Shown here piece after piece: positions 1 through 64,000 of a DNA stretch of 64,000 nucleotides. The position numbers were made by a program, and so were the translations under genes. This DNA is from Escherichia phage BB1. The first letter of the stretch is position 1, and each line of letters opens with the position of its first letter. The notes below the pieces were generated by a model. It searched no databases and was not told the origin of the DNA. It was given only the letters and a program-made list of their open reading frames with translations. The stretch is from sequence record NC_106597.1; one strand, 5' to 3'.

Positions 1-99
1 CCCCACGGCTGACAAAGAAGTTTGCGAGACTTCTCTTAACTGCCAGAATAGACCCGCCGATCTATCGGAACCTACTCAATAAGTAAACTTTATAGTATC

Positions 100-220
100 A
101 TTCTAGACAGGACTCGAACCTGCTATCACTTGTGCGGACTTACGAGAACCATTCTTTCACTCGAATCGAACGAGCTTCTGCCCTAGCCAAGCTGGTTTCC
201 CCATCAACCACGCTAGAATG
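100..220 (-). other. tRNA-like element(s), not foldable into a canonical cloverleaf by hand
   Basis: Two T-arm-like motifs in minus sense (GCAGG-TTCGAGT-CCTGT at 107-123; GCTCG-TTCGATT-CGAGT at 159-175); terminal 7-mers complementary about 120 nt apart; no clean anticodon arm. Confidence 0.25.
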
Positions 221-404
221 TTTGATTGTTTTCAGTGCAAGAGTCCGAGTCTTGGACACGACCGCTTTGCAAGTACATAGGCAGCTTATCATGAGTCAGC
301 ACTTCCGAATTGCTAGCTCCGTGTTCTGCACTGAAATTTTGTTTAAAGAGTCCGGTGTAGCAGTCCGTAAGGGTGCACCTACTGTAGCCTTTACTCTTTA
401 AATT

Positions 405-480
405 TGGTACACCCACTAGGACTTGAACCTAGAACCCTCCGCTTAAGAGGCGGTAGCTCTAACCATTGAGCTATGGATGT
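405..480 (-). tRNA. tRNA-Lys (anticodon CUU)
   Basis: Manual cloverleaf in minus sense: acceptor ACATCCA/TGGGTGT, D-stem GCTC/GAGC, anticodon loop CTCTTAA, T-arm CTAGG-TTCAAGT-CCTAG, encoded CCA. Confidence 0.7.
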
Positions 481-556
481 ATTATTATGCTTTGCAGTGC
501 TCTAAATATAGATACTTCCCACGCGGTGGTTATCTATACCAGCGTCCTGCAAAAAT

Positions 557-633
557 TGGCGCGACCGATGGGATTTGAACCCACATTCCCTCCCGTGACA
601 GGGGAGTACCATTACCAAGCCAGCCCCGGTCGC
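557..633 (-). tRNA. tRNA-Asp (anticodon GUC)
   Basis: Manual fold: perfectly complementary acceptor (rc of gcgaccg/cggtcgc), 5-bp anticodon stem with loop rc of gtgacag, T-loop TTCAAAT, encoded CCA. Confidence 0.75.
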
Positions 634-642
634 ATAATTCAT

Positions 643-828
643 TTACTCAGCTTTGAGTTTTTCAATAGCTGCATTAAGTTCTTTAAGAAACTCTTTTCGT
701 ACATTAAGACGGTTGAGACTTACTAGTATATCATGTTTAAGTTCTTCGATGTATTTCTTCTCAACTTCAATATTGTTGAGAGTGCTATCACGATGAACTT
801 CTAGCTGTGCAATTACATTCTTGGACAT
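643..828 (-). CDS. hypothetical small protein (61 aa, coiled-coil-like)
   Basis: ORF with GAGGAAAC RBS-like motif upstream of ATG; no recognisable domain. Confidence 0.4.
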   Translation of the reverse strand: MSKNVIAQLEVHRDSTLNNIEVEKKYIEELKHDILVSLNRLNVRKEFLKELNAAIEKLKAE

Positions 829-855
829 GCTTGTTTCCTCAGTTATTAATGAAAA

Positions 856-927
856 TGGTATCTGTGGCTGAATTCGATGTCAGCAATGATAGCTGGTTGG
901 CTACCGGTTTACTTAACTCTACACAGA
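856..927 (-). tRNA. tRNA-like element (possible degenerate tRNA)
   Basis: TGG (rc CCA) followed by 6-bp complementary termini (tctgtg/cacaga); T-arm-like gctga-attcgatg-tcagc; anticodon arm not canonical. Confidence 0.3.
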
Positions 928-930
928 ATT

Positions 931-1013
931 TGGCGGGCCGTGTAGGATTCGAACCTACGTTGTCTTTCGACATGGATTAACAGTCCACCGCCAAACCGCT
1001 TGGCTAACGACCC
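931..1013 (-). tRNA. tRNA-Asn (anticodon GUU) with unusually long 13-nt variable arm
   Basis: Manual fold: acceptor GGGTCGT/ACGGCCC, D-arm GCCA-AGCGGTT-TGGC, anticodon arm GTGGA-CTGTTAA-TCCAT, variable GTCGAAAGACAAC (GAAA tetraloop hairpin), T-arm GTAGG-TTCGAAT-CCTAC, CCA encoded. Confidence 0.65.
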
Positions 1014-1165
1014 TGAATTTGTATTGCTGACTAGGATTTTCACCTAGACGGAGTTAGCACCGTAGCGTGTAGCGGCATACCTCTCCAAACCGTGCCTCAT
1101 CTTTCAATTACGGAGACAGTGTTCCTACGCGTGCCTGAATTGATTTAACAATTCTTTCAGCAAAT

Positions 1166-1241
1166 TGGACGACCGCATGAGATTTGAACTCACATAAAAA
1201 GGATTTGCAATCCTTCGCCTAAGCCATTCAGCCAACGGTCG
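1166..1241 (-). tRNA. tRNA-Cys (anticodon GCA)
   Basis: Manual fold: anticodon stem aagga/tcctt with loop rc of tttgcaa, T-loop TTCAAAT, acceptor pairs with one G-U, encoded CCA. Confidence 0.75.
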
Positions 1242-1289
1242 ATTTATCTTGTTCTGTCATGTTGCTTCTCCAGTTCAATTTATGTAATT

Positions 1290-1318
1290 ATTATACAGAA
1301 CTTTTGGAAACTAAGCAA
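1290..1318 (-). promoter_or_regulatory. early promoter, sigma70-like (minus sense TTGCTT-17 bp-TATAAT)
   Basis: Plus-strand attata at 1290-1295 and aagcaa at 1313-1318 with 17-bp spacer; member of the repeated promoter family. Confidence 0.6.
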
Positions 1319-1583
1319 CTACATTTTTTAAGAATTTGATGCCTTTCTTTTTCTTCTTATATTTCCACGTTAATGGATTCTGTCGATTATGAACGCTTGA
1401 GATCTTTGTCTCGTCAAAGTTCTTCAATATCATGTAATCACAAGATAATTGTTCTAATGGAATGTGATCACCGTCAAAAGCATATACATAAGGCTGTTGA
1501 CTAGCACGATAATGATAGACTTTGTTAATTCTACGTTTCAGCGACTTATCCGCGCAGTAAATAAAGAAATTTTCAGGATGCAT
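1311..1583 (-). CDS. hypothetical protein (90 aa)
   Basis: ORF with AAAGGAG RBS before ATG. Confidence 0.5.
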   Translation of the reverse strand: MHPENFFIYCADKSLKRRINKVYHYRASQQPYVYAFDGDHIPLEQLSCDYMILKNFDETKISSVHNRQNPLTWKYKKKKKGIKFLKNVVA

Positions 1584-1600
1584 CAGCAGCTCCTTTAAAT

Positions 1601-1675
1601 TGGTGCACCCCGTTGGTAACGATCCAACCTCTCAAGCTCTTCAGGCAAGCGCTAATCCATCTCAGCTAAAGGTGC
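1601..1675 (-). tRNA. tRNA, tentative anticodon GAA (Phe); non-canonical (U-U mismatches in anticodon stem, T-loop ATCGTTA)
   Basis: Manual fold: acceptor GCACCTT/GGGGTGC, T-stem GGTTG/CCAAC, anticodon loop CTGAAGA; anticodon stem has only 3 of 5 pairs. Confidence 0.45.
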
Positions 1676-1681
1676 AAATTT

Positions 1682-1758
1682 TGGCAAACCTACTAGGACT
1701 CGAACCTAGACCGTACGGTTTTGGAGACCGACATGCTGTCCAGTAACACTCTAGGAAT
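1682..1758 (-). tRNA. tRNA-Trp (anticodon CCA), tentative
   Basis: T-arm CTAGG-TTCGAGT-CCTAG, anticodon loop CTCCAAA, encoded CCA; acceptor and D-arm pair poorly. Confidence 0.5.
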
Positions 1759-1766
1759 GCAGAAAT

Positions 1767-1843
1767 TGGCGTCCTGTGCGGGGATCGAACCCACAAATCC
1801 TACCTTGAAAGGGTAGTGACTTTACCAGTTTGTCTAACAGGAC
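1767..1843 (-). tRNA. tRNA-Glu (anticodon UUC)
   Basis: Manual fold: perfect acceptor (gtcctgt/acaggac), anticodon stem ctacc/ggtag with loop rc of ttgaaag, T-loop TTCGATC, encoded CCA. Confidence 0.75.
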
Positions 1844-2325
1844 TTAAATTGCTTATTGGATAGATTGTTAAACTCGGAAAGTATTTCGTTTACACCTCTG
1901 TCTAACACTACCCATTCATTAAGCCGTTCAGGAAAGCTATTATGAAGCATTTTCTCCGCTTCTCTAGCATTAAACCAAAATGACCAATGTATTAACTTAT
2001 AATCACGTAAAGGAGAATAGGTTTGGTAATTTCCTAATCTTGTTTTAGGATCAGAAGACATACCAATTTTTACATAGTTATCCCAAGCTGGGTTAGTTAT
2101 TGCGTAAATAAAACCACAGCTGGATTTTTCTCCAATACTTTTGTTATACTTGATAAAAGATAGTGCAGATAACTTCAAGCTATATCGACGATTACTATCG
2201 CGACCAAAGTTAGCTGTACCGAATGTGAGGCTTTCTAACATTAGATCTTTGTTTATATCAGCTGGTGAACCCAACTGTATAATACCCCTATTTGCAGCTT
2301 CTTGAATTATCCGATCAATATACAT
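1834..2325 (-). CDS. T5orf172-type GIY-YIG-like domain protein (putative homing-type endonuclease)
   Basis: 163 aa; motif CGFIYAITNPAWDNYVKIGMSSDPKTRL resembles the GIY-YIG/T5orf172 core; AAAGGTAAAGG RBS; stop codon overlaps the 5' end of tRNA-Glu. Confidence 0.55.
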   Translation of the reverse strand: MYIDRIIQEAANRGIIQLGSPADINKDLMLESLTFGTANFGRDSNRRYSLKLSALSFIKYNKSIGEKSSCGFIYAITNPAWDNYVKIGMSSDPKTRLGNYQTYSPLRDYKLIHWSFWFNAREAEKMLHNSFPERLNEWVVLDRGVNEILSEFNNLSNKQFKSC

Positions 2326-2342
2326 ATCCTTTACCTTTAATT

Positions 2343-2430
2343 TGGTGGGCGTTAATGGAGTCGAACCACTCGAGTCGCAATGACCAGGGATTTACAATCC
2401 CCTCCGCTACCACTTACGGAATAAACGCCC
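2343..2430 (-). tRNA. tRNA-Tyr (anticodon GUA), long variable arm
   Basis: Manual fold: acceptor GGGCGTT/AACGCCC, anticodon loop TTGTAAA, long variable region, T-arm AGTGG-TTCGACT-CCATT, CCA encoded. Confidence 0.75.
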
Positions 2431-2558
2431 ATATTTAAAAGTATTCAAATACTAGTTTAAACACTTTTAAATATGTTTCCAAATTAGATAACTATTATAC
2501 CAAGTTTTAAGGCACTGAGCAAGTCAAATTTTAAAGAACTTGCTCAGTGCTGTATTAG

Positions 2559-2834
2559 TTAGTCGAACTTAGGAGTGACAGTTAAGGAGAATGGAAGTTC
2601 GAAGACTTCTTCGCCCTCATCACTAACAGTAATTACACGACCTTTAAGTTCAGACATTGAAATATCAATATCAGCTTTTGCATCTGGAGCCATGCCAGCT
2701 TCAACACATTTAGCTTTAATTTCCGGCAGAAGTTCTACATCGTAGAAATAAAGCCATTCAATCTCACCTTCCCAGCCTTCCCAGGATTTACAGATTGCAC
2801 TTTCAATACCAGTTGCTATAACACGATTTTGCAT
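2559..2834 (-). CDS. hypothetical protein (91 aa)
   Basis: ORF with GAAGGAG RBS. Confidence 0.5.
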   Translation of the reverse strand: MQNRVIATGIESAICKSWEGWEGEIEWLYFYDVELLPEIKAKCVEAGMAPDAKADIDISMSELKGRVITVSDEGEEVFELPFSLTVTPKFD

Positions 2835-2924
2835 TCGTTAACTCCTTCATCAATTTATATAACTATTATACCAGAAATTTAAAGCAAAAGGCAAGTACAT
2901 TTTTAAAAATTCTGTTTGGAGGAG

Positions 2925-3131
2925 CTAAACTCCAGATTCTTCAGCTAAGTCTAGGCTAATAAGAGATATAGCCATAATTGCTGCTCCGTGTTCTCTTTCT
3001 CCTGTCTCTTTAGCTAGGGTTATAATATCAAGAAATTGCTTATGAAAGTCTGCAACCTCTTGAGTCATACCTGCCTCAGCAATCATGCCTTTAAGCATGA
3101 AACGTTGTGCGGTAATTTCGGGATTAGCCAT
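2925..3131 (-). CDS. hypothetical protein (68 aa)
   Basis: ORF with GGAG RBS. Confidence 0.45.
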   Translation of the reverse strand: MANPEITAQRFMLKGMIAEAGMTQEVADFHKQFLDIITLAKETGEREHGAAIMAISLISLDLAEESGV

Positions 3132-3291
3132 GTTGTTTCTCCAGTTTCATGTTTAATAGTCTACAAATAAAATCAATGTCTTCATCTGTGCCTAGATCTC
3201 TATCTTCAAGAGTTGCCTTGAAGTTTTTCGTCAATTCCATGAGGATAACTTCTCTAGAACGACGTGTTGGCGGAGGTGGATGTCTATACAT
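3124..3291 (-). CDS. hypothetical small protein (about 55 aa, proline-rich N-terminus), below ORF-track size cutoff
   Basis: Hand-translated MYRHPPPPTRRSREVIL...; AAGGAAATAAG RBS; stop overlaps start of downstream gene. Confidence 0.4.
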   Translation of the reverse strand: MYRHPPPPTRRSREVILMELTKNFKATLEDRDLGTDEDIDFICRLLNMKLEKQHG

Positions 3292-3305
3292 CTTATTTCC
3301 TTAAG

Positions 3306-3382
3306 TTGGTAGGGGTGGTGGGATTCGAACCCACAAAACCTGAATTTTAAGTCCAGTACCTATGCCAATTCGATTACACCCC
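3306..3382 (-). tRNA. tRNA with anticodon UAA (Leu-type) but short class-I variable loop
   Basis: Manual fold: acceptor GGGGGTG/CACCCCT, anticodon arm CTGGA-CTTAAAA-TTCAG, variable GTTTT, T-arm GTGGG-TTCGAAT-CCCAC, A73, CCA encoded; D-arm does not pair canonically. Confidence 0.55.
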
Positions 3383-3484
3383 CATGTAATCAGTTTATTA
3401 GTTGGTACATATTATAGCCTAGTGAAAATCCTACTACTAGTCCCACAAACCAACCAATATAATAATCTTTTAGTTTCACAGGTA

Positions 3485-3670
3485 TTATCCTCGTTCAATA
3501 TCTAGGGAAATACCGCAGTTAGGATTAATACCTGTACCGTTGCAATTTGAACAAATCCAGATATTGCAAAAAGTATCTCCTGCTTCTGCATCAGAACTTT
3601 CACCAATTCCCCTACATTCAGGGCAGGCACATTCTTCTAGCTCTTGCTTGAGTTCTTGAAACTTAGACAT
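3485..3670 (-). CDS. small Cys-rich zinc-ribbon-like protein (61 aa)
   Basis: CxxC...C...CxxC pattern (CACPECRG...CNIWICSNCNG); AAGGAG RBS. Confidence 0.5.
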   Translation of the reverse strand: MSKFQELKQELEECACPECRGIGESSDAEAGDTFCNIWICSNCNGTGINPNCGISLDIERG

Positions 3671-3679
3671 ATAGTCTCC

Positions 3680-3868
3680 TTAGTCAATTACTTTTGAGGC
3701 TTCAAGGGAGTCGATATAGTATACGTTTTCTACCATAATCATATAATCTGCCACTTTATCCATAGCTTGGGCCTCAGAGGTAGCTCTGGCTAACCTATAT
3801 CCTTTTTTATATTCATCCGGGTATTCTCTATCTTGAATAAACACAACATAAACTATGTATAATTCCAC
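3680..3868 (-). CDS. hypothetical small protein; start uncertain (GTG at 3868 or ATG at 3763)
   Basis: Track ORF 3680-4015 overlaps tRNA 3888-3965, so truncated to the first plausible start after the tRNA with a GGGGA RBS. Confidence 0.3.
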   Translation of the reverse strand: MELYIVYVVFIQDREYPDEYKKGYRLARATSEAQAMDKVADYMIMVENVYYIDSLEASKVID

Positions 3869-3887
3869 TTGTAATCCCCTAATTAAG

Positions 3888-3965
3888 TTGGTGGCTCCCC
3901 GAGGATTCGAACCTACGTACCTTCCGGTTATGAGCCGGGTGCTCATACCATATGAGCTTGAGAAC
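3888..3965 (-). tRNA. tRNA-Met or tRNA-Ile (anticodon CAU)
   Basis: Manual fold: acceptor GGTTCTC/GGGAGCC (with G-U), D-arm GCTC/GAGC, anticodon arm CCGG-CTCATAA-CCGG; T-stem only 3 bp; CCA encoded. Confidence 0.55.
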
Positions 3966-3971
3966 CAAAAT

Positions 3972-4065
3972 CTGGAGGAAGATGCCAGACTCGAACTGGC
4001 ACACCATGTTTCCACAGTTACTGGCTGTTTAGCAAACAGCTCCCTTACCTTTAGGGTTAATCTTC
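3972..4065 (-). tRNA. tRNA-Ser (anticodon GCU)
   Basis: Manual fold: perfect acceptor GGAAGAT/ATCTTCC, 3-bp D-stem, anticodon arm GCTGT-TTGCTAA-ACAGC, long variable arm, T-arm GCCAG-TTCGAGT-CTGGC, CCA encoded. Confidence 0.65.
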
Positions 4066-4087
4066 CGAATTTATAAGATATATTATA

Positions 4088-4609
4088 TTAGAAATTTAGC
4101 TTCATAGCAAGAAAATTTTTCAAGTTTTCGGTAGACATCTCATCTACATCTACAGGAGAAACAAAGCCGTTTAATTTTCTAGCAAATTTTTCACCATCGG
4201 GATCATTGTCTCCAACAGCTACCAATTTAAAAGGTAGTAATTTCAGTTGCTTTAATAACGCTTTTCCTGGAGAAGAACCCAACATTGCTAGGGCTGGATA
4301 ACCAGCGTTATGTAACGCAACTGCCTTAAATACAGATTCAGCAATCAATACTACTTTTTCATCTCCATTGAGAGTTTCTAGTCCCCATACACACTGGGTA
4401 GTAGAATAAGTAAAGTATTTAGCTTCAAAGGGGCACTTACCATGACCTTTTGGAGCAGAAGGATTATAAGTTTGATAGCCCCTCAACATCCCAGAGAAGT
4501 CATACAACGGGACTGTTAGCCATCCTTCTGGACTTAACCAGCAATGATATTTATCTGTATCAAATCCCCTAGATAAGAGGTGCTGTGTTAGCTCATCAAC
4601 ATTCATATT
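4088..4609 (-). CDS. Toprim-domain-like protein (about 173 aa)
   Basis: Conserved-looking E (IAESVF) and DxD (VGDNDPDGEKF) resembling the Toprim fold; start moved to MNVDELTQ with GAGAGGAACC RBS downstream of promoter 4637-4665. Confidence 0.45.
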   Translation of the reverse strand, partial: NMNVDELTQHLLSRGFDTDKYHCWLSPEGWLTVPLYDFSGMLRGYQTYNPSAPKGHGKCPFEAKYFTYSTTQCVWGLETLNGDEKVVLIAESVFKAVALHNAGYPALAMLGSSPGKALLKQLKLLPFKLVAVGDNDPDGEKFARKLNGFVSPVDVDEMSTENLKNFLAMKLNF

Positions 4610-4636
4610 TGGTTCCTCTCTCAAATTTATAGATAT

Positions 4637-4665
4637 ATTATACAGAGAATTTAGCATTCAAGCAA
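4637..4665 (-). promoter_or_regulatory. early promoter (minus sense TTGCTT-17-TATAAT)
   Basis: attata 4637-4642, 17-bp spacer, aagcaa 4660-4665. Confidence 0.6.
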
Positions 4666-4781
4666 TCAAATTTTTTAACTTTTTAGAGGAAAATCATAGG
4701 GCACTTAAGGGTAGCAGATAAGTGGTGAGGACCAAAATTTGTGACCCCACTAAAAATCCGGGGGCAATTTTTAAAGACCCC

Positions 4782-4810
4782 TTGACATTTTCGCTGGGGT
4801 AGTGTAAAGT
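4782..4810 (+). promoter_or_regulatory. sigma70-type promoter (TTGACA-17-TAAAGT) sharing the 13-mer TTGACATTTTCGC with the element at 34512
   Basis: Consensus -35 at 4782-4787; 17-bp spacer; -10-like TAAAGT at 4805-4810. Confidence 0.5.
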
Positions 4811-4872
4811 ATATGTTATGGATGAGTGATCAAAGAGACACACATTTTCTATATACTAGGAGGTGTCAAAAA

Positions 4873-5859
4873 ATGACAGAAGAAGTAGCTAAGAGTCCTG
4901 AGACCGTCGCTAGCGTTGCAGCAGAACTGCACCGTCACGAGGAATCAGATAAGAAAAAGTGGGAGAAGGTCAGAGCCTACGAAGAAAAACATCGTGAACA
5001 CGATGATGAAGAAGATGACGATGATGAACATTGTCATAAATATGGAAAACATAAAATGCAAGAACCAGTAAACGTATTCACTAGTGGCTTCCCTGGCCTA
5101 CTGGGTGGTTACCCAGCAAACGCAGGTGCTTTCGGTGGTGAAGGTATGGGACTATTCGGAGCTATCCTAATCGGTGCTCTATTAACAGGCGGATTCGGTG
5201 GTTTCGGTGGATTCGGTGGACGTGGTGTAGTTGGTGAAGGTACCGCAGTTGATGCGGTACTTCAGAACCAAGATACCGCTAGTATTCTAGCAGCTATTAA
5301 CACTACTCGTACAGAAGCTAATCAGGGTACTGGGGCTGTGTTAAGCGCAGTTAACAATGGTTTTAGCCAGACATCCCAAAACCAGAGCCGTGATACTCAG
5401 TCTGTACTAACTACGATTTATGGTACAGGTGCTAATCTGTCTAATCAGATCTGCCAGGAAACTCGCAACGTTATTCAGGGTCAGTTCGATCTTTCTCGCC
5501 AGATTGATCAATCTTTCGCAGCTAACCAGATAGCTCGTGCACAAGATAAATTTGATTCTGCACAGATCGCTTTCCAGCAGACTTTACAAACTAATAACCA
5601 GTTTGCCGCTGTTCAGGCTCAGATGTGTGCTAACCAGAACTCTCTGGAACGTCAGATCGCTGAATGTTGCTGTGAACTTCAGACTGCGATCGCTGGTGTA
5701 ACTACTGCGCGTATCCAGGATGAGTTAGATGCATGTCGCCTACGTGAGGCAATCGCTGCGGGTAATGGTGCTAACGGTCAGGTAATTAATCAAATCGCTG
5801 TAAGTCTTGGTGCAATCACTCAGACTCTGGCTGGTCTGCAGGCTAAACTGCCGGCTTAA
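4873..5859 (+). CDS. low-complexity protein: acidic/His-rich N-terminus, Gly-zipper hydrophobic segment (GGFGGFGGFGG), Q/N/S/T-rich C-terminal region
   Basis: AGGAGGTG RBS 7 nt before ATG at 4873 (track ORF starts earlier at 4813); by eye GC and codon choice look higher than neighbours. Confidence 0.6.
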   Translation: MTEEVAKSPETVASVAAELHRHEESDKKKWEKVRAYEEKHREHDDEEDDDDEHCHKYGKHKMQEPVNVFTSGFPGLLGGYPANAGAFGGEGMGLFGAILIGALLTGGFGGFGGFGGRGVVGEGTAVDAVLQNQDTASILAAINTTRTEANQGTGAVLSAVNNGFSQTSQNQSRDTQSVLTTIYGTGANLSNQICQETRNVIQGQFDLSRQIDQSFAANQIARAQDKFDSAQIAFQQTLQTNNQFAAVQAQMCANQNSLERQIAECCCELQTAIAGVTTARIQDELDACRLREAIAAGNGANGQVINQIAVSLGAITQTLAGLQAKLPA

Positions 5860-5880
5860 TATTAAGGGGAGGAGCCCATT

Positions 5881-6297
5881 ATGAGTAAATATGGTTTTGT
5901 AAATAACGGACTTAATCAAAGTATGGGCTCCCAGCAGCCCATTCCGGGTCTGGATAACCCCTACTTACAACAGTTGCAACAGCGTTTAGCAGAAGCGCAA
6001 CAGATGCAGCAACAACTCCAGCAAAACCCTGGAAGTGTGAGTCCTATGCAAATGATGCAGCAAATGAGCGGGCAGTCGCAAATGCCTCAACAAATGCAGC
6101 AACAGGTGCCTCAGCAGCAAGTTCAGCAACAAACCCAACAACCGCAGGTTTCTGCGGAAGGACAGGCAGTACTAGCCCTTTTCGAAGACTTCGCAAAGAC
6201 AGAGGATGGGAAACAGCTTGTATCACTTATGGGTAAGTTTAATAGCTTCTGCCAAAGCCAAGTTGCAAAAGCTCAAAATGGGGGTAGTAACTCCTAA
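5881..6297 (+). CDS. glutamine-rich low-complexity protein (138 aa)
   Basis: GGGGAGGAG RBS; long poly-Q/QM stretches. Confidence 0.55.
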   Translation: MSKYGFVNNGLNQSMGSQQPIPGLDNPYLQQLQQRLAEAQQMQQQLQQNPGSVSPMQMMQQMSGQSQMPQQMQQQVPQQQVQQQTQQPQVSAEGQAVLALFEDFAKTEDGKQLVSLMGKFNSFCQSQVAKAQNGGSNS

Positions 6298-6306
6298 GGA
6301 GGAAAT

Positions 6307-6501
6307 ATGTGTTGCAGAAAATCTGTTTCGTGCTGCCCAATGCCTGTAGCACGTTGTTGCTCTCCAGCAATGTTTACACAAATACCGGCGTTCAATCCCT
6401 TTGCCTTTAAGCCTACTCTTATCCTGCCCCCTAGAGTAGATTTTCAGTCAAGATTGGCCTCCCGTATGGGTGGTTGCTGTACACCGAGAGTATGGTTCTA
6501 A
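6307..6501 (+). CDS. small Cys-rich protein (64 aa, four CC dipeptides)
   Basis: TAAGGAGG RBS 5 nt upstream of ATG; followed by intrinsic terminator. Confidence 0.45.
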   Translation: MCCRKSVSCCPMPVARCCSPAMFTQIPAFNPFAFKPTLILPPRVDFQSRLASRMGGCCTPRVWF

Positions 6502-6511
6502 ACCAAAAACA

Positions 6512-6548
6512 AAAGCCCCTGCCGAAAGGTAAGGGGCTTTTTCTTTTG
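6512..6548 (+). terminator. rho-independent terminator
   Basis: Hairpin aaagcccct...aaggggcttt followed by T-run. Confidence 0.65.
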
Positions 6549-6556
6549 CCTTAAAT

Positions 6557-6592
6557 ACAGAAAAGCCCGCGCTCTCGTAGGAAACGCGGGCT
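6557..6592 (-). terminator. rho-independent terminator (minus sense), downstream of SPFH gene
   Basis: GC-rich hairpin gcccgcg...cgcgggc with T-run in minus sense. Confidence 0.55.
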
Positions 6593-6616
6593 TGGTTCGA
6601 AGATTACGTGTAACTA

Positions 6617-7564
6617 TTACTTGTTACGCATATCCATGATCATTTGACCATCGTAGCCAGTACCTACCACAGTCTGAGGTACACCACCTTGATACTTCTG
6701 AGCACGGATCATTTCAACTTCCAATTGCTTCCAACGAATCATCTCAGGAGTAATGGTACGTTGCAATGCGGCGTTAGCTTCAGCTTCTTTCTTAGCTGCG
6801 TACAGTTTAGCATCTGCGTCACGTTCATTAGCAATAGCTTGGTTGTTACGAGCTTCACGATCTGCTTCTGCTTGTTTAACTTTTTGCTGTGCTTCCTGTT
6901 CAACGCGAGCAAGTTCAGCTTTCGCAGCATTAACTTGCTCTTCACGAACTTTGGTATTCTGTACCTGTTCCATGATTACTGGCGGCAAAGTAATATCCTG
7001 AAGGAACACCTGCTTAACTGTGTAACCATATGGGCGTGCATACTCTTCAACTTCCTGTTGAATTGCAGTTTGCAATTGAGCCTGAATTTTAGCATCAAAT
7101 AAATCTTGTGCTTTAGGTACAGACTTACCAAACTCACGAATAGTAGACAGTAATTTTTCAGTTACATACTTGTCTAGTGCCTGATCCTGAGTACCTGCGT
7201 TAATACGGTTAATCGGTGCTTTAGAACCATCAAACTGCAACATAACAGTCAGGTCAACAGTGGATTTAAACTTATCCTGGCTAGGAACCTGAAGTTTATC
7301 TAATTTTACAGCAATATCTTTTGTACTAAAAGTATCGAAAGATGCAAACGGGTTTACAAGATGGAAACCCGGCAATACTGGATTAGGGTCTACTTTACCC
7401 AGGAATGTTTGGGTTTTAACCGTACCATCAGAAACAATAGTATATGAATTAAAAGCTAGGATTAAACCTGCTAAACCAACTACAGCACCAATACCCCAAC
7501 GTTTAATAGTACGAATTACTTTCTGCTCAGAAGTCAGTTCTTTCATATTTTTAGTAGCAAACAT
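6617..7564 (-). CDS. SPFH/band-7 (prohibitin/HflK-HflC-like) membrane protein
   Basis: N-terminal TM helix (IGAVVGLAGLILAF), SPFH-like core, C-terminal Ala/Glu-rich coiled coil; AAAGGAAAT RBS. Confidence 0.75.
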   Translation of the reverse strand: MFATKNMKELTSEQKVIRTIKRWGIGAVVGLAGLILAFNSYTIVSDGTVKTQTFLGKVDPNPVLPGFHLVNPFASFDTFSTKDIAVKLDKLQVPSQDKFKSTVDLTVMLQFDGSKAPINRINAGTQDQALDKYVTEKLLSTIREFGKSVPKAQDLFDAKIQAQLQTAIQQEVEEYARPYGYTVKQVFLQDITLPPVIMEQVQNTKVREEQVNAAKAELARVEQEAQQKVKQAEADREARNNQAIANERDADAKLYAAKKEAEANAALQRTITPEMIRWKQLEVEMIRAQKYQGGVPQTVVGTGYDGQMIMDMRNK

Positions 7565-7598
7565 ATATTTCCTTTGTTTTAGTTACAGTTAATAAAAT

Positions 7599-7673
7599 TG
7601 GCCGAGGTGACAGGATTCGAACCTGCATAAAGGAATTTAGAAGACTCCTGCCTCTCCCTTAGACTACACCCCG
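7599..7673 (-). tRNA. tRNA-Arg (anticodon UCU)
   Basis: Manual fold: T-arm GCAGG-TTCGAAT-CCTGT, anticodon stem with loop rc of ttagaag, acceptor pairs with one G-U, CCA encoded. Confidence 0.7.
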
Positions 7674-8172
7674 TTTAAGTATTTTTAAGAACTCTCGTAA
7701 AAACTCTTAAAAATACAGACGATACCGGGAGAGTCATAAGTCTCACTCATTAAGTATTTCAAGACAAAATACGGTAACGTCTATTATTTTCCAGTTTAAG
7801 TCAGGGTGACTTAGTGGTTATGTCCTGCGGTATATTGAGGACTCGGTTAGGCTTGGGGTCATGACTTCCCGCCTTTTGCTGCTACTCAACAGGAGTTATC
7901 GCGAATTACCTGTGCTATTGTGCACCATTAGTGACATCTCTCATGTCAGCATTTCCCACTTTGTGGATAGCTTGAAAAACTACTCCGATATGGAGAAAGA
8001 ACTTCACTATCCTAGAATACCTTCTAAAGTTCTTCTTTAGCCTGGACATAGTTAAATCGTAATAAAACTATTCAGCAGACTGGTTGGTTAGTCTGGAACC
8101 AACTACCGCGTGGTTTAGGCAGTGCGCAACTAACCTAGGAAGCTTTTACGTTAAAAGCATCAGTTATCCAGT

Positions 8173-8250
8173 TCTTACCGACCGTAGGATTCGAACCTAC
8201 ATCTTCCACCAGTTACGGCTTGATAATACCAATTATACTAGGACGGCAGT
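8173..8250 (-). tRNA. tRNA-like element (possible pseudo-tRNA)
   Basis: Canonical T-arm GTAGG-TTCGAAT-CCTAC but no CCA, mismatched acceptor and no clean anticodon arm. Confidence 0.3.
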
Positions 8251-8470
8251 GTTACTACATAAGTGATTTCCACACCCCACTATTTATAAATCAGAGAAGA
8301 GTTTAGGGGAGAGGTTTCAGACGCCTCATTTTACACGTTCTAGCCACTAACCGGGATTGCCGCCCCCTGTGTACTAGTTTTACAACTAACCCACCGACTC
8401 TATTCAATGCGCTCCGGTTGGGATTCTGCACTCAGCGTAATCGGCTCGCTGTTCCCTAATTTATGAATAT

Positions 8471-8499
8471 ATTATACAGAATTTATAAGCATTTAGCAA
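8471..8499 (-). promoter_or_regulatory. early promoter (minus sense TTGCTA-17-TATAAT)
   Basis: attata 8471-8476, 17-bp spacer, tagcaa 8494-8499; conserved caatttatgaa downstream. Confidence 0.65.
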
Positions 8500-8507
8500 A
8501 TGAATTT

Positions 8508-8942
8508 TTAGAAAAATTCACTAGCAATCAAAGCAGTTGTTTTACCGTCATAACGTCCTGGAAACTCTGCCTTAATGGTTTTCATTAAGAGAGCTTTGGT
8601 AATGCCGGGGTTTAGCTTAACCAGTTCTGCAAAGTATTTACGAATTTCAGTTTCAGTCAGTTGACTTGGCTGATACTCTTGCAGCATGGAATAAAGCAGT
8701 TGCTCATAGTCTACATCAGTAGGGACTTTCGTACCAACTTTAATAGCGCGCTGTTTTGCATTTTCTAGAGCCTTAATCTGAGCTTTCAGATAGGCTACAA
8801 ACTCGGTTCGAGTAACAATGTCTTTATCAATACGTTGCAGGTCGCCAATCATGGTCTGAAGATTAAGTGCCCGCTCTTTATCACCGTGAGTACGTGCTAG
8901 ACTAAGCAGTCCACGAAGGGTCGTTAGGATATTTTCACCCAT
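8508..8942 (-). CDS. hypothetical protein (144 aa)
   Basis: ORF; start overlaps stop of upstream small ORF (TAATG). Confidence 0.5.
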   Translation of the reverse strand: MGENILTTLRGLLSLARTHGDKERALNLQTMIGDLQRIDKDIVTRTEFVAYLKAQIKALENAKQRAIKVGTKVPTDVDYEQLLYSMLQEYQPSQLTETEIRKYFAELVKLNPGITKALLMKTIKAEFPGRYDGKTTALIASEFF

Positions 8943-9112
8943 TATTTCATCCCCAATGCTTGGTTAAAAGATTGTTCTGTCATAACTGCTGAGACTTTGG
9001 CGAAATCAAACTTTTTAGGGTTCGTAGTGATTTCAGCAACGTTAGAAGTTTTAACAGTTTTCGTAGTACGAATACCGCGAGTGTTAACACCAATAATTAC
9101 AACTGATTTCAT
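8942..9112 (-). CDS. hypothetical small protein (about 56 aa), below ORF-track cutoff
   Basis: Hand-translated MKSVVIIGVNTRGIRTTK...; strong RBS AATGAGAGGAAGCGAAAT before ATG. Confidence 0.45.
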   Translation of the reverse strand: MKSVVIIGVNTRGIRTTKTVKTSNVAEITTNPKKFDFAKVSAVMTEQSFNQALGMK

Positions 9113-9143
9113 ATTTCGCTTCCTCTCATTAATTTATGAAAGT

Positions 9144-9172
9144 ATTATACAGAAATTTAAGTATTTAAGCAA
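9144..9172 (-). promoter_or_regulatory. early promoter (minus sense TTGCTT-17-TATAAT)
   Basis: attata 9144-9149, aagcaa 9167-9172. Confidence 0.6.
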
Positions 9173-9180
9173 ATAAATTT

Positions 9181-9648
9181 TTAAGTTTTAGTGACAACAG
9201 GTTTATAAAATGTATGTCCCTTAATCTTAGTTGTTTTCTTAAACTTCTTTGTCCAGTAAGGTTTATCTTTACCGCTATGAAAGTATAACGCTCCATATGT
9301 GGGATCTTGCGGTAAATCAACGTAGTATATCACTCTAGCTAAATTCTTAGCGGTTTGCCAAGCCTCATCAGTTTTATCAACTTTTGGTCTCTTAGATACC
9401 CAAGAGAACTGGTTAGACTGATATACTACTTTACAGTAGGAATCCGGGAATTTACCGGAGTTTACACGGTTTTTAGTAACATGTGCAATCGCCGTCATTC
9501 CCTTTATGCCCTCACCACGACTTTCGAAATAGATATTTTTAGCAATGCAATCTATTTCTTTTGCATCGTGCGATGCCTGACTACTAAAGCTGAAGGTAAG
9601 GGCAGCTACTAAAAGCAAAGCTGCCTTCATTCTTTTTACTCCTGCCAA
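9181..9648 (-). CDS. secreted cell-wall hydrolase, SleB-like
   Basis: N-terminal signal peptide (MKAALLLVAALTFSFSSQA); motif IAKNIYFESRGEG...VYQSNQFSW typical of the SleB/cell-wall hydrolase family. Confidence 0.65.
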   Translation of the reverse strand: MAGVKRMKAALLLVAALTFSFSSQASHDAKEIDCIAKNIYFESRGEGIKGMTAIAHVTKNRVNSGKFPDSYCKVVYQSNQFSWVSKRPKVDKTDEAWQTAKNLARVIYYVDLPQDPTYGALYFHSGKDKPYWTKKFKKTTKIKGHTFYKPVVTKT

Positions 9649-9953
9649 TCATATTCAACACGATTGGGATTTTCTTTATACCCTAAGTCAAGCAAATCAT
9701 TACGCATATTTTGCTTAGCTACTGGGTTCGAGGTTACTAGTACCACTTTCTTTGGTCTCTGCCCAAATTCTAAGAGTAAACGAAGAATTTGATAACCTTC
9801 CATACCATCTACCGCCAAGTCATTATCCATATAAACGAAGTGGCCTGTGGTATCAGTTTTATTCAGAAACTCTACAGCGGCTTCTGGGGTTCGAATGATA
9901 ATGTCCATTCCGTGAAGATTACGCACATCATCAATCAAAATATGAAAAGTCAT
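9636..9953 (-). CDS. stand-alone receiver (REC/CheY-like) domain protein, tentative
   Basis: 105 aa with alternating beta-alpha pattern, acidic pocket (ILIDD...MDNDL) and KKVVLVTS motif; ACGAGG RBS. Confidence 0.4.
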   Translation of the reverse strand: MTFHILIDDVRNLHGMDIIIRTPEAAVEFLNKTDTTGHFVYMDNDLAVDGMEGYQILRLLLEFGQRPKKVVLVTSNPVAKQNMRNDLLDLGYKENPNRVEYDWQE

Positions 9954-9982
9954 AATAGCCTCGTTTCATCAATTTAAAAATA

Positions 9983-10011
9983 TATTATACAGATAACTTA
10001 GTAAATTAGCA
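9983..10011 (-). promoter_or_regulatory. early promoter (minus sense TTGCTA-17-TATAAT)
   Basis: attata 9983-9988, tagcaa 10006-10011. Confidence 0.6.
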
Positions 10012-10395
10012 AATACATTTTTAAATTGTGAAACTAGTAAACCGATAAACAGCCTAGAGGCGCCACAGGCCATATCTTATGAGCCATGTACCTTTGATCT
10101 AGGGTTTGAATCATCAACGAATACTTTGCATCTTTTAGCTTTAGAAGTTTAGAAGTTTGAGTTCTTTAAACTTTTCAGCTTTCATACTTAAATGTTGATC
10201 TTTGAAGTTGTGTCGGTAATATCAACGACGCTTTGTTCTTACGTGTCAGCTTAAAAGGCTGGTGTAATAAACATAATCTCCAATAGATTATACTTTATAG
10301 TATGGTCAGCGGTCTTATTTAACCTCGTATTTCAACCGCTGCTGCGAGGTAAGATGCTTGGGCTTTCGTCTACCGATTTACTAGCTTTTAAATTA

Positions 10396-11034
10396 TTACT
10401 CTACTTCAATGAAGGTAGAGGCGTTAGACTCGGACAGAACAAAGTCAACATTTGTTGCAAAGTCCTGATATTCCTCGTCATGCTGCTTAATCAGCTTTTC
10501 CAGTTCCAGCGGATCAATCAAGAATGGGGTATTCTTGAGTTCTAGCAGGTTGAGCTGCATTTTAACTTCATCTTCGGAAGTTTTCTTATCGCGGGTAGCC
10601 ATGCTATCCTGCAAACGCTCATATTTAGCATCAAACTGTGCTTTCTGCGTATTAAACTTAACCGTAGCGGCATGGAACTGCTTACGCATGTTAGCCAGCA
10701 GTTGGGCTTTAAGTTCCATAGAACGCTTAGCTTCAATTGCTTCCGCAACAGTCATCTTACGAGAGCCAATCTCAACGATTGTTTCCGCATTGCTTTTAAT
10801 CAGAGCAGCTTTGATACGATCACGCTGGGACATCATATCCAGCAGAGACTGGAAATCAGTCTTAATACGAGTAGACAGATCAGCTACTTCGATTGCAGCG
10901 CCAACTACAACCTGGTTTTTATCCTTACCTTCACCAACAGCGATCAGAAGCTGCTGTTCAGTAGCTTTACGGATTTTAGCTTCCAGAGATTTGATAGTTG
11001 CCAGAGCGCGAGTTTTAGAAATACGAGTAGTCAT
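10396..11034 (-). CDS. hypothetical protein (212 aa, coiled-coil-rich)
   Basis: ORF with AAGGAAG RBS. Confidence 0.55.
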   Translation of the reverse strand: MTTRISKTRALATIKSLEAKIRKATEQQLLIAVGEGKDKNQVVVGAAIEVADLSTRIKTDFQSLLDMMSQRDRIKAALIKSNAETIVEIGSRKMTVAEAIEAKRSMELKAQLLANMRKQFHAATVKFNTQKAQFDAKYERLQDSMATRDKKTSEDEVKMQLNLLELKNTPFLIDPLELEKLIKQHDEEYQDFATNVDFVLSESNASTFIEVE

Positions 11035-11087
11035 TATTTGCTTCCTTATATGAAGTTTGAGATTTGAATTTGTTTAAAGTTGGTCTA

Positions 11088-11270
11088 TTACAGACCAATT
11101 GCCAGCAGAGTGCGTAGAACAGTATCGTTACTGTTATCAATTTTAGGATTAGCACGATTTAGCAGATCAAAGATTTTCTGGACACCTGATTGACGTTCAG
11201 CCATACGACGGATACCCAGATTACGAGTAGCTTTCTTACCATTTTTACGAACATTTTTAGATACTGGCAT
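11088..11270 (-). CDS. hypothetical small basic protein (60 aa)
   Basis: ORF with AAAGGAAAA RBS. Confidence 0.45.
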   Translation of the reverse strand: MPVSKNVRKNGKKATRNLGIRRMAERQSGVQKIFDLLNRANPKIDNSNDTVLRTLLAIGL

Positions 11271-11310
11271 ATTTGTTTTCCTTTTATTGTTTTCTCAAAT
11301 TTATGAATAT

Positions 11311-11339
11311 ATTATACAGAATTTTGGAGCCGGAAGCAA
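11311..11339 (-). promoter_or_regulatory. early promoter (minus sense TTGCTT-17-TATAAT)
   Basis: attata 11311-11316, aagcaa 11334-11339. Confidence 0.6.
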
Positions 11340-11340
11340 A

Positions 11341-12042
11341 TCAAATTTTCATTTTTTCGATCATAGCTGCAACACAATAGCTCTCAACTAAGGCATCAAA
11401 TGCTGGGTCGTGCTTAACCGGATAGATCCCATAACGAATGGTGTCCATCTTCTCCATTTTAGCTTTTGCCCAGCTAATACCCTCAGCCTCTAGATCTTTG
11501 TAACTATAACCAGCTTGCATCCAGAGATTACGAAGAGATCTAACATTGCCCAAATTCCAGAATTTCCACGGAACTACCTCTTCATTGGTTCCAGCATGGA
11601 ACGTGTTTGCAGAGTAGATAGTCATATCAAACTCTGGGCCATTGCCATAATACAGAGCATTTTCGCCTAGAGCCAACTCCATAATATTTTGAGCCATAGA
11701 GAAGGCAGCATAGTTTGAGCCAAATTTATTAGTGCAATGATGTTTACCATTTTGGAAGGCAATCAGTTTTGGATTACGCTCCTTCATAGCTTCCATAATG
11801 TGGATAGCAGACGGGCTATTTTTAGCTTGATCCATCCAGAATGCTAGAGTAGATGCTGTAACTTTGGCACCAGAATTAAGCTGATCCTGCACATCCAAAG
11901 TAACAAATACTAAGTCAGGGTCTTTATCAATCCCATGCATAGCCACAAAAGCGAAAGAAGGCATTGCGATATGAGTAGTACCACAATCTCCTGGAGTTCC
12001 CAGAGATTCAATATCTAGCATACCAAATGGTTTTACTTTCAT
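11341..12042 (-). CDS. DEDDh-type 3'-5' exonuclease (DnaQ-like fold)
   Basis: Exo motifs LDIES (D-x-E), FD, and H-x4-D (HDPAFDA); AAAGGATAAG RBS. Confidence 0.65.
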   Translation of the reverse strand: MKVKPFGMLDIESLGTPGDCGTTHIAMPSFAFVAMHGIDKDPDLVFVTLDVQDQLNSGAKVTASTLAFWMDQAKNSPSAIHIMEAMKERNPKLIAFQNGKHHCTNKFGSNYAAFSMAQNIMELALGENALYYGNGPEFDMTIYSANTFHAGTNEEVVPWKFWNLGNVRSLRNLWMQAGYSYKDLEAEGISWAKAKMEKMDTIRYGIYPVKHDPAFDALVESYCVAAMIEKMKI

Positions 12043-12070
12043 AACTTATCCTTTATTGTGTAGAAAACTA

Positions 12071-12307
12071 TTAAAGAGCTGTCTCTTTAATAGACTCCCA
12101 CTTCTTGGGGTCTTTAAAACCAGGAAGCATATCCTCACTGACATCCCAGTTTTCTTCCATAGAGAAGTCGGGCCATTCATTCCAGCTACCTTCCAGCTCT
12201 TCATAACAGGTGTCCATTACCTCATGACTAGAAAGTCGTGTATAATCTCTAGCGGACTTATGTGTGCTAGCACGGTTAAAATTGTTCTTTGCTACAAAAT
12301 TACGCAT
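12071..12307 (-). CDS. hypothetical protein (78 aa)
   Basis: ORF with GGAGAAAC RBS. Confidence 0.5.
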   Translation of the reverse strand: MRNFVAKNNFNRASTHKSARDYTRLSSHEVMDTCYEELEGSWNEWPDFSMEENWDVSEDMLPGFKDPKKWESIKETAL

Positions 12308-12319
12308 AGTTTCTCCAAA

Positions 12320-12341
12320 TAAGAGGGGCTTTCGCCCCCTG
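12320..12341 (-). terminator. intrinsic terminator-like hairpin (minus sense)
   Basis: gaggggc-tttc-gccccct hairpin with T-rich tract in minus sense. Confidence 0.5.
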
Positions 12342-12348
12342 ATTTAAA

Positions 12349-12564
12349 TCACTTGCCCAGCAGTTTAAGGATATTTTCCATAATAGTTTGGGCAGATTTT
12401 TCGCTCTTGTTGGTTTCAGCCAACTTTAAAGCGAGTTCTTCCTGCTGTTTCTGAATATCCGCAGCAATTTTTTGATCAGCCTCAATACGAGCTTGAAGCT
12501 CATCAGTGATAGTGGTAAAGGAAGCAACGATTTCAGTAACGGAACGTGGTTTCTTAGAGAACAT
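12349..12564 (-). CDS. hypothetical protein (71 aa)
   Basis: ORF with AAGGATA RBS. Confidence 0.5.
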   Translation of the reverse strand: MFSKKPRSVTEIVASFTTITDELQARIEADQKIAADIQKQQEELALKLAETNKSEKSAQTIMENILKLLGK

Positions 12565-12627
12565 AAAAGTATCCTTGATTAGTTAGAGAATTAGTAGATT
12601 GTAGGGGCTTCTGCCCCTATTTATCTA

Positions 12628-13143
12628 TTACTTCGCTTTACGCTTGCGAGCTGGTTTAGTAGATTTACGAGCAGAATCACCCGTGAACTTAATGCCTACA
12701 CCGTAACACAGAGCACGAACATTATCTTTACTATACTCTACGCCAAAGATATTTGGCTTAACAGAACCAAACTGTCCACGAGTATCACGCAATACATCTG
12801 CTGTTGGTTTACGCTTCTGGTTAACTGCCTTCTCATAGTCTTTCATAGACATACCATTACGAGAGAACAATTCAGCCCCAGCGTTGAAGCTCAGGGAAAC
12901 TGGGACAGATTTGTGGCCGTAATTTTCTACATACATAACCATTTTGTAGGATTTACGGGTGGCATTTTTAGCTTTAGGCTTCTGACGAATCGGAGCCGGA
13001 TTATTCAGTGCTTGCGCAGCCTGAGCATCGGTAGGATGCTTACGCAAGTGACGTTCCAGACGAGCTTTGCGATTAGCCTCAGTCTTCGGGAAAGTTTTAA
13101 CTGCCGGAGCTGCTTGAGTTTTTGCGTTTTTCTGCTTAGCCAT
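12628..13143 (-). CDS. hypothetical basic protein (171 aa; Lys/Arg-rich termini, possibly nucleic-acid binding)
   Basis: ORF with AAAGGAAAA RBS; composition only. Confidence 0.5.
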   Translation of the reverse strand: MAKQKNAKTQAAPAVKTFPKTEANRKARLERHLRKHPTDAQAAQALNNPAPIRQKPKAKNATRKSYKMVMYVENYGHKSVPVSLSFNAGAELFSRNGMSMKDYEKAVNQKRKPTADVLRDTRGQFGSVKPNIFGVEYSKDNVRALCYGVGIKFTGDSARKSTKPARKRKAK

Positions 13144-13181
13144 TATTTATTTTCCTTTTTGTTTATCAATTTATGAAGTAT

Positions 13182-13210
13182 ATTATACGAGAATTTGAAG
13201 CGTTTAGCAA
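13182..13210 (-). promoter_or_regulatory. early promoter (minus sense TTGCTA-17-TATAAT)
   Basis: attata 13182-13187, tagcaa 13205-13210. Confidence 0.6.
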
Positions 13211-13218
13211 ATGAATTT

Positions 13219-13668
13219 TTAATTTATTAACTGTAAGCTTCTTTTAATTTCAGACCTTACCTGCATCAAAAGAACTCCTAAAGTATTGTCCCCGATGCCT
13301 CGGCAAACACCCCAATATGTATCTCCCCAGGTATTTCCTTCGATCAAAGTTACATTTTTTGTTGCTAACAGTTTGTCTCTCAAATCAGGGATTGCAAACT
13401 TTAACCGTAAAAGCTCTAGCATTACATCATCTTTTACCTTATCCCAGTCAGAGCGTAGAGTTAATTTACGTCCTCTACGTTTGGCAACTCCTGCATTTAG
13501 GGAGCGTAGTACATGAGCTACATCATCTTTTTGGTCGGATTTCATAGCCTGAAAAGCATGTTCTACAGTATCAGCATGCCATATTTCATTTAGATATTCG
13601 AAAGTAATTGGTGATAAGTAAAAGTTAGATAAAAAACTATAAGTACCTTTAAATTCAGTAATCTTCAT
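13219..13668 (-). CDS. NADAR (YbiA-like) family protein
   Basis: Motifs YSFLSNFY and EHAFQAMK characteristic of the NADAR/DUF1768 family. Confidence 0.7.
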   Translation of the reverse strand: MKITEFKGTYSFLSNFYLSPITFEYLNEIWHADTVEHAFQAMKSDQKDDVAHVLRSLNAGVAKRRGRKLTLRSDWDKVKDDVMLELLRLKFAIPDLRDKLLATKNVTLIEGNTWGDTYWGVCRGIGDNTLGVLLMQVRSEIKRSLQLIN

Positions 13669-13949
13669 TTTTTACGCCCCGCATCTTTAGCCTCCTCGGC
13701 TGTATAGATATACTGATAAGCCCCTTTGGAGTAGGCTGGAGCAGTACACATTTTCTTACGCTCAATCTCTTCTTGAGCTTTTCTTTCGCGTTCCGCTAAT
13801 TCTTCGTCCAAATAAACTAAACGTTGTTCTGGAGGGGGTGGAAGACGTGTTTCTGGCTCGCCAATATTAGCCTTTCTTATTTGACGAGGTGATTGTGCAC
13901 GTTTTCTCAATGGTTTAAATCCTAATGAATTTGAGTTATAAATCCGCAT
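13665..13949 (-). CDS. hypothetical protein (94 aa)
   Basis: ORF with GAGGAGGG RBS. Confidence 0.5.
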   Translation of the reverse strand: MRIYNSNSLGFKPLRKRAQSPRQIRKANIGEPETRLPPPPEQRLVYLDEELAERERKAQEEIERKKMCTAPAYSKGAYQYIYTAEEAKDAGRKK

Positions 13950-13976
13950 AAAGCCCTCCTCACTTTCAATACGAAT

Positions 13977-14005
13977 ATTATACTAAATTAGAGGGCTTTA
14001 AGCAA
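13977..14005 (-). promoter_or_regulatory. early promoter (minus sense TTGCTT-17-TATAAT)
   Basis: attata 13977-13982, aagcaa 14000-14005. Confidence 0.6.
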
Positions 14006-14025
14006 GAAAATTTTTAATTTATTTA

Positions 14026-14502
14026 TCACATCTCAGCCATTTCAGCTTCAGTAATAACTGTATTACATAAGGCATCTACAGCTTCATTACCACTAATACC
14101 AGAGTGTCCTTTAACCTTAATAAAGGTAGGGTTAGTATTATGAAAGTTGATATACTGCTGTGTTAATTTAAATGCTTCCTGCCAAAGTTCTAGATTAAGA
14201 GGAACTTCACCATCTGCTTTCTTCCAGCCTTTCCTTTGCCAAGAAAACATCCAACTTTCCATACCATTTTTGCAGTAAGCAGAATCAGTATAGATAGCAA
14301 TTGGTCTATTATCTTTTTTAACAGACCAACGTAGAGCTTCTACAATAGCTGTGAGTTCCATCTCATTATTTGTAGTTTTAGGATTATAGCCAGATTTAGA
14401 ACCTAAACGATCGTCGTTATCATCATAGACAATAAAACCCCAAGCACCTGGACCTGGGTTAGACTTACAAGCACCATCTGTGTAAATGTGGAAAACCGAC
14501 AT
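14026..14502 (-). CDS. rnhA: ribonuclease H
   Basis: RNase H catalytic motifs (YTDGA, EMELTA, YTDSAY, HSG...NE..D); start set at MSVFHIY with GGGAGG RBS. Confidence 0.85.
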   Translation of the reverse strand: MSVFHIYTDGACKSNPGPGAWGFIVYDDNDDRLGSKSGYNPKTTNNEMELTAIVEALRWSVKKDNRPIAIYTDSAYCKNGMESWMFSWQRKGWKKADGEVPLNLELWQEAFKLTQQYINFHNTNPTFIKVKGHSGISGNEAVDALCNTVITEAEMAEM

Positions 14503-14783
14503 TATACCTCCCAACTAATTTTAAGACCCATATCTACAAAGGCGGCTTCTCTGTAGTATTGTGAGAGATGATACCCCTTATCCGATAAGGTTTTTAGTAC
14601 CGATTTAGCGGCTCCTGGCATTTCTCTAGGATTATATAGCCACCTAGCGTAAGGATTATCTCGAATAATTACTTCTGTATTTCCAGACTTAGCAGCTTCT
14701 ACAATCTTTTCTTCTATAAACTTTAGAAATGCGGGTACTTCTGTTAACCCTGCAAGTTCTTGGGCTTCTTTGGCTGAAATCAT
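14502..14783 (-). CDS. hypothetical protein (93 aa)
   Basis: ORF with GGAGGT RBS; stop overlaps rnh start (TAATG). Confidence 0.5.
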   Translation of the reverse strand: MISAKEAQELAGLTEVPAFLKFIEEKIVEAAKSGNTEVIIRDNPYARWLYNPREMPGAAKSVLKTLSDKGYHLSQYYREAAFVDMGLKISWEV

Positions 14784-14808
14784 TATATACCTCCAATTTA
14801 TAAAATAT

Positions 14809-14837
14809 ATTATATTTAAATTTCACTAAATAAGCAA
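14809..14837 (-). promoter_or_regulatory. early promoter (minus sense TTGCTT-17-TATAAT)
   Basis: attata 14809-14814, aagcaa 14832-14837. Confidence 0.55.
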
Positions 14838-14852
14838 ATGAAATTTAAATAT

Positions 14853-14874
14853 AATAGCCCCGAAGGGCTATTTA
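14853..14874 (-). terminator. intrinsic terminator-like hairpin after thyA (minus sense)
   Basis: tagcccc-gaa-ggggcta hairpin followed by T-rich tract in minus sense. Confidence 0.5.
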
Positions 14875-14876
14875 AA

Positions 14877-15731
14877 TTACACAGTGAATGGATATGCAAT
14901 AGCAGGATGGTGTTCGTAACCACGAACAGTAAAATCATCCTTGCTTACCCAGGTCAATACATCCTCCAGAGTTCTGATATTTGGATTGATTTCTAGGGTA
15001 GGAGGTGCAAAAGGTTCACGATCGAATTGCTTATGCTCCATCAAAACATTATACTGATCCTCATAGATATGAAGATTGATAATCTTCTGGCGTGCAATCC
15101 CTGGTTTAAGGCCTGTAATCTGTGCCATTAATGCTAGAAGCGTGTAGCACTGAACCATGTTAAATACTTGGCCTAATAGGAAGTCATTAGATCTCTGGAA
15201 AGAGTTCAGGTATAATGTATCCCCCAAAATAGAGAACTGATGAGTATGCATACATGGACGTAAGCAACCCTTTGAGAACTCTCCCGGATTCCAGAAGGTT
15301 AGAATTTCCCCACGATCATCAATGCCCTTTTTCAGATTATGATAAATCTTGGCTAGTTGGTCAAACATAAGACCATCGGAATTAGTCCACTGACGTCCTT
15401 GAACACCATAGACTCGTCCCATATCATCCTCACCTTTACGGTATGGATTGTCTAACCAAGCTAAGTTTTCATTTGCATTAGCATTCCATGTGTTAACACC
15501 AATAGCGCGGAATTGTGCTGCTGAATCATACCCACGTAGATACCCAATCATTTCCATTATTGCTTGTTTTGCAAACGCCTTACGAGTAGTAATAAGGGGA
15601 AATTCACCTGCACCTACGTTAAAAGTAAAATCTGCGTCAATAATGGTGAGGCAACGAACCCCTGTTCTAGGATTCGTTACCCACTGACCTTCTGATAGAA
15701 TACGTTTTCCAACTTCGATATACTGATCCAT
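14877..15731 (-). CDS. thyA: thymidylate synthase
   Basis: ThyA signatures incl. active-site region ([10 protein letters not shown]) and [12 protein letters not shown]-terminus. Confidence 0.95.
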
Positions 15732-16264
15732 TAATAAGTAACCAATTCCTGTACAAATCGCAGGCTGTTATCACTGTTTGCGCCAGTTGCGTAAACTAAA
15801 CGAGTAGATTCATAGTTGTAATCTAGAATCGTATTATCCAGATGTACATCTGCCTCTAGTTTTTGATTACTAAAGATTGTGGATACGAAAGCACTTTCAA
15901 TATGCCCATGTTGGTACATTTCTAGAAGAAGACTAGCACCACCTAGAACTACTGTTTGCTGATCTTTTAGAAAAGTAGGTAATGTATCACCTATCATTGA
16001 TATGGGAGTGTAAATATCGTGTGTAATATCGTCTGGCAGTGGACGATCAGCACGAATAAATAGGTCAGAAGCTCCAATCATACGTTCTCTAACGGCATAT
16101 GGAAGAGCTAAATAAGTACCTGCTCCAATAATAATATTATCAGGATTTAGTACATCTAATTGTGAATAAAAAGCATCTAGCTCTTCTTTAAAAGAGCCCC
16201 AGGGAAGCTTACCCCGGAGGCCGAACTCCCCATTCGGCCCAACTGCATACATTGCTGTAATCAT
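15731..16264 (-). CDS. folA: dihydrofolate reductase
   Basis: DHFR fold signature ([15 protein letters not shown]...LPW); translationally coupled to thyA and nrdB. Confidence 0.85.
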
Positions 16265-17406
16265 AGGAAATCTCCAAATTCATTGCCCAGATCTTTCAGA
16301 GTATCAGTAGAGGTCTCAGTTACCTGACCTACACGGTAAGCTGCACCAATCTGGATTTCTTGTGGAGCAGGCTGTAGAGAGGTAGTATCCAACCAGTTCA
16401 TAATCCACGGAATAGGGTTTTTGGTAATTACTGGTAAATGACTAGGCCATTCTACACCGATGTGCATAAATGCATTACGCCCCACAAAGTACAGATATTC
16501 TTCTAGAAGTTCTGCATTCAAGCCAATCAGACTACGACCTTTGAAAATGAAATGACCCCATTCAATTTCAGTTTTCAGAGTTTTCAGGAGCTGTGCTGGT
16601 GCTTTAGCCACTGCTTCATCCACCAGGTCTTTGTCAAACTGCTGGAACATAATCTGGATGATTGCTTTAGACATCTGGGTGTGCAGAGCTTCATCTTTAG
16701 CGATTAATTGCAGATTTTTAGCAATACCTTGCAGAATATCGTTCTCTGCTAATGCAAAGGTACATGCAAAGGATGCGTAAAACTGCATTGCTTCCAGACC
16801 ATAGATCGCAAAGTACGCGTCTAATAGTTTAGCCTGAGTTTCACGTTTAACTTCAGGGAACTCAGTTTCTGGATATGTATTGTCGCCACGATGATCGCGT
16901 ACTGCGATGAAATACTGACCTAACTGGTACAGTTCATCGAATAGTTCAACAGAATCAGCGATGCGTGCGAATGCTTCTTGGTTTTTGGTTACAGAATCAA
17001 TAAATTCTGCTGGATCAGTCAGCACATTACGAATAATATTGCTATAAGCACGACTATGTAGGTCTTCAAAATAGCTCCACTGTTTGAGCATACCTTCCAA
17101 TTCTGGACGACTTACAAGCGGCATAATAGCTGCTTCAGGGGCACGACTGATAAAAGAGTCTGTTTGGGTCTGCCATGCTAAGTTCAGGAGTGTGATTTCC
17201 TGAATTTCACGCGGGAGATTAGGCCATTGTTTCTTATCTGCTTCCAGACTGATTTCAGTTTCAGTCCAAAATTGAGAGCGTTGCAGAAGTGCCAGACGTT
17301 CTAGTTCTGGATGTGCTACACGTACATAATCTGCGATACCGAGAGAATCTCCCAGGAAAAGGTCAGCGTTAGTATGGTCCCAATTCAGGTTTAGTAAAGT
17401 AGTCAT
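16261..17406 (-). CDS. nrdB: ribonucleotide reductase class I small (beta) subunit
   Basis: Di-iron/tyrosyl radical protein pattern (E...H, FACTFALAEND); AAGAGGAAAA RBS. Confidence 0.9.
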   Translation of the reverse strand: MTTLLNLNWDHTNADLFLGDSLGIADYVRVAHPELERLALLQRSQFWTETEISLEADKKQWPNLPREIQEITLLNLAWQTQTDSFISRAPEAAIMPLVSRPELEGMLKQWSYFEDLHSRAYSNIIRNVLTDPAEFIDSVTKNQEAFARIADSVELFDELYQLGQYFIAVRDHRGDNTYPETEFPEVKRETQAKLLDAYFAIYGLEAMQFYASFACTFALAENDILQGIAKNLQLIAKDEALHTQMSKAIIQIMFQQFDKDLVDEAVAKAPAQLLKTLKTEIEWGHFIFKGRSLIGLNAELLEEYLYFVGRNAFMHIGVEWPSHLPVITKNPIPWIMNWLDTTSLQPAPQEIQIGAAYRVGQVTETSTDTLKDLGNEFGDFL

Positions 17407-17437
17407 TGATTTTCCTCTTTCTCACTATTTCAGGAAT

Positions 17438-17466
17438 ATTATAACAAATCTGGTAGCGATTAGCAA
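17438..17466 (-). promoter_or_regulatory. early promoter upstream of nrdB (minus sense TTGCTA-17-TATAAT)
   Basis: attata 17438-17443, tagcaa 17461-17466. Confidence 0.6.
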
Positions 17467-17482
17467 GTAAAATTTCAAAGAA

Positions 17483-17508
17483 AAAGGAGACCCGAAGATC
17501 TCCTTATT
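17483..17508 (-). terminator. rho-independent terminator after nrdA (minus sense)
   Basis: Hairpin ggagatcttcgggtctcc followed by TTTTTCTTT in minus sense. Confidence 0.6.
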
Positions 17509-17510
17509 TA

Positions 17511-19844
17511 TTATAATTGGCAACCACCTGATACGCATCCAGCAGCAGCTTCCTCTCCTGCACCTCCACCGTTTGCGGTGTTGAAGTTAGCATAATAGAA
17601 AGTTTTCCACCCGTATTTAACAGCAGTCATGAAATCACGAACTACTACTGGGCCAGGAATAATTTCATTCTCAAACTTGGTGTAGTCATAGTACATATTC
17701 GTACTGATAGACTGACTGAAGAATTTCTGCATAGTTGCTACCCATTTGATCCACTCGATACGATCCACATCATAAGCCAATTTATAGCTCATTAACGTTT
17801 CCCAATCGGTTGCACCTGGAGCAATTGCAATTACTTTATTCACTGCACTACCTTTGATAGATACAATCTTACGAGGCGGTTCAATAGAGTTAGTAACTCC
17901 TAGCAGAACAGAAGAACTTTCTCCCGGCATCTGAGCAGTCAGAACAGAGTTACGCATACCATATTTCAGAATATCTGCACGCAGAGACTCCCAATCCATT
18001 TCTAGACCTACGGATACCAGTTCATCAACAGTTTTCTTATACGTGTCGATTACCAGAGTTCCCTTAGATGGTTTAGTACGATCAAACCACTCACAGGCAC
18101 CCTGCTCTTTAGCCAGGCGTACAGAGGCTTTATGCAGGAAGTAAGACAGTTTTTCAGCCTCACGGTGAATCCAGTTACGGGCTTCAATACCTTCATAAGC
18201 CAGACCTTCTGCTGCCATTGCACCTGCTGCGTTCATTAGGCCAATACCAACATTACGACGTTTCTTAGCCGTATATTCCATAGTTGGGAACGGATAATCC
18301 TGAATTTCAATAATTGTATCAACGAATTTCAGAAGGATGTAGCAAGTTTTTTCCCACTCAGCTAGAGATTCCATGCGTCCAAGTACAACACCACCTAAGT
18401 TACATAGAGATACTTCACCAATATCCTCCGGCTTCATTTGATCAAGCTGCTCTTTTGTCTTATACAGCTCTGTAATATGATGGAACGGGCGTGTAGGCTG
18501 AGTAATTTCAACACAAAGGTTTGTCATACGGATCGGATCAAGGAAGTTACCGTGACGATTAGATTCCCCGATGTGATGAGCATACATACGTCCTGTTTCC
18601 ATTCGGATACGTAGCCAAGTATCTAGGATTTCTTTTGCAGAGACTTTAGGAGCTGCTGGAACTGTTTTTCCTTCATGGTCGATCTTTGTAAGAGATGCCA
18701 CACGTTTCTCCGCTGCCACGTAGATTTCTTCAAATTTAGCCTCGTCATCACTATAAAACGCTTCATGAACTTCTGGAGCATAGAAGTATGACATTAGCGT
18801 AATATCTTCGTTTTTAAGATAACGTTTTAACAAAAGATTGTTAAAGCTCAGAGAATAATCCATCTTATCGATTTTATTCTCATCTGTAGCACGTTGTTGC
18901 TTAACCTGCATCAATTGAATGATTTCAGGGTCGAAGTATGGATAAGACACTGTAGCAGAACCACCACGAGTTTGCTGAGTATTGGCCTTTACTGAGCGGT
19001 CAATGTGTCGATAATATGGCAGTTTTCCGGAATGCGGGAATGCCCCATTTCGCACCGGATCAGCAATTGATCGGCTTTCAAGATGATACCCGATTCCCGC
19101 TCTGGCTGCGACCATTTTGAAGACGATGTGCTCGGCGGTGTCGATTGAATCCAACGTGTCAGTGGAATCCACGAGACAGCAACTAGCAAATCCACGGTCA
19201 CTAGAGCGCAGACCAACCAGTGGCGGCGTAGGAACGTTGATTTTGTGGAGTGACATTGCGTTGTAGAGGTCGATTGCATCTAGAATTGTCCAGTTAGGTT
19301 GAGATAGCATCGCCATTGCCATACCCATGTAGGCAAACTGCGGGGTTTCATAAATTTCACCAGTGGCTATATTACGACGGGAATACTTATCAAAGAACTG
19401 CTTCAGCCCACCACTAGTAAAAAGACGGTCACGATCATGGTCGATAACCTGATTCAGAGCTTCAAATTGCTCATCGGTAATCCATGCACTCATGTCTTCC
19501 CATGCACCTACGCTAACCATGTGGTCATGGAAGAAGCGTAGAGAAGGTGGTTCGAAAGAGTCATAAAGGCGTTTACGCATTTGCGCAAGACGTAATTCCT
19601 TTGCTGGCACATCGTATGCTGGGTTATCTTTGATAAGACTTTCAGCAGCTTTAATTAATGCGTCCATCAGAGTGTCGGAATCTACAACCCCTTTAGGTAG
19701 AGTTTTTTGAGCAGCCATAGTAATGGCGGACCAACTTACATCAACTGTTTTGCAACCATACTCTGCCCAACCATTGAGTTTTTCAGGAGCAAAGTCTTCT
19801 ACAGTACCGTCACGTTTAATTACTTTTTCAATGCGATGGCTCAT
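17511..19844 (-). CDS. nrdA: ribonucleotide reductase class I large (alpha) subunit
   Basis: ATP-cone N-terminus (VIKRDGTVEDF), catalytic core (NLCVEI, CxxxxGxC tail); start moved to MSHRIEKV with AAAAAGGAAAG RBS because a promoter-like element lies inside the longer track ORF. Confidence 0.9.
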   Translation of the reverse strand: MSHRIEKVIKRDGTVEDFAPEKLNGWAEYGCKTVDVSWSAITMAAQKTLPKGVVDSDTLMDALIKAAESLIKDNPAYDVPAKELRLAQMRKRLYDSFEPPSLRFFHDHMVSVGAWEDMSAWITDEQFEALNQVIDHDRDRLFTSGGLKQFFDKYSRRNIATGEIYETPQFAYMGMAMAMLSQPNWTILDAIDLYNAMSLHKINVPTPPLVGLRSSDRGFASCCLVDSTDTLDSIDTAEHIVFKMVAARAGIGYHLESRSIADPVRNGAFPHSGKLPYYRHIDRSVKANTQQTRGGSATVSYPYFDPEIIQLMQVKQQRATDENKIDKMDYSLSFNNLLLKRYLKNEDITLMSYFYAPEVHEAFYSDDEAKFEEIYVAAEKRVASLTKIDHEGKTVPAAPKVSAKEILDTWLRIRMETGRMYAHHIGESNRHGNFLDPIRMTNLCVEITQPTRPFHHITELYKTKEQLDQMKPEDIGEVSLCNLGGVVLGRMESLAEWEKTCYILLKFVDTIIEIQDYPFPTMEYTAKKRRNVGIGLMNAAGAMAAEGLAYEGIEARNWIHREAEKLSYFLHKASVRLAKEQGACEWFDRTKPSKGTLVIDTYKKTVDELVSVGLEMDWESLRADILKYGMRNSVLTAQMPGESSSVLLGVTNSIEPPRKIVSIKGSAVNKVIAIAPGATDWETLMSYKLAYDVDRIEWIKWVATMQKFFSQSISTNMYYDYTKFENEIIPGPVVVRDFMTAVKYGWKTFYYANFNTANGGGAGEEAAAGCVSGGCQL

Positions 19845-19986
19845 TTGGCTTTCCTTTTTATAGTTATCAGGATTTAAGGAATATTCTACTTTATTATCGG
19901 TCATTAGGCAAATAAAATTTTCTGATAGAAAAGGCCCGAGTATTTTCATACCCAGGCCCTGTATATTACCAGTCTAGCTTTTTAGC

Positions 19987-20208
19987 TTATTCAATTACTT
20001 TAGCTCTAGCTACTTCTTTTAATAGAATATCTATGGAGGTGCTCAGCTCGTTATAATTGAATGGTTTATTTGGATTTGAGGTTACAATTTTCCACGCTAG
20101 GGTTGTCTTAGGACTTTCTTCCCCTTCCTTACGTGTAATTATATTAGCAGCACTCAGTGAAGTACGATGTATTTTAGTTTTACGGCTCAGATGAACGACG
20201 TTTCCCAT
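19987..20208 (-). CDS. hypothetical protein (73 aa)
   Basis: Start set at MGNVVHL with GGGGAAGGTG RBS immediately after phoH stop. Confidence 0.45.
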   Translation of the reverse strand: MGNVVHLSRKTKIHRTSLSAANIITRKEGEESPKTTLAWKIVTSNPNKPFNYNELSTSIDILLKEVARAKVIE

Positions 20209-20209
20209 A

Positions 20210-20962
20210 TTACACCTTCCCCATGTCTTTAAAAATGTCATAGAATGCTTTAGACTCAACAGAACGAACGTTATCAATCAATTCGATCATTGAGAATGGA
20301 GCATTTTCATATTTCTCATAAACTTCCATAAGAAGTGCTAGACCTGAGTCACCTTTAATGTCTTTCTGAGCTATATCTCCGCAGATAATTAAACGGCAGT
20401 CTTGTCCTACACGAGTTAGGAGACAAATCATTGCCTCAACGGAAATATTCTGAGCTTCATCGACAATTACATAGGAGTTGTTGAAAGTTCTGCCACGAGC
20501 ATGTTCGATAGCCAAAAATTTAATTTTCTGACGTTCGACATATCCTTTATATGCATGATCGCCGATGGCCCATTTCATACCATCGGCTATTGGCTCCAAC
20601 CAAGGCTCTAGCTTTTCCGCTAGATCACCAGGAAGCATACCAAGAGACTTACCTAGAGGTTCATTAGGACGTACGAGAATCACTTGCTCAATATCTGAGT
20701 GAATGTCTACTAGTTCCTGAGCTGCAAGAACGGACGGAATAAAGGTTTTACCAGTACCTGGCTCACCGATACCCACAGTCACTGTGTTGTTCTTGATCAT
20801 ATTGATATATGATTTTTGCTCGCGGTTTTTACCTACTAGGGATTTAGCAACTGGGTTAGCGTAATCATTAGAAAAATCAGCCTGAATTACGTTATTCTCA
20901 TATTTGTTGCCACGCTTTCTTGAACCATTGCGGTTCTCTCTTTTTTGACGTGCTTTTCCCAT
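20210..20962 (-). CDS. phoH: PhoH-like ATPase
   Basis: Walker A GEPGTGKT, Walker B IVDEAQN; start set at ATG 20962 after AGGAGTG RBS. Confidence 0.9.
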   Translation of the reverse strand: MGKARQKRENRNGSRKRGNKYENNVIQADFSNDYANPVAKSLVGKNREQKSYINMIKNNTVTVGIGEPGTGKTFIPSVLAAQELVDIHSDIEQVILVRPNEPLGKSLGMLPGDLAEKLEPWLEPIADGMKWAIGDHAYKGYVERQKIKFLAIEHARGRTFNNSYVIVDEAQNISVEAMICLLTRVGQDCRLIICGDIAQKDIKGDSGLALLMEVYEKYENAPFSMIELIDNVRSVESKAFYDIFKDMGKV

Positions 20963-21037
20963 AAATAACACTCCTATAGTGTACTTCGCTAACAGAGGAT
21001 CAACAAAAAGATCTTGTTTATCAACTTACAAATATAT

Positions 21038-21066
21038 TATACCAATATATACAGTAAAAAGCAACT
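21038..21066 (-). promoter_or_regulatory. early promoter upstream of phoH (minus sense TTGCTT-17-TATAAT)
   Basis: attata 21038-21043, aagcaa 21061-21066. Confidence 0.6.
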
Positions 21067-21177
21067 ACAATTTTAAATAAGCCTATGATATTGCATTTAA
21101 ATAAAAAATTTGCTTGCTTTTAATGGAAATGTATGGTATTAGATAATCATTTTATACCGCGTACATAGGCGCGTGAT

Positions 21178-21206
21178 TATACTATTTTAAGTACAAAATA
21201 GCAAAT
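21178..21206 (-). promoter_or_regulatory. second early promoter in divergent region (minus sense TTGCTA-17-TATAAT)
   Basis: attata 21178-21183, tagcaa 21201-21206. Confidence 0.55.
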
Positions 21207-21275
21207 AAATTTTTTAACAATTTGCTAACCTTTTAGCACAGATCAAAATACAATATCTAAGAGAAAAATTATATT

Positions 21276-21304
21276 GACATCCGCCCTCGAATGAGTTATA
21301 ATAG
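21276..21304 (+). promoter_or_regulatory. consensus sigma70 promoter (TTGACA-17-TATAAT) upstream of nrdD
   Basis: Perfect -35 and -10 hexamers with 17-bp spacer, about 28 nt upstream of the nrdD start. Confidence 0.7.
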
Positions 21305-21331
21305 TAGTCTTAGTTAGAGAAGGAGGGTGTA

Positions 21332-23206
21332 ATGAATCGTAATGAAGAACTAAAATATAAAGAAATGCAGGCGTTAATTAGAAACTGCAAAGAGATTATC
21401 GAAGGGTCAGCAGACGAAGAACTGCTATTTAATAATGCCAATAAACCCTCAGAACGTTTCCCTACACAAAGGGATATGCTTGCAGGTGAATTGAGTAAGT
21501 ATCTAATTCTAGAAGAAATGCCGATTCAGATTCGAAATGCCCATATGATTGGGGATATTCATTTCCATGATGCTGATTATGCTGCATTAGGTATGACTAA
21601 CTGTTGTCTGGTAGCTCTGGAAGATATGTTGAAGAATGGTATGAAAGTTGGTAATGCTGAAATTAGCACTCCAAACTCTATCACTACTGCGGCGGCTATT
21701 ACTGCTCAGATTATCACTCAAGTTAGCTCCCATCAGTATGGTGGTACTTCTGTAGATCGCCTTGATGAAGTATTAGCCCCTTATGTTCGTAAATCCTATG
21801 ACAAAAATCATGCGTTTGCAAAACGTTGGACTAAGGATGAAGCCAAAGCATCCGTAATGGCTACGGAGATGACTGAGAAAGAAGTCTATGACGCTTGTCA
21901 GGGTTTAGAATATGAAATCAATACCATGTTCAACTCTAATGGTCAGAGTCCATTTATTACCTTTGGTTTTGGTCTAGGAACTTCCTGGGAAGCACGTCTA
22001 GTACAGAAAGCAATACTGAAAGTACGCATGGATGGCTTAGGTATCAATAAACGTACAGCTATCTTCCCGAAACTGGTATTTGTTCTGCGTGATGGCGTAA
22101 ATATGAAACCAGGAGATGTTAATTATGACATCAAGAAGTTAGCTATGAAATGTACTGCTGAACGTATGTATCCAGATTATATCAGCTATGACAAGGTTGT
22201 AGAAGTTACTGGAGACTATAAAGTTTCTATGGGCTGCCGTTCATTCCTAGCTGCTACAGAAGATGGTGAAACTGCTGGTCGTAATAACTTAGGTGTTGTT
22301 TCTGTAAACTTGCCTAGAATTGCTATCGAAGCTGAAGGAAATATTGATCTATTCTTTGATTTGCTTGAGCTACGTGTGGATACAGCGTTAAAAGCATTGG
22401 AGTGGAGAGTTGATCGCTTAAAATACATCCAAGCTAAAGCTGCACCCATCCTCTATATGTCAGGAGCCTTTGGGTTACGCTTGGAGCCTGATGAATATGT
22501 ATTCGATCATTTCTATAACCGTGCTTCTGTATCTCTAGGGTATATTGGTTGCCATGAAATGCTACAGTTCATGTTTGGCAAAGATGTAGACACAATGTCC
22601 GAGACCTGCATCAAGTTTGTTCAGCGTGTATTGCAGTACATGCGAGATAGGGTCGATCAGAAGAAGGAGGAGACTAAGTTAGGTTATAGCCTGTATGCTA
22701 CACCGTCGGAATCCCTATGCGATCGTTTTTGTCGTCTAGACCGTGAATATTTCCCGGAGCATGAAGATATTCTGTCCAAAGGATACTACACTAACTCTCA
22801 CCACCTTGATGTGGAACGTAAAGTTGCTCCCAATGTGAAATTTGATTATGAATCTAACTTTACTCCGATTGCTTCTGGTGGATGTATTTCCTATGTAGAA
22901 CTACCGGATATGAAACGATTCCCAGATGCACTAGAATGGGTTATTAATTATGCTGCTAGTAAAGTTCATTACTTCGGTATTAATACTCCAGTGGATTCTT
23001 GTGGTAAATGTGGATTCTTAGGTGAAACAATAGCATCCGAAGATGGATTTAAGTGCCCTATCTGTGGTAATCATGACCCCGAAACTCTTGAAGTAACTCG
23101 TCGAGTTTGTGGGTATCTTGGAAATCCAGGTGCTCGTCCATTTAACCCAGGCAAACAGCATGAGGTTATGGGCAGGGTGAAACATCAGGATATTCGAGCT
23201 AAATAA
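21332..23206 (+). CDS. nrdD: anaerobic ribonucleoside-triphosphate reductase (class III)
   Basis: C-terminal glycyl-radical motif (RVCGYLG) preceded by Cys cluster (CGKCG...CPICG); AGAAGGAGGGTG RBS. Confidence 0.9.
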   Translation: MNRNEELKYKEMQALIRNCKEIIEGSADEELLFNNANKPSERFPTQRDMLAGELSKYLILEEMPIQIRNAHMIGDIHFHDADYAALGMTNCCLVALEDMLKNGMKVGNAEISTPNSITTAAAITAQIITQVSSHQYGGTSVDRLDEVLAPYVRKSYDKNHAFAKRWTKDEAKASVMATEMTEKEVYDACQGLEYEINTMFNSNGQSPFITFGFGLGTSWEARLVQKAILKVRMDGLGINKRTAIFPKLVFVLRDGVNMKPGDVNYDIKKLAMKCTAERMYPDYISYDKVVEVTGDYKVSMGCRSFLAATEDGETAGRNNLGVVSVNLPRIAIEAEGNIDLFFDLLELRVDTALKALEWRVDRLKYIQAKAAPILYMSGAFGLRLEPDEYVFDHFYNRASVSLGYIGCHEMLQFMFGKDVDTMSETCIKFVQRVLQYMRDRVDQKKEETKLGYSLYATPSESLCDRFCRLDREYFPEHEDILSKGYYTNSHHLDVERKVAPNVKFDYESNFTPIASGGCISYVELPDMKRFPDALEWVINYAASKVHYFGINTPVDSCGKCGFLGETIASEDGFKCPICGNHDPETLEVTRRVCGYLGNPGARPFNPGKQHEVMGRVKHQDIRAK

Positions 23207-23213
23207 GCTAATC

Positions 23214-23246
23214 AGCCAGGTTGCTAGTCGACCTGGCTTTTATTTT
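23214..23246 (+). terminator. rho-independent terminator after nrdD
   Basis: Hairpin agccaggt...acctggct followed by TTTTATTTTATTT. Confidence 0.65.
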
Positions 23247-23248
23247 AT

Positions 23249-23277
23249 TTGCTTTCAGCCAAAAATTTATGTATAAT
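23249..23277 (+). promoter_or_regulatory. early promoter (TTGCTT-17-TATAAT)
   Basis: -35 23249-23254, -10 23272-23277, followed by conserved tttataaatttgagagg leader and RBS. Confidence 0.7.
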
Positions 23278-23305
23278 AGATTTATAAATTTGAGAGGAGA
23301 AAGAT

Positions 23306-23686
23306 ATGGAATTAAAGCCCTATATAGTTGAGTCTACGTGTGGTGGTTTCCATCTTGGTGTAGACGATCTTAGAGAAGCTATTTTTGCATCTACTGGAGA
23401 TTATTCCCATTTAGAGGGTATTGGATATTCATCAATTATTGGTGATTGGGTAGAAACAAATCTAGATGTATCACCGTATAGCTCAGATTGCTTGTTTGAC
23501 GAGGATGAGGATGAAGTAGAACATACTATTGAATTTGTCTATAATAGAGTACTAAAAGTATACCAACGTAGTCCCAAGGGATACGAAGATATTACTAAAG
23601 ATATTAAACAATATCTTAAAGATATATACTCTAGTTTTTCTGACGAAGACCTAGAAACAGTTGCAGTGGAGTTTAATAATGACTAA
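23306..23686 (+). CDS. hypothetical acidic protein (126 aa)
   Basis: ORF with GAGAGGAGAAAG RBS. Confidence 0.55.
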   Translation: MELKPYIVESTCGGFHLGVDDLREAIFASTGDYSHLEGIGYSSIIGDWVETNLDVSPYSSDCLFDEDEDEVEHTIEFVYNRVLKVYQRSPKGYEDITKDIKQYLKDIYSSFSDEDLETVAVEFNND

Positions 23687-23885
23687 GAATGTAAAACACC
23701 TTAAATATCGCTTAATTTACAACGGACGTATGGAAACAGAAGATCTGGCCCAATTAGCTATTAATTCTAATGAGGTTACAGTGCGTGCGCTGGCAATTGA
23801 AAAGTTGCGTGCCTCTTATGAAAATCGTGTTATGGAACTAGAGGAGAAACTTTATGGCATTCTCGAAGCCGATGCTACCAGATAA
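23679..23885 (+). CDS. hypothetical small protein (68 aa)
   Basis: Start set at MTKNVKH with GGAG RBS. Confidence 0.4.
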   Translation: MTKNVKHLKYRLIYNGRMETEDLAQLAINSNEVTVRALAIEKLRASYENRVMELEEKLYGILEADATR

Positions 23886-24075
23886 GGGTTTAAACGCCGC
23901 TTTGGAAAACGCATTAATGCAGCGCTGGGAAACTGGCTATAAGGATGGTGTTGAATCCTGCGCTACTATGCTAGAAGTTATTGCTAATACCTTAAGGGAG
24001 AAAGGCAATAAAGAATTAGCTGAGCTATTAGACAGTATTGGGCAAAACTTCAGAGAACAGGTGAAAAATGCGTAG
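23854..24075 (+). CDS. hypothetical small protein (73 aa)
   Basis: ORF with GAGGAGAAAC RBS. Confidence 0.5.
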   Translation: MAFSKPMLPDKGLNAALENALMQRWETGYKDGVESCATMLEVIANTLREKGNKELAELLDSIGQNFREQVKNA

Positions 24076-24883
24076 ATTAATTATTATTAGCGGTGCAGGT
24101 TTGAGTGTTGAAAGTGGTGTACGAGCTTTTCGTACTGATACTGCTAGTGGTAAAGCATTGTGGGATGATTATGATCTAGAAGAAGTATGTAATATTCATG
24201 CCTTTCGTGGTAATTTTTATCATAAAACCCATATGTTTTACAACAAGCGTCGTGAAGAGCTAAAAACTGTTGAACCCAATCTTGCGCATTTGCGTATTGG
24301 TGAATGGTATAAACAATATCCAGGTCAAGTAGTAAACTTGACTACCAACGTTGATGACCTTATTGAGCGTGCTGGAGTATCAAAAGAAGACATACTCCAT
24401 ATTCATGGGTACCTGAAAGAAATTATAGTAGAGCACGCATTCGACCAGACACGTGATATTATTGATATTGGGTATAGCTCTATTGACCCCGATGACTTTG
24501 ACTGGGTTAAACCTAATGTAATCTTCTTTGGAGAGCATGCTCCAGCGTACAAAACAATGTATGAGATTTTTGATGGCATTACCGGTCAAGATATGATCAT
24601 TGTGGTTGGTTGCTCTAACCAAGTAATTAACTTCTACTGGGAATTATTTCCTGTTCTTAATTTGACTGCTGCGAAACTTATGGTTGTTAACTACTATGAT
24701 AGTGCCCTCGCGGCGGAACCGGGCTATCAAGGTATGACTCGTAGTGAGATGTACCAGCTGGAAGAACGCGGTATACCTTACTGGAGTAAAGGTGCGGTAG
24801 ATGCTTTCAGTGATCCTGATTTTATTGCTCGTGTAGAAGCTCATTTAGAGGGTAGACCCTATGTGTCGGGAAGCAAGAAATAA
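24068..24883 (+). CDS. Sir2 (sirtuin)-family NAD-binding protein, no zinc ribbon
   Basis: Sirtuin motifs GAGLSVESGVRAFR, TTNVDDL, HIHG, PNVIFFGE; no CxxC...CxxC zinc module. Confidence 0.7.
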   Translation: MRRLIIISGAGLSVESGVRAFRTDTASGKALWDDYDLEEVCNIHAFRGNFYHKTHMFYNKRREELKTVEPNLAHLRIGEWYKQYPGQVVNLTTNVDDLIERAGVSKEDILHIHGYLKEIIVEHAFDQTRDIIDIGYSSIDPDDFDWVKPNVIFFGEHAPAYKTMYEIFDGITGQDMIIVVGCSNQVINFYWELFPVLNLTAAKLMVVNYYDSALAAEPGYQGMTRSEMYQLEERGIPYWSKGAVDAFSDPDFIARVEAHLEGRPYVSGSKK

Positions 24884-25036
24884 TGAATGGGATATTTTTA
24901 TAACTGAGTCTGGCACTTGGTGTTATAGGTTTGCCTACAGATTTCCCAGTGTAAGAAAACGGTTGGGATACACGTATAAAATTATCTATACTACTGATAA
25001 TATATGGTTATCATCTGGGGAAGAGGAGAAACAGAT

Positions 25037-25219
25037 ATGTCCATAGTTAAATCTGTGTATACACATCCCGAGGATATATTTGTATGGGCAGATGGTAGTT
25101 GGTGCTATAGATGTGAGTTATGGGAAATGGACTATAAATCTGATGACTATGGTGTCATATATGTTGATACGGTTGAGTATGATACGTTCTTAGAAAGGAA
25201 CAAAAATGGAAATAAGTAA
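25037..25219 (+). CDS. hypothetical small protein (60 aa)
   Basis: Start set at MSIVKSVY with GAAGAGGAGAAAC RBS. Confidence 0.45.
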   Translation: MSIVKSVYTHPEDIFVWADGSWCYRCELWEMDYKSDDYGVIYVDTVEYDTFLERNKNGNK

Positions 25220-25712
25220 TACTCCAATTATTTTTCTAGATATTGATGGGGTGCTCAATTCGAGCATCTCCCACCATCATGCACCTGATGACGAAAAGAT
25301 TTTCTTTGGAAGTGACTGGGTTTTCAAACCGCTTCTCAAGGCTTTTCAGGACTTTATTCGTCCTTCTCCGATAATGATTGTTGGAGTATCCTCATGGTTC
25401 TCTGTCAGGAATGAGATGGAGAACGTTCAGATTATGACCGGATTAGGCCTTATTGATCGTTTTCTTGGTACAACGGATTTTACTGGTGGTGGGCTATCTA
25501 GGGGTAATTCTGTTCTTCGCTTCGTTGAAAAGCACAAGCTCAAACACTGGTGTGTGCTGGATGATGCTGGTGCTATGATGTATCAGTATCCAACAGTTAT
25601 AGTTAATGGTAGAACTGGGATAAATCTTCAAGATTTAAGAGCTGTTAGCTATATGTTAGAATTTAGTCCAGATCTTGAAATGTGTAAAGCCCTACAACAA
25701 TTTAAGGTGTAA
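25206..25712 (+). CDS. HAD-superfamily phosphatase-like protein
   Basis: HAD motif I FLDIDGVLN and downstream VLDD; AAAGGAAC RBS. Confidence 0.65.
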   Translation: MEISNTPIIFLDIDGVLNSSISHHHAPDDEKIFFGSDWVFKPLLKAFQDFIRPSPIMIVGVSSWFSVRNEMENVQIMTGLGLIDRFLGTTDFTGGGLSRGNSVLRFVEKHKLKHWCVLDDAGAMMYQYPTVIVNGRTGINLQDLRAVSYMLEFSPDLEMCKALQQFKV

Positions 25713-25714
25713 AT

Positions 25715-26143
25715 ATGTTCAATAATGTATTTTCTAAAGAAGCTAACCCAATATTGGTTAATTTTTGGCGTACTCTTCCAGCCAACCTGTACAACGAGGC
25801 TATTAATGCTCTGAAAATATGGTGTGAGAATAATGAAATCTCCTTTGCTTTTAAAGGTGAGATTGAAGAGGCTCCCTGTATTGGTTTAATTGTGCAGGTA
25901 GAGGATGGTCTTGAAGAGATTGTCGGCTGGAAAGAGCTAGATGAAATGGGCTTGGTTTTTGCGTTAAACTATAAGCTGTTTATGCCTAATAAACACCGTA
26001 TTGTTGTTAACTATAAAACCAATGAATCTCCTGGTTTTCAAGTTAATGAACATTACGGTTGGTCTTACTCACCGGAAGAGGTAAATGATGGTATCCAGAA
26101 ACTTCGTCGTTTTGGTTATCAGATTCCTGGTTTAACTGCCTAA
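25715..26143 (+). CDS. hypothetical protein, paralog A of a tandem pair
   Basis: Shares pattern PCIG...W.EL.EMGL.FALN..LF.P...Y.PE...L.R.GY.IPGL with 26153-26545. Confidence 0.55.
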   Translation: MFNNVFSKEANPILVNFWRTLPANLYNEAINALKIWCENNEISFAFKGEIEEAPCIGLIVQVEDGLEEIVGWKELDEMGLVFALNYKLFMPNKHRIVVNYKTNESPGFQVNEHYGWSYSPEEVNDGIQKLRRFGYQIPGLTA

Positions 26144-26152
26144 GGGGGCACA

Positions 26153-26545
26153 ATGGAACAAGTATATTGGCGTCAGATTGATCCTAGTTTGGTGAAGCGT
26201 GCGGAGAAGCTGCTACAACGTTGGTTGGGGGTAAGACAAGCCTCCTTCACTTTTCCGGAGCAGCAAATAGACGATCCCTGTATTGGTGTTTTCCTATCAG
26301 GCTACGCTAGGGAATGGGAATTGGATTGGAATGAGTTGTCTGCTATGGGTTTAATTGTTGCACTAAATTTCTCTTTGTTCCATCCACGTGGTTTGGCCAT
26401 ATGTCGTGTGCCTGATGACGGTTGTTCGCCCCATCTTTTACAGGTGGAGGATGATATTTGGGAGTACACTCCAGATATTCTCAAAGAAGCTAAAGAACAG
26501 TTAAACCGTGTTGGGATCTATGTTCCAGGCCTGAATGATGAATGA
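26153..26545 (+). CDS. hypothetical protein, paralog B of a tandem pair
   Basis: Alignable by eye to 25715-26143 over most of its length. Confidence 0.55.
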   Translation: MEQVYWRQIDPSLVKRAEKLLQRWLGVRQASFTFPEQQIDDPCIGVFLSGYAREWELDWNELSAMGLIVALNFSLFHPRGLAICRVPDDGCSPHLLQVEDDIWEYTPDILKEAKEQLNRVGIYVPGLNDE

Positions 26546-26636
26546 TTTTTATTAGCTGAAATTTGTAATCCGGGCTATTAGTGCTCGGATTATTACATAA
26601 TCTTTCCAGTCGATTAACAGTCAAAATAAATTGTCG

Positions 26637-26665
26637 TTGACAATTTGGATGGATTATGTAATAAT
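26637..26665 (+). promoter_or_regulatory. sigma70-type promoter (TTGACA -35) upstream of HNH endonuclease
   Basis: TTGACA 26637-26642, 17-bp spacer, AATAAT -10. Confidence 0.5.
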
Positions 26666-26684
26666 ATATGTATTGGAGGTGAGG

Positions 26685-27137
26685 ATGTCATTCACACAGC
26701 AAGAACTTTTAGATAACTTCCGATATGAAGATGGTAAGTTATTTAGAACTACAGGAAGAAATGCAGGGAAAGAATGTTGTGTTTCTACGGGTAACGGATA
26801 TTATCGTATATCTCTAGGGAATAGGACTATGCTTCGGCATAGAGCAATATTTTTAATGCATCATGGATACTTACCTGATTTAGTAGATCATGTGAACACT
26901 ATAAAAGGTGATGATCGTATTGAAAACCTTAGAGAGCAGACAGTATCTGGTAATCTAAGAAATATCAAATATAAGAAAGGAATGCATGTTTACCCTTCTG
27001 GTAGTAAGAACTGGCAAGTAGTATTTACTATTAACCGTAAACGTATAGTTAAAGGAACATATGACAACTATGAGGTTGCATGTTCTATGGCCAAGATGTT
27101 TAGAGGTCAATTATACGGTAGGGAATCAATCCAGTAA
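26685..27137 (+). CDS. HNH homing endonuclease (HNH_3 + AP2-like DNA-binding domain)
   Basis: HRAIFLMHHGYLP...VDHVNTIKGDDRIENLREQT motif; start set at MSFTQQ after GGAGGTGAGG RBS. Confidence 0.8.
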   Translation: MSFTQQELLDNFRYEDGKLFRTTGRNAGKECCVSTGNGYYRISLGNRTMLRHRAIFLMHHGYLPDLVDHVNTIKGDDRIENLREQTVSGNLRNIKYKKGMHVYPSGSKNWQVVFTINRKRIVKGTYDNYEVACSMAKMFRGQLYGRESIQ

Positions 27138-27145
27138 AATTTCAT

Positions 27146-27175
27146 TTGCAAGGGAGTATTATTTTATAGTATAAT
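27146..27175 (+). promoter_or_regulatory. early-type promoter (TTGCAA-18-TATAAT) without an adjacent ORF
   Basis: -35 27146-27151, -10 27170-27175; followed by degenerate leader and no start codon for about 500 nt. Confidence 0.5.
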
Positions 27176-27672
27176 ATTCCCATAAATGAGAGACATTAGT
27201 AAAAATTGATTTTGCTAATTTTTCTTGTTTACAATCCGCGATACGGAACAGTTAGGCTGCCCCATTAAGGGTTGTTTTAACTGTTACGTGTTAGTTTTTA
27301 AACAAATAGTTAATAGAATACTTAGCGATCTGCGTCCCGTAGGAACCCTGGTAAGGCCTCGAAGCAACCTAGATAGAGGTGGTTGTGAAGTGAGACGGGA
27401 GGAGTGAAAAACTCCGAGACGTGATTCTGTAAGTTATATTGCATCTAGTATGAGCTAGTATATGAAGCATTAGGTGAGCAAATCTGGCTTAGCGGCCATC
27501 CTCAAGGATTTGTGCGGTATAGCAAAGCAGCAGCGCAGCGTGAAAGTGGAAGTTGCCACCCCACTTCAGTATTTGCAATTAATTTGTTGAGAAATTGACA
27601 GTAACAGTTGTTCTATTCTTTCTGAATAGTCCTAAAGAAAACTTATTTCATTTCCAACACAGGAGTATTGTT
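27176..27672 (+). other. long untranslated segment; candidate structured RNA or regulatory leader
   Basis: About 500 nt without a credible RBS+ORF, several GC-rich hairpins (e.g. ggagt-gaaaa-actcc at 27401-27415), GC-richer than typical intergenic DNA here. Confidence 0.3.
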
Positions 27673-30459
27673 GTGTTTTCAATCCTACAAGGTCATGCAG
27701 GATTTCATCGCGATTTAGCCACAGGCAATTGGCGAGAAGTTAAGGCAGAAGATTATCTTTTTGCTAAAAGATTTTCCTCAAAGCATCCTGAAGGTAAACC
27801 AGCTTCAATGCCCTTCAAGTTTGATGTAATTGATGAAGTTGATCCTCAAACCCTAGTAGAAATGCTTCCTCTTATGAGACGTTTAACGTCTGACCCTCAT
27901 ATCGTTGCGGTACGAGGTCGATGTCTTGCACCTAAAAATAATGTGCGACGTAAGAAGGGCAACTTTAATGTATCTAACCCAAGTCATATAATTGCAATGG
28001 ACGTGGATGGTATTGTAGATACAGGTGGTTGTAACAAGTTTGATCTTGTTGGCATGGCTCGACATATTATTAGGATGTTAAATAGTATTAGTGAGGATAT
28101 GTTTCCTCTTGATGCAGGGTTTATTGCTCATGCATCGTCTTCGGCCGGACTAAAACCAGGTATCCGAATGCACTTAATACTAGAATCTAATGTTAAAGTA
28201 ACTCAGGGTCAAATCAAATTCTTATTTACATCTATCAACGAAAGTAGTAGACAAAAGTATGGCTTTGATATTGCCGACTTAGCTTATTACTCTTCTGTAC
28301 AGCTCCATTACTTTGCAGATCCTTTATTTATTGATGGTATAGTTGATCCGTTTAAAGCGGAGGGTGCTTCACGTCTGGTATTTGTTAAAGGCTCAAAAGT
28401 AAATTTACCTAATAATCTAGTTGACTATGAAACAACTAGAGGAGAGTTTAAAGAGGAATTCTACTCCCTACTCGATCAAATTAAAGGTAAAAAAGCTGCC
28501 TCTGATAAAGTAGAAGAAACCATCAGCGAATTAGAAGAAGCTGAGGATGGTGTATATCTACGTATTATTCCTAAACTCTATCACCGAGCACTAGAGGATG
28601 GTGTAGATTTTGGCTGGCTAGAGAAGGAGATCCGCCCAGCTTTATCTGAGTATATTGCAACTAAAGATAATAGTCGTAATATTCAAGATTACTTTAATAA
28701 CGGTCGAAAACAGGCTCTGAAAGCATTTGTTAATAATTCTAAACGTGATATACCTGATGTTTTAAAAGGTATTCCGCTTAAAAAGCTAGAAACTAACTCT
28801 CTAGAAACAGATAATTTCCTGAAATTAAACACTGTACCACCAGAAGGTTACATGACTTTTGTAAAAGCAAGTCTAGGCACAGGTAAAACCACGGCGGTTG
28901 TGCGTTGGTTAGATTCAGGGGTTATTAAAGGTAATTTCTTAGCAATTACCAATACTAGAGCACTGGTATCTTCAAATGCCAAGAAATTTAGTGCAGGACA
29001 ATATGATAAGTCTGTAGATATGCTTAATTTTAAGCGTGGTGCTATTGACCGTATGTCCACAACTATCCACTCTTTACATAAGTTTAAGAGTTTTATTGGC
29101 CAAATTGATGCAATCTTTATCGATGAATGTGATGCAGTAATGAATGACCTATTATTCGCCCCGGTTGTTAAGCAACGTCGCGAGTGTATTCAGGTTCTTC
29201 GGGATATTCTTGCAACTGCGAAAATAATTATATTATCTGATGGGGATATTAGTGCAGAAACAATTGAAGCATATGGTTCTTTGATTGAATTTGATAAACC
29301 GGTCGCATTTTATAATCATCATCGTAAGATGCTGTCAAAAGCTCATGCTTATGAGTTCCCTGATGAATCCAGTATTTGGGTTGCACTCCAGACTTCTCTA
29401 GAGATGGGTGAGAAATCTATTCTAGTATCTGATTGTGGTCCTGATGAGCTGAATGAGAAGGGTATGGCACTGCGTCGTAATACGGGTGCGTTAGTTAAGG
29501 AAATCCATTCAAACTCCACCTCAGATGTGGATATTCGACGTATTCTGGATTATACAACTAATGAGCTAATTGATCAACAAATTGATTGCTTATTATGTAG
29601 TCCATCCGTAACGAGTGGCGTTGACTTTAACTATTTCGATAATGTATTTGTTATTACTAGAACCAGTAATCAAGCGCCAAACATGCGTTTTCAAGCAATC
29701 AGGCGCGACCGTGGTGCTCAGAATATCTATTATTTTATTGATAAATCTACGAGTGGATTCTCCGCAGGTTCTGAACAATATAACATTGATGAAGGTTGGC
29801 TGGAGTTAGCACAGCAATTATACGCACGTCGCAGGGAGCTGGAATCTAGGAACTATACTAGTACTTTACGTTATTACTTGCTTGATCAGGGTGCAACTAT
29901 TGATATTTTCAGCGAAAGCTGGGGAACTATTGAAGGTGCTGGTAAAGAATATACAGAAGAGCGAATCAAAGCTATTCTGCATTCAACTCCAGATTATTGT
30001 GCTCCACGTCATGCGGATGCATATGAAGCTAAACTACTTCTTGTTCGCTATTACCATCTTGAGTCTATTAAAGATGTAACAGTTGAGCATGTTGAACAAT
30101 ATATCAAAGATAAACCAAATGATCGAGCTGCATTCTTCCATAAGATGCACGAGATGTTCTGGGAAGACATTAAGAAGTGTTCAAATGTAACCATTAAACC
30201 ATTCATAGAAGCTCTGAAAGGTAAGAAGAAAGACTTCTTCCTTAAAACAGGTCAGAGTGCTAACCCAAAATATGCTAGAATGTATCTTGGTATGATGGGT
30301 ATTGGTAAGGATATGAACACTGAAAATATCGTAGACTGGTACAGAACCTATTGTAAAATCGAATGTATGCCAATTCCTTTCAAATTCATGACAGAGGAAG
30401 AGAAAGCTATGGCAGAAGAAGTAATGTCCGAACTTGGAGCAACTAATGAAGATGCATAA
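27673..30459 (+). CDS. putative primase-polymerase (AEP-like N-domain) fused to P-loop NTPase/helicase
   Basis: N-terminal IIAMDVDG and SSSAGLKPGIRMHL resemble AEP motifs; Walker A LGTGKTT, Walker B IFIDECD; start set at GTG 27673 7 nt after AGGAG. Confidence 0.6.
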   Translation: MFSILQGHAGFHRDLATGNWREVKAEDYLFAKRFSSKHPEGKPASMPFKFDVIDEVDPQTLVEMLPLMRRLTSDPHIVAVRGRCLAPKNNVRRKKGNFNVSNPSHIIAMDVDGIVDTGGCNKFDLVGMARHIIRMLNSISEDMFPLDAGFIAHASSSAGLKPGIRMHLILESNVKVTQGQIKFLFTSINESSRQKYGFDIADLAYYSSVQLHYFADPLFIDGIVDPFKAEGASRLVFVKGSKVNLPNNLVDYETTRGEFKEEFYSLLDQIKGKKAASDKVEETISELEEAEDGVYLRIIPKLYHRALEDGVDFGWLEKEIRPALSEYIATKDNSRNIQDYFNNGRKQALKAFVNNSKRDIPDVLKGIPLKKLETNSLETDNFLKLNTVPPEGYMTFVKASLGTGKTTAVVRWLDSGVIKGNFLAITNTRALVSSNAKKFSAGQYDKSVDMLNFKRGAIDRMSTTIHSLHKFKSFIGQIDAIFIDECDAVMNDLLFAPVVKQRRECIQVLRDILATAKIIILSDGDISAETIEAYGSLIEFDKPVAFYNHHRKMLSKAHAYEFPDESSIWVALQTSLEMGEKSILVSDCGPDELNEKGMALRRNTGALVKEIHSNSTSDVDIRRILDYTTNELIDQQIDCLLCSPSVTSGVDFNYFDNVFVITRTSNQAPNMRFQAIRRDRGAQNIYYFIDKSTSGFSAGSEQYNIDEGWLELAQQLYARRRELESRNYTSTLRYYLLDQGATIDIFSESWGTIEGAGKEYTEERIKAILHSTPDYCAPRHADAYEAKLLLVRYYHLESIKDVTVEHVEQYIKDKPNDRAAFFHKMHEMFWEDIKKCSNVTIKPFIEALKGKKKDFFLKTGQSANPKYARMYLGMMGIGKDMNTENIVDWYRTYCKIECMPIPFKFMTEEEKAMAEEVMSELGATNEDA

Positions 30460-30964
30460 ACCAATGCCTCCTATGGAATTTATCCTAGAAAAGCTTAGGT
30501 ATGACGAAAGTACTGGGGACTTAATTTGGTTATCTGGCCCAAGGAAGGGAAAGGTAGCGGGCTCCAAAATGAAAACTGGGAGACAGCTAGAGTTTACGAT
30601 AAATGGGGAGCGGACAGCTTACTTAGCCCATAGAATAATCTGGTTTATAAAGACAGGCGAAGATCCTGGAGATAAAACTATCGACCATAAAGACGGTGAT
30701 AGTTTAAACAACTTGTGGGATAATTTACGTAAGGCTACCTATTCCGAAAATGGAAAGAATAAGAAGTGTTCTACTAATTCTACCGGATTCACTGGAGTTG
30801 TAAAACGAGGTAATAGGTATATGGCCTACGCTTACTGCGATGGAAAGCAGCATATTTTTGGTAGACGAGATACCCCGGAAGAAGCCCATCAGCTATACCT
30901 TAGGGGAGTTAAAGAGCTGTTTGGTGAATTTAATCCCTCGGAGAGATATGACAGTGAAGAATAA
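30446..30964 (+). CDS. HNH homing endonuclease (second copy, HNH_3 + AP2-like)
   Basis: AHRIIWFIKTGEDPGDKTIDHKDGDSLNNLWDNLR motif and GFTGV...AY AP2-like region; GGAG RBS; overlaps 3' end of upstream gene. Confidence 0.75.
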   Translation: MKMHKPMPPMEFILEKLRYDESTGDLIWLSGPRKGKVAGSKMKTGRQLEFTINGERTAYLAHRIIWFIKTGEDPGDKTIDHKDGDSLNNLWDNLRKATYSENGKNKKCSTNSTGFTGVVKRGNRYMAYAYCDGKQHIFGRRDTPEEAHQLYLRGVKELFGEFNPSERYDSEE

Positions 30965-31181
30965 AAAATGGGAAACAAGGAAGTTCCCAGTAAAAGAGCG
31001 TAAAGTTCCTGTTTACGACACTTCGGAAAAGCTATGTAGGGTGGTACCACATAGATTAGCTGGCATCCCTAACATATCCGAGTGGTTACTTAAACAACGG
31101 AAAACAAACGTGTCTCTTCGCATCGGCTTTGAATTAGATAAAGTCTATGCTGAACTTGCTTCTTTGCTCAAGGAATCGTAA
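30948..31181 (+). CDS. hypothetical small protein (77 aa)
   Basis: Start set at MTVKNKKW with GGAGAGAT RBS; overlaps HNH 3' end in another frame. Confidence 0.45.
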   Translation: MTVKNKKWETRKFPVKERKVPVYDTSEKLCRVVPHRLAGIPNISEWLLKQRKTNVSLRIGFELDKVYAELASLLKES

Positions 31182-31189
31182 AAATTTAT

Positions 31190-31218
31190 TTGCTTTCAGG
31201 AAAATTTTTCTGTATAAT
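31190..31218 (+). promoter_or_regulatory. early promoter (TTGCTT-17-TATAAT)
   Basis: -35 31190-31195, -10 31213-31218; conserved leader attcataaatttgagagagg. Confidence 0.7.
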
Positions 31219-31249
31219 AGATTCATAAATTTGAGAGAGGAGTTTAAAT

Positions 31250-31951
31250 ATGGCTGGTTCTCGCAGAAAGAAACATATCCATGAAATCCCGGATGAAGTC
31301 TTCAAAAAGGTTATAGAGCATCTAGAGAACGGTGGTACTAAGAAAGCAGCATGTGAAATGCTCGGCGTATCATCCAATCCAACTATGGAAAGGATGATTG
31401 AAGAATGGCAAGACCGCCAGATCCAAGTTGCCGAAATGAAGAAAAAGAAACGTGGCACACTCATTGAAGGCATCGAGTTAGCCAACGTTATTGAACAGTA
31501 TTTATCTGGTGATTCTTTTGAAGAGATTGCCGATCGTAATTATCGCTCTGTAGCAATGGTTAAATCTGTTCTGGAACGCTACGGTGCTCTACTTCGTTTG
31601 AATGATATTGTGGATCCATTGAATCCTCCGATTATTCCTGATGATGCTGTAGCAGAAGAATTTGCAGTTGGTGAGCTTGTTTGGGTTCCTGGATACCAGT
31701 GTATTGGTGAAATCAAAAAAGCAATGGATAACCCTGTTGGTTGTTACCGTGTATGGCTTTTATCAGAAGGCAAACAACAGAACGTTCATTATATGAATTA
31801 CGAGCTGGCTTCTGTTAAACATCTGGAAAAGCTAGGGGTTGATGTAAAATCTCTGGGATACAAGTGGACTCGTGAAGAAGTAATTTCGTTGATTAACGAA
31901 GCTGTTAAGGCTGCCCTGAAACTTGATAAAGAAAAAAGGAAAACGCCGTGA
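31250..31951 (+). CDS. putative DNA-binding protein with N-terminal helix-turn-helix
   Basis: HTH-like segment GGTKKAACEMLGVSSNPTMERMI; no other recognisable domain. Confidence 0.5.
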   Translation: MAGSRRKKHIHEIPDEVFKKVIEHLENGGTKKAACEMLGVSSNPTMERMIEEWQDRQIQVAEMKKKKRGTLIEGIELANVIEQYLSGDSFEEIADRNYRSVAMVKSVLERYGALLRLNDIVDPLNPPIIPDDAVAEEFAVGELVWVPGYQCIGEIKKAMDNPVGCYRVWLLSEGKQQNVHYMNYELASVKHLEKLGVDVKSLGYKWTREEVISLINEAVKAALKLDKEKRKTP

Positions 31952-32193
31952 GTAAACTAACAGATTTACTGAAAGCTGGGGACGTAAAATATCTCCAGCG
32001 AGATTGCTGGAAAAACGATAAAAACTTTATGCTTCTTTTTGAGTTTAATGTTGACAATGATACCATCAAAAGTTTTGCACCATTGCCCACAGGTATTTTT
32101 GAAAATTTTAAACGATCACATAAGCAAGATGTGGAGTTAACTTTAGAAGAAATTCTAGCGGATGATTGGGAGATTGTTGAGCTAGATGTGTAG
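31948..32193 (+). CDS. hypothetical protein (81 aa)
   Basis: ORF overlapping upstream stop (ATGA). Confidence 0.5.
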   Translation: MSKLTDLLKAGDVKYLQRDCWKNDKNFMLLFEFNVDNDTIKSFAPLPTGIFENFKRSHKQDVELTLEEILADDWEIVELDV

Positions 32194-32213
32194 CAATTAC
32201 CGAAAAATTTCAG

Positions 32214-32242
32214 TTGCTTAATCCTATAATTCTTGATATAAT
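32214..32242 (+). promoter_or_regulatory. early promoter (TTGCTT-17-TATAAT)
   Basis: -35 32214-32219, -10 32237-32242. Confidence 0.6.
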
Positions 32243-32299
32243 ATTCTCATAGTTTGAAAGAACTATTCTGTTTAATTCTTAATTAAGGAAATATAAAAT

Positions 32300-32710
32300 A
32301 TGACTACTCCAACTCAGTGGACTGATGAACTGTTCGAAAAAATGTCTTCCGAATACGTTGCTCGTATGGAGCAATTCCCAGAGGATGAACGTCCGGGTGT
32401 TAGCATGGAAATTGTTAGCGAAATTGCTCAGGAAAATGGTGTAACTCCGAACGGTTTTCGTATGAAGTTGACCAAAGCAGGTGTATATATCAAGAAAGCT
32501 GCTGGCTCTGCTTCTAAATCTAGCGCATCTACTGGAGAAAAGGCTTCTGGTGGTTCTCGTACTTCCAAAGCCCAAGCTCATGCCGACCTTCGTTCAGCAT
32601 TCTCTGATGCTGGCTTAGCCCCAGATTTTCTGGATGATGCAATTATCGACAAACTGACCGGTAAAGCGGCTGCTCATCTGGCAGAAGCAATCCGAGCTAT
32701 CACTAAGTAA
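32300..32710 (+). CDS. hypothetical protein (136 aa)
   Basis: ORF with AAGGAAAT RBS. Confidence 0.55.
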   Translation: MTTPTQWTDELFEKMSSEYVARMEQFPEDERPGVSMEIVSEIAQENGVTPNGFRMKLTKAGVYIKKAAGSASKSSASTGEKASGGSRTSKAQAHADLRSAFSDAGLAPDFLDDAIIDKLTGKAAAHLAEAIRAITK

Positions 32711-32746
32711 TTTTAGATAAATCCACCAACAAAAGGAACTACAGTT

Positions 32747-33043
32747 ATGACCAAAGCTGAAATTATCGCACAATGTGAAAAATTTGGTGAGTTTTATCTT
32801 CATTACGAGAAACTTCGTCAGAAAGGAACCACGTACCTTCAGGGTACGATGGAATTTGATCCAGCCCAAGATAAATATCTGGCTGAGCGTATTAAACGTG
32901 AACGTATTCGTAAAGCGAAAGATGATGAGATCCTTGTCTTCTCTCGTACTAATGATAGCTTCCGTTTTATTCCTGTCGAAAAAGTCCGTCGTGTGACTAG
33001 CCTCCAATCAGAGTTAGATCGTGCTTCTCCAGTAGGCCGATAA
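32747..33043 (+). CDS. hypothetical protein (98 aa)
   Basis: ORF with AAAAGGAAC RBS. Confidence 0.5.
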   Translation: MTKAEIIAQCEKFGEFYLHYEKLRQKGTTYLQGTMEFDPAQDKYLAERIKRERIRKAKDDEILVFSRTNDSFRFIPVEKVRRVTSLQSELDRASPVGR

Positions 33044-33053
33044 GAAACCAATT

Positions 33054-33077
33054 AGCCCCTATATGGGGCTTTTTGTG
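33054..33077 (+). terminator. rho-independent terminator
   Basis: agcccct-atat-ggggct hairpin followed by TTTTTGTG. Confidence 0.65.
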
Positions 33078-33093
33078 TATTTGGGATATGTAA

Positions 33094-33402
33094 ATGAGCG
33101 AACAGGTAAATCAAAACTATGAAGGACACGTTGATGACCAGTCCATCATACTTTGGGAGAAGGAGGGAGAACAAGTAAGACTAACAGTATCTGAATTTCG
33201 TGGGAATCTATACATGGGTATTCGTTACTGGCTTCTTGATATTAATGATGAATGGTTTCCAACGAAATCTGGCTTCTCTTTTCCTTACACCCTAGAAACA
33301 ACATCACAGCTTTTCTATGCGTTTACACAGATTCTTAGCGAATCTGAGGTTTTACATGAAGTACAGAAACGAGCTGAAGAACTCAAAGCCAAGAATGCCT
33401 AG
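33094..33402 (+). CDS. PC4-like (transcriptional coactivator p15 fold) ssDNA-binding protein
   Basis: Segment VRLTVSEFRGNLYMGIRYW...FPTKSGFSF matches the PC4/YdbC pattern (...FKGK.LIDIREYW...KGIS). Confidence 0.55.
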   Translation: MSEQVNQNYEGHVDDQSIILWEKEGEQVRLTVSEFRGNLYMGIRYWLLDINDEWFPTKSGFSFPYTLETTSQLFYAFTQILSESEVLHEVQKRAEELKAKNA

Positions 33403-33419
33403 TTCTTGGCTTTTTCTTT
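33388..33419 (+). terminator. rho-independent terminator
   Basis: gccaagaa...ttcttggc hairpin followed by TTTTTCTTT. Confidence 0.65.
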
Positions 33420-33429
33420 ATAAATGTAT

Positions 33430-33458
33430 TTGCTTTCAACTCAGTTTTATTATATAAT
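33430..33458 (+). promoter_or_regulatory. early promoter (TTGCTT-17-TATAAT)
   Basis: -35 33430-33435, -10 33453-33458. Confidence 0.65.
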
Positions 33459-33489
33459 ATTTATATAAATTGATGAGAGATATAAATAA

Positions 33490-34461
33490 ATGACTAATGT
33501 AAAAGACTTTATTAAACGCTGTCAAGAAGCATATTATCAAGGTATGTCTTTAATCTCTGATGAGGAGTATGATTGCCTGGTAAAACGCTTCCCATTAGAA
33601 GAAGAGATCGGACCTAAGGGTGATATTCCACATCTATATCGTATGTATTCTTTACAGAAAGTTTATTATAATCGTGGAGATAAACCCCCATTCAACCCAT
33701 TAGGTCAGGTAGAAACTGATAAGTTAGATGGTTGTGCGATTTCTCTGTTATATATTAATGGAGAATTTGTTCAAGCACTAACTCGTGGCAATGGTATTCT
33801 GGGAAATGATGTCACAAGCAACGTAAGATTGCTGAATATCCCTAAAAAGATTTCCCAAAAAATACCTACTCAAATCACTGGTGAAGTTCTAATTACAAAA
33901 GAAGTAGAAAATAAACGTAACTTTGCCTCTGGTGCTATTAACCTCAAAGATAGCGATGATTTCGTACAGCGTATCGGGGAAGGTGGTTTAATCTTCGTCG
34001 CATATGGCATTCAGTGTTCTGCTGAATCTGTAGGTATTACAGAAGCATATTTAAAAGATATGCTTTGGCTGGAGAATGAGAACTTCTTAACAGTTGTTAA
34101 TGTACGTTCCTTCTTTAAATGGATTCCGACGGACGGTAAAGTTGTTCGTATTAATGACAACAACAAATTCTTCCGTGAAGGCTGGACTAATAAATTCCCT
34201 CGCGGGGCGTTCGCTATTAAAGAGGATGAAGAAGGCGAGATTACAACTCTTACTAAAGTTGAATGGCAGGTAGGGGCTTCTGGTAAAGTAACTCCAGTTG
34301 GTTATTTCGAACCGGTAATTATTGATGATGCTACAATTGTTAAAGCGACTCTTAATAACGTTGATTATATTAACTCTCTCGATCTAGAGATCGGTTGCCA
34401 GATTCGAGTGATTCGTGCTGGTGGTGTAATCCCGTGCATAGTAGAGCGAGTATACGATTAA
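33490..34461 (+). CDS. ligA: NAD-dependent DNA ligase, N-terminal (adenylation/OB) subunit
   Basis: KxDG adenylation motif (ETDKLDGCAISLLY), TRGNGILGNDVT; ends before the zinc-finger/HhH/BRCT part. Confidence 0.8.
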   Translation: MTNVKDFIKRCQEAYYQGMSLISDEEYDCLVKRFPLEEEIGPKGDIPHLYRMYSLQKVYYNRGDKPPFNPLGQVETDKLDGCAISLLYINGEFVQALTRGNGILGNDVTSNVRLLNIPKKISQKIPTQITGEVLITKEVENKRNFASGAINLKDSDDFVQRIGEGGLIFVAYGIQCSAESVGITEAYLKDMLWLENENFLTVVNVRSFFKWIPTDGKVVRINDNNKFFREGWTNKFPRGAFAIKEDEEGEITTLTKVEWQVGASGKVTPVGYFEPVIIDDATIVKATLNNVDYINSLDLEIGCQIRVIRAGGVIPCIVERVYD

Positions 34462-34511
34462 TACATAACCCTTTGCTACCCATCTACCATATCGGAATTA
34501 TAAAGTGGTTA

Positions 34512-34540
34512 TTGACATTTTCGCCGCTTAGGTATATACT
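34512..34540 (+). promoter_or_regulatory. sigma70-type promoter (TTGACA-17-TATACT) within the ligase split
   Basis: -35 34512-34517, -10 34535-34540; shares TTGACATTTTCGC with 4782-4794. Confidence 0.5.
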
Positions 34541-34604
34541 ATTATCATTCAGTTGAGGGATAGAAAGTTATGGCGAGGGTAAGCAAAGTTAGTTAAAATT
34601 GTAG

Positions 34605-34633
34605 TTGCTAAATGCTTAAATACTTGCTATAAT
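34605..34633 (+). promoter_or_regulatory. early promoter (TTGCTA-17-TATAAT) upstream of ligase C-terminal subunit
   Basis: -35 34605-34610, -10 34628-34633. Confidence 0.65.
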
Positions 34634-34660
34634 ATTTATATAAATTGATAAGGAAGAAAT

Positions 34661-35443
34661 TTGATGAAAATCGAAATTCCAACACAATGTCCCTCTTGTG
34701 GTTCTAAGCTAGATCTTGTCAACGGACAATTATTCTGTCGGAATAAGTCCAACTGTCCAGCGCAATCAAGCAAGTTAATTGAGAACTTCTGTTCAAAAAT
34801 GAAGTTAAAGGGCTTTGGCCCAAAAACTATTGAGAAGCTGGAGCTGACGAAGATTTCAGAACTATTTTACCTAACCGAAGAAGATTTGGTTAGAGCCGTG
34901 GGTAGCAAGGTTGCCGCTAAGTTAATTAGCGAATTAAATACTAAAGTTCGCGGAGACATTGACTTTGGTTCAGTTCTCGGTTCTTTAGGAATCCCTCTAA
35001 TTGGAGAGGTTGCAGCAAAGAAATTATCCCAAAATTGCACTAGCTTCCATGATGTGAAGGCTGACGGCAAGGCTGGAGAAAATTATAAAGCCTGGCTAAA
35101 TTCCCCACAAGGCAAGGATGTTATCGAATTACCGTGGAAATTTTCAACTGGTATTAAGGGCACTAAAGCTGACGTCATCATTACAGATGAATTAGTTGCC
35201 CAGCCAAATGGAATCGCGGTATGTATTACCGGATCTTTGCAAGATTTTGCAAATCGAACGGATGCAACAAACTATTTAGAAAGTCTAGGGTATACGGTTA
35301 AGAAATCCGTTACCAAAGACGTCAAATACCTAATCTGTGAGGATGAATCGAAGCGTTCTTCCTCATCTTATAAGAAAGCCGAAACGAATGGGATAGAAAT
35401 CCTGTCGATTAAAGAACTATTGGAGAAAAATAATAATGTCTAA
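34661..35443 (+). CDS. ligB: NAD-dependent DNA ligase, C-terminal (Zn-finger/HhH/BRCT) subunit
   Basis: Cys4 zinc finger (CPSCGSKL...CRNKSNCPAQ), HhH-like GIPLIGEVAAKKL, BRCT-like C-terminus. Confidence 0.8.
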   Translation: MMKIEIPTQCPSCGSKLDLVNGQLFCRNKSNCPAQSSKLIENFCSKMKLKGFGPKTIEKLELTKISELFYLTEEDLVRAVGSKVAAKLISELNTKVRGDIDFGSVLGSLGIPLIGEVAAKKLSQNCTSFHDVKADGKAGENYKAWLNSPQGKDVIELPWKFSTGIKGTKADVIITDELVAQPNGIAVCITGSLQDFANRTDATNYLESLGYTVKKSVTKDVKYLICEDESKRSSSSYKKAETNGIEILSIKELLEKNNNV

Positions 35444-36203
35444 ACTGAACTGGAACGTAGAAGGTGTAACCGAGTCTCTGAAAGCAAAAGCCACTGCTCT
35501 GGGTGTTTCTGTAATCTCTCAAGAACAAGTAGCTGCTATCGCTACTGAACTGGCTGCTGAAACTGGCAAAGATGTTACTGCTCGCTCTGTTGGCTCTAAA
35601 CTGCGTAAAGAAGGTTTTGAAGTACAGAAAGCTAACGAAGTACAGAAATCCCCGTGGACTCCTGAGCAGGAAGCTGAACTGGTTGATTTCCTGAACGCTC
35701 ATGCTGGTCAGTATACCTATGCTGAAATCGCTGCTGCTGTAGCTGGTGGTCAGTTCGGTGCTAAACAGGTACAGGGTAAGATCCTGAGTCTGGAAATGAC
35801 TGCTTCTGTTAAACCAACTGAAAAAGCTGCTGCTGTTCGTTCCTTTACTCCGGATGAAGAAACTGATTTTGTTAATCAGGTTGTTGCTGGTGCTACTATT
35901 GAAGCTATCGCTGCTCACTTCGGTCGTAATATCAAGCAGATCCGTGGTAAAGCTCTGAGCCTGCTTCGTGAAGGTCGTATCGCTGCTATGCCGGTACAGG
36001 AAACCTCAAGTGCTAAAACTCGTGAAGATCTGTTAGAAGGTCTGGATCTGGCTAACATGACTGTTGCTGAGATCGCTGAGAAAACTGGTAAATCTGAGCG
36101 CGGTGTTAAATCTATGCTGTCTCGTCGTGGTCTGGTTGCTAAGGACTATGATGGTGCCGCTAAGCGTGCTAAACTGGATGCAAAAGCTGCGGCTGCTGAA
36201 TAA
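35436..36203 (+). CDS. Ala-rich protein with four internal HTH-like repeats; putative abundant DNA-binding protein
   Basis: Four repeats of about 30 aa (e.g. YTYAEIAAAVAGGQFGAKQVQGKILSLE / ATIEAIAAHFGRNIKQIRGKALSLL); by eye codon choice resembles highly expressed genes. Confidence 0.55.
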   Translation: MSKLNWNVEGVTESLKAKATALGVSVISQEQVAAIATELAAETGKDVTARSVGSKLRKEGFEVQKANEVQKSPWTPEQEAELVDFLNAHAGQYTYAEIAAAVAGGQFGAKQVQGKILSLEMTASVKPTEKAAAVRSFTPDEETDFVNQVVAGATIEAIAAHFGRNIKQIRGKALSLLREGRIAAMPVQETSSAKTREDLLEGLDLANMTVAEIAEKTGKSERGVKSMLSRRGLVAKDYDGAAKRAKLDAKAAAAE

Positions 36204-36220
36204 TCTGGTAAATTAAACCT

Positions 36221-36253
36221 AAGGGGAGGGGGCTATGCTCCTTCCCCTTTTTG
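36221..36253 (+). terminator. rho-independent terminator
   Basis: aaggggaggggg...ccttcccctt hairpin followed by TTTTG; overlaps the first track-ORF start at 36235. Confidence 0.6.
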
Positions 36254-36285
36254 CATTTAGAAGGCACGAAAGCGTGCAAAGGAGA

Positions 36286-37758
36286 ATGACCTTGTTTAAC
36301 GTGCAAGCTGTAGTGTTGAAGATGCTTCTAGCTTCTGAACAGAAGCAAATAGCATTGGAAACATTCTCAAAACTGCATAAAGATCATTTTAATGACGCTT
36401 TCTCCTCAATTTACCAAGCCGTCCAGAATTATTATAAAAAATATAACACAATGCCGTCCATTGATGCACTGATGCTTGAGGCTAATAGGAACGCCCGCCT
36501 TTCTCAAGCTCTAGTCGTCTTAGCTAACACTCAAATTCCAGAAGTGAGCATGGAACAGGCACTTGAAGTCCTAGAGGCCGAATATACACAGGATTTATTC
36601 CTGAAGCTTCTAGAAACAGACGTGCTTCAAGATTTAACAATGCTGGATCAGGGAGAAATTCTCAACCGAGTTGCCTCCCTTCACTTAAAATTAGAAGAGA
36701 AAGTAACGAATACTGGAAAAGTATTCAACGCAGATAACATGCGTATTTTCCAGAGAGAAGAAGATACCAAACTGAACCTAATCGCTCTTGGTATTTGTAA
36801 TGAGTTCGACGCTCAAATTGGTTTAGCTCGCACAGAAACGTTACTGCTTGGTGGTTGGCGTGGTACTGGTAAATCCATTATCTGTTCAAACATACAGGTT
36901 CAGCAATATTTGAATGGAGATATTGCTCCATACTTCTCAATTGAGATGAAAGAACATGAAGTATTTAGACGTAATCTAGCCATGTTAGCTGGTGTATCAG
37001 CATTAGCAATGCGTAATAATACTCTAGAAGGTGCAGCTCTGTTGAGATTGGCCAGAACTAGAGCTAGAATGTTTAATGGGGGTGAAGAGCTTTTTGATAA
37101 CTTCGTTAAACAGTACACAATGGCTAAGATGAGTGATTTCTACGATATGGAGAGTAAGCTAATAGAGGGATATGAACTACATACTCCCATGATTATTGTT
37201 TATGATCCTGAACTGTCCATTACAACAGTTGACGTAGAATTAAATAAATTAGTTGCTAGATACGGAGATAAAGTTACAGTAGCTTTACTGGACTATATTA
37301 ACCAAACCCGACTTCCAGACTCTAAAACCATTGATATGTATGACTGGAAAGAACAGATGGTTGTTAGCTCGTCTTTCAAATCTATCTGCCAGAAACATAA
37401 CGTGGCTGGCGTAGCTCCTTACCAGATCGATCAAGATGGTAGAACACGTATGTCAAAGGGGATTCTTGATTCTGCAGACATGGCTGCTAATCTTAATGCT
37501 GCAAAAGCTGATAATGGTCAAGGTGCTATTATGTTTGACTTCGTTAAGACTCGTTCTTCTGATAGCGTGAAGTTTATGCCTAAAATGAACTGGGAAACCC
37601 TGCGGATGGATAACACTACCAACCTAGCAATGGAAGATATATCTCAAATGGAAGCTGAGTTCGTTATCCCTATTGAGAAGGATAAGCCGGCTCAACCTAA
37701 ACGTGCTAAGAAAGACAAAGCTGAAAATTCAACAGGTGAACAGGCCAGCGATATATGA
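36286..37758 (+). CDS. replicative helicase-like P-loop ATPase (DnaB/RecA-fold), tentative
   Basis: Walker A GGWRGTGKS, Walker B-like region; start moved to MTLFNV (AAAGGAG RBS) downstream of terminator. Confidence 0.6.
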   Translation: MTLFNVQAVVLKMLLASEQKQIALETFSKLHKDHFNDAFSSIYQAVQNYYKKYNTMPSIDALMLEANRNARLSQALVVLANTQIPEVSMEQALEVLEAEYTQDLFLKLLETDVLQDLTMLDQGEILNRVASLHLKLEEKVTNTGKVFNADNMRIFQREEDTKLNLIALGICNEFDAQIGLARTETLLLGGWRGTGKSIICSNIQVQQYLNGDIAPYFSIEMKEHEVFRRNLAMLAGVSALAMRNNTLEGAALLRLARTRARMFNGGEELFDNFVKQYTMAKMSDFYDMESKLIEGYELHTPMIIVYDPELSITTVDVELNKLVARYGDKVTVALLDYINQTRLPDSKTIDMYDWKEQMVVSSSFKSICQKHNVAGVAPYQIDQDGRTRMSKGILDSADMAANLNAAKADNGQGAIMFDFVKTRSSDSVKFMPKMNWETLRMDNTTNLAMEDISQMEAEFVIPIEKDKPAQPKRAKKDKAENSTGEQASDI

Positions 37759-38645
37759 GTAGAATAACAGAACTACTTGATCTGAAAGGCATTGAATATA
37801 AAGACACAGGTGGGGACATCCTCATCTGTTGTCTCAATCCAGATCATGACGATAAACACCCAAGTTTGCGTATTGATCCTGAAACAGGTATTATGCACTG
37901 CTTGAGTTGTGGCTTCGGTAAAGGTATACCGAGCATTTACCATTATTTTAATGAGACTCAGTACCGACAGTCCCCAAGACTATCACAGGTACGTAAAAAG
38001 ATTTCAGAGATTAGGAATGGATCTACGAATCTTGCAATTCCTGAATCTGCTTACCTTTTCGAAGGTGATTTCCGAGGTATAAGTTCTAAGACCTTGAAGA
38101 AATATTTTGCTTTCCAACACCAAGCAGACTGGGAAGGCAGAATTGTATTCCCAATCACAGATGCTGTTGGACGCAATATCCTATTTTTGGGTCGTTCTAT
38201 AAACAGTTCTGCCCCTCCTAAATACCTAGTAAAACCAAAACAAGTTTCACCGCCAATTTTTCCTGTACGATATAATACTCCAGTTCTTATTCTAGTTGAA
38301 GGTATCTTTGATATGCTGAATCTAGAGGATAATGGTATAGACTATGCTTCTTGTTGCTTTGGTACACATCAGTTTACTTCAGACAACATTGCAGATAAGT
38401 TCAGTCCGTATATTATTGCTGGTGTTAAAGTTGTTGTTATCTTACTAGATAATGATGCTTCTGGTAATAAAGCTGCACAAGCACTGGCTAAGCTAATTCG
38501 TACAAAAACGCGTTTAACACCTGTAGTTGCTAACTTTCTTCTGCCTGAAGGTAAAGACCCAGGTGACTTAAATAAAGAAGAAATTGATATGTTAGCAAAA
38601 CGTATTGAAATTTTAGTTGCTGAATCGCTTAAAGATTTGGTATAA
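37755..38645 (+). CDS. DNA primase (DnaG-type: zinc-binding + Toprim)
   Basis: Zinc ribbon CCLNPDHDDKHPSLRIDPETGIMHCLSCG; Toprim motifs LVEGIFDMLNL and ILLDNDASG. Confidence 0.8.
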   Translation: MSRITELLDLKGIEYKDTGGDILICCLNPDHDDKHPSLRIDPETGIMHCLSCGFGKGIPSIYHYFNETQYRQSPRLSQVRKKISEIRNGSTNLAIPESAYLFEGDFRGISSKTLKKYFAFQHQADWEGRIVFPITDAVGRNILFLGRSINSSAPPKYLVKPKQVSPPIFPVRYNTPVLILVEGIFDMLNLEDNGIDYASCCFGTHQFTSDNIADKFSPYIIAGVKVVVILLDNDASGNKAAQALAKLIRTKTRLTPVVANFLLPEGKDPGDLNKEEIDMLAKRIEILVAESLKDLV

Positions 38646-38671
38646 TAGTCCTAAATAACTGAGGAGCTACT

Positions 38672-39001
38672 ATGGAATATGTATATATTTATGCGGATGT
38701 TCCAGTGTATGATAGTATAACACACAAAGAGGTTAAACTAGAGCGGTTTACAACACTGGAGTCCCTTAATAAACGAAAGAATTTCCATTTATTTGGTGAT
38801 CCTAAATTACCTGCATCTTATATTTACTTTAAAGTAAAAGATACAGGTCAAGAGGTATACCTAACATATGATTGGGCTGTTGTAGAAAATACTGAGCAAT
38901 CTATGAAAGCGCTAGATGCTTTTCTGCGTATAGATGAAGAATTTCGGGTACTAGAAAAGCAGCGCAATGAAATGCGTAAATTACTTCACACCTATAAATA
39001 G
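38672..39001 (+). CDS. hypothetical protein (109 aa)
   Basis: ORF with GAGGAG RBS. Confidence 0.5.
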   Translation: MEYVYIYADVPVYDSITHKEVKLERFTTLESLNKRKNFHLFGDPKLPASYIYFKVKDTGQEVYLTYDWAVVENTEQSMKALDAFLRIDEEFRVLEKQRNEMRKLLHTYK

Positions 39002-39004
39002 TAT

Positions 39005-39033
39005 TTGCTATTATCCCAATATTTTGATATAAT
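39005..39033 (+). promoter_or_regulatory. early promoter (TTGCTA-17-TATAAT) upstream of DNA polymerase
   Basis: -35 39005-39010, -10 39028-39033; leader contains inverted repeat ggtaagt...acttacc. Confidence 0.65.
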
Positions 39034-39094
39034 ATATTGGTAAGTTAGAGAAGAAACACTGAAGTTATACTTACTTACCAAGAGGAGATTAAAT

Positions 39095-41662
39095 TTGAAA
39101 ATCGCAGTAGTTGATAAAGCTCTAAACAACACTCGTTATGATAAACATTTCCAGCTATACGGCGAGGAAGTTGATGTATTCCATATGTGTAACGAGAAGT
39201 TATCTGGTCGTTTGCTTAAAAAGCACATTACTATTGGAACACCAGAAAACCCATTTGATCCTAATGATTATGATTTTGTTATACTAGTAGGTGCCGAACC
39301 TTTCCTGTACTTTGCAGGTAAGAAAGGTATTGGTGATTATACCGGTAAACGTGTAGAGTATAATGGATATGCTAACTGGATTGCGAGTATCAGCCCAGCC
39401 CAGTTACATTTTAAACCTGAAATGAAACCAGTTTTTGATGCAACAGTAGAGAATATCCACGATATTATCAATGGTCGTGAGAAGATTGCAAAAGCTGGTG
39501 ATTACCGTCCTATTACTGACCCTGATGAGGCGGAAGAATATATCAAGATGGTGTATAATATGGTTATCGGACCTGTCGCATTCGACTCCGAAACCTCAGC
39601 ACTATACTGTCGAGATGGTTATCTGCTTGGTGTTTCTATGTCTCACCAAGAATATCAGGGTGTATATATCGATTCTGATTGTCTCACAGAGGTTGCAGTA
39701 TATTATCTCCAGAAAATTCTGGATAGTGAAAACCACACTATTGTTTTTCACAACTTGAAGTTTGATATGCACTTTTATAAGTACCATCTGGGACTTGCTT
39801 TTGATAAAGCGCATAAAGAACGCAGGCTCCATGATACCATGTTGCAGCACTATGTTCTAGATGAACGTCGTGGTACTCATGGCTTGAAATCTCTAGCGAT
39901 GAAGTACACCGATATGGGTGACTATGACTTCGAACTAGATAAGTTCAAAGATGATTACTGCAAAGCACATAAAATCAAGAAAGAAGATTTCACCTATGAT
40001 TTAATTCCGTTTGATATTATGTGGCCTTACGCTGCGAAAGATACAGATGCTACCATACGTTTGCACAACTTCTTCTTACCAAAAATTGAGAAGAATGAAA
40101 AACTTTGCAGTCTGTATTACGATGTTCTAATGCCTGGTTGTGTATTCCTACAGCGTGTTGAAGATCGTGGTGTACCTATTTCTGTTGATCGTTTAAAAGA
40201 AGCTCAGTATCAGTTAACCCATAATCTGAATAAAGCCCGTGAGAAACTGTATACTTATCCAGAAGTCGTTCAGCTAGAAAAAGACCAGAACGAAGCATTT
40301 AACCCAAACTCTGTTAAGCAGCTACGTGTTCTTCTGTTTGATTATGTTGGTTTAACTCCAACAGGTAAACTGACGGATACTGGAGCAGATTCTACGGATG
40401 CAGAAGCTCTGAATGAACTGGCTACGCAGCATCCAATTGCTAAAACTCTGCTAGAGATTCGTAAGCTGACTAAGCTAATTTCTACTTATGTTGAGAAAAT
40501 TCTTCTGAGTATTGATGCAGATGGTTGCATTCGTACTGGTTTCCACGAACATATGACTACTTCTGGTCGTCTGAGTTCTTCTGGTAAACTGAACCTGCAA
40601 CAGTTACCTCGTGATGAATCTATTATCAAGGGTTGTGTAGTAGCTCCTCCTGGGTACCGTGTAATCGCGTGGGACTTAACAACTGCGGAAGTTTACTATG
40701 CTGCTGTTCTATCTGGTGATAGAAATATGCAACAGGTATTTATCAACATGAGAAATGAACCTGATAAATACCCTGACTTCCACTCTAACATCGCACACAT
40801 GGTATTTAAGCTCCAATGCGAGCCTCGTGATGTTAAAAAGTTATTCCCAGCTCTGCGTCAGGCTGCTAAGGCAATTACCTTCGGTATTTTGTATGGTTCT
40901 GGTCCGGCTAAAGTAGCTCATTCTGTTAACGAAGCTCTTCTGGAACAGGCTGCTAAGACAGGAGAACCGTTTGTTGAGTGTACTGTTGCTGATGCGAAGG
41001 ACTATATCGAAACTTACTTCGGTCAGTTCCCGCAGCTTAAGCGTTGGATTGATAAGTGCCACGATCAGATCAAGAATCATGGATTTATCTATAGTCACTT
41101 TGGTCGTAAACGTCGTCTGCATAATATCCATTCAGAAGACCGTGGCGTTCAGGGTGAAGAAATTCGTTCTGGGTTTAACGCAATCATTCAGTCTGCTTCT
41201 TCTGATAGCCTACTTTTAGGTGCTGTAGATGCAGATAATGAGATCATTTCTCTTGGCCTAGAACAAGAGATGAAGATTGTTATGCTGGTTCACGACTCCG
41301 TAGTTGCTATTGTTCGTGAGGATTTGATCGACCAATACAATGAAATCCTGATTCGTAATATTCAGAAAGACCGTGGTATTAGTATTCCTGGCTGTCCGAT
41401 TGGTATTGATTCAGATTCTGAAGCTGGAGGTTCTCGTGACTACTCTTGTGGTAAGATGAAGAAACAGCACCCATCAATCGCTTGTATTGATGATGATGAA
41501 TATACTCGTTATGTCAAGGGTGTATTACTTGATGCAGAGTTCGAGTATAAGAAACTAGCTGCAATGGATAAAGAGCATCCAGATCATAGCAAATACAAGG
41601 ATGATAAGTTTATTGCTGTATGTAAAGATTTGGATAACGTGAGAAGGATTCTCGGTGCTTAA
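39095..41662 (+). CDS. DNA polymerase, family A (Pol I-like, with 3'-5' exonuclease domain)
   Basis: Motif B RQAAKAITFGILYG, motif C VHDS, exonuclease FDSET; apparent TTG start 8 nt after AGAGGAG. Confidence 0.95.
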   Translation: MKIAVVDKALNNTRYDKHFQLYGEEVDVFHMCNEKLSGRLLKKHITIGTPENPFDPNDYDFVILVGAEPFLYFAGKKGIGDYTGKRVEYNGYANWIASISPAQLHFKPEMKPVFDATVENIHDIINGREKIAKAGDYRPITDPDEAEEYIKMVYNMVIGPVAFDSETSALYCRDGYLLGVSMSHQEYQGVYIDSDCLTEVAVYYLQKILDSENHTIVFHNLKFDMHFYKYHLGLAFDKAHKERRLHDTMLQHYVLDERRGTHGLKSLAMKYTDMGDYDFELDKFKDDYCKAHKIKKEDFTYDLIPFDIMWPYAAKDTDATIRLHNFFLPKIEKNEKLCSLYYDVLMPGCVFLQRVEDRGVPISVDRLKEAQYQLTHNLNKAREKLYTYPEVVQLEKDQNEAFNPNSVKQLRVLLFDYVGLTPTGKLTDTGADSTDAEALNELATQHPIAKTLLEIRKLTKLISTYVEKILLSIDADGCIRTGFHEHMTTSGRLSSSGKLNLQQLPRDESIIKGCVVAPPGYRVIAWDLTTAEVYYAAVLSGDRNMQQVFINMRNEPDKYPDFHSNIAHMVFKLQCEPRDVKKLFPALRQAAKAITFGILYGSGPAKVAHSVNEALLEQAAKTGEPFVECTVADAKDYIETYFGQFPQLKRWIDKCHDQIKNHGFIYSHFGRKRRLHNIHSEDRGVQGEEIRSGFNAIIQSASSDSLLLGAVDADNEIISLGLEQEMKIVMLVHDSVVAIVREDLIDQYNEILIRNIQKDRGISIPGCPIGIDSDSEAGGSRDYSCGKMKKQHPSIACIDDDEYTRYVKGVLLDAEFEYKKLAAMDKEHPDHSKYKDDKFIAVCKDLDNVRRILGA

Positions 41663-42152
41663 TTTCAAATTGCCCGTATATGCTTTACGGGCGTTTGTAT
41701 CAATTGAGCAAGAAGGTGATTATTCCGTAATTACAACAAGATATAATAAATATGTGCTAGATAATAGGAAGTTGCCTGGCACATTTTCTCAACGTAGGCT
41801 TATTCTATTTGAGAAACGGAAAGAATTACCATACAAGCTCTATCCTATTAGAGGTAGAATATCAATGTTGTCCCAATTAGTTGGGTCAAAGCGTAGCCAA
41901 TTTATAGATTCTGATGGAAATCTTATTAACTGGAAGAAAACTACGTTCTATGATGTTGTCACCTCTAAAGTTTTGCATTCAGCTAGAATCTATAACGGAA
42001 AATACCAATGCTATGTAGCTAAAGTTCCATATCCATTTGTATTATCCTATGTTCCAGCTTATATAAGCTATATTCTGGTAAATAATAGCCCTGTTATTTA
42101 TCAAGTCCATCAAGAGGAGCCTGAAATTCCTAGACTTAGAATAAAATTATGA
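41655..42152 (+). CDS. hypothetical protein (165 aa)
   Basis: ORF overlapping polymerase stop. Confidence 0.5.
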   Translation: MLNFKLPVYALRAFVSIEQEGDYSVITTRYNKYVLDNRKLPGTFSQRRLILFEKRKELPYKLYPIRGRISMLSQLVGSKRSQFIDSDGNLINWKKTTFYDVVTSKVLHSARIYNGKYQCYVAKVPYPFVLSYVPAYISYILVNNSPVIYQVHQEEPEIPRLRIKL

Positions 42153-43501
42153 AGGTTGTTATATCTAATAAAGCCTATTTCAAGCCCGATGATGAACTTT
42201 GGGATTACTGTAGTAAGCAAACCACTTATCACATAGAGACAATGACTAGTAAATACCCTATTATGTATAAGAATAGTGGTGTTGTTGCCAAAGAGATTAA
42301 GTGGATTCCTATTACGCGTCTGGACTTACTAGATGCTAAAGGAGTAAAATACGAATTAGTCGATAAACGCACATTAGCTCCAGTAGATATACCAAAACCT
42401 AAGTTCAAGCTGCGTGAAGAAGACCAGCTCCCAATATATGAAGAGTGCGATGATACCTGTATTATTAATGGTAAGCCTGGATTTGGCAAAACTATCCTAG
42501 CTCTTGCACTTGCATATAAATTTGGCCAGAAAACTTTGGTAATTTGTACCAACACATCTATTCGTGAAATGTGGGCGGCAGAAGTTCGTAAATGGTTTGG
42601 GTTTGAACCAGGTATCATAGGTTCTGGGAAATACAATATTGATCCACCAATTGTGGTCAGTAATATTCAAACAGTGAATAAACATGCGAATAATCTTTCT
42701 AAAGTATTCGGTACTGTTATAGTTGATGAAGTTCACCATTGTGTGGCTACAACTTTCACTAACTTCCTAGAAATATCATGTGCCCGCTATAAGATTGGAC
42801 TATCCGGTACATTAAAACGAAAAGATGGTCTACAAGTTATGTTCAAAGATTTCTTTGGATATAAGATCTTTAGTCCGCCGGTTAATAATACTGTTGCACC
42901 TACAATCCATAGGTACTCCGTGCCTGTTGAGTTATCGGGTAACCAAAACGTACCATGGGCATTACGTGCTAATGATGTGTATAATCATCCTGAATATCGA
43001 GAGACTATTATAAACCTGGCGCATTTATATGTGAATATGGGGCATAAAGTGCTCATTGTAAGTGACAGAACAGAGTTGATCCAAACAGTACTAGAAGCTC
43101 TTGCACAGCGTGGTGTTACAACATACGAAATTATAGGGGCAACCCACTTGGATGACCGATTAAAAATTCAGGAAGATATAGCAAAAGGTGGACCTTGTGT
43201 ACTTGCAGCAGCTCAAAGTATCTTCTCTGAAGGTATTTCCCTTAATGAGCTGTCTTGTTTAATAATGGGAAGTCTCATTAATAATGAATCTCTAATCGAA
43301 CAGCTTGCAGGACGTGTTCAACGTATTGTCGATGGTAAACTCGACCCTATTGTTGTAGATCTAATTATGAAAGGTGGCACTGGACTAAGACAGGCTTCCG
43401 GACGTATGGCAGTATATCGTAACAACGGGTGGAAAACTATTACCATGACTCCGGAAAAAGCAGTTCAATTAGCTAAAATTGCATTTGGCAACAGCTCATA
43501 A
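42149..43501 (+). CDS. SF2 (DEAH-type) helicase
   Basis: Walker A GKPGFGKT, Walker B VIVDEVHH, C-terminal helicase motifs. Confidence 0.85.
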   Translation: MKVVISNKAYFKPDDELWDYCSKQTTYHIETMTSKYPIMYKNSGVVAKEIKWIPITRLDLLDAKGVKYELVDKRTLAPVDIPKPKFKLREEDQLPIYEECDDTCIINGKPGFGKTILALALAYKFGQKTLVICTNTSIREMWAAEVRKWFGFEPGIIGSGKYNIDPPIVVSNIQTVNKHANNLSKVFGTVIVDEVHHCVATTFTNFLEISCARYKIGLSGTLKRKDGLQVMFKDFFGYKIFSPPVNNTVAPTIHRYSVPVELSGNQNVPWALRANDVYNHPEYRETIINLAHLYVNMGHKVLIVSDRTELIQTVLEALAQRGVTTYEIIGATHLDDRLKIQEDIAKGGPCVLAAAQSIFSEGISLNELSCLIMGSLINNESLIEQLAGRVQRIVDGKLDPIVVDLIMKGGTGLRQASGRMAVYRNNGWKTITMTPEKAVQLAKIAFGNSS

Positions 43502-43513
43502 ATGATGTATAAT
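43485..43513 (+). promoter_or_regulatory. early promoter (TTGGCA-17-TATAAT) at 3' end of helicase gene
   Basis: -35 43485-43490, -10 43508-43513, followed by conserved ataaatttgagagag leader. Confidence 0.55.
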
Positions 43514-43584
43514 ATATACATAAATTTGAGAGAGAAAGTTTCGGATTGATAAGAAAGTCCGAAGCAGAAAAATAAAAATTTTAG

Positions 43585-43614
43585 TTGCTAAATTCTCTCG
43601 AAATCTAGTATAAT
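43585..43614 (+). promoter_or_regulatory. early promoter (TTGCTA-18-TATAAT)
   Basis: -35 43585-43590, -10 43609-43614. Confidence 0.6.
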
Positions 43615-43998
43615 ATATACATAAATTCGAGGAGAAAACAAAAATTAAATTCTTCGATTATGAAAAGCTATACTTACTAGCTAGAGGAAATTCCGACCTA
43701 ATTATTAAGCTATTCAAAAGAATGCTTACAGAGCCTGATGCTCACCAATTATTGGTCGGTTCTTCATTCATTTTGAATGAATCAACAATAGTTGATAATC
43801 CAAATAAATTGTCTAATAGACAACTGGCAGAATATCTAGGAATTTTAAGTCTACGAAATTATGCCGAATACAAGTTTACAAACGATCCTAGTTTGGACAT
43901 ACAATATGTTCCAGTATGGATACCACGTTTAGTAATCGACACTAACCCACTAATCGCAATTAACAAATCGAAATTAATCTTTAAAGAGGAAATAAAAT

Positions 43999-44772
43999 AT
44001 GGCTAAGTCTTGGGGCGAAACTACTGGCGGTTCTAATGATAAAATCGAATTCCTGAAGTTCAACAACGGTATCACTCGTGTTCGTATCGTTTCTGGTGTT
44101 CTTCCACGTTATGTCTATTGGCTGACTAATAAAGAGGGTAGCGTAGCTCCTTTCGAATGTCTCCGTTTTAACCGTGACAAAGAGAGCTTTGTTCGTGGTA
44201 AAGCCGATCCGGTTCATGAGATGGGCTTCTTCGAGAAAGAGCTGGATAAAGATGGTAATCGTGTTCCGCTGAAACCGAAGAAAAACTATATCGCTTTTGT
44301 TATCGACCGTTCTGATAACAAACTGAAAGTAATGGAAGTCAAGGCTACTATTCTGAAAGGCATCCAGTCTATCATGAAGCAGTTGAATCTGGCAACCCCA
44401 TTTGATATTGATATTTCTATCGAGAAAAAAGGTAAAGGTTTCGATACTGAGTATGACGTACAGCAGATTGCTGCTATGCAGTTCCAGATTAAGCTGCAAG
44501 ATCCTAACAGTGCAGAATCTAAGCAATATGCTGCAGACGTAGATCTAATCGGTGAAGCTATGTGTGACGAAGATGGCGACATCATTAAGTTCGAAAAAGT
44601 TCCTTCTCTGGAACAAACCTATCCGGTTCCTACCTATGAAGAGCAGAAAGAAGCGATTCAAGCCTTCATGGAAGGTCGTGAGAATAAAGATGATGATGCC
44701 AAATCTGGTAATAGCAATGCGGGCTCCCAGAAAGGTATTGACTCAGAAGCTGCAAGCGATCTGGACGACTAA
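43999..44772 (+). CDS. hypothetical protein with acidic C-terminal tail (SSB-like feature); function uncertain
   Basis: 257 aa, AAAGAGGAAAT RBS, C-terminus DSEAASDLDD; by eye codon choice resembles highly expressed genes. Confidence 0.45.
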   Translation: MAKSWGETTGGSNDKIEFLKFNNGITRVRIVSGVLPRYVYWLTNKEGSVAPFECLRFNRDKESFVRGKADPVHEMGFFEKELDKDGNRVPLKPKKNYIAFVIDRSDNKLKVMEVKATILKGIQSIMKQLNLATPFDIDISIEKKGKGFDTEYDVQQIAAMQFQIKLQDPNSAESKQYAADVDLIGEAMCDEDGDIIKFEKVPSLEQTYPVPTYEEQKEAIQAFMEGRENKDDDAKSGNSNAGSQKGIDSEAASDLDD

Positions 44773-44778
44773 TAAATA

Positions 44779-44805
44779 GAGGGGCTTCGGCCCCTTTCTT
44801 TTTAA
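44779..44805 (+). terminator. rho-independent terminator
   Basis: gaggggc-ttcg-gcccct hairpin followed by TTCTTTTT. Confidence 0.65.
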
Positions 44806-44808
44806 CCA

Positions 44809-45786
44809 ATGAGAATATTATTTAGTGCTGATCATCATATCAAACTAGGACAAGATAAAGTTCCAAAGGAATGGCAGAAGCGTCGCTTCCTGATGCTAGG
44901 AGAACGGTTAAATGATATATTCCATAATCATAACTGTGATCTTCATATTGCTGGTGGTGATATACTTGATGTTGCCGACCCGTCGTCAGAAGAAATAGAG
45001 CTGCTTGAACAGTTCATGTCAAGACTCGACCATCCAGGCAAAATCTTTACTGGAAATCATGAAATGTTAACTAAAACCATTTCATGTCTATATCACTATG
45101 CAGGAGTTATTAATAAAGTAACTAGTGGAAAGTGGGAAGTAATTACCAAACCATATCGTTCTCCTGAATTTGATATTGTTCCGTATGATGAGATCCATAA
45201 ATCTAAGTGGAAACCATCTGAATCAAAACTATGTTTCACGCATGTTCGCGGTGAAATCCCTCCGCATGTAAAACCAGAAATTGATCTAACTAAGTACAAC
45301 TGTTATGATACTGTAATTGCTGGCGATTTACATTCTTATACTAATAGCCAGACTATCGGATCTACTAGACTCCTCTACCCAGGGTCTCCATTAACTACAT
45401 CGTTCCATAGAGAACGCACAAAAGGTACAAATGGTTGCTTTATCATTGATACCGACACATTAAAAGTAGAATGGATTGAACTCGGTGATTTACCACAACT
45501 GATTCGTAAAACAATCGGAGCTGGTGAAGAGATGGAACCTAGTGATTATGATCGTGTAGTCTATGAAGTTACTGGTGACGTTGTTCAATTAAAGTCTATC
45601 AAAGACTCTGATTTATTAGATAAGAAGATTAACCATCGAGTTACTAAAGACGCTAAGTTAAATCTTGTTGATCTTGATATGTTAGGCGAACTTGAACTTT
45701 ACTTCCGTGAAGTCGAGAAGCTATCTCAAGGCGACATTGATAGAATCTTGGCTAGAGCTGCGAAATATGTCAAAGATTACAATTAA
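44809..45786 (+). CDS. SbcD/Mre11-like nuclease (calcineurin-like phosphoesterase)
   Basis: Metallophosphatase motifs SADHH, GGDILD, GNHE. Confidence 0.8.
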   Translation: MRILFSADHHIKLGQDKVPKEWQKRRFLMLGERLNDIFHNHNCDLHIAGGDILDVADPSSEEIELLEQFMSRLDHPGKIFTGNHEMLTKTISCLYHYAGVINKVTSGKWEVITKPYRSPEFDIVPYDEIHKSKWKPSESKLCFTHVRGEIPPHVKPEIDLTKYNCYDTVIAGDLHSYTNSQTIGSTRLLYPGSPLTTSFHRERTKGTNGCFIIDTDTLKVEWIELGDLPQLIRKTIGAGEEMEPSDYDRVVYEVTGDVVQLKSIKDSDLLDKKINHRVTKDAKLNLVDLDMLGELELYFREVEKLSQGDIDRILARAAKYVKDYN

Positions 45787-47605
45787 GACACTAAAATTTA
45801 GTAACGTTATGTCTTACGGTAAGGACATCGTAATTCATTTCGATAAGAATCCAGTTACTCAACTAATTGGTGGCAATGGGCTAGGGAAATCCACCATTGC
45901 TACTGTTATTGAAGAACTATTTTATAATAAGAACTCACGCGGTATTAAGAAAGATGCTCTGTTCTCTTGGTCTTCTCCGAAAAAAGAGTATGATATGCAC
46001 GCTTATTTCTCGAAAGATGAAGATGAGTATGAACTGCATAAAGTAGTTAAGTCAACTGCTAAAGTAACTCTTATTAAGAATGGGGAAGATATTAGTGGAC
46101 ACACGGCAACCCAAACATACAAGATGATTGAAGAGATTATGGGTGGTGACTTCCAAACATTCACCAAACTAATTTATCAATCAGTGGGTTCCAATCTAGA
46201 CTTTCTAAAAGCAACAGATGCAACACGTAAGGCTTTTCTTGTTAACTTGTTCAATCAAGAACAGTACAAAGAAATGTCAGAAACTATTAAGGCTGACCGT
46301 AAAGAAATAGCAAATACCTTAAATAATTTGCAGGGCCAAATGGCTGTAATTACGAAAATCCTTAATGGAAAGAATAACTTGGGAACCTTACAAGAACCAG
46401 TCGAAGTGCCGGAGTTTGATGAAGAGCCATTAGCACAAGAACTTACTGAATCGAAAATTAAGGCGGCATTAGCCAAGTCTCAAGAGGCTAATATTACTAA
46501 ATTGCGTAATTTGGACAAAGCTGTACAAGTTGCCGAACAATCTTTCGAGCCTTTTAAAAATTTGCCTGCGCCCACTGACCAAAACGAAGAGATCTCAAGT
46601 GTTACGCGTGACCTAACGATTGTGACCTCACGTGCGGGCGAAGTTAAGAAACGTTATCAGAAGTTCAAGCAAGAGGCTTCAAATACTGAATGCCCTACCT
46701 GTGGTACTCATCTAGATACAACTGCTGCTCAAAAAGCAATGGATATGGCTAGAACAGAATATGATCCTCTGTTCAAAGAGAAGCAATCTCTTGAAGCTAA
46801 GCTAGAACAGTTGAAGAAAGAACAACTTGAGTATGTTGCGTATACTAGAGCAAAGGATGCTTTGGATAAAGCAGTGGTAGCTAGAGACGAGTTCAAAAAT
46901 TCAATGAGTGATGCTTCTTTTGAAGAACTCAATGTGCAAATCCTACAGGTGCAAATCCGACAATTAGAACAGGAAATCGCTGATGGGCGTTCTAAGGTTG
47001 CAATTGCTAAAGAACATAATGCAAATGTTGAGTTAGCCAATGCAAAATATAAAGCGAAACTAGAGCAGATTGAGAAAGCTGAAGCAGAAATGTCCGAGAT
47101 TACTTCTAAACTGGATGGAGTATCCGAAGCTGTTGCTGATCTCGATATTCTGATTGCTGCATTAAAGAATCTAGTAGGGTATAAACTAGAGCATAGTGTG
47201 AAAGTATTTGAAGAGCTAATTAATAAATACCTTTCAATTATGACTGGTGGTAAATTCGCACTTGGATTTGAACTTGATGAAACAAAATTACAAGTAGTAA
47301 TCTTCAATGATGGAAACCGTACCAGTATGGAGAACTGCTCTACTGGTCAGCAAAGTCGAATTAATCTAGCAACCCTGTTAGCTATTCGGATGCTGTTAAC
47401 ATCTATTAGTAAAGTTAATATTAATCTTCTATTCCTTGATGAAGTAATTAGCTTTATTGATACAAAAGGACTTGATACTCTCGTTGAACTATTAAATGAG
47501 GAAGAGAGTCTAAATTCTATCATTGTTTCTCATGGGCATACGCATCCACTAGCTCATAAGATTACTGTCAAAAAAGATGCAGAAGGATTTTCCTACTTAG
47601 AATAA
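45767..47605 (+). CDS. SbcC/Rad50-like ATPase
   Basis: Walker A GGNGLGKST, long coiled coil with CPTCG zinc hook, C-terminal LLFLDEV Walker B; start set at MSKITIK. Confidence 0.8.
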   Translation: MSKITIKTLKFSNVMSYGKDIVIHFDKNPVTQLIGGNGLGKSTIATVIEELFYNKNSRGIKKDALFSWSSPKKEYDMHAYFSKDEDEYELHKVVKSTAKVTLIKNGEDISGHTATQTYKMIEEIMGGDFQTFTKLIYQSVGSNLDFLKATDATRKAFLVNLFNQEQYKEMSETIKADRKEIANTLNNLQGQMAVITKILNGKNNLGTLQEPVEVPEFDEEPLAQELTESKIKAALAKSQEANITKLRNLDKAVQVAEQSFEPFKNLPAPTDQNEEISSVTRDLTIVTSRAGEVKKRYQKFKQEASNTECPTCGTHLDTTAAQKAMDMARTEYDPLFKEKQSLEAKLEQLKKEQLEYVAYTRAKDALDKAVVARDEFKNSMSDASFEELNVQILQVQIRQLEQEIADGRSKVAIAKEHNANVELANAKYKAKLEQIEKAEAEMSEITSKLDGVSEAVADLDILIAALKNLVGYKLEHSVKVFEELINKYLSIMTGGKFALGFELDETKLQVVIFNDGNRTSMENCSTGQQSRINLATLLAIRMLLTSISKVNINLLFLDEVISFIDTKGLDTLVELLNEEESLNSIIVSHGHTHPLAHKITVKKDAEGFSYLE

Positions 47606-47608
47606 AAC

Positions 47609-48091
47609 ATGGCTGTAGATAGTAGAGAGAAAGGTAAACGTGGCGAATATCAGGTAAGAGATATTTTACGTGAACGTACAGGTCTTGAGTGGGAACGTGT
47701 TCCTGGTTCTGGTGCTTTTGGCCAGAGCCACGGACTGAAAGGTGACATCTACCTTCCACCACAAAGCGGGCACATTAGTAAATACTGCTTCGAAGTTAAG
47801 TGGTATAAAGATGATAATATATCAAGTAATTTATTTAATGTTGGTGAATCCACTCTAGAGAAATGGTGGCAGCAGTGCTCACGTGAAGGTGAGCAGATGA
47901 ACTCCAAGCCTGCATTAATATTCAAAAAAGACAGAGGACAGTGGTTAATAGCTTTGGATAGCTCAGACCCGATGGTTGACAACTTAATGAGTCGTACCCA
48001 TATGGTGTTAAATAAGAAAGACATGGAAATCGTAATTGGCTTATTTGAACCGTGGCTACATCATGCATCTGTTGAGGACTTAATTAAATAA
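47609..48091 (+). CDS. putative PD-(D/E)xK nuclease, Holliday-junction-resolvase-like (tentative)
   Basis: Pattern KGKRGEYQVRDIL...SG...GDI...EVK resembles Hjc-type resolvases. Confidence 0.4.
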   Translation: MAVDSREKGKRGEYQVRDILRERTGLEWERVPGSGAFGQSHGLKGDIYLPPQSGHISKYCFEVKWYKDDNISSNLFNVGESTLEKWWQQCSREGEQMNSKPALIFKKDRGQWLIALDSSDPMVDNLMSRTHMVLNKKDMEIVIGLFEPWLHHASVEDLIK

Positions 48092-48966
48092 TGAGTAAAT
48101 CCTGGGGAAAATTTATTGAAGAAGAGGAAGCTGAAATGGCTTCCCGTCGTAACCTAATGATTGTCGATGGAACTAACTTAGGCTTTCGCTTCAAGCATAA
48201 CAATAGTAAAAAACCATTTGCCTCAAGTTATGTTTCCACTATTCAGTCTCTTGCAAAATCTTATTCTGCTAGAACTACAATAGTTTTAGGAGATAAAGGG
48301 AAGTCTGCATTCCGCTTAGAGCATCTTCCCGAGTATAAAGGGAATCGAGATGAGAAATACTCACAGCGTACGGAAGAGGAGAAAGCATTAGATGAGCAGT
48401 TCTTCGAGTATTTGAAAGATGCTTTCGAATTATGTGAAACTACATTCCCAACTTTCACTATTCGTGGTGTAGAAGCAGATGATATGGCAGCTTATATTGT
48501 TAAGTTGATCGGACATCTATATGATCACGTTTGGCTGATTTCTACTGACGGTGACTGGGATACTTTATTAACTGATAAAGTATCTCGCTTCTCTTTCACA
48601 ACACGTCGTGAATATCATCTTCGTGATATGTATGAGCATCATAATGTTGACGATGTAGAGCAGTTTATCTCTCTAAAAGCAATTATGGGTGATTTAGGGG
48701 ATAATATCCGTGGTGTTGAAGGTATTGGGGCAAAACGCGGGTATAACATTATTCGTGAATTTGGTAACGTTCTGGATATTATTGATCAGCTTCCACTGCC
48801 TGGAAAACAGAAATATATACAGAATTTAAATGCTTCGGAAGAATTGCTTTATCGAAACCTAATTCTGGTTGATTTACCTACCTACTGTGTGGATGCTATT
48901 GCTGCAGTGGGTCAAGACGTATTAGATAAGTTTACAAAAGATATTTTGGAGATTGCAGGACAATGA
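48091..48966 (+). CDS. 5'-3' exonuclease / flap endonuclease (FEN family)
   Basis: FEN motifs LMIVDGTNLGFRF, STDGDWDTL, helix-3-turn-helix GIGAKRG. Confidence 0.9.
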   Translation: MSKSWGKFIEEEEAEMASRRNLMIVDGTNLGFRFKHNNSKKPFASSYVSTIQSLAKSYSARTTIVLGDKGKSAFRLEHLPEYKGNRDEKYSQRTEEEKALDEQFFEYLKDAFELCETTFPTFTIRGVEADDMAAYIVKLIGHLYDHVWLISTDGDWDTLLTDKVSRFSFTTRREYHLRDMYEHHNVDDVEQFISLKAIMGDLGDNIRGVEGIGAKRGYNIIREFGNVLDIIDQLPLPGKQKYIQNLNASEELLYRNLILVDLPTYCVDAIAAVGQDVLDKFTKDILEIAGQ

Positions 48967-49409
48967 TTAAAATTAAATTAACCCATCCAGATTGTATGCC
49001 TAAGATTGGCTCCGAAGATGCCGCAGGTATGGATCTGCGAGCGTTCTTTGGTACTAACCCTGCTGCAGATTTACGTGCTATTGCACCAGGCAAATCTCTT
49101 ATGATTGACACCGGTGTCGCGGTAGAAATTCCGCGAGGTTGGTTCGGTTTGGTGGTCCCTCGTAGCTCCTTAGGTAAACGTCATCTGATGATTGCAAACA
49201 CCGCAGGAGTGATTGACTCAGACTATCGTGGAACTATTAAGATGAACCTTTATAACTATGGTTCTGAAATTCAAACTCTGGAAAATTTTGAAAGACTTTG
49301 TCAGCTAGTAGTAGTACCGCACTACTCAACTCATAATTTTGAAATCGTTGACGAACTAGGGGAGACTGGTCGTGGGGAAGGCGGATTTGGAAGTTCAGGA
49401 AGCAAATAA
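48963..49409 (+). CDS. dut: dUTP pyrophosphatase
   Basis: dUTPase motifs AAGMDLRA, GVIDSDYRG, GRGEGGFGSSG. Confidence 0.9.
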   Translation: MIKIKLTHPDCMPKIGSEDAAGMDLRAFFGTNPAADLRAIAPGKSLMIDTGVAVEIPRGWFGLVVPRSSLGKRHLMIANTAGVIDSDYRGTIKMNLYNYGSEIQTLENFERLCQLVVVPHYSTHNFEIVDELGETGRGEGGFGSSGSK

Positions 49410-49638
49410 TTTTACCGATCCTAATATGGTAGGTATTAATACTAATACGTCAACTTATCAGATTAAAACTACTGAACCAGAAACGGTTGTACTAAAAACA
49501 GATAAAGAAGGTAATGTTATTTTCTGGGATCCTGAAGGTTTTGTAGAGCTTTGTACTAATACGGATAATGAGCAGTTAAAAATATTATTAACTATTTATA
49601 ATCTTGGTATTATAGAAGGTTGTAGAAGTGAATAATAG

Positions 49639-49678
49639 AAAACCCCAGTGGATTTTGTCCACTGGGGTTTCTTTTTAG
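49639..49678. terminator. bidirectional rho-independent terminator between convergent early (+) and late (-) units
   Basis: Hairpin aaaaccccagtgga...tccactggggttt flanked by A-run upstream and T-run downstream. Confidence 0.7.
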
Positions 49679-49681
49679 CTA

Positions 49682-52600
49682 TTATCTATTCGCTAGTAGA
49701 GAGTTAACTACTATGGTTAGATCTGCAATTTGCTTTTTAAGATCAGATACTTCTGATTCTAGAGCTGTGATCCTGCTATCAGATTCTCTGCTTACCTGTA
49801 CTAACAACCCGGTAATGGCCCCATAATCTACCGAATAGAATCGTTCCTCTCCAACGAGAGGCTCACCGTTTAGGGTGGCACCTGCGAGATCTGTATATTT
49901 TGTAAATCCACTTACAGCCTCCGGTAGCGCTTCCATCACTTCCTGGGCTATAACTCCCGCGTACGGCATACCGTTTTCTTTAAGGGTATATGTATATCCT
50001 TTCATTTTACGGAGAGATTCTGTAGCATTGGGTATCTCTACTATGTTATCTTTTAGATCCCTATCAGAAGCTTGGTTAAATGCGATTGCTTGAGCAGCCC
50101 CATTTACTTGGAGAACACGAGATCCATCAGTATTTTGTTGCGCATAAAATAAGTATCCATCAGTTAATTTACACTCAATAACAGAAGGTCTTCCAGTAGT
50201 ATTACCCCATAATTGAAGTATAGCATCTTTAGCTGCATTTGATGTATTTTCAATTCTAAACTGTCGATTATTTGAACGACGTACAACTATAGCAGTACTA
50301 TCTGCAAAAACTCCACCACCATAATTAGGGGTCCTTATTGAAGTATTACCATCCTCCCCTAAACTTAATGAACTGCCCATCATCTCATTAGCTATAACAA
50401 CAGATTTTCCAGCTCCGGTTTTACCAAAATACCACATTCTAGTATTATTAGCTGTTCTACCTGCTAAATAACCACTTTCAGAAGTATCATCAACACTAGA
50501 TTTTAGGGTTAATGCCTCTCCATTTTTATTTATAAAAAGAGGGACTTTAAAATCAGCATATTGATCCGTAATTATACGATTCCATGCACCTATAGTGCCA
50601 GATTCAATACTTCTCAGATAATATTTATTACCCCTACCGGCTAGTTGAGTAGCATAGTTACCACTAAAACCTATATGTACCCCACCATATACAACATTGT
50701 TTTCAGGACTATTAACTTGACCAGCAATACCATAAAACTTATTGATAGTGTTATGTTGTGTATTCCAGTCTACACCAGTAGAAGATAACATACCTGAAGG
50801 AGCTGAGAAGGTCCCATCCTTATTAAAATTAAAGAATTTATGACTAGCAGAACTAGTCATATCCCTAACAATAATCTGTCCAGCTTCTTCTGTTGCCCTA
50901 AACTCACTTTGTCCTAATATGGTATCAGCACTATTTACTAACTGAGATGTGTATGTATTTTTTGTTACAGCATCGCCTCTAGCAGAAAAACTATTAGCAC
51001 CAACAACACTACCATTAAAAGTAAAAGAAGGTGCAGTAGCAGAAAAGGCGTTACCAGAGTTAAGATTATTAGTTAAAGCAAAATTAGGAGATAATCCCTG
51101 ACGGAAAGGATGATTAGAGTAAAAGCCAGAACCGCCACCAGTAAAGTTCAAGAGGTTGCTAACATTACCCTCAGCATTTCCATCACCCGCATCTGTTACT
51201 CCAAATTTAAATTTAACCCCGTTAGTTCCTAATACATAGTCTTCCGTTGGAACATTTATAACAACCTTTGGGTCTGTCATAATGTTCACAGGAAATGCTT
51301 TATAGTGCACATAAACTGCTATGTGTTGAGCATAGTCCTTGTTACTTCCTTTTATGCATAGAATACCCAACTCATTGGGGTCATACGTTGTGAATACTCC
51401 ATATGCTATACTAGGGCTATCGCTCCAGCCACCACAAGTTACGTAGCCAGAAAAAACATTATTATTCATCTCATGGCCGGCCGATCTACCAGGAGTACGA
51501 ATAGATATAGGTACTGGCATAACCCCATTACCATTAACACCTCCAGTATAAAATATAACTGGATAGTATTTCCCATCAACAGCACCTGAAGGCGCATTAA
51601 TAGTTTGGTAAGTACCTATAAATCCTGTAGTAGGTATACCTAAATTTTGTTGAGTTACAGTAAGATTCCTAACAGCTATAGTATCCGTATTAATCTCATT
51701 TGGTACGAATAGTTGACCATTATGTTTAAAATGGAATGTTTTATAAGATGGGCCAGTATCTTCTCCCATAATCTGCAGAGTTGCAGCAGCAGTACCATCA
51801 GAAAGTTTTTCAGGGTATAAGCGCATACGCGCTCTTTGAGTACCATTCACAGCTCTTAAGTAACTATTAATAATACCTCCAGCAGCTGCCGTACTATCAC
51901 TATATCCAGTTAATGATAGACCAGCAAATAATGGTGCATGCTGGGAACCTAGCTCAATAAGCTGTCTACAGTAGCTAGGATCGTAACTATTAAGGATAGA
52001 TCCCCAGGCAGACCATGTTGAGGTACCTGGGTTATAACTACGTTCGTATATCCTATTAGTACTAAAGGTAATGTATATCTGACAACATCCAGCAACCCCA
52101 TTAGCACTATTTTGTAGTACCATTAAGTTTCCCGCTTCTTGAATAGGATAATTACGGGCTATAGTTGCATTAGCAGATAGATTCTGGTAATAGAAACCTG
52201 CAGACTCACCCGTAAGATCATTCAAGTTCTGATCTGTTAAGGTAGAAAATCTACGATACATTACTTCCAGATTTCTACGTGCGTCAGAAGTATTAAGAGC
52301 ACCAGTGCCGCCCTGAGCTATTGCGAGAGGTTGCCACCTACTAGTTGTAGGATTAAATGCTCCCCACTGACCACCAGCATCAACCTGTAAGTAACAGCCA
52401 TCCGACTGAATATCTGTTGAACAAACGATGGTTCTTGTATCACTGGAACGTTGGAAGCGGTTTAGCTGTAGATTAGTTCTCGCTTCAGCAGCTGATCTAC
52501 CTCCGGTACCACCCTGTCCTACTGCAAGAGGTATGTATGTCCTATTCTCTATATCATAAGCTCCCCAGAGTTTATTGGAAGTAATAATTATTTTTGCACC

Positions 52601-53584
52601 TTCATTAGGGTTTAATAGTTGAGTTTCAGAATTTAGTTGGACGAGCTTATCAACCTCATTCTTACGTGCATGACGTGTCCACTGCGGGCCAGTAGATGTA
52701 CTCCAACGATAGGTGTATAATGAGCGAGACGCCCATCCTTGGAAAACACCAGTGTACGCTGGACTACCATCCACTTGACTAATAAACCCTGTAAGACTAC
52801 TCTCACCAGAGGCTATTGATGGGAAGCCTACTGCATTACTCATGATACGCATAAAGCCAATATACGCAGAAGGATTACCAGAAATATCAGGACAATCACG
52901 AGGGGCATTACCTAAACCTATAGAGGCTTTCATGCCGGAAGCTACATTTTCAGCTTTAGTAGCTGAAGCAGCCGCATTAGTTTCCGAAGTTTTAGCATTA
53001 GTTTCTGATACTTTAGCAGCATTAGCACTGTTAGCAGCAGCAGTTTTACTACTATTAGCGTTAGTTTCAGAAGTTTTAGCGGCAGAAGCAGATGCAGCAG
53101 CATTAGTTTCTGAGGTTTTTGCTGCGGAAGCAGATGCAGCAGCAGCAGTTTTGCTACTATTAGCATTGGTCTCAGAAGTTTTAGCCGCTGTTTCACTAGC
53201 TTTTGCATTGGTTTCTGAAGTTTTTGCAGCCGTCTCACTAGCTTTTGCGTTAGTCTCAGAAGTCTTAGCAGCTTTAGCGCTATTAGCAGAAGTAGTAGCA
53301 GAAGAGGCAGACTGAGTTGCAGATTGCTGGGAAGATGCTGCGGAAATTTCTGCTTCATTCTCAGAGTCTTTAGCGTTTAGCTCTGACTGTTTAGCATTAA
53401 TCTCTGATTGTTTAGCTGCTGCAGCAGAAGCTTTAGAGGATTCTATAGCAGTAGTTAGTTCTCCTGCCGTAATAGAGCTAATGGAATTAGAAAGCACAAC
53501 TGTATACTTAGGATACTTACTTGCAGTTATGCTATTCTGGTCCATAATGACCATTTGCTGTAAAATTATTTTAGTTATAGCCAT
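49682..53584 (-). CDS. ltf: L-shaped tail fibre protein with C-terminal intramolecular chaperone domain
   Basis: 1300 aa; N-terminal AKTSETNA repeats; C-terminal SDRDLKDNIVEI...GYTYTLKENG chaperone-type domain. Confidence 0.85.
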   Translation of the reverse strand: MAITKIILQQMVIMDQNSITASKYPKYTVVLSNSISSITAGELTTAIESSKASAAAAKQSEINAKQSELNAKDSENEAEISAASSQQSATQSASSATTSANSAKAAKTSETNAKASETAAKTSETNAKASETAAKTSETNANSSKTAAAASASAAKTSETNAAASASAAKTSETNANSSKTAAANSANAAKVSETNAKTSETNAAASATKAENVASGMKASIGLGNAPRDCPDISGNPSAYIGFMRIMSNAVGFPSIASGESSLTGFISQVDGSPAYTGVFQGWASRSLYTYRWSTSTGPQWTRHARKNEVDKLVQLNSETQLLNPNEGAKIIITSNKLWGAYDIENRTYIPLAVGQGGTGGRSAAEARTNLQLNRFQRSSDTRTIVCSTDIQSDGCYLQVDAGGQWGAFNPTTSRWQPLAIAQGGTGALNTSDARRNLEVMYRRFSTLTDQNLNDLTGESAGFYYQNLSANATIARNYPIQEAGNLMVLQNSANGVAGCCQIYITFSTNRIYERSYNPGTSTWSAWGSILNSYDPSYCRQLIELGSQHAPLFAGLSLTGYSDSTAAAGGIINSYLRAVNGTQRARMRLYPEKLSDGTAAATLQIMGEDTGPSYKTFHFKHNGQLFVPNEINTDTIAVRNLTVTQQNLGIPTTGFIGTYQTINAPSGAVDGKYYPVIFYTGGVNGNGVMPVPISIRTPGRSAGHEMNNNVFSGYVTCGGWSDSPSIAYGVFTTYDPNELGILCIKGSNKDYAQHIAVYVHYKAFPVNIMTDPKVVINVPTEDYVLGTNGVKFKFGVTDAGDGNAEGNVSNLLNFTGGGSGFYSNHPFRQGLSPNFALTNNLNSGNAFSATAPSFTFNGSVVGANSFSARGDAVTKNTYTSQLVNSADTILGQSEFRATEEAGQIIVRDMTSSASHKFFNFNKDGTFSAPSGMLSSTGVDWNTQHNTINKFYGIAGQVNSPENNVVYGGVHIGFSGNYATQLAGRGNKYYLRSIESGTIGAWNRIITDQYADFKVPLFINKNGEALTLKSSVDDTSESGYLAGRTANNTRMWYFGKTGAGKSVVIANEMMGSSLSLGEDGNTSIRTPNYGGGVFADSTAIVVRRSNNRQFRIENTSNAAKDAILQLWGNTTGRPSVIECKLTDGYLFYAQQNTDGSRVLQVNGAAQAIAFNQASDRDLKDNIVEIPNATESLRKMKGYTYTLKENGMPYAGVIAQEVMEALPEAVSGFTKYTDLAGATLNGEPLVGEERFYSVDYGAITGLLVQVSRESDSRITALESEVSDLKKQIADLTIVVNSLLANR
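52940..53305 (-). repeat. in-frame tandem repeats inside the tail-fibre gene (AKTSETNA/AKASETAA heptad-like units)
   Basis: Repeated tttctgaagtttt/agcagcattag DNA units; produces spurious antisense ORFs 52842-53315 and 52942-53358. Confidence 0.75.
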
Positions 53585-54006
53585 TATTGAGTTACCCCAT
53601 CGCTAATATAAACTTTGCCTTCCATAATACGGAAAGAGCTAGCAGCGCTACCAACAGCTGTTCTAGTAATTATAACATCGTAGTATCCAGCTAACCTTTG
53701 TCTAGGATTATACCTATCTCTTTCTTTAGATGCTTTAGATGCAATAGTAGTTACAGCATTAACAGGTAAACTTATAGATGCTACACCTTGTTTAGCATCT
53801 ATAATAGAAGTGGTAAAGGATGCTAAATTTTCAGCCCCATCCTCTAAACTACTCTTAATACTTCCTCTAAGAGAGAAGCCAGTAAGATCTACTGGCTTAG
53901 ATGTAGCAGGATAAACACTATCATCTACATCCATAAATTGCATAAGTAAACCATAAGGTACGTTTTCGTCTACTACTAAATCAATAACTCTATTTTCTGT
54001 ACTCAT
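53584..54006 (-). CDS. tail collar protein (p132-like), by size and synteny
   Basis: 140 aa, directly upstream of ltf in a T5-like tail cluster; no domain confirmed. Confidence 0.5.
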
Positions 54007-54011
54007 TATTT

Positions 54012-56150
54012 TTACCTTATATGGATATACCCGTTTTGCAGGTCTATCTTCATTTTGTAAGATCCCTCTGGATTAGAGGATAGTGCGGCTGCACGATCAT
54101 ATATAATATTTACACCAATTTGTGATAAGAAAGCGTTATTAGCAACAATTTTACTAGCAGTTACCGTACCATTAACTATCATATCACCATGTAAAACCAT
54201 TGCAGGGCTAGCCCATGCTGAACCATTCCACTGCCTAGTGAATGCTGTTCCTGGTGCCCCACTTTTATACTCGGTTAATACATCATATTTAACAGGACCA
54301 GTACCAAAATTAGATGTAAAAAACGAATTAGCCTGAGAATCATTCCATGCCGTTAAGTTAGCAATAGCAAGAGAATACATTCCAGGACCACGTTGTCCGT
54401 CTGCTCCTGGCCGCCCATCAGCACCTGGTTTTCCATCGGCACCTGGTTTTCCATCAGCACCTGGTAGTCCATCAGCTCCCGGCTTACCATCTACCCCTTC
54501 TGTACCGCTCCATTGAACTACATCTGACCAACTAGTTCCGGATACTAATTGATTAGTAACAGGGTCCAGAGTACCCGTAGAACAGTAAATATTCTGAGTA
54601 TTAGATATTCTATTCGGCGGAGTTTTAGACCAACCAGAAGGTGGGTATGCAGGGCTTGTTGGTTTAGCAGGTAATGAAGTACCTAGAATATAAATAAATA
54701 CTGTTTGCTTACCTTGTATACCTGTTTCTATATCAATATCGCCATTAGGTGTACCAATTACAACTCCACTAGAAATTCTTAATGTATCACCATCGAAACG
54801 AATATATTGCGTAGCATTACCAATATCTACTTTTGGCTTCGCAGTAGCATTATCCATGCCCATCCAAATACCAGATTTTGTATCTCCCCAAGTTTTACCT
54901 TGAGTATAAATTGCTGGGTTGTCTTGACCAGTTAAGTTAGTCATTACAAAGTTCGCAGCATTAATGGTTTTAGTTATTACACTTCCATCAACGTTAATTA
55001 TCTTTTTAATAGGGTCAAAAGATATTGGTGCTTTTCCTTCTGCATCTAGAAGACCTATATTAATAGCACCTGTAGCAGCATCTATTAGGAAGGTTTGTTT
55101 CCAGGTAGATCCATCTTTGATCTTACCCTTAATGTACGCGTAATTTACTTCGATACCAGTTTCATTAACAAAACTATTATCTAATGGAGTACTCTCATTT
55201 AATATAAATGTCTGTACTGCGGAATCAGTAACATCTTGAGCATCTGGTCCCCAGGCAATAGATGACACTTTAAATTTATGCTCTACTTTCCATGGAAATG
55301 ATATAATTGTTGCTGACTGAGCAGCACCCACGTTGATTTTTTGTGCCTTAGTCCATCCAGTTCTAGCAAATTCTGCTGAATCTATATATGATAGAACGAA
55401 TTCACGAACGTTGGCGCCTGTCCCTCTATTCCAATCCCATTGCACACGTAAATCATAGCGTTCTTTACCATCCGCTATACGCGCAGCTTTAAACACAATA
55501 TTAACAGGAGCTGTAGGAGGTACAAAGTTATATCTAACTTCAAAGACAGTAGGATACTCATAGTATCCAGATGAATCAATAGTTACTCCGTCTGGCAGGG
55601 ATACTTGTCCAGAAATTCTTACCTTATAGGATCCGATTGGCACACCACCAAACATAATAGTTGGCATCAACGCACCAACATAATATTTAACCCACGGATT
55701 ATTAGCATTAGAATTATTTTTTAATTCTATAGTACAATAATCAGCTTCTCCTGTAGTATCTATATAAACTATTGGCGCTCCAACACCTACGTCTACAGGC
55801 TCTGATTCACATCTAACACCTGTAATTCTAGGTGCTGACTTCATTTTAAAAGTTTGTTTATCAGATAGATTAATACCTATCTGAGCATTAAGTAGTTCAG
55901 AGTCTATTATAGAATCATAAAATGCACCCTGAACTTCATAAGTTGTTGTAGGTTTTAAGTTATTAATAGTTACAGAAAAGGTATCAACTCCAGTAAAATC
56001 TCTACGAGTAACGTTGCTACCTTCTTTAAGCCAAAAAGATCTACCTATAACGTCATAATCAGAATAGATAGAATGCTGGATATACGCCAACGTATATCCA
56101 GTTAAGACGCTATTTAGAACCATTTTAGCTGGTGCATTATTTGAAATCAT
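54012..56150 (-). CDS. baseplate/central-fibre protein (pb4-like) with collagen-like repeat
   Basis: 712 aa; GKPGADG x5 Gly-X-Y tract; position between hub and collar genes. Confidence 0.6.
54380..54490 (-). repeat. collagen-like Gly-X-Y repeat ([31 protein letters not shown]) coding tract
   Basis: Repeated 15-18-nt DNA unit ccatc(a/g)gcacctggtt. Confidence 0.7.
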
Positions 56151-59000
56151 TTAAATAGTAGCCCAACCAACAGATTGCTCACCATTTTCCCCTTCTGCTC
56201 TAATCCTGAATCGTAGTTTACGATTAATTCCTAAAGCACCAGAGTTTAATAGTGCAAAATCCGCCTTATTATATGTTAATAGATAGTCATAGGTATAGGC
56301 ATCCTCTATCCTAATACTACGAAGCATTCTATCCTGAGAATCATGTATTTCTAGAGTATAATAAATTTCTGGAATTATTTCTTCCTCGGGTATCTTATCC
56401 CAAGCAAGTTTCACGTCTGGTCCAACAAATTCAGTCACGTCTCCAGAAGCTGTATTAGTTACTCTAAAGTTACTAACTACACTTAAGTTTCTAGCAGAGT
56501 TAAGATCCACGGAAAGGGTAACAGGAGAACTACGTCTACCATTAATATCAACAGCACGTAACTCAAAAATAGCTAAACCAGCAGGCTCACCTATAATCTC
56601 CTGAACCATCCTTTCATTAGGATTATTCTCTAATTGCTGAATTATGTAAGGATCTACATGACCTGAATGAGCTATAGAATAATATACTACGTTATTAGTA
56701 AGACTAGGTAGCCAAGATAGTTCCCCATTTTTACCTATAGCACCTATCATACCACCAGGAGTTGGTGTATACTTAAAGTCCCTAGGAGGAAGTACATTAT
56801 TACTAATATCTGGAATATCATTACCACTGTTATCCACTTGATCAGAGTTGATAAATACATCTTCACCATACTCTTGTAGTGTTAAGTTAATCTTACCATC
56901 ACGAGTATTTTCTACTTCATCTACTAGGAAGAACTTATCCTTCCACCCATAACGCTCATAAGTAAAAGCAATCGGATCATTTGGCTCTATACCAATAAAC
57001 TTATAAGGTACTGAGAAGCTAAGTGTACGTGAGTATCTAGATTTTTTAAGTTCCCTATCTGCATAACTACGAGCAGTGTAGTAGTTAGTAATATTTGCAA
57101 AAGATAGCTGAAGTTTTTTATCCAAACCCTTATCTTGTTCTTTAAACTTAGAGTTATAGAATGTAATAGAGTTTGTTTTCCAACTTAGCGCAGGATCTAC
57201 TAGGGATGCTTGTACTGAGTTAAACTTATTTCTACCAGTAGTATCAGATAAGTCTAAGTCCCCGTAAGTATCTAGAAAACCTATCTTCAAAGGAGTTGTA
57301 GAATGCTTCTCTACAGTTATTCTATACTCACCAGATAAGTTATTTATAGCTCCGCCAAAAGAATCCAGTACTCCTTGAACATTTTTAAATACTGATTCGG
57401 AGGTATCTAATATAGTGTTTAACTGAACTACTTGGCGATGTTCAGAAATAGAATCACTCCAACCAACATATCTCCAATAGGGTTGCCAGCTAATCTGATA
57501 AGATTCATCAATTATATCTAGAATTTTTGCTTCTGATATAATCTTTTGTAGCGGGAACTGATCCAGAGTTATATTAGCCCCATAACGTTCAGAGGTTAGA
57601 TAGTCCATGAGCTGCCAGATACCGTTAAGGCTAGTTTTATCAGCTTTAACAGACCCATCAGAGCTATATACTTTGACTTTCTTACCTTGTACTTCAGCAC
57701 TAATTTCTGGAATTTCAGTTCTATTCTCATTAATAGTAAATCTAACTACAGCGTAGGCTGTGTCTAAGAGCTTATAACGAGAATCCCAGTATTCTGGGCC
57801 ATTGCCATTTTGATTTTGTAAATAGAAACCCTTTCTTTTAGCGATATCCACTAATACTTGAGCTGCTGTCTGATCTGGTTTGCCATGAAAAGTCCATATT
57901 CTTATGTCACCATTACCATCATTATACTTATACTCCTGACCATGAACAGAAGGTTGAGAAGTGCTTGTACCAGCAGCTAGTCTATGCATTGTATCACCTA
58001 CTAGTTTCTTACGACCGAAGCAGGTTCTAGTATTGGAATCTGCTTCATCGAAACAGATCATTGGGCTGTCCCCAATATAGAAATCTAGGAATCCATCAAT
58101 TTCTCCTTCCGAAAAAGCATAGACTACATACACTATATTAGGGTTATTTAGCTCAGTATCTGCAAAAATAGGGATACCAGGGATTTTCTGAACCCCATAT
58201 ACAACAGGTATAAATTTAGCAGCTAAGTTAAAGTCTAAATCAACTTCTTTAGTTACAGTCTCATAATACTTTTTAAGACTGTAACTTCTTGATAGCCCAA
58301 AAAGTTTCTTCTTGGACTGAAGTTTATAACGCTCTTCTTTTACTTGATATTTAGCTAATATAGTGGTACTTTTATTAGAGTGGAAGAAGCCATAGTCTTC
58401 TTGGTACTCAGGACGTTTAGCACCATTAGAAGGTTGTAATTGTCCATTAACAACTTCAAGCCCTCGGTGGGAAGCATCATCGGTATAACGACCGTTCACT
58501 CTATCAAAATCATAGAACTGATTAGAACAGTTCCATGTTATAACAGAGGTTCCTATACCGGAAGTACTAACGTTGTCCTTTATTCCGCCGCCAGTAATTT
58601 TACCACGAAAGAATAGTAAAGGTCCATTAGTATCAGGATCTACAGGAAGAATATTACCTTCTTCATCAATTATAGCTTGATGTATAGTGATAGTTCTATC
58701 TAAGAAAGATACTCCATTTTGAACTAGTTTTAATACTTCATCTTCTGCTGTACCAGTTATGGTAAAAGATAGACTACCAATAGATAGTTCACGGTTTTGC
58801 TTATGGGAGCCGATACTTTTTACTTTACCAGATCTATATAAGATTCCATTATAGGTAACATCTCTAAAGTAGTCAGTTAAATAAACATAAGTAGCAGCAG
58901 AGCCTGATGAACTAGGAAGCTCTAAAGCTATAAGACAAGCTGTTTTTAGCTTGTCATGAGTATTAAGATATGTTTTAGCACTATCGAGTATCTGCTTCAT
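56151..59000 (-). CDS. baseplate hub / tail tip protein (pb3-like)
   Basis: 949 aa protein between Dit and pb4-like genes; assignment by size and synteny. Confidence 0.6.
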   Translation of the reverse strand: MKQILDSAKTYLNTHDKLKTACLIALELPSSSGSAATYVYLTDYFRDVTYNGILYRSGKVKSIGSHKQNRELSIGSLSFTITGTAEDEVLKLVQNGVSFLDRTITIHQAIIDEEGNILPVDPDTNGPLLFFRGKITGGGIKDNVSTSGIGTSVITWNCSNQFYDFDRVNGRYTDDASHRGLEVVNGQLQPSNGAKRPEYQEDYGFFHSNKSTTILAKYQVKEERYKLQSKKKLFGLSRSYSLKKYYETVTKEVDLDFNLAAKFIPVVYGVQKIPGIPIFADTELNNPNIVYVVYAFSEGEIDGFLDFYIGDSPMICFDEADSNTRTCFGRKKLVGDTMHRLAAGTSTSQPSVHGQEYKYNDGNGDIRIWTFHGKPDQTAAQVLVDIAKRKGFYLQNQNGNGPEYWDSRYKLLDTAYAVVRFTINENRTEIPEISAEVQGKKVKVYSSDGSVKADKTSLNGIWQLMDYLTSERYGANITLDQFPLQKIISEAKILDIIDESYQISWQPYWRYVGWSDSISEHRQVVQLNTILDTSESVFKNVQGVLDSFGGAINNLSGEYRITVEKHSTTPLKIGFLDTYGDLDLSDTTGRNKFNSVQASLVDPALSWKTNSITFYNSKFKEQDKGLDKKLQLSFANITNYYTARSYADRELKKSRYSRTLSFSVPYKFIGIEPNDPIAFTYERYGWKDKFFLVDEVENTRDGKINLTLQEYGEDVFINSDQVDNSGNDIPDISNNVLPPRDFKYTPTPGGMIGAIGKNGELSWLPSLTNNVVYYSIAHSGHVDPYIIQQLENNPNERMVQEIIGEPAGLAIFELRAVDINGRRSSPVTLSVDLNSARNLSVVSNFRVTNTASGDVTEFVGPDVKLAWDKIPEEEIIPEIYYTLEIHDSQDRMLRSIRIEDAYTYDYLLTYNKADFALLNSGALGINRKLRFRIRAEGENGEQSVGWATI

Positions 59001-59611
59001 AGACTTTCCCTCAAGGAAAGTGAAATACCAGAGTAAGTACCATTGTTATTTAATGTAGAACCAAAAGAATCAGCATTCATTAGCTTAGTTCTAAATAAGA
59101 TACCATTAAAAACTGGTTTTTCACTACCCGTAGTAGTAATAAATAGGTCAGGGTATAAGGATAAGTTCCATACATTTCCTGAGCTAGTAAAATTTGTTAT
59201 TTTATAGACTTTTGGGTGATTGGATAATTTAAATAGATCTCCAGCTTTTGGTAGTCCTGTCAAAGTTCCATTAGTATTTAGTATAATCTGAGAACCTTTC
59301 TGGCCTGCTGGTATAGTAACACTTTTAGTATCACCACGTACTCTAAATGCTTCATACTGAGGTAGAAGTACTTCTAGATAATCTCCAGTTCTTTTATATT
59401 CTAAAATTTTAGAATCTAGGAATGCATATTCATCTGGGAAAAGTTCCGGGTATGAGATATTAATTCCCCAGTATTGAGCAGATATTTTAACCTCTTTGAC
59501 TTTACCATTAGGTAATTCATCACGAATCATAGGGTCATTATCTACTACGTTGACGCTTTCAAAACCTAACCCTGGGTACTCTGGGTTCGTGTATGGATCT
59601 GGTAGTCTCAT
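58997..59611 (-). CDS. distal tail protein (Dit, pb9-like)
   Basis: 204 aa, immediately downstream of tape measure gene; synteny-based. Confidence 0.6.
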   Translation of the reverse strand: MRLPDPYTNPEYPGLGFESVNVVDNDPMIRDELPNGKVKEVKISAQYWGINISYPELFPDEYAFLDSKILEYKRTGDYLEVLLPQYEAFRVRGDTKSVTIPAGQKGSQIILNTNGTLTGLPKAGDLFKLSNHPKVYKITNFTSSGNVWNLSLYPDLFITTTGSEKPVFNGILFRTKLMNADSFGSTLNNNGTYSGISLSLRESL

Positions 59612-59689
59612 AGTTAATTTCTCCTCTTTAATAACAATATTATAATAGTATTGGAAAATTTTATCAAGAAATTTTTATTTTTCCATAAA

Positions 59690-59716
59690 GAAAAGGAGGA
59701 CATAAAGTCCTCCTCC
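59690..59716 (-). terminator. intrinsic terminator-like hairpin between tape-measure and Dit genes (minus sense)
   Basis: ggaggac-tttat-gtcctcc hairpin followed by TTTTCTTTATGG in minus sense. Confidence 0.45.
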
Positions 59717-59720
59717 AATA

Positions 59721-62700
59721 TTACATATTACCAAGAGATTTAAGGGTGGATCCATTCTCATTAAGAGCCAGTTCCACGGCATCTCTTAAAGCAGTGCTGT
59801 TATTCGATGCAAAATCTCTAAAGCTAGCAGCATCCATTGTGCTAATATTCAGAATGATTGGTCTTCCAGAGGTAGTCTTTGATCCATCAGAAAGCTGATC
59901 ATTAGGTGTGGCTTTCATAGGAACCATAGGAGTTACTACTTCGGTACCATGCTCACCCATTTGATAACTAACCCCAGGGTACATCATACCACCTTCAGCA
60001 CGAGGAACAAATGAGTTGGCATTACCAATACCTTTATCACCACGTAGGTAGGATAATTCTCCTGAGCTAGCTTGCATAGATACATCAACGTTCTTCTGTC
60101 GCTCACCTAGGGTTAGGTACTGAGTAGTATCTGCTCCAGAATCTGCAATAGAAGACATACCAGATGCAGAAGATGCTTGAGCAAGAGCTAAGGCACCTGC
60201 TAAACCTGCCGCCACCATCAAAGGAATAGAGAACGGGTATGGTACAGCTGTTGCTGCCTGCATTACTGCCACTGCTGTCTGGATAATAATTTGTTTCTTT
60301 GCTGCGTCTTGCTGGATTTTTAACTTTTCAGCTTCTAACTTTTTCAGTTTAGCTTTAGATGCTTCAGATTTACCATCTCGTTTCTGTTCTGCTGCAATAG
60401 CCTGATCAATTGCACTAACCTGTTGACTAGTACTATATTGAATCATAGAGGCCACAGTCTGCATACCAGAAGCAATCATAGACGTAGTATCTAGAGATCC
60501 CTGTGAGAATTGAATCATAGAGTTAGTTAAATTACCCATGCTTTGAGCTACAGCAGTTGCTTCGGAATTTAACTCAGATAGTTTAGAGATTGCCTGATCA
60601 TATGAAGACATCCTATTCTGCATATCAGCAAAATCTTTATCTGCTCCAGATAGACCAGTTGTAGGAGTATAAGTAGCTCCAACAGAAGAACCTACCTGTT
60701 GCTGCATCTGAGCATTACGTTGTGCTGTTAAAGCTGACATCTGGGCCCTTGTCTTGGCTATTTCGGCATTCCAGCGCATTTGCTCGTTAGCATTACCTTT
60801 GGTAAGTTCTTTCATCTGAGTATAAAAATCTAACTGCATTTCCATTTTTTGCATTTCCCCTGCCAGAGGGAACATGGAAGTTAGAGTATTTTCAAAGGCT
60901 TCTTGCCTTTTACTGGTCATTTCAGCTTGCTGATCCTGACGGAATTTCCATATTTCACGTTCAATTTGGGCTTGAGAACGTCTAGACTGTTCAGCCTCTT
61001 TCTGTTTATCAGCTTGTTTTGTATACCATTCGTACTTCTCTTTTTCAATGGTCAATTCAAGATTTAACTGTGCTAGACGATACTGAGTATCTGTCATAGT
61101 ACGGTTATTTAAGAGAGCTATCTCACGATCTACACCAAGAATTTTATCTGTGTAATCCTTGACCTTCTTCTGAGCTTCCATACCATGATTGGTAAGTTTA
61201 AGTTTCTCCAGCTGAATTTTTTCAATTTCTTTCTCAACAGCTTTATTTCCCTGGTTTGTTTGAAGAACACGGCGTAAAGCAGTTTCTTGCTCTTCTAACT
61301 GTTGCAACTCTAAACGTCTACCAGCTTCCTGAGCTTTTTCCTTATCCTTAGTTTGATTATACACATCAGCTATTTTCTGTTGAACTGCTAACTGATTTTT
61401 AGTTTCATTACCCGTTAGTTTAACGTACTCGGATAAGGCTTGGGAAGCAGTTTTCATCTCAGATAGGGTGTTAAACCCTAAGTTGAGACTTTTAACATAC
61501 TCATCCGCACTCTTACCAGTTCCTGCGGAGAGAGATTCTACATTTCTAATTACCTCTTCAAAAGTTGCACTAGTTTTAGCAGCGGTATCTGTACTACTAG
61601 CTATATTTTGAAAGTCATTAGCTAAATCACTAGCCGTTTTCTTAGTCTGATTATATGCTTTTTGTTGTTCTGTCAGGCTCTTTAGAGCAGCAGAATTAAA
61701 GTCGTATACAGCATCTGGGTCATACACATCTTTCTGTAGATTAATCTGTTTCTGGAACTCTGGATTAGCTTTTGCAGCAGCAGCTCCAGCAGCTTGATAA
61801 GCCGATTTCCAAGCATTGAGGTTCTCTGTAGAATCCTCTACTTCCTTACCAAGTCTAGTTACTTGTAGACCCATAGCCGCTGTTTCTTCTACAAACTTTT
61901 TATTAGCTTCGGAAGCGCCCGCGGCTGCAATACCAACAGGAATACCTTCACCAACTTGACGTATAGCTAGTTTTGTATAGAAATCTGCTTGTTCCATTCG
62001 TTTATCGAACTCAGATTTTAGCTTATTACGCTTATCAAGAGATTCCTTATACATATCTAGAGCTTTATTATAGCCTTCTTCAGAAGCGGCCAAACTTAAA
62101 GCAACAGCACCAACGTTGGTAGGATCTATCTGTCTATTAGTTTTTTCTTGAGCTCTAGCTGCTTCAGCAGATACAGAAGCCTGAGAAGTATAAAATACTG
62201 TGTTGATAGCATCAATTACTGGCCCTAAGTACTTAGCAGCAGCTTGTTGTATTGTTCTTAGTGCAGCATCTGCGTTAGCAGCAAATTGCTCCCACGGAGT
62301 AGCACGTAAAACTTCATCTAAGTAACCAAAACGTTTAGTAGATTCTGCTATAACAGCATTAGCATACGCTTGCTGTTTCTGGAAGGTAGTAAGGCTATTA
62401 ATATTATATGTTATACCCGTGTTTGCAGCATTTAACTGTTTAACGTAATCAGCATAAGCATCGTTAAGACGAATAGTAACACCAAGTTCATCCAGAAGTT
62501 CGATTTCTTGTTTAGATACACCCTTAATTACACGGTTAAGTGCGTCAGTCATATCAACGCCAAGAACAGCAGCAGCACGACGAGCTACTAGACCAAACTT
62601 ATTAAGTTGTTCAGCATCAAATCCATAAGCGGACGCTGAGGATGCTTGTCTCATAGCTTCTTCAAAAGAGATTGCATAGCCAGCTGCCTCTTGCAGTGAT

Positions 62701-63404
62701 CTAGCAAGGGACTGAACAGGAGTACCTGTCTGAGTACCTACTATAACACCAAATTTTTCTAGACGATTTAGCTGATCACCTAGTTTAAGTTGTTCGAATG
62801 CAGATTGCAAAACGAAGATGTTGGAAGCAAGAGCTGCGTACATAATAGGTAAACTACCACCTATCTTAGCCATTGCTGCAAAATCACGAGTTGCACCGCG
62901 TGCTGAACCAGAAGTATTACCAATAGCTCTAGAAGCTCTACCAGCAGCACCAGCAGTATCATTAAAACCTCTAGCTGTACCGCCTAAAACTCTATTGGTA
63001 TCATACAATCTATCTTGAACTTTCTCTGTTGCAGCTGCAACATCATTACCCATTGCTTTAACAGATCTAGAAACTCCATCGAATCCAATTTCTAGTTTAT
63101 CTGTTACTTCAATAAGTTGGATAGCCAGGTAATCTAGCTTATCACCAATACCATCAATGGATTTAGTGATACCAGCCATACCCCTACTAGCTTGCATTTT
63201 AGTAAGACTTTTTGCTGCTCTATCTGCTGCCCTCTCAATGGAGTATAGAGTTCTGGGCATTTTACCTAACTGTTCATTTGTTAGTTCAGAAGCAGCAGCA
63301 GCGTTCTCTAATGCATCAGCTACGTTTTCAATAGACTTTGCAGTACGAGTTGCCCCCTTCTGTTTAACGTCTATTAGTAATTCTCGTATTAGCTTATCAG
63401 TCAT
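59721..63404 (-). CDS. tail tape measure protein (pb2-like)
   Basis: 1227 aa, long coiled coil, hydrophobic TM-like segment near the C-terminus (IIIQTAVAVMQAATAV...LAGALALAQA). Confidence 0.85.
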   Translation of the reverse strand: MTDKLIRELLIDVKQKGATRTAKSIENVADALENAAAASELTNEQLGKMPRTLYSIERAADRAAKSLTKMQASRGMAGITKSIDGIGDKLDYLAIQLIEVTDKLEIGFDGVSRSVKAMGNDVAAATEKVQDRLYDTNRVLGGTARGFNDTAGAAGRASRAIGNTSGSARGATRDFAAMAKIGGSLPIMYAALASNIFVLQSAFEQLKLGDQLNRLEKFGVIVGTQTGTPVQSLARSLQEAAGYAISFEEAMRQASSASAYGFDAEQLNKFGLVARRAAAVLGVDMTDALNRVIKGVSKQEIELLDELGVTIRLNDAYADYVKQLNAANTGITYNINSLTTFQKQQAYANAVIAESTKRFGYLDEVLRATPWEQFAANADAALRTIQQAAAKYLGPVIDAINTVFYTSQASVSAEAARAQEKTNRQIDPTNVGAVALSLAASEEGYNKALDMYKESLDKRNKLKSEFDKRMEQADFYTKLAIRQVGEGIPVGIAAAGASEANKKFVEETAAMGLQVTRLGKEVEDSTENLNAWKSAYQAAGAAAAKANPEFQKQINLQKDVYDPDAVYDFNSAALKSLTEQQKAYNQTKKTASDLANDFQNIASSTDTAAKTSATFEEVIRNVESLSAGTGKSADEYVKSLNLGFNTLSEMKTASQALSEYVKLTGNETKNQLAVQQKIADVYNQTKDKEKAQEAGRRLELQQLEEQETALRRVLQTNQGNKAVEKEIEKIQLEKLKLTNHGMEAQKKVKDYTDKILGVDREIALLNNRTMTDTQYRLAQLNLELTIEKEKYEWYTKQADKQKEAEQSRRSQAQIEREIWKFRQDQQAEMTSKRQEAFENTLTSMFPLAGEMQKMEMQLDFYTQMKELTKGNANEQMRWNAEIAKTRAQMSALTAQRNAQMQQQVGSSVGATYTPTTGLSGADKDFADMQNRMSSYDQAISKLSELNSEATAVAQSMGNLTNSMIQFSQGSLDTTSMIASGMQTVASMIQYSTSQQVSAIDQAIAAEQKRDGKSEASKAKLKKLEAEKLKIQQDAAKKQIIIQTAVAVMQAATAVPYPFSIPLMVAAGLAGALALAQASSASGMSSIADSGADTTQYLTLGERQKNVDVSMQASSGELSYLRGDKGIGNANSFVPRAEGGMMYPGVSYQMGEHGTEVVTPMVPMKATPNDQLSDGSKTTSGRPIILNISTMDAASFRDFASNNSTALRDAVELALNENGSTLKSLGNM

Positions 63405-63423
63405 ATTTTATTTTTCCCAATAA

Positions 63424-63455
63424 AAAAGGCTCTGGGCAAATCACCCAGAGCCAAG
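63424..63455 (-). terminator. intrinsic terminator-like hairpin (minus sense)
   Basis: ggctctggg-tgatttg-cccagagcc followed by TTTTTT in minus sense. Confidence 0.5.
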
Positions 63456-63487
63456 CCTCATCGTGGAACGCCCATTGGAGGAAACTT

Positions 63488-63856
63488 TTACCGTGCACGA
63501 GATCTAGCATGTGGCTTAACGTTAGGAATCCTTCCGTTTTGCGGTTTATGCTTCTCGGCACGTTTACGTGCAGCATCTACAGCTTTAGCATCAAATATAT
63601 TGATAATGTGTAGAACAAATTCTTTTTCTATAGGATCAGTAATCCCATAAATATCAAATAAAACACCTAAAGCAGCTTTGTCTTTACCTATAAAAATAGG
63701 AAAGTCACCAGGTATGAAACAGTCAATTAGACTATTATAAATATTCATACTAATAGCTACAATAGGTGGAAAGTCTTCAAGTTCAACAGGCATAGCCTTA
63801 GGATCAGGCTCTATACCCATTGATTCACAAAGTATTAAATATTGTTGTTTAGTCAT
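63488..63856 (-). CDS. putative tail assembly chaperone (synteny with tape measure)
   Basis: 122 aa ORF immediately upstream of tape measure gene. Confidence 0.45.
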   Translation of the reverse strand: MTKQQYLILCESMGIEPDPKAMPVELEDFPPIVAISMNIYNSLIDCFIPGDFPIFIGKDKAALGVLFDIYGITDPIEKEFVLHIINIFDAKAVDAARKRAEKHKPQNGRIPNVKPHARSRAR

Positions 63857-63917
63857 TTTAGATGCTGAGCTTTTAATACACTTATCTGCAAAATCAGCAA
63901 CAGCATCTAGTAATTCT

Positions 63918-64000
63918 TTACGCTTTTGAGCTACGAAAAGTGTCTAAGTGGAACACTGTCTGGTTGATCCAAGAATCAAACGCGGCGGAGTTCTGCATAA
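63918..64000 (-). CDS. 3' end of a minus-strand gene continuing beyond the window (likely tail component)
   Basis: Open frame from window edge to TAA (minus sense ...FDSWINQTVFHLDTFRSSKA*); partial. Confidence 0.4.
   Translation of the reverse strand, partial: MQNSAAFDSWINQTVFHLDTFRSSKA

Follow-up and report, generated by a model that had tools for sequence, protein, structure and literature searches.

The window, the whole 64,000-nucleotide stretch of Escherichia phage BB1 that was analysed (NC_106597.1), belongs to a T5-like phage (Tequintavirus, 97% identity to slur09), and the region considered here is the tRNA island of this phage, with all features on the minus strand (Table 1). Ten tRNAs were called by ARAGORN, and the Rfam tRNA model added 1604-1675, 3892-3966 and 8176-8247. 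The bona fide tRNA genes number 12 (Lys-CUU, Asp, Asn, Cys, Phe, Trp, Glu, Tyr, Leu-UAA, CAU, Ser-GCU and Arg-UCU), in agreement with the roughly 12 foldable tRNAs of the initial annotation, and are accompanied by one marginal tRNA-like element (8176-8247). The irregularities that had been flagged in three of these genes are also present: tRNA-Phe (1604-1675) has two U.U pairs in its anticodon stem, together with an unusual T-loop (AUCGUUA), tRNA-Trp (1685-1758) has two U.U pairs in its acceptor stem, and the T-stem of the CAU tRNA (3892-3966) is irregular or bulged. Those with U.U mismatches count as accepted tRNA genes, and the phage 5 record (AJ604531) notes an anticodon change that turns the Trp tRNA into an amber suppressor. 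Compared with the AJ604531-type island, the neighbourhood is reshuffled in BB1: the segment 341-552, which carries tRNA-Lys(CUU), stands where phage 5 and slur09 have ORF trn2.10, ORF trn2.10.1 is missing, and tRNA-Glu and tRNA-Tyr are separated by an inserted ORF with a T5orf172 domain.

The non-canonical tRNA-like elements proposed for this island proved to be real, and the automated tRNA and non-coding RNA scans did not resolve all of them into standard tRNAs: 100-220 and 856-927 were left uncalled, and 8176-8247 was matched marginally, with its anticodon arm unaligned. In AJ604531, which covers the tRNA region of phage 5, misc_RNA features correspond to 100-220 (RNA2), 856-927 (RNA3) and 7674-8458 (RNAX), all syntenic and 96-99.5% identical; RNA2 and RNA3 are described there as "tRNA-like RNA with unknown functions" and RNAX as "stable RNA with unknown functions". 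Since these features coincide with the flagged elements, the existence of RNA2, RNA3 and RNAX was already known. The "stable RNA" status of these T5-group RNAs reportedly goes back to work of the Ksenzenko laboratory in the 1980s, and the label is taken here from the GenBank annotation and from that work.

Table 1. Features of the tRNA island discussed in the text (positions in the window).
Feature	Position	Strand	Basis or remark
RNAIV (stable RNA), 5' part, cut by window start	1..77	-	blastn to AJ604531 rnaIV 5465-5567
RNA2, 125-nt tRNA-scaffold RNA	96..220	-	98% identity to rna2 of AJ604531; covariation; covariance model
tRNA-Lys(CUU)	405..480	-	ARAGORN; Rfam tRNA model; comparison with relatives
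RNA3, 73-nt tRNA-like RNA	856..928	-	maps to rna3 of AJ604531 and DT57C
tRNA-scaffold RNA in tRNA-Cys/tRNA-Asn spacer	1024..1163	-	fold and covariation
tRNA-Phe(GAA)	1601..1675	-	Rfam tRNA model; AJ604531; fold check
tRNA-Trp(CCA)	1682..1758	-	ARAGORN; AJ604531; fold check
CAU-anticodon tRNA (annotated Ile2 or Met)	3889..3966	-	Rfam tRNA model; annotated relatives
Intrinsic terminator ter1	6563..6593	-	ends RNAX/tRNA-Arg/SPFH-protein transcription unit
tRNA-Arg(UCU)	7599..7673	-	ARAGORN; AJ604531; 5' end sets RNAX 3' end
RNAX, 785-nt non-coding leader, promoter P16-17 to tRNA-Arg	7674..8458	-	99.5% identity to AJ604531 rnaX
Long A/U-rich hairpin, 3' end of RNAX, just upstream of tRNA-Arg	7679..7716	-	
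RNAX conserved structured core	7789..7990	-	invariant AACCAC.AAGUCACCYUGACUUAAACUGGA
Conserved hairpin GCUUUU-AACGU-AAAAGC	8142..8158	-	pair types AU/UA/CG at one position
Helix P0, encloses tRNA-like element	8159..8267	-	8254-8267 pairs with 8159-8172
tRNA-like module of RNAX (tRNA-like X)	8176..8247	-	Rfam tRNA model; covariation; T5 record
RNAX variable 5' domain	8268..8458	-	absent from T5; homing-endonuclease ORF instead in some relatives
Sigma-70 promoter TTGCTA-17-TATAAT (P16-17)	8471..8499	-	AJ604531; promoter scan

RNA2 lies in a segment with 98.4% blastn identity to AJ604531 and the same flanking tRNAs. Besides its terminal stem, it has a D-like hairpin containing GG, then an anticodon-like stem, an inserted domain and, on the 3' side, a T-arm (GCAGG-UUCGAGU-CCUGU). 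The broken acceptor stem initially claimed for 100-220 was not borne out, the terminal stem being intact at 7-8 bp; no CCA is encoded. RNA2 owes its length of 125 nt to the inserted domain, a conserved unit of ~56 nt that stands in place of the anticodon loop and contains a second T-loop hairpin (GCUCG-UUCGAUU-CGAGU) and a conserved GG strand, which amounts to a second "elbow". Neither ARAGORN nor the Rfam tRNA model called 100-220, even at E<=10, and the Rfam scan (E<=10) assigned RNA2 to no family. The traits of the RNA2 family, namely helices in tRNA order with an inserted GUUCGAUUC hairpin, the conserved GG strand and a CGUAA bulge, are found in BB1, and positions 95-222 scored 151.4 bits (R1) and 133.7 bits (R2) against the RNA2 covariance models. 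Ordinary tRNAs also matched these models over their full length, at 20-38 bits and never above 38, and the tRNA scaffold of RNA2 is therefore established.

The RNA2 fold is supported by very strong covariation. In a MAFFT alignment that was not fitted to the model, 93.7% of the cells were paired, compared with 33-42% in slid controls, and changes on both sides occurred in 20 of 32 pairs, compared with 0-5 in the controls; among 23 diverse members, in an alignment fitted to the model, there were 230 compensatory cells against 36-51 in controls. The single-sequence folding energy was unremarkable (z=-0.85). The motif occurs at 47 loci in IMG/VR, some of them on contigs of 14-359 kb that are unrelated to T5, but matched only once among genomes covering 185,579 species of bacteria and archaea, and RNA2 belongs to a phage-specific family. 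The fold, its covariation and its spread across many unrelated viral contigs are new.

The tRNA-Cys/tRNA-Asn spacer, in which no feature is annotated in the AJ604531, slur09 or MM-1 records, contains a further covarying tRNA-scaffold RNA of the same kind as RNA2 and RNA3, also new. Beginning 3 nt after tRNA-Cys, 1024-1163 is closed by a terminal stem of 7 bp, within which lie a D-like hairpin, an arm of 10 bp, inner hairpins and a T-arm-like hairpin (CUAGG-UGAAAAU-CCUAG); the position of the anticodon loop is taken by a large domain, and no CCA is encoded. Compensatory changes were observed in 14 of 39 pairs (0-2 in controls), and RF00005 gave no match at E<=10. RNA3, which starts 2 nt after tRNA-Asn in a segment 97.8% identical to AJ604531 with the same flanking tRNAs, matched no tRNA model either (RF00005 at E<=10; ARAGORN). 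Its predicted fold has a 6-bp acceptor-like stem with U.U as the first pair, no D-stem, a 6-bp hairpin and a T-arm-like hairpin with an 8-nt loop instead of a canonical T-loop, followed by an encoded ACCA end (folding z=-2.6). It resembles the T5-group tRNA-Gly(GCC) weakly (score 12.7, compared with a mean of 2.3 and an s.d. of 3.6), shows almost no sequence variation among the relatives compared, and is absent from some Epseptimaviruses (TrudiGerster and S132). The initial annotation had suggested pseudo-tRNAs, processing signals or other small RNAs for these elements; the misc_RNA features of AJ604531 bear out the last, whereas a "degenerate" or "pseudo" label suits RNA3 at best.

RNAX occupies the stretch of ~800 bp that had been described, correctly, as free of credible ORFs and not especially AT-rich: the longest open frame in 7674-8458 has 76 codons, and the GC content is 42.5%, compared with 39.2% for the whole window. 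Its 3' end coincides exactly with the 5' end of tRNA-Arg, the only minus-strand promoter upstream of it is P16-17 (8499-8471), and downstream of this promoter no terminator was found before ter1 (6593-6563). In T5 and Epseptimavirus relatives, stops or frameshifts interrupt all four small ORFs of RNAX, and because its ORFs are not conserved we consider RNAX non-coding. It is highly improbable that this stretch acts as DNA or protein (by encoding small proteins, or as an origin or a signal for nicking or packaging) rather than as RNA; small CDSs are annotated there in some records, such as MM-1 and TrudiGerster, and a T5 nick site is recorded close to ter1, at a distance of ~1 kb, but all four small ORFs are disrupted in relatives, a strong promoter points into the stretch, and conserved helices contain G.U pairs possible on the transcribed strand only, as in helix P0 (UG:8/UA:4 and UG:7/CG:3/UA:2).

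As a whole, RNAX folds unexceptionally (z=-0.99), and its parts behave as modules. Helices covary in the core of ~200 nt, which was found only in Markadamsvirinae. Helix P0 has 12 bp with two 1x1 loops, and 5 of the 12 pairs covary. The enclosed tRNA-like X has retained covarying acceptor, D and T arms, has a degenerate anticodon arm and lacks an encoded CCA; it scored 35.5 bits against RF00005 (gathering threshold 29), its anticodon stem is just 60% paired with a varying loop, Sugarland has a longer, extended hairpin there, and the folding energy gave z=-0.32. In relatives, this module is replaceable, as is the 5' domain. The non-coding and modular nature of RNAX, the covarying helix around its tRNA-like element and the conserved core are new.

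These observations bear on whether the elements are neutral debris, that is, functionless remnants of spacers and tRNA pseudogenes in decay, left in an island prone to recombination. The T5 tRNA region is dispensable in the laboratory and prone to deletion (PMC11464382, PMC12483538), the homologue of 8176-8247 is labelled a pseudo-tRNA in the T5 record (AY587007), and RNA3, weakly like tRNA-Gly(GCC), without a D-stem or canonical T-loop, little varied and sometimes missing, would fit such an origin. However, compensatory substitutions maintain the helices of RNA2, tRNA-like X, P0, the RNAX core and 1024-1163, loops and junctions such as CGUAA, GG and the T-loops are invariant, and relatives of RNA2 persist in unrelated phages. 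We regard this explanation as quite unlikely, and it is already disfavoured for all elements but RNA3. Because compensatory changes extend across genera and families, RNA2 and tRNA-like X are under clear structural selection and are not decaying genes.

In each of RNA2, RNA3 and 1024-1163, a terminal stem of ~7 bp stacks on a T-arm, in most cases accompanied by a D-like loop that contains GG, and RNase P relies to a large extent on an acceptor stem of 7 bp (PMC4201824). Since recognition features of tRNA processing are kept and the elements abut tRNA ends, excision by RNase P and 3' nucleases is most likely. The folds might then be mere punctuation, signals at which RNase P or RNase E cuts tRNAs and small mRNAs apart and leaves inert pieces, and the spacing of 2 nt between RNA3 and tRNA-Asn and of 3 nt between 1024-1163 and tRNA-Cys, the end of RNAX exactly where tRNA-Arg starts, and the retention of the acceptor/T-arm minihelix that RNase P needs are all compatible with this. 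We nevertheless think it unlikely: the inserted domain of RNA2 and the RNAX core are conserved far beyond the needs of cleavage, the pairing of the tRNA-like X flanks in P0 would be expected to hinder RNase P, and the adjoining genuine tRNAs already supply cleavage sites.

Most likely, RNA2, RNA3, 1024-1163 and RNAX are stable non-decoding tRNA mimics from early tRNA operons. Early sigma-70 promoters would produce long precursors combining tRNAs with small ORFs and non-coding RNAs; RNase P and 3'-end nucleases would release RNA2, RNA3 and 1024-1163 from these, and the three would persist as tRNA-shaped RNAs. RNAX would be the 785-nt leader freed when RNase P matures tRNA-Arg; P0 clamps tRNA-like X through the module's own flanks, which should disfavour excision and keep the module within the large RNA. 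The mimics could then occupy tRNA-binding proteins, either host immune effectors that target tRNAs or enzymes that process or modify tRNAs. Individual T5 tRNAs neutralize PARIS and retron Eco7 (PMC11464382, PMC12483538), and a decoy role would be in keeping with a region that is prone to deletion and accessory and counter-defensive in character; among the protein neighbours of these RNAs, none but homing endonucleases was found to be conserved. We consider the explanation as a whole, from island transcription through excision of the mimics and release of the RNAX leader to decoy action, reasonably probable; the decoy role is speculative, and a minor share of our confidence rests on it.

In the T5 group, RNA2, RNA3 and RNAX occupy the same positions in the same order with near-identical sequence (phage 5, AJ604531; BF23, NC_042564; DT57C, KM979354; T5, AY587007). 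The species 1 and 2 RNAs of T4 (rnaC and rnaD) are likewise small stable RNAs inside a phage tRNA cluster, directly next to tRNA-Arg and beside a homing-endonuclease gene. By the RNA2 models they are not homologous to RNA2: when T4 68500-74500 was searched with R1 and R2, filters being switched off, rnaC scored 14.2 and 20.4 bits, in the range of ordinary tRNAs, and rnaD gave no match.

GOLLD and ROOL, which assemble into homo-oligomeric nanocages, are, like RNAX, phage-encoded near tRNA islands; in GOLLD the 3' part is conserved, the 5' part varies and the linker sometimes carries tRNAs (PMC12286853). RNAX could be their T5-lineage counterpart, a large self-assembling RNA with a tethered tRNA-like unit, given its 785 nt, its place in a tRNA island, its variable 5' and conserved 3' parts, its embedded tRNA-like unit and its several covarying helices. 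This is improbable, however: in the Rfam scan of these elements (E<=10) no family but tRNA was matched, for RNAX even with the laxest filters, the GOLLD and ROOL models found nothing in 7660-8470 or 1-9000 (cmscan, E<=10), the core is confined to Markadamsvirinae, and the folding energy is unexceptional. Moreover, RNAX is a lineage-restricted mosaic that accommodates homing-endonuclease insertions, can lack the 5' domain and can have its tRNA-like unit replaced.

YrlA-type Y RNAs join a tRNA-like domain (T-arm, D-arm with GG and acceptor-like stem) to another helix, and some are substrates of RNase P and the CCA-adding enzyme and carry tRNA modifications (PMC4201824); in RNAX, by contrast, it is the acceptor side, not the anticodon side, that carries the extra helix. 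Unlike canonical tRNAs (RF00005), none of these elements has a usable anticodon loop (5-bp stem, 7-nt loop), and whereas the other tRNAs of the island have a genome-encoded 3' CCA, RNA2, tRNA-like X and 1024-1163 have none and RNA3 has ACCA. RNA2 nonetheless retains all four helices of a tRNA, in tRNA order.

The first 9 kb of the window are T5-like, with Escherichia phage slur09 as the best match (97% identity) and matches in 545 phage records, the majority of them Salmonella and Escherichia Tequintavirus and Epseptimavirus; all RNA genes in this region lie on the minus strand. The initial annotation had described about 12 foldable tRNAs accompanied by degenerate tRNA-like elements and an ORF-free stretch, and as a whole this observation was correct, the flagged elements being real. 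ARAGORN called 10 tRNAs, and the Rfam tRNA model made extra calls at 1604-1675, 3892-3966 and 8176-8247 while missing the long-arm tRNA-Tyr, which together gave 12 genuine tRNA genes and one marginal tRNA-like element. The elements at 100-220 and 856-927, for which broken stems had been proposed, were indeed atypical and were reported by neither ARAGORN nor Rfam, even when filters were lax and the cutoff was E<=10. The noted mismatches were also real: the anticodon stem of tRNA-Phe and the acceptor stem of tRNA-Trp each contain two U.U pairs, and the T-stem of the CAU tRNA is irregular. The Trp tRNA with a CUA anticodon is an amber suppressor according to the phage 5 record, indicating that the mismatched tRNAs are functional genes.

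Several further features of the tRNA island were noted. An ORF of 163 aa that carries a T5orf172/MUG113 domain (1834-2325, minus strand), probably a mobile nuclease gene, lies between tRNA-Glu and tRNA-Tyr and overlaps tRNA-Glu at its end, whereas just a few bases separate these two tRNAs in MM-1 and phage 5. The segment 341-552, which holds tRNA-Lys(CUU), stands in place of ORF trn2.10 of phage 5 and slur09 and resembles the Epseptimavirus arrangement, indicating modular exchange between genera. Between tRNA-Asp and tRNA-Lys(CUU), the spacer of 76 nt (481-556, minus strand) folds into a long hairpin of unusual stability (z=-4.19; none of 200 shuffles was as stable). The ~180 nt between tRNA-Lys(CUU) and RNA2 (221-404, minus strand) contain no credible ORF and no significant fold, and the counterpart in Epseptimaviruses is likewise a gap without annotation.

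The atypical elements were identified by blastn with the features of AJ604531 ("Bacteriophage 5 tRNA gene region"), which include the misc_RNA entries rna2, rna3, rnaIV and rnaX. In that record, rna2 and rna3 are labelled "tRNA-like RNA with unknown functions", and the 785-nt rnaX, located between promoter P16-17 and tRNA-Arg, is a "stable RNA with unknown functions"; the same labels are used in BF23 (NC_042564) and DT57C. The homologue of 8176-8247 is a pseudo-tRNA in the T5 record AY587007 and is tRNA-Ser, tRNA-Sec, tRNA-OTHER or unlabelled in other records. Near-identical phages already have these elements annotated, so their existence as such is not a new finding. Our literature search found no open paper describing RNAX, RNA2 or RNA3. 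What the analysis adds lies in structure and comparison: an RNA2 family, a modular RNAX and one tRNA-scaffold RNA that is unannotated in the records examined.

Positions of the stable RNAs and atypical tRNAs in the window
Feature	Position	Strand	Basis
RNAIV	1-77 (cut by window start)	minus	blastn with AJ604531
RNA2	96-220	minus	blastn with AJ604531
RNA3	856-928	minus	blastn with AJ604531
tRNA-Phe	1601-1675	minus	blastn with AJ604531 features
CAU tRNA	3889-3966	minus	blastn with AJ604531 features
RNAX	7674-8458	minus	blastn with AJ604531

Distant blastn searches recovered RNA2 homologues in 482 phage records, covering Demerecviridae (Markadamsvirinae, Sugarlandvirus and Hongcheonvirus) and one T4-like Acinetobacter phage. 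Single-sequence folding was uninformative for RNA2, for RNAX and for the tRNA-like unit at 8176-8247 within RNAX (tRNA-like X), because none was more stable than shuffled sequences. When a 32-pair structure drawn by hand was applied to an unfitted MAFFT alignment of 10 RNA2 sequences, 93.7% of cells were paired versus 33-42% in controls with shifted partners (slid controls), and 20 pairs had changed on both sides versus 0-5; these observed values were reached by 0 of 500 shuffles. The structure comprises a terminal stem of 7-8 bp, a D-like hairpin whose loop holds a conserved GG, an anticodon-like stem of 5 bp and a T-arm on the 3' side. In place of the anticodon loop stands a ~56-nt domain with two short stems, a bulge (CGUAA), another hairpin resembling a T-arm (loop UUCGAUU) and a conserved strand that contains GG. 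A covariance model of RNA2 matched ordinary tRNAs over their full length, indicating that RNA2 is a tRNA scaffold, with scores of at most 36 bits for these tRNAs and at least 98 bits for true members.

A motif scan of IMG/VR yielded 47 loci, with contigs ranging in length from 14 to 359 kb among them, and all 23 loci tested matched over the full length (39-153 bits) and lay in a tRNA-rich setting; two of these 23 were checked and had no cultured relative beyond shared tRNAs. In an alignment of 23 diverse members, which was fitted to the model and so favours the structure, 93% of cells were paired and 230 cells were compensatory versus 36-51 in slid controls. In the genomes of bacteria and archaea (185,579 species) the motif occurred once, the site being a 167-kb contig from a metagenome bin. 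RNA2-like RNAs occur in the tRNA islands of T5-like phages, of T4-like phages of Acinetobacter and of viral contigs of jumbo size, and the RNA2 family is well supported as one of phage-specific tRNA mimics. A broader RNA2 model found one copy per phage; it did not pick up T4 rnaC or rnaD, and it revealed no kinship with phage 5 RNA1, RNAI, RNAIII, RNA2H or RNAIV. No family in Rfam 15 matched RNA2, and a search for a conserved protein partner beside RNA2-like RNAs at 20 loci found Seg-like homing endonucleases as the only recurrent neighbours. Three loci of T4-like Acinetobacter phages (L121, phage Henu6, at 1461-1587; L126; L146) carry an RNA2-like RNA in which the inner domain and T-arm are clearly homologous and the 5' terminal stem is not convincingly paired.

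A further tRNA scaffold with a large insert was predicted in the 150-nt spacer between tRNA-Cys and tRNA-Asn, where ~140 nt (1024-1163, minus strand) are unannotated in the three feature tables examined (AJ604531, slur09 and MM-1). This element is conserved in 218 records, including Klebsiella phages of the Vequintavirinae, in which it lies between two tRNA-Ser genes, and 14 of its 39 pairs showed compensatory changes versus 0-2 in slid controls. RNA3 folds into an acceptor-like stem (6 bp), a hairpin (6 bp) and a second hairpin that resembles a T-arm and has a loop of 8 nt (z=-2.6), and it ends in ACCA, as do the tRNAs of the island. Its 352 homologues all share 90% identity or more, which leaves too little variation for a covariation analysis, and some Epseptimaviruses lack it. 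The closest, weak resemblance was to the T5-group tRNA-Gly(GCC), and a degenerate tRNA origin of RNA3 is plausible.

RNAX is preceded by the only nearby minus-strand promoter (TTGCTA-17-TATAAT, 8499-8471), and the next terminator lies at 6593-6563, indicating a transcription unit that consists of the promoter, RNAX, tRNA-Arg, a 315-aa SPFH/Band-7 protein and the terminator. In the annotation, RNAX ends at the base that directly precedes tRNA-Arg, that is, at the RNase P site. Consistent with the initial annotation, RNAX has no credible ORF (longest open frame, 76 codons) and is not especially AT-rich (GC, 42.5% versus 39.2% for the window). A coding role was rejected, as T5 and Epseptimaviruses carry interrupted versions of the four small ORFs. 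Homologues of the co-transcribed SPFH/Band-7 protein (6617-7564, minus strand) with ~76% identity are encoded on viral contigs of ~175-180 kb and ~90 kb.

In at least 33 relatives, the distance between the upstream gene and tRNA-Arg is 783-1728 nt, with homing-endonuclease ORFs at two sites in the longer intervals, and T5 lacks the first ~150 nt. Conserved blocks alternate with variable ones; a second global alignment with more genomes was degraded by large insertions, and block-wise alignments projected on the window were used. The structures were predicted from the very alignments tested, which flatters the comparison with slid controls: in the block around tRNA-like X, 11 pairs had changed on both sides versus 0-1, and in the core (7789-7990), 15 of the 47 predicted pairs were compensatory versus 2-4, with 95% of cells paired versus 25-39%. 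A 12-bp helix (P0, 8254-8267 with 8159-8172), five pairs of which covary, encloses tRNA-like X and is followed by a hairpin at 8142-8158. The acceptor, D and T arms of tRNA-like X covary and the D-loop GG is kept; the anticodon arm is degenerate in the window and forms a longer, extended hairpin in Sugarland. Two genomes carry an unrelated hairpin in place of tRNA-like X, with the enclosing helix still present. Because the conserved helices contain G.U pairs, the structure is tied to the transcribed strand. Overall, RNAX is a modular, structured RNA.

In several Epseptimaviruses, tRNA-like X has a different anticodon arm (loop CUUCACC, weak stem) and is read by ARAGORN as tRNA-SeC(UCA) (loci L047, 1827-1900; L049, 1660-1733; L111, 1621-1694; L113, 1933-2006). 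Two different ORFs are inserted in the RNAX interval of relatives: one of 160 aa, annotated as H-N-H/HNH endonuclease in two records, replaces the RNAX 5' domain (L027, L049, L109 and L113), and one of 169 aa lies directly upstream of tRNA-Arg (L024, L026, L047, L049 and L111-L113). In T5 (L013), the motif GTCACCTTGAC(T/A)TAAACTGGAA occurs twice, on either side of a ~80-nt insertion, and the RNAX 5' domain is absent. A search of IMG/VR with the 16-mer TGACTTAAACTGGAAA, intended to widen the RNAX set, returned only T5-like contigs and chance matches. RNAX and RNA2 showed no similarity to 5,426 complete E. coli genomes, a comparison in which short complementarities fall below detection. Permissive Rfam scans of 1-9000, 1-1020 and 7660-8470 gave tRNA and chance-level noise only, with GOLLD, ROOL, tmRNA and Y RNA absent.

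The elements are annotated stable RNAs by identity, are non-coding and have conserved tRNA-like folds without a usable anticodon loop, and they lie either in one promoter-to-terminator unit or flush against tRNA ends. To our knowledge, the non-tRNA stable RNAs found among phage tRNAs (T4 species 1/2 and the T5 RNAs) have had no function assigned since their description decades ago. Phage tRNA clusters are now central to the understanding of how phages survive tRNA-cleaving immunity, and RNA2, with its firmly supported two-elbow fold, its recurrence in unrelated virulent phages and its near-absence from cellular genomes, offers a concrete, mutable target for genetics, pull-downs and structural work. 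Annotation would also gain, as such loci are now blank or mislabelled as tRNA-Ser, tRNA-Sec, tRNA-OTHER or small hypothetical proteins.

Excision of the elements by RNase P and 3' nucleases would be expected, because a 7-bp stem with a T-arm is a known RNase P determinant and tRNA-like Y RNA domains are processed likewise (PMC4201824); tRNA-like X would stay within RNAX owing to its paired flanks. Coordinate mapping placed T5 RNA2 inside the T5Mos deletion and RNAX outside it. A decoy or sponge role toward tRNA-binding proteins is a speculative possibility, suggested by the fact that some tRNAs encoded in this region, which is prone to deletion and dispensable in the laboratory, overcome host defences, T5 tRNA-Lys countering PARIS and T5 tRNA-Tyr countering retron Eco7 (PMC11464382, PMC12483538). 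An unlikely reading is that RNA2 founds a formally undescribed, phage-specific "two-elbow" class of tRNA mimics, that RNA2, RNAX and the 1024-1163 element have a part in the arms race centred on tRNAs, for instance as sinks for a host effector that targets tRNAs or for an enzyme that processes or modifies them, and that RNAX is a T5-lineage analogue of GOLLD and ROOL. As no Rfam family except tRNA matches RNAX, this last parallel is one of analogy only: GOLLD and ROOL lie near tRNA islands, and GOLLD combines a conserved 3' part with a variable 5' part and in some cases holds tRNAs in its linker (PMC12286853).

Follow-up and report, generated by a model that had tools for sequence, protein, structure and literature searches.

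The gene at positions 931-1013 on the minus strand of the window, by which the whole analysed stretch of 64,000 nucleotides is meant, is very likely a real tRNA-Asn gene whose product carries a selected extra arm, and the class of long-arm tRNA-Asn that it represents hardly occurs outside phages and phage-like tRNA arrays. As a textbook rule, a long variable arm in bacteria belongs to the Leu, Ser, Tyr and Sec tRNAs only (PMC7609411), and the sequence-only reading that drew attention to the gene was right in taking such an arm as the normal mark of class II tRNAs (Leu, Ser, Tyr). The gene as such is already known, being routinely annotated as tRNA-Asn; new within the searchable literature is that the arm is class II-like, is conserved in several phage families, covaries and is nearly absent from cells. 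That literature, which includes papers on PARIS, P2-OLD, retrons and Schlafen as well as the identity review and papers on non-canonical tRNAs, was found nowhere to mention phage tRNA-Asn with a long variable arm, the older T5/BF23 subscription papers lying outside it. PMC12409363, PMC12445682 and PMC10264068 do not contain the word "variable", and the review of non-canonical tRNAs (PMC7609411) leaves phages unmentioned.

ARAGORN identified 931-1013 (minus strand) as a tRNA-Asn with anticodon GTT and a length of 83 nt including the encoded CCA, thereby arriving at the same anticodon and fold as had been drawn by hand. The Rfam model RF00005 matched this gene full-length (model positions 1-71) with 59.0 bits as compared to a gathering score of 29 (E = 4.6e-11), whereby the alignment puts an insertion of 10 nt precisely at the variable region. 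In the unconstrained minimum-free-energy fold, the variable region forms a hairpin of its own beside the cloverleaf, with 3 bp and a 4-nt loop; the energy is -30.5 kcal/mol (z = -2.3), and 4 of 200 shuffles give equally good folds. On the minus strand the gene reads GGGUCGU-UA-GCCA-AGCGGUU-UGGC-G-GUGGA-CUGUUAA-UCCAU-GUCGAAAGACAAC-GUAGG-UUCGAAU-CCUAC-ACGGCCC-G-CCA. According to the ARAGORN drawing and the fold, it forms a 7-bp acceptor stem (pair 1-72 being G1-C72), a 5-bp anticodon stem with a 7-nt anticodon loop and a T arm with the loop UUCGAAU. The D arm (990-1004) is of the class I type, with the 4-bp stem GCCA/UGGC and the 7-nt loop AGCGGUU in the ARAGORN drawing; the anticodon arm GUGGA-CUGUUAA-UCCAU (972-988), the letters of which had been quoted exactly beforehand, presents the anticodon GUU at 981-979. 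The 13-nt variable region GUCGAAAGACAAC (959-971) follows, composed of the hairpin GUC-GAAA-GAC (971-962, GAAA loop at 968-965) and, 3' of it, the unpaired AAC (961-959). The T arm GUAGG-UUCGAAU-CCUAC is located at 942-958 in both the Rfam model and the ARAGORN drawing, and the gene ends with the discriminator G73 at 934 and the encoded CCA at 933-931.

Because ARAGORN, Rfam and the fold agree and the same 83-nt sequence is held by 206 deposited phage genomes (at least 99% identity, annotated as tRNA-Asn), the arm is real. The hairpin of the 931-1013 gene is neither a coordinate error nor a product of chance, so that both the length and the GAAA-capped fold first described for the variable region stand and a slip in the manual fold is excluded. 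A pseudogene or a mis-fold is likewise ruled out by the ARAGORN call, the Rfam score, the fold and the conservation in deposited phages. A scan for promoters and terminators around the gene returned none above shuffle expectation. With regard to the tRNA classes, the 13-nt variable region lies beyond the 4-5 nt loop of class I, to which the known cellular tRNA-Asn belong, and shows what defines class II, i.e., at least 10 nt with a stem-loop of its own. The class II core (a 3-bp D stem, G.A at 13:22 and G9) is absent in the window copy, which has A9, a 4-bp D stem and A13-U22.

The search with the 83-nt sequence by sensitive BLAST revealed full-length relatives of 83-87 nt far beyond the T5 group, among them the tRNAs of Proteus phage Stubb (Novosibvirus), Salmonella phage EH3 (Epseptimavirus), Serratia phage CHI14 (Straboviridae), a 172-kb Enterobacter phage, Klebsiella phage Marfa (Marfavirus), Escherichia phage nepoznato (Phapecoctavirus), the jumbo Pseudomonas phage PA1C and Phikzvirus U5. 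All eight relatives that were fetched fold in ARAGORN as tRNA-Asn(GUU) with G73, CCA and an extra hairpin, and their arm stems differ in sequence yet pair (GUC/GAC, GUUC/GAAC, AUCC/GGAU, GUCA/UGAC, GGC/GCC). A pattern scan was set up in which GGACTGTTAATCC is followed by a gap of 14-32 nt and GGTTCGA, the gap of an ordinary tRNA-Asn being 9-11 nt; as this pattern fixes positions 29-41, the host-like anticodon arm of the resulting long-arm set is partly built in. The scan returned at least 120 loci from IMG/VR viral contigs and 30 loci from 185,579 bacterial and archaeal species represented by one genome each. With the gap opened to 8-32 nt, the long arm was found in 19 of 120 viral loci (16%) among the matches listed, and in 3 of 128 metagenomic matches (2.3%). 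The median number of other tRNA genes within 2 kb is 7 at long-arm genes and 0 at ordinary metagenomic tRNA-Asn genes, and the cellular long-arm loci reside mostly in arrays of 7-36 tRNA genes, e.g., in Micromonospora and Verrucosispora. In the host species, 5,425 of 5,426 complete E. coli genomes encode a 76-nt tRNA-Asn with a 5-nt loop, and nothing like the phage long-arm tRNA-Asn was found in the 5,426. The comparison with host and related phages that had been proposed at the outset hence places the long-arm form in many phages and in none of these E. coli genomes. In total, at least 115 distinct long-arm tRNA-Asn(GUU) sequences were obtained from Demerecviridae, T4-like, rV5-like and phiKZ-like phages and many uncultured phages; they belong to a collection of 281 distinct tRNA-Asn(GUU), partly selected for long arms, in which 160 have a 4-5 nt loop.

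Within the 115 distinct long-arm sequences the variable region mostly comprises 13-16 nt, the arm stem has 3 bp in 43 and 4 bp in 40 of them, and the unpaired residues number 0-1 on the 5' side (94/115) and 3-4 on the 3' side (84/115). The loop belongs to the GNRA type in 72 of the 115, with GAAA (54), GCAA (7) and GUAA (6). For the analysis of covariation, the 39 sequences whose variable region has 15 nt were aligned without gaps; in this alignment, double-sided changes occur at all four arm pairs and the inner three pairs are formed in 36-38 of the 39 sequences (92-97%), with 4-5 standard pair types each. The covariation of the whole structure amounts to 0.583 as compared to 0.147 ± 0.015 for shuffles and to no more than 0.11 after a shift of the pairing partners by 1-3 columns, and the arm covaries like the T stem of the same alignment. 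The arm is a selected helix. The earlier description of the arm as an inserted structural element is thus to be split: in the large class of phage tRNA-Asn the arm is conserved and covaries, while the window allele, its D arm being class I-type (A9, A13-U22), may have arisen by a simple insertion. The further suggestion that the arm could affect processing or recognition is plausible, with recognition by host tRNA-cutting nucleases as the most specific lead. Hairpin arms of this kind were also found in other isoacceptors, namely Cys (15%), Trp (7%) and a few more, and on none of 61 tRNA-Lys(UUU).

The amino-acid identity of the molecule follows from few residues. The identity set of the E. coli AsnRS consists of G34, U35, U36 and G73, and G73 serves as an antideterminant for LeuRS and TyrRS (PMC9976931). 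This AsnRS set is completely present in the window copy (GUU at 981-979, G73 at 934), and G73 is found in 104 of the 115 long-arm tRNA-Asn; with GUU and G73 kept, the window tRNA most likely decodes Asn. An identity as tRNA-Tyr, which needs GUA and A73, is ruled out for 931-1013 by U36 and G73, and the same two residues rule out tRNA-Leu.

The window derives from a T5-like phage (Demerecviridae, Tequintavirus), the bases 400-4100 of which are 97% identical to Escherichia phage slur09 and are matched by 516 phage records. Here, the tRNA-Asn gene is part of a phage tRNA array, in which it lies between tRNA-Cys (1166-1241) and tRNA-Asp (557-633), all on the minus strand. In the same phage, a 77-nt tRNA-Leu(UAA) with a 5-nt variable loop was noticed, and 7.5 kb from the tRNA-Asn a 144-aa YqeY-like ORF resides at 8508-8942 (Pfam YqeY, E = 4e-4, below the curated cut-off), the T5 counterpart of which is annotated as "tRNA amidotransferase". 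Pairwise alignment with T5 (NC_005859) revealed that the spacer between tRNA-Cys and tRNA-Asn (1014-1165, minus strand) together with most of the tRNA-Asn gene forms the segment that differs, whereby T5 possesses in its place a short-loop tRNA-Asn allele and an ORF of 519 bp, which is listed as T5orf172 or putative homing endonuclease in the annotation of relatives. The flanks of the two phages are nearly identical, upstream with tRNA-Cys and downstream from the CCA end onward; judged from this alignment, a segment between conserved flanks is exchanged between T5 and the window. The T5 tRNA-Asn, 78 nt long, combines a variable loop of 5 nt with a remodelled anticodon stem (G39 U40 U41) that contains two mismatches (U.U and G.A); at the same locus, the window allele combines a host-like anticodon arm with the extra arm. 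At 95% identity or more, the phage collection contains 267 records of the window type and 134 of the T5 type.

Among the class I isoacceptors of T5-like phages, only Asn(GUU) and Thr(UGU) have the extra arm, which reads GGA-GYAA-UCC in Thr(UGU). The window itself contains only the Asn gene of this pair; slur09 and the uncultured T5-like contigs L019 and L083 carry the extra arm on both. The slur09-type tRNA-Thr(UGU) has 87 nt, the extra arm and the host site U36AAUC|A41, and the T5 tRNA-Thr(UGU) has 75 nt, G39 and U28.U42. The long-arm tRNA-Thr copies of slur09, L019 and L083 also have a host-like anticodon arm: those of slur09 and L019 agree with E. coli thrU in U36AAUC|A41 and in both CNG motifs, and that of L083 keeps the same site and motifs but has A at 43, leaving 4 of 5 stem pairs. 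From these sequences, the remodelled stem of T5 and the extra arm of the slur09 type look like two solutions to one selective pressure.

A candidate for this pressure is provided by tRNA-cutting immunity. The PARIS nuclease AriB cuts Lys(UUU) as its main and E. coli tRNA-Asn(GUU) as a secondary target, the latter in the anticodon stem between positions 40 and 41, and T5 tRNA-Lys, tRNA-Thr and tRNA-Asn together neutralise PARIS (PMC12409363, Belukhina et al. 2025). P2-OLD cuts after the C of paired CNG motifs at positions 28-30 and 40-42 and targets Thr(UGU) first, but also Lys(UUU), Asn(GUU) and Val (PMC12445682). Thr(UGU) is thereby the tRNA that P2-OLD mainly attacks, and it also ranks as a prime AriB target (PMC12445682, PMC12409363). 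Anticodon-loop mutations have been described for other phage tRNAs (PMC10264068); as AsnRS needs all three anticodon bases, this way is largely closed to tRNA-Asn. The proposed explanation starts from a functional elongator tRNA-Asn(GUU), which would be transcribed together with its phage tRNA array and for which the host AsnRS is the most likely charging enzyme, as it reads only G34-U35-U36 and G73. In the long-arm design, a compact hairpin, typically of 3-4 bp with a GNRA loop and 3-4 unpaired nucleotides, takes the place of the 5-nt variable loop. The arm leaves the tRNA body directly after position 43 and adjoins the cut strand; it is thus suggested to be selected because it reshapes the molecule next to the 3' side of the anticodon stem. 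This steric change may spoil the docking of nucleases by which host tRNA-Asn is cut in this stem, i.e., AriB (between 40 and 41), P2-OLD (after C28 and C40) and possibly others, with the anticodon loop needed by AsnRS left untouched.

Evasion of host tRNA-cutting nucleases as the role of the arm is put forward tentatively, its chances being assessed as short of even, and the whole explanation, a functional phage tRNA-Asn with the arm as a nuclease shield, is regarded as possible rather than probable. In its favour, E. coli tRNA-Asn(GUU) is cut by both AriB and P2-OLD, the allele split at the Asn locus is repeated between T5 and the slur09 type for tRNA-Thr(UGU), and the pair C28-G42 is kept in 92 of 110 long-arm tRNA-Asn. 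Against it stand the tRNA-Lys(UUU), which as the main AriB target was found without an arm in all 61 sequences, and the arms on Cys (15%), Trp (7%) and a few other isoacceptors. We know of no nuclease reported to cut the anticodon stem of these isoacceptors other than Lys(UUU). Concerning the cleavage sites, U36-C41 of the window tRNA-Asn is identical to E. coli, so that the AriB site U36AAUC|C41 is kept; pair 28:42 is U-A as compared to C-G in E. coli, whereby both CNG motifs are gone, and position 16 is C where E. coli tRNA-Asn has U16. The exchange U16C in tRNA-Lys impairs AriB cleavage, and the loss of both CNG motifs by U28-A42 alone gave no protection of tRNA-Thr (PMC12445682). With C16 and U28-A42 present, the arm is not needed to explain a resistance of the window copy. 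A general rule that couples a host-like anticodon arm to the extra arm does not extend to tRNA-Thr(UGU) of diverse phages, in which the E. coli-type cleavage site is present in 3 of 11 long-arm copies as compared to 20 of 55, i.e., without enrichment. The published PARIS rescue was carried out with the short-looped T5 tRNA-Asn allele and therefore applies to that allele. The phage Bas34 needed the T5 tRNA-Asn for rescue though it encodes a tRNA-Asn of its own (PMC12409363). This Bas34 gene is of the long-arm type but has lost 3 nt from its 3' acceptor strand, which probably renders it defective, and Bas34 was for this reason dismissed as a natural test of the long arm.

The main rival to nuclease evasion takes the arm for a structural relic or a neutral stabiliser, kept as a part of the folding core and having no role in defence or recognition, which would have come either from a class II ancestor (e.g., a phage tRNA-Tyr via A36U and A73G) or from a tolerated insertion; this is judged unlikely, albeit a serious contender. 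That AsnRS reads only the anticodon and G73 would allow the arm to be tolerated, and the geometry of the arms points towards tRNA-Tyr. Arms of tRNA-Asn have stems of 3-4 bp and 3-4 unpaired 3' nucleotides, and at the same loci Tyr arms show 3 bp and three unpaired 3' nucleotides (overall approximately 1 nt and 3 bp, with a loop of 3-4 nt, then 3 nt), unlike those of Leu (3-4 bp, two) and Ser, which have one such nucleotide (83 of 131 phage tRNA-Ser) and stems of 4-7 bp (5-7 bp in one comparison). Furthermore, the co-resident tRNA that is closest on average is tRNA-Tyr (mean identity 0.614, top match at 15 loci). Likewise, class II core features occur in about 45% of the long-arm class, with G13.A22 in 51 of 115 long-arm and 0 of 166-167 ordinary tRNA-Asn and G9 in 48 of 114 and 8 of 167, respectively. 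When loops and arm were masked, class II isotypes were the best match for 42 of 114 long-arm tRNA-Asn, and no class II isotype was among the eight most frequent best matches of 110 ordinary tRNA-Asn. Other observations speak against this rival. Descent from tRNA-Tyr, favoured by geometry and whole sequence, was set aside, with the masked best matches spread over Ser, Gln, Met, Leu, Cys and Tyr and Tyr accounting for only 10 of 114. The loop is GNRA in 72% of the Asn hairpin arms as compared to 8% (3/36) in tRNA-Tyr, and the D arm of the window copy is class I. Many long-arm members possess an Asn-type acceptor stem (U1-A72, C2-G71, C3-G70); the several acceptor-stem types and a minority with Ser-like arm geometry indicate more than one origin, hence the origin of the arm is probably multiple, which speaks against one relic. 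Finally, the covariation documents purifying selection on the hairpin, with which a structural role is consistent but by which the near-absence from cells is left unexplained.

As an alternative to the nuclease shield, the arm may offer a handle for a protein other than a nuclease, such as a modification or processing enzyme of phage or host or the YqeY-like protein of the phage, or it may act as an antideterminant by which a host enzyme is kept away from the variable loop, the normal place of m7G46. The preference for GNRA loops (72/115), as in recognition or tertiary-contact motifs, and the YqeY-like ORF at 8508-8942 nearby are in line with this. However, such a loop may merely stabilise the 3-bp stem, T5 has the YqeY-like gene yet a short-loop tRNA-Asn, and the arm occurs in very different phage families with no obvious common accessory gene, which makes the idea improbable.

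The remaining alternatives concern the identity of the tRNA and are best considered together with the acceptor stem, in which U1-A72 is a determinant for the GatCAB route to Asn-tRNA (PMC9976931). This pair is present in 73 of the 115 long-arm tRNA-Asn. It is kept in the copies examined from Pseudomonas phages and from the Micromonospora and Verrucosispora arrays, the hosts of which presumably use the indirect (GatCAB) route. In bacterial tRNA-Ser the pair is normally G1-C72, U1-A72 being atypical. A serylated or dual identity, above all of the subclass with Ser-like arms (3 nt, 4-6 bp, 1 nt), with Ser at some AAC/AAU codons in infected cells or in cells with tRNA arrays, or a role mainly as uncleavable decoys that titrate immune tRNases and less as decoders, is very improbable. 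For the class as a whole, the idea that the arm shifts identity, with the long arm and G73 as the recognition elements of SerRS (PMC7609411) leading to full or partial charging with Ser and to Ser at AAC/AAU, has hardly any probability left in view of the window arm, which along with G73 has 3 bp and three unpaired 3' nucleotides where phage tRNA-Ser have 4-7 bp and one, of the conserved and complete AsnRS identity set, of U1-A72 in 73 of 115 sequences, and of the annotated phage proteins, which when viewed informally gave no sign of Asn-codon reassignment. A Tyr-like and un-Ser-like arm together with the Asn identity set leads us to read the molecule as a true Asn acceptor.

The long-arm tRNA-Asn is thus an exception to the class rule that is supported by covariation and makes up about one sixth of the motif-matched viral tRNA-Asn listed. 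It bears on how phage tRNAs escape tRNA-cutting immunity when changes of the anticodon loop cost recognition by the synthetase, and the natural allele pairs of Asn(GUU) and Thr(UGU) in T5-like phages, a remodelled stem versus a host-like arm plus hairpin, provide a handle on PARIS, P2-OLD and nucleases related to them. If the arm protects, it would represent a second general route of evasion and a compact module for nuclease-resistant or orthogonal tRNAs.

Compared with known systems, the window tRNA resembles E. coli tRNA-Asn (asnT/U/V/W) in the anticodon loop CUGUUAA, the stem core GGA/UCC, G73 and the T loop, and presumably also in the acceptance of Asn; it differs by its 13-nt hairpin arm, C16, U28-A42 and G1-C72 from the host molecule, which has 76 nt, the 5-nt loop AUGUC, C13-G22, U16 and C28-G42. 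With the class II tRNA-Tyr(GUA) it shares the arm geometry, G34-U35 and the loop CUGUNAA, but tRNA-Tyr has A36 and A73 in place of U36 and G73, and GNRA arm loops are rare in it (3/36). Locus, flanks and isoacceptor connect it to the PARIS-neutralising T5 tRNAs Asn(GUU), Thr(UGU) and Lys(UUU) (PMC12409363, PMC11464382), and the expected role would be the same as for these, i.e., the supply of a tRNA depleted by host defence (PMC12409363). The T5 alleles, however, have normal variable loops and escape via changes of the anticodon stem or the D loop, whereas the window allele joins a host-like site to an arm. The combination of a long arm with a class I-type anticodon is also known from nematode nev-tRNAs (PMC3333845) and bacterial allo-tRNAs (PMC5389517). 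The former decode an alternative code for leucine (PMC3333845); the latter are charged by identity elements and not by the anticodon, mainly with Ala or Ser (PMC7609411), and possess 8/4 or 9/3 acceptor/T stems where the phage tRNA-Asn has 7/5 and the full Asn identity set. A mirror-image breach of the class rule is represented by the type I armless tRNA-Leu of Streptomyces and mitochondria (PMC6614811), in which the arm was lost and another synthetase is involved, whereas in the phage tRNA-Asn the arm was gained.

At the tRNA-Asn locus, T5 and the window differ by an exchanged stretch which extends from tRNA-Cys to the tRNA-Asn 3' end and comprises window positions 1014-1165 vs. positions 6031-6546 in T5 (L380). 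The T5 segment contains a 519-bp ORF, which related phages annotate as T5orf172 or putative homing endonuclease and which overlaps the 5' end of the T5 short-loop tRNA-Asn. This arrangement suggests that tRNA alleles are moved by homing-endonuclease-driven cassette exchange.

A long-arm allele is also found in Escherichia phage SelmaRatti (Bas34, MZ501103; L381, positions 15599-15681), where U32 is present and the 3' acceptor strand carries a 3-nt deletion. This tRNA-Asn was rejected by ARAGORN, and its Rfam alignment leaves three acceptor positions unpaired; the Bas34 tRNA-Asn is probably defective. Bas34 was reported to need the T5 tRNA-Asn for PARIS escape (PMC12409363), a dependence for which a defective tRNA-Asn of its own could account.

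Two forms were likewise identified for tRNA-Thr(UGU), which is the main target of P2-OLD (PMC12445682) and a prime target of the PARIS nuclease AriB. In the closest relatives, namely slur09 (L382, 4670-4756) and the uncultured T5-like contigs L019 (4406-4492) and L083 (8998-9084), this tRNA possesses a 15-nt extra arm (GGA-GYAA-UCC) and a total length of 87 nt, the equivalent position falling left of base 1 and hence outside the window. The U36AAUC|A41 site (the bar denoting the cut between 40 and 41) is host-identical in slur09 and L019, with the 5-bp stem being intact; in L083 the site is retained, but only 4 of the 5 stem pairs are formed. In T5 itself this tRNA is 75 nt long and carries G39 and U28.U42.

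Within the window, Rfam identified three more tRNA-like genes missed by ARAGORN, all on the minus strand: a CAU-anticodon tRNA (3892-3966; 40.3 bits), a probable tRNA-Phe (1604-1675; 33.4 bits), at whose position relatives have a tRNA-Phe, and a tRNA-like gene (8176-8247; 35.5 bits) inside the region annotated in T5 as stable 'RNAX'. A 144-aa ORF (8508-8942, minus strand) matched the Pfam YqeY-like (GatB tail) domain weakly, scoring 20.8 bits (E = 4e-4), under the 27-bit cut-off, and its T5 counterpart, T5.081, is annotated as 'tRNA amidotransferase'; the ORF may code for a protein that belongs to the tRNA region and binds tRNA. A hairpin-rich stretch at 6506-6604 gave several weak, overlapping Rfam matches (Thr leader, anti-hemB, ctRNA), all well under gathering scores. 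The T5 annotation lists an efficient bidirectional rho-independent terminator at the estimated counterpart of this stretch.

The window tRNA-Leu(UAA) (3307-3383, minus strand) is class I-like and armless, as it has 77 nt, a 5-nt variable loop and A73. Two armless tRNA-Leu genes, UAA and UAG, are found in slur09, and the tRNA-Leu genes counted in phage arrays comprise 69 short and 97 long ones. According to one paper, a type I tRNA-Leu is not charged by E. coli LeuRS (PMC6614811).

Other phage isoacceptors, too, carry compact hairpin arms with a stem of 3-4 bp and, in most cases, a GNRA cap. Among viral loci L009-L259 they were counted in 8 of 54 Cys(GCA), 7 of 61 Thr(UGU) and 4 of 59 Trp(CCA) tRNAs, are present but rare in Ile(GAU), Gly(GCC) and His, and were found in none of Lys(UUU), Pro(UGG), Arg(UCU) and Val(UAC). 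Four arrays in Verrucosispora and Micromonospora chromosomes (L130, L131, L135, L154), each with 23-36 tRNA genes within 8 kb and also including short tRNA-Leu genes, encode a tRNA-Asn(GUU) of 89-90 nt with an Asn-type acceptor stem (U1-A72). Its arm has 4 bp and three unpaired 3' nt in L154, whereas in L130, L131 and L135 the stem comprises 6 bp and leaves a single 3' nt unpaired, which corresponds to a Ser-like geometry.

Follow-up and report, generated by a model that had tools for sequence, protein, structure and literature searches.

A conserved sequence downstream of the -10 box in the T5-type early promoter family of Escherichia phage BB1

Introduction

In the stretch of Escherichia phage BB1 DNA analyzed here (64,000 nucleotides of NC_106597.1; hereafter the window), a pair of hexamers, TTGCT(A/T) and TATAAT, recurs on both strands, and a common sequence follows the second hexamer. 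What are these sites, and why does their similarity extend beyond the -10 box? The repeated motif and the conserved bases are real, but they are already known, because what follows the -10 box is the transcription start and initial transcribed sequence (ITS) that earlier work has described. We describe here how far this conservation reaches, how it is placed, and which functions may account for it.

Results and Discussion

Distribution of the core sites

The window holds 19 exact TTGCT(A/T)-N17-TATAAT sites, whereas 0.10 were expected from 100 shuffled sequences, the maximum in any of which was 1. Thirteen of them lie on the minus strand (1290-21204) and six on the plus strand (23249-39033). 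One further exact TTGCTW copy, which has an 18-bp spacer, is located at 43585-43614 (+), and the total is 20. A preliminary description had claimed at least 20 copies on both strands between 1290 and 43614, nearly all with a spacer of exactly 17 bp. Our count reproduced this claim with the same end coordinate: 20 exact copies against about 0.1 expected, the spacer being 17 bp in 19 and 18 bp in one. Six relatives with one or two mismatches have the same flanks (2494-, 2865-, 19883-, 27146+, 38617+ and 43485+), and family copies are absent from the late region, 44 to 64 kb of the window. The 26 family members, that is, the 20 exact copies and the 6 relatives with one or two mismatches, are as follows.

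1271..1329, minus: T5 P14b ortholog; TTGCTT-17-TATAAT; discriminator AATTAC; predicted +1 at 1283; ITS ATAAATTGAACTG; upstream of a short ORF and tRNA-Cys
2475..2533, minus: variant, T5 P14a ortholog; TTGCTC-17-TATAAT; degenerate ITS CTAATTTGG; feeds tRNA-Tyr (2430..2343)
2846..2905, minus: variant, T5 P15c ortholog; TTGCCT-18-TATAAT; ITS ATAAATTGATGAAGGAG; ATG at +25
4062..4121, minus: T5 P15b ortholog; TTGCTA-17-TATAAT; predicted +1 at 4074; ITS ATAAATTC; tRNA-Ser (4066..3973) directly after
4618..4676, minus: T5 P15a ortholog; ITS ATAAATTTGAGAGAGGAA; ATG at +25
8452..8510, minus: T5 P16-17 ortholog; ITS ATAAATTAGGGAA; no start codon nearby; feeds the 'RNAX' stable-RNA region and tRNA-Arg
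9125..9183, minus: T5 P-D/E33 ortholog; ITS ATAAATTAATGAGAGGAAG; ATG at +26
9965..10023, minus: early promoter; ITS TTAAATTGATGAAACGAGG; ATG at +25
11292..11350, minus: early promoter; ITS ATAAATTTGAGAAAAC; ATG at +35
13162..13221, minus: T5 P-H207 ortholog; 7-nt discriminator; ITS ATAAATTGATAAAC; ATG at +32
13958..14016, minus: early promoter; exact -35/-10 core; without the ITS motif (ATTGAAAGTGAGGAGG)
14789..14848, minus: early promoter; 7-nt discriminator; ITS ATAAATTGGAGG; ATG at +19
17419..17477, minus: early promoter upstream of nrdB; exact core; without the ITS motif (GAAATAGTGAGAAAGAGG)
19864..19922, minus: weaker variant upstream of nrdA; TTGCCT-17-TAGAAT; without the ITS motif
21017..21075, minus: early promoter upstream of phoH; ITS GTAAGTTGATAAAC; 67-nt leader
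21157..21215, minus: second, tandem promoter upstream of phoH; exact core; GC-rich discriminator CACGCG; without the ITS motif
23238..23296, plus: early promoter; ITS ATAAATTTGAGAGGAG; ATG at +23
27135..27194, plus: variant; TTGCAA-18-TATAAT; ITS ATAAATGAGAGAC; leader of about 410 nt, then the ORF of a replication-origin-binding protein
31179..31237, plus: P-N25 ortholog upstream of D2; TTGCTTTCAGGAAAATTTTTCTGTATAATAGATTC then A(+1)TAAATTTGAGAGAGGAG; +1 from PMC7472727
32203..32261, plus: P-N26 ortholog upstream of D3; ITS variant ATAGTTTGAAAGA; 51-nt leader
33419..33477, plus: early promoter upstream of ligA; ITS ATAAATTGATGAGAG; ATG at +26
34594..34652, plus: P-K28a ortholog upstream of ligB; ITS ATAAATTGATAAGGAAG
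38606..38665, plus: variant; TTGCTG-18-TATAAT; without the ITS motif (AAATAACTGAGGAG)
38994..39052, plus: early promoter upstream of the DNA polymerase gene; ITS GTAAGTTAGAGAAG; 55-nt leader
43474..43532, plus: P31A ortholog; TTGGCA-17-TATAAT; ITS ATAAATTTGAGAGAG; no start codon nearby
43574..43633, plus: P31B ortholog; TTGCTA-18-TATAAT; ITS ATAAATTCGAGGAG; last copy of the preliminary description

Identity of the promoter family

P-N25 is the "T5 promoter" of expression vectors, and the T5 early promoters are among the strongest sigma-70 promoters known. These promoters (P-N25, P-N26, P-K28a, P-H207, P-D/E33 and others) reportedly come from work of the Bujard laboratory in the 1980s, Gentz and Bujard being said to have published on them in 1985 in J Bacteriol 164:70. 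The phage of the window is a Tequintavirus with 96-97% identity to T5 and to many other Tequintaviruses. The T5 RefSeq record NC_005859 annotates P-N25, P-N26, P-K28a/b, P-H207, P-D/E33, P13-P16 and P31A/B at orthologous places, and the core site at 31190 (+) is the ortholog of P-N25, with the same sequence as T5 P-N25 from -46 to +20. The orientation of the promoters matches that of the early genes, and their positions are orthologous to those of the annotated T5 promoters. The present analysis established in this way that the family is identical with the annotated T5 early promoters, and the name "early promoter family" given to it beforehand was correct.

Comparing the family with that of T5, we found the same orthologous positions, TTGCTW, 17-bp spacer, TATAATA, A block at -43 and ATAAATT at +1. 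Nothing essential differs: a few promoters were gained, lost or altered (for example, 14809- and 17438-), and the sequence divergence from T5 is about 3%. Recognition by the E. coli sigma-70 holoenzyme and early kinetics in infected cells are known for the T5 orthologs (PMC7472727), and by analogy both would hold for the promoters of this phage. Recognizing the family in the window mainly serves annotation, as it marks the early transcription units of a T5-like phage.

The same description has been published for the T5-like phage AKFV33. Its consensus, which covers 32 promoters, consists of TTGCTw, TATAATA, a spacer of 17-18 bp, AAAAATT at -43 and a "+1 region (TAAATT)" (Niu 2012, PMC3326045). 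That study, however, sees in the +1 block only A/T richness and possible curvature, and it neither separates the ITS from the ribosome-binding site nor tests class specificity.

Conserved sequence after the -10 box

In N25, TATAATAGATTCAT corresponds to -12 to +2, transcription starting at the A seven bases past TATAAT, and ATATT in the discriminator is common to all known early promoters (Klimuk 2020, PMC7472727). Our literature search for a transcription-start-site map or transcriptome of T5 found nothing relevant. When the N25 start is extended to the other copies by alignment, the conserved ATAAATT would be +1 to +7 of the transcript.

Exact ATAAATT was found 6-7 nt past the -10 box in 13 of the 20 copies (background p = 6.7e-4; binomial P = 4e-37). 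The form NTAA(A/G)TT occurred at this offset in 16 of the 20 (P = 6e-38), as opposed to 0 of the 76 other TATAAT hexamers of the window. These values confirm the earlier claim of a conserved sequence downstream of the -10 box, with the qualification that about half of the copies lack its GAGAG part. The motif is missing in 13977-, 17438-, 21176- and 32214+, the last of which has the degenerate form ATAGTTTGA. Its strict form is missing in 6 of the 26 window members and in 15 of the 38 annotated T5 early promoters; thus, the motif is not obligatory. The window contains 43 ATAAATT in total against 29.5 +/- 5.4 expected, and 16 of them directly follow a -10 box. A dispersed repeat independent of promoters was rejected, because these 16 copies account for the excess.

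The motif keeps its register to the -10 box, with an offset of 6 in 17 of 22 copies and of 7 in 4 of 22. The start codon lies anywhere between 18 nt and more than 300 nt away from it. The aligned consensus of the downstream region was ATAAATTgGAg. In the ungapped profile, the information content was 0.65-1.3 bits at +2 to +7, which is similar to that of the A/T block at -45 to -37 and well above that of the spacer. Three regions were at background level: spacer positions -29 to -22, everything upstream of -50, and the sequence past about +14. An A is present at -6, right after TATAAT, in 18 of 19 copies. In the same profile, each position from -45 to -42 is A in 15-19 of 19 copies, and -40 to -38 is T-rich.

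Two structural features of the DNA were considered. An inverted repeat of the -43 block AAATTTAT with the ITS ATAAATTT is perfect in P-N25 but is not a feature of the family, as the mean number of matches was 5.6 of 8 over 19 promoters compared to 5.3 of 8 in random A/T-rich controls. The other was phased A-tract curvature, with AAATTT-like blocks at about -41, -20 and +5. In N25, the spacings between the blocks, counted by hand, are about 20 and 25 bp, which puts the block near +5 out of phase with the helix; this block also adjoins the melted region.

The motif and the RNA leader

The preliminary description suggested that the transcribed leader itself is functional, for example as a shared RNA leader or a processing site. 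If the conserved sequence acted as RNA, it might enhance translation as a 5' leader (an A/U-rich stretch for binding S1 together with a Shine-Dalgarno sequence), stabilize the mRNA or mark a processing site. Most leaders are indeed 18-35 nt long and consist of ATAAATT, then GAGAGGAG and ATG, and folding predicts little pairing in their 5' 13 nt, as expected of a ribosome landing pad. However, the position of the motif is fixed to the -10 box and not to the start codon. The motif is also kept at tRNA and stable-RNA promoters and where the leader measures between 50 nt and more than 300 nt, and the presence of a nearby start codon tracks with the purine tract, not with ATAAATT. We therefore regard an action as RNA as decidedly improbable.

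A scan of the 64 kb with Rfam at gathering thresholds gave only 12 matches, all to tRNAs, and no leader family. Folding +1 to +45 of 22 leaders with ViennaRNA revealed no shared stable structure (mean z -0.6, heterogeneous folds). On these two results, a shared RNA structure or a known RNA family was rejected. With no common structure, no Rfam match and a motif locked to the -10 box, the proposed shared RNA element or processing site was not supported. The idea of a functional leader was right in part: its function would be to help transcription start and the polymerase escape, and to provide a site for ribosome binding. The GAGAG(GAG) purine run is mainly the Shine-Dalgarno region of very short leaders (18-35 nt), and promoters of tRNAs or stable RNAs lack this run. 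At 8471- the motif precedes the stable-RNA region. At 4082-, where tRNA-Ser follows the promoter directly, the motif constitutes the whole 8-nt leader (5' extension) of the tRNA, and removal of this leader by RNase P would be expected.

Conservation in diverged relatives

When T5 and relatives were added to the alignment, the conservation after the -10 box persisted; its loss with more promoters was the outcome that the preliminary description had named as refuting its claim. In Vibrio phage Achelous (57% identity in the DNA polymerase), aaAAAa-TTGCTA-N17-TATAAT-aNtNNC-ATAAA(T/G)TTGA recurs about 20 times, and a promoter about 14 nt upstream of a tRNA-Ile likewise carries ATAAATT. The motif was also found in Klebsiella phage FZ41, Enterobacter phage KKP_3711 and Vibrio phage 234P3. 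When the promoter upstream of D2 was aligned from six phages, four elements were invariant, namely TTGC, TATAATA, ATAAA (+1 to +5) and, in the ribosome-binding site, AGGA, whereas the spacer and the upstream flank had diverged. Judging from these alignments, the ATAAATT motif is under purifying selection across diverged relatives.

It could be argued that the downstream similarity has no function and reflects only the recent spread of a duplicated promoter cassette through the genome. The copies are numerous and much alike, and some pairs, such as 33430+ and 34605+, have a common discriminator as well. Yet the information content is confined to discrete blocks, and the same blocks are kept in Vibrio, Klebsiella and Enterobacter phages despite differing intervening bases. 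We give this explanation almost no weight, and duplication alone is already contradicted.

A probable role in initiation and promoter escape

The explanation that we prefer, with an estimated probability of about 0.8, is that the TTGCTW-N17/18-TATAAT sites are early-class sigma-70 promoters of a T5-like phage and that the conserved ATAAATT is part of the promoter. The host RNA polymerase holoenzyme would read the early promoters with no need for a phage sigma factor, and each promoter is a stereotyped module of about 60 bp. Its upstream part is the A/T block at -45 to -37. This A-rich block lies directly upstream of the -35 hexamer, and from its sequence we take it to resemble a proximal UP-element subsite of the E. 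coli rrnB P1 type. The core consists of TTGCT(A/T), a spacer of 17 bp (sometimes 18) with an AAATTT-like stretch, and TATAAT with an A after it. Next comes the discriminator, six A/T-rich nucleotides of the form ATATT(C/T), and initiation would take place at the A of (C/T)ATAAATT. We think that ATAAA-(0 or 1 nt)-TTGA, which spans +1 to about +10, may fix the start at a pyrimidine (-1) and A (+1), and that the easily melted ITS may allow fast escape of the polymerase from a very tightly bound promoter, as the published behavior of N25 suggests.

N25 is the standard model for control of promoter escape by the ITS. Replacement of its ITS is reported to lower productive output about 10-fold; the native ITS gave the fastest escape on supercoiled DNA, with a t1/2 of 0.3 min compared to 11 min for the anti-ITS, and the function of +1 to +20 was placed at promoter escape (Kammerer 1986, as related in PMC5961368 and PMC12464699). 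The copy at 31190 has the native N25 ITS. The N25/N25anti experiments, however, cover one promoter only, and the same action of the ITS at the approximately 20 sister promoters would follow by analogy. On the other side, it is not obvious that escape alone would call for one particular sequence. An unrelated ITS, that of T7 A1, supports good escape from N25 (PMC12464699), large-scale screens gave no simple ITS consensus, and (T/C)G steps are linked to slower escape and initiation pausing (PMC5961368). The conserved TTG at +6 to +9 is such a (T/C)G step.

This step raises the thought that the motif induces a pause. TAAATT at +2 to +7 could be a -10-like element (TAnnnT) that, together with the TTG pause step, causes a sigma-70-dependent or initial pause, as at lambda PR'. 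In its sequence, TAAATT retains A2 and T6, the -10 positions that matter most, and (T/C)G steps near +6 to +9 have been linked to initiation pausing (PMC5961368). Its likeness to the lambda PR' pause element, a possible -10-like TAnnnT hexamer within the first 7 transcribed bases, is one of sequence and was judged by eye only, and T5-type promoters have no known Q-like factor or Q-binding element. To our knowledge, T5 has no Q-like antiterminator, which also counts against such a pause. Moreover, the literature searched describes neither a pause at native N25 nor one at about +16/+17 with a cognate antiterminator, and native N25 escapes fast on supercoiled DNA (PMC12464699). A pause of this kind seems very unlikely to us.

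Class specificity of the motif

In T5, the motif is present in 23 of the 38 early promoters, in 0 of the 3 pre-early promoters and in 1 of the 5 promoters of the late region. The sole late-region exception precedes a lipoprotein gene annotated lpp (Cor superinfection exclusion protein). Among the T5 early promoters, counting by hand, 19 of the 25 with a TTGCTW-type -35 hexamer and 4 of the 13 with other -35 types have the motif.

This early specificity would also fit another explanation, namely that the discriminator and ITS form a class tag read by a phage factor (for example, the RNAP-binding gpT5.026 or D5), which would act on early shutoff or timing through the DNA or the nascent 5' end. 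The exact sequence is kept across subfamilies with different hosts, which exceeds what generic "easy escape" predicts. In addition, gpT5.026 weakens the binding of RNAP to the -5/+2 segment, and the early-specific discriminator has been proposed to underlie class-specific effects (Klimuk 2020, PMC7472727). The T5 annotation has D5 involved in early-gene shutoff. On the other hand, the literature searched reports no sequence-specific binder of the motif, large effects of the N25 ITS are seen with pure host RNAP in the absence of phage proteins (PMC12464699, PMC5961368), and many early promoters are without the motif. Taken together, a class tag appears improbable.

The role of (C/T)ATAAA(N)TTGA could exceed that of an escape-friendly sequence, since its conservation matches that of the -10 box in phages ranging from E. 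coli T5 to the Vibrio Demerecviridae, and since it is confined to the early class. Considered jointly, the two possibilities that it is a recognition element, as DNA or as nascent 5' end, for a conserved early-timing phage factor, or a programmed initiation or sigma-dependent pause, are still rather unlikely.

The register to the -10 box, the class specificity and the conservation across diverged relatives are direct observations of the present analysis. They make a modest addition to what was known: among Demerecviridae subfamilies with different hosts, the motif at the start and in the ITS varies no more than the -10 box does, and it goes with the early class. This invariance sharpens the question of why this exact sequence is used and not any escape-friendly one, and the tie to the early class may bear on the mechanism of the T5 early-to-late switch.

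Early promoter family in the window

A family of TTGCT(T/A)-17 bp-TATAAT early promoters with a conserved transcribed leader had been proposed for positions 1290-43614. In our scan, the exact TTGCT(A/T)-N17-TATAAT core was found at 19 sites of the 64-kb window, as compared to 0.10 in shuffled sequences. A relaxed scan reproduced the last copy of the preliminary description, which has an exact core.

Members of the promoter family
1290 to 21204, minus strand: exact copies with a 17-bp spacer (n = 13)
23249 to 39033, plus strand: exact copies with a 17-bp spacer (n = 6)
43585-43614, plus strand: exact copy with an 18-bp spacer (relaxed scan)
2494-, 2865-, 19883-, 27146+, 38617+ and 43485+: near-copies with flanks as in the exact copies (n = 6, relaxed scan)

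The strand distribution agrees with early transcription units that diverge; family members change strand at about 21.2 kb, where the GC skew changes too, and the late region beyond 44 kb of the window contained no family member. At this divergence point (21017-21340, where the skew changes sign), tandem promoters at 21036 and 21176 (minus) lie upstream of phoH, and a TTGACA-17-TATAAT promoter for nrdD at 21274 (plus) faces them. The second phoH promoter (21176) has a GC-rich discriminator and lacks the motif of the initial transcribed sequence (ITS).

The window is 96-97% identical to T5 and many Escherichia/Salmonella Tequintaviruses, and it shows every sequence-level feature of T5-type early sigma-70 promoters. 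The T5 reference annotates promoters at the orthologous sites by their historical names (P-N25, P-N26, P-K28a/b, P-H207, P-D/E33, P13a/b, P14a/b, P15a-c, P16-17 and P31A/B). Site 31190 corresponds to P-N25 and matches T5 at every position between -46 and +20. The family is that of the textbook T5 early promoters and is already known. Gentz and Bujard (1985) reportedly remarked on homologies outside the hexamers of T5 promoters. The family consensus, including the downstream block, has been published for the T5-like phage AKFV33 (Niu et al., PMC3326045).

The downstream motif is linked to the promoter

Twenty test sites were chosen by the -35/-10 definition alone. Exact ATAAATT was located 6 or 7 bases past the -10 box at 13 of the 20 sites, and NTAA(A/G)TT at 16 (binomial P ~1e-37 against the window's own background), while none of the 76 other TATAAT hexamers of the window had the motif. 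ATAAATT occurs 43 times in the window (29.5 +/- 5.4 expected), and 16 copies directly follow a -10 box. These results indicate that the motif is a promoter-linked feature; a dispersed repeat was rejected on the same counts. Both the family and its downstream conservation are real and highly significant.

In the column profile, the conserved blocks were -45 to -37 (AAAA[A/T]TTTA), both hexamers, A at -6, T at -3, and +2 to +7, and the profile fell to background in the spacer (-29 to -22), 5' of -50 and 3' of about +14. The motif-anchored consensus is A-t-a-T-t-(c/t) followed by ATAAATT(g/t)GAgAg. Of 22 copies, 17 have the motif start 6 nt past the -10 box and four have it 7 nt past; it parses best as ATAAA, 0 or 1 base, and TTGA. 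Klimuk et al. (2020, PMC7472727) assign TATAATAGATTCAT to -12 to +2 of N25, which places +1 at the A of cATAAATT, so that ATAAATTTGAGAG spans +1 to +13.

The T5 annotation contains 46 promoter features, which we scored for the strict motif. It was present in 23 of 38 early-region promoters (plus several near-variants), 0 of 3 pre-early promoters and 1 of 5 in the late region, the exception lying upstream of lpp (lipoprotein, Cor superinfection exclusion protein). By our own count, 19 of 25 T5 early promoters with a TTGCTW -35 box had the motif, as against 4 of 13 others. TTGACA-like promoters of the T5 early region (NC_005859) without ATAAATT are 13212-, 20998-, 37954+, 53884+ and 66366+ (P-K28b); 19368- (TTGACT) has it. 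Presence of the ITS motif thus goes along with the type of -35 box. The late-region ortholog of T5 P-G25 at 59609-59667 (minus; TTGATA-17-TATAAT) lacks the early ITS motif, and its leader, ATTAAAGAGGAGAAATTAACTATG, is the ribosome-binding site known as 'RBSII' in the pQE/pDS expression vectors.

Conservation in distant phages

Vibrio phage Achelous (Ermolyevavirinae), whose DNA polymerase is 57% identical, carries about 20 promoters that follow the pattern aaAAAa-TTGCTA-N17-TATAAT-aNtNNC-ATAAA(T/G)TTGAgA (MK796244, 35001-85000). Its start motif is as in T5, ATAAAGTTGAGAAA or ATAAATTGA, despite the other subfamily and host, and one such promoter precedes a tRNA by about 14 nt. The papers that we consulted contain no mention of the T5 early architecture and start motif in Achelous. 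The motif also occurs in Klebsiella phage FZ41, Enterobacter phage KKP_3711 and Vibrio phage 234P3.

When the orthologous promoter upstream of D2 was aligned from six phages, the positions without any change included TTGC, TATAATA, ATAAA (+1 to +5), the T of +7 and, in the ribosome-binding site, AGGA, and the spacer and upstream flank had diverged. The downstream conservation therefore does not vanish as more promoters are aligned. It reflects selection and not recent copying; pure common descent is hardly credible. The single addition to published knowledge is that, across Demerecviridae subfamilies, conservation of the start and ITS motif equals that of the -10 box, and that the motif is linked to the early class.

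Two elements in the leader

In most copies, the leader is 18-35 nt long and has a purine run (GAGAGGAG, GAAGGAG, AAAGGAA) ahead of the start codon. Promoters that retain ATAAATT but lack the purine run are 4082-, with tRNA-Ser only 8 nt downstream, 8471-, which feeds a stable-RNA and tRNA-Arg region, and the long-leader promoters 27146+, 39005+, 43485+ and 43585+. Thus the downstream conservation consists of two elements: one comprises the start and the initial transcribed sequence and is fixed in position relative to the promoter, and the other is the ribosome-binding site of short leaders.

A role of the conserved sequence in RNA or translation is quite unlikely. At gathering thresholds, an Rfam scan of the window returned tRNAs only and no leader family; the folds of +1 to +45 of 22 leaders were heterogeneous (mean z -0.6) with no shared structure, and the conserved 13 nt were mostly unpaired in them. 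The suggested shared RNA leader or processing site thus found no evidence here.

A probable role in promoter escape

The evidence best supports the view that ATAAATT(T)GA belongs to the promoter, taken in a wide sense. It would set the start at A(+1), after a pyrimidine at -1 and 3' of an A/T-rich discriminator, and would supply an ITS tuned so that polymerase quickly escapes a promoter to which it binds extremely well. The functional data are those published for N25. When its ITS is altered, promoter strength in vivo changes by more than 10-fold (Kammerer et al. 1986, summarized in PMC5961368). N25anti, in which the ITS is replaced, is about 10-fold less productive than N25, and on supercoiled DNA the half-time of escape was 0.3 min with the native ITS versus 11 min with the anti-ITS (PMC12464699). 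By analogy, the ITS may act likewise at the sister promoters of N25.

The escape model leaves unexplained that the unrelated T7 A1 ITS also supports escape (PMC12464699), and that screens gave no simple ITS consensus, with (T/C)G steps tied to slower escape (PMC5961368). That selection maintains precisely this sequence, and that it is confined to the early class, therefore leaves room for a class-specific reader of the motif. For the RNAP-binding gpT5.026, Klimuk et al. suggest that the early-specific discriminator underlies its differential effect (PMC7472727). We consider such a reader rather unlikely, and a programmed pause encoded by the motif very improbable.

Neighbouring elements

The Rfam tRNA model matched three loci uncalled by ARAGORN (1604-1675, 3892-3966 and 8176-8247, minus; 33-40 bits). 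In the early-gene tRNA region of T5, the record lists tRNA-like stable RNAs with no assigned function, and the three loci may belong to this class.

Between promoter 27146 and the gene for the replication-origin-binding protein, about 410 nt (27182-27594, plus) contain no convincing ORF, and the first 45 nt after the promoter form an unusually stable predicted hairpin (-11.7 kcal/mol, z = -5.0). T5 shares the long gap (promoter 58999-59073, CDS from 59545). The stretch may correspond to a regulatory RNA or be related to the origin. At the P31A ortholog, the ITS is directly followed by another stable predicted hairpin (43520-43564, plus; GUUUCGGAUU...AGUCCGAAG, z = -3.6), which separates P31A from its tandem partner P31B and could serve for attenuation or termination.
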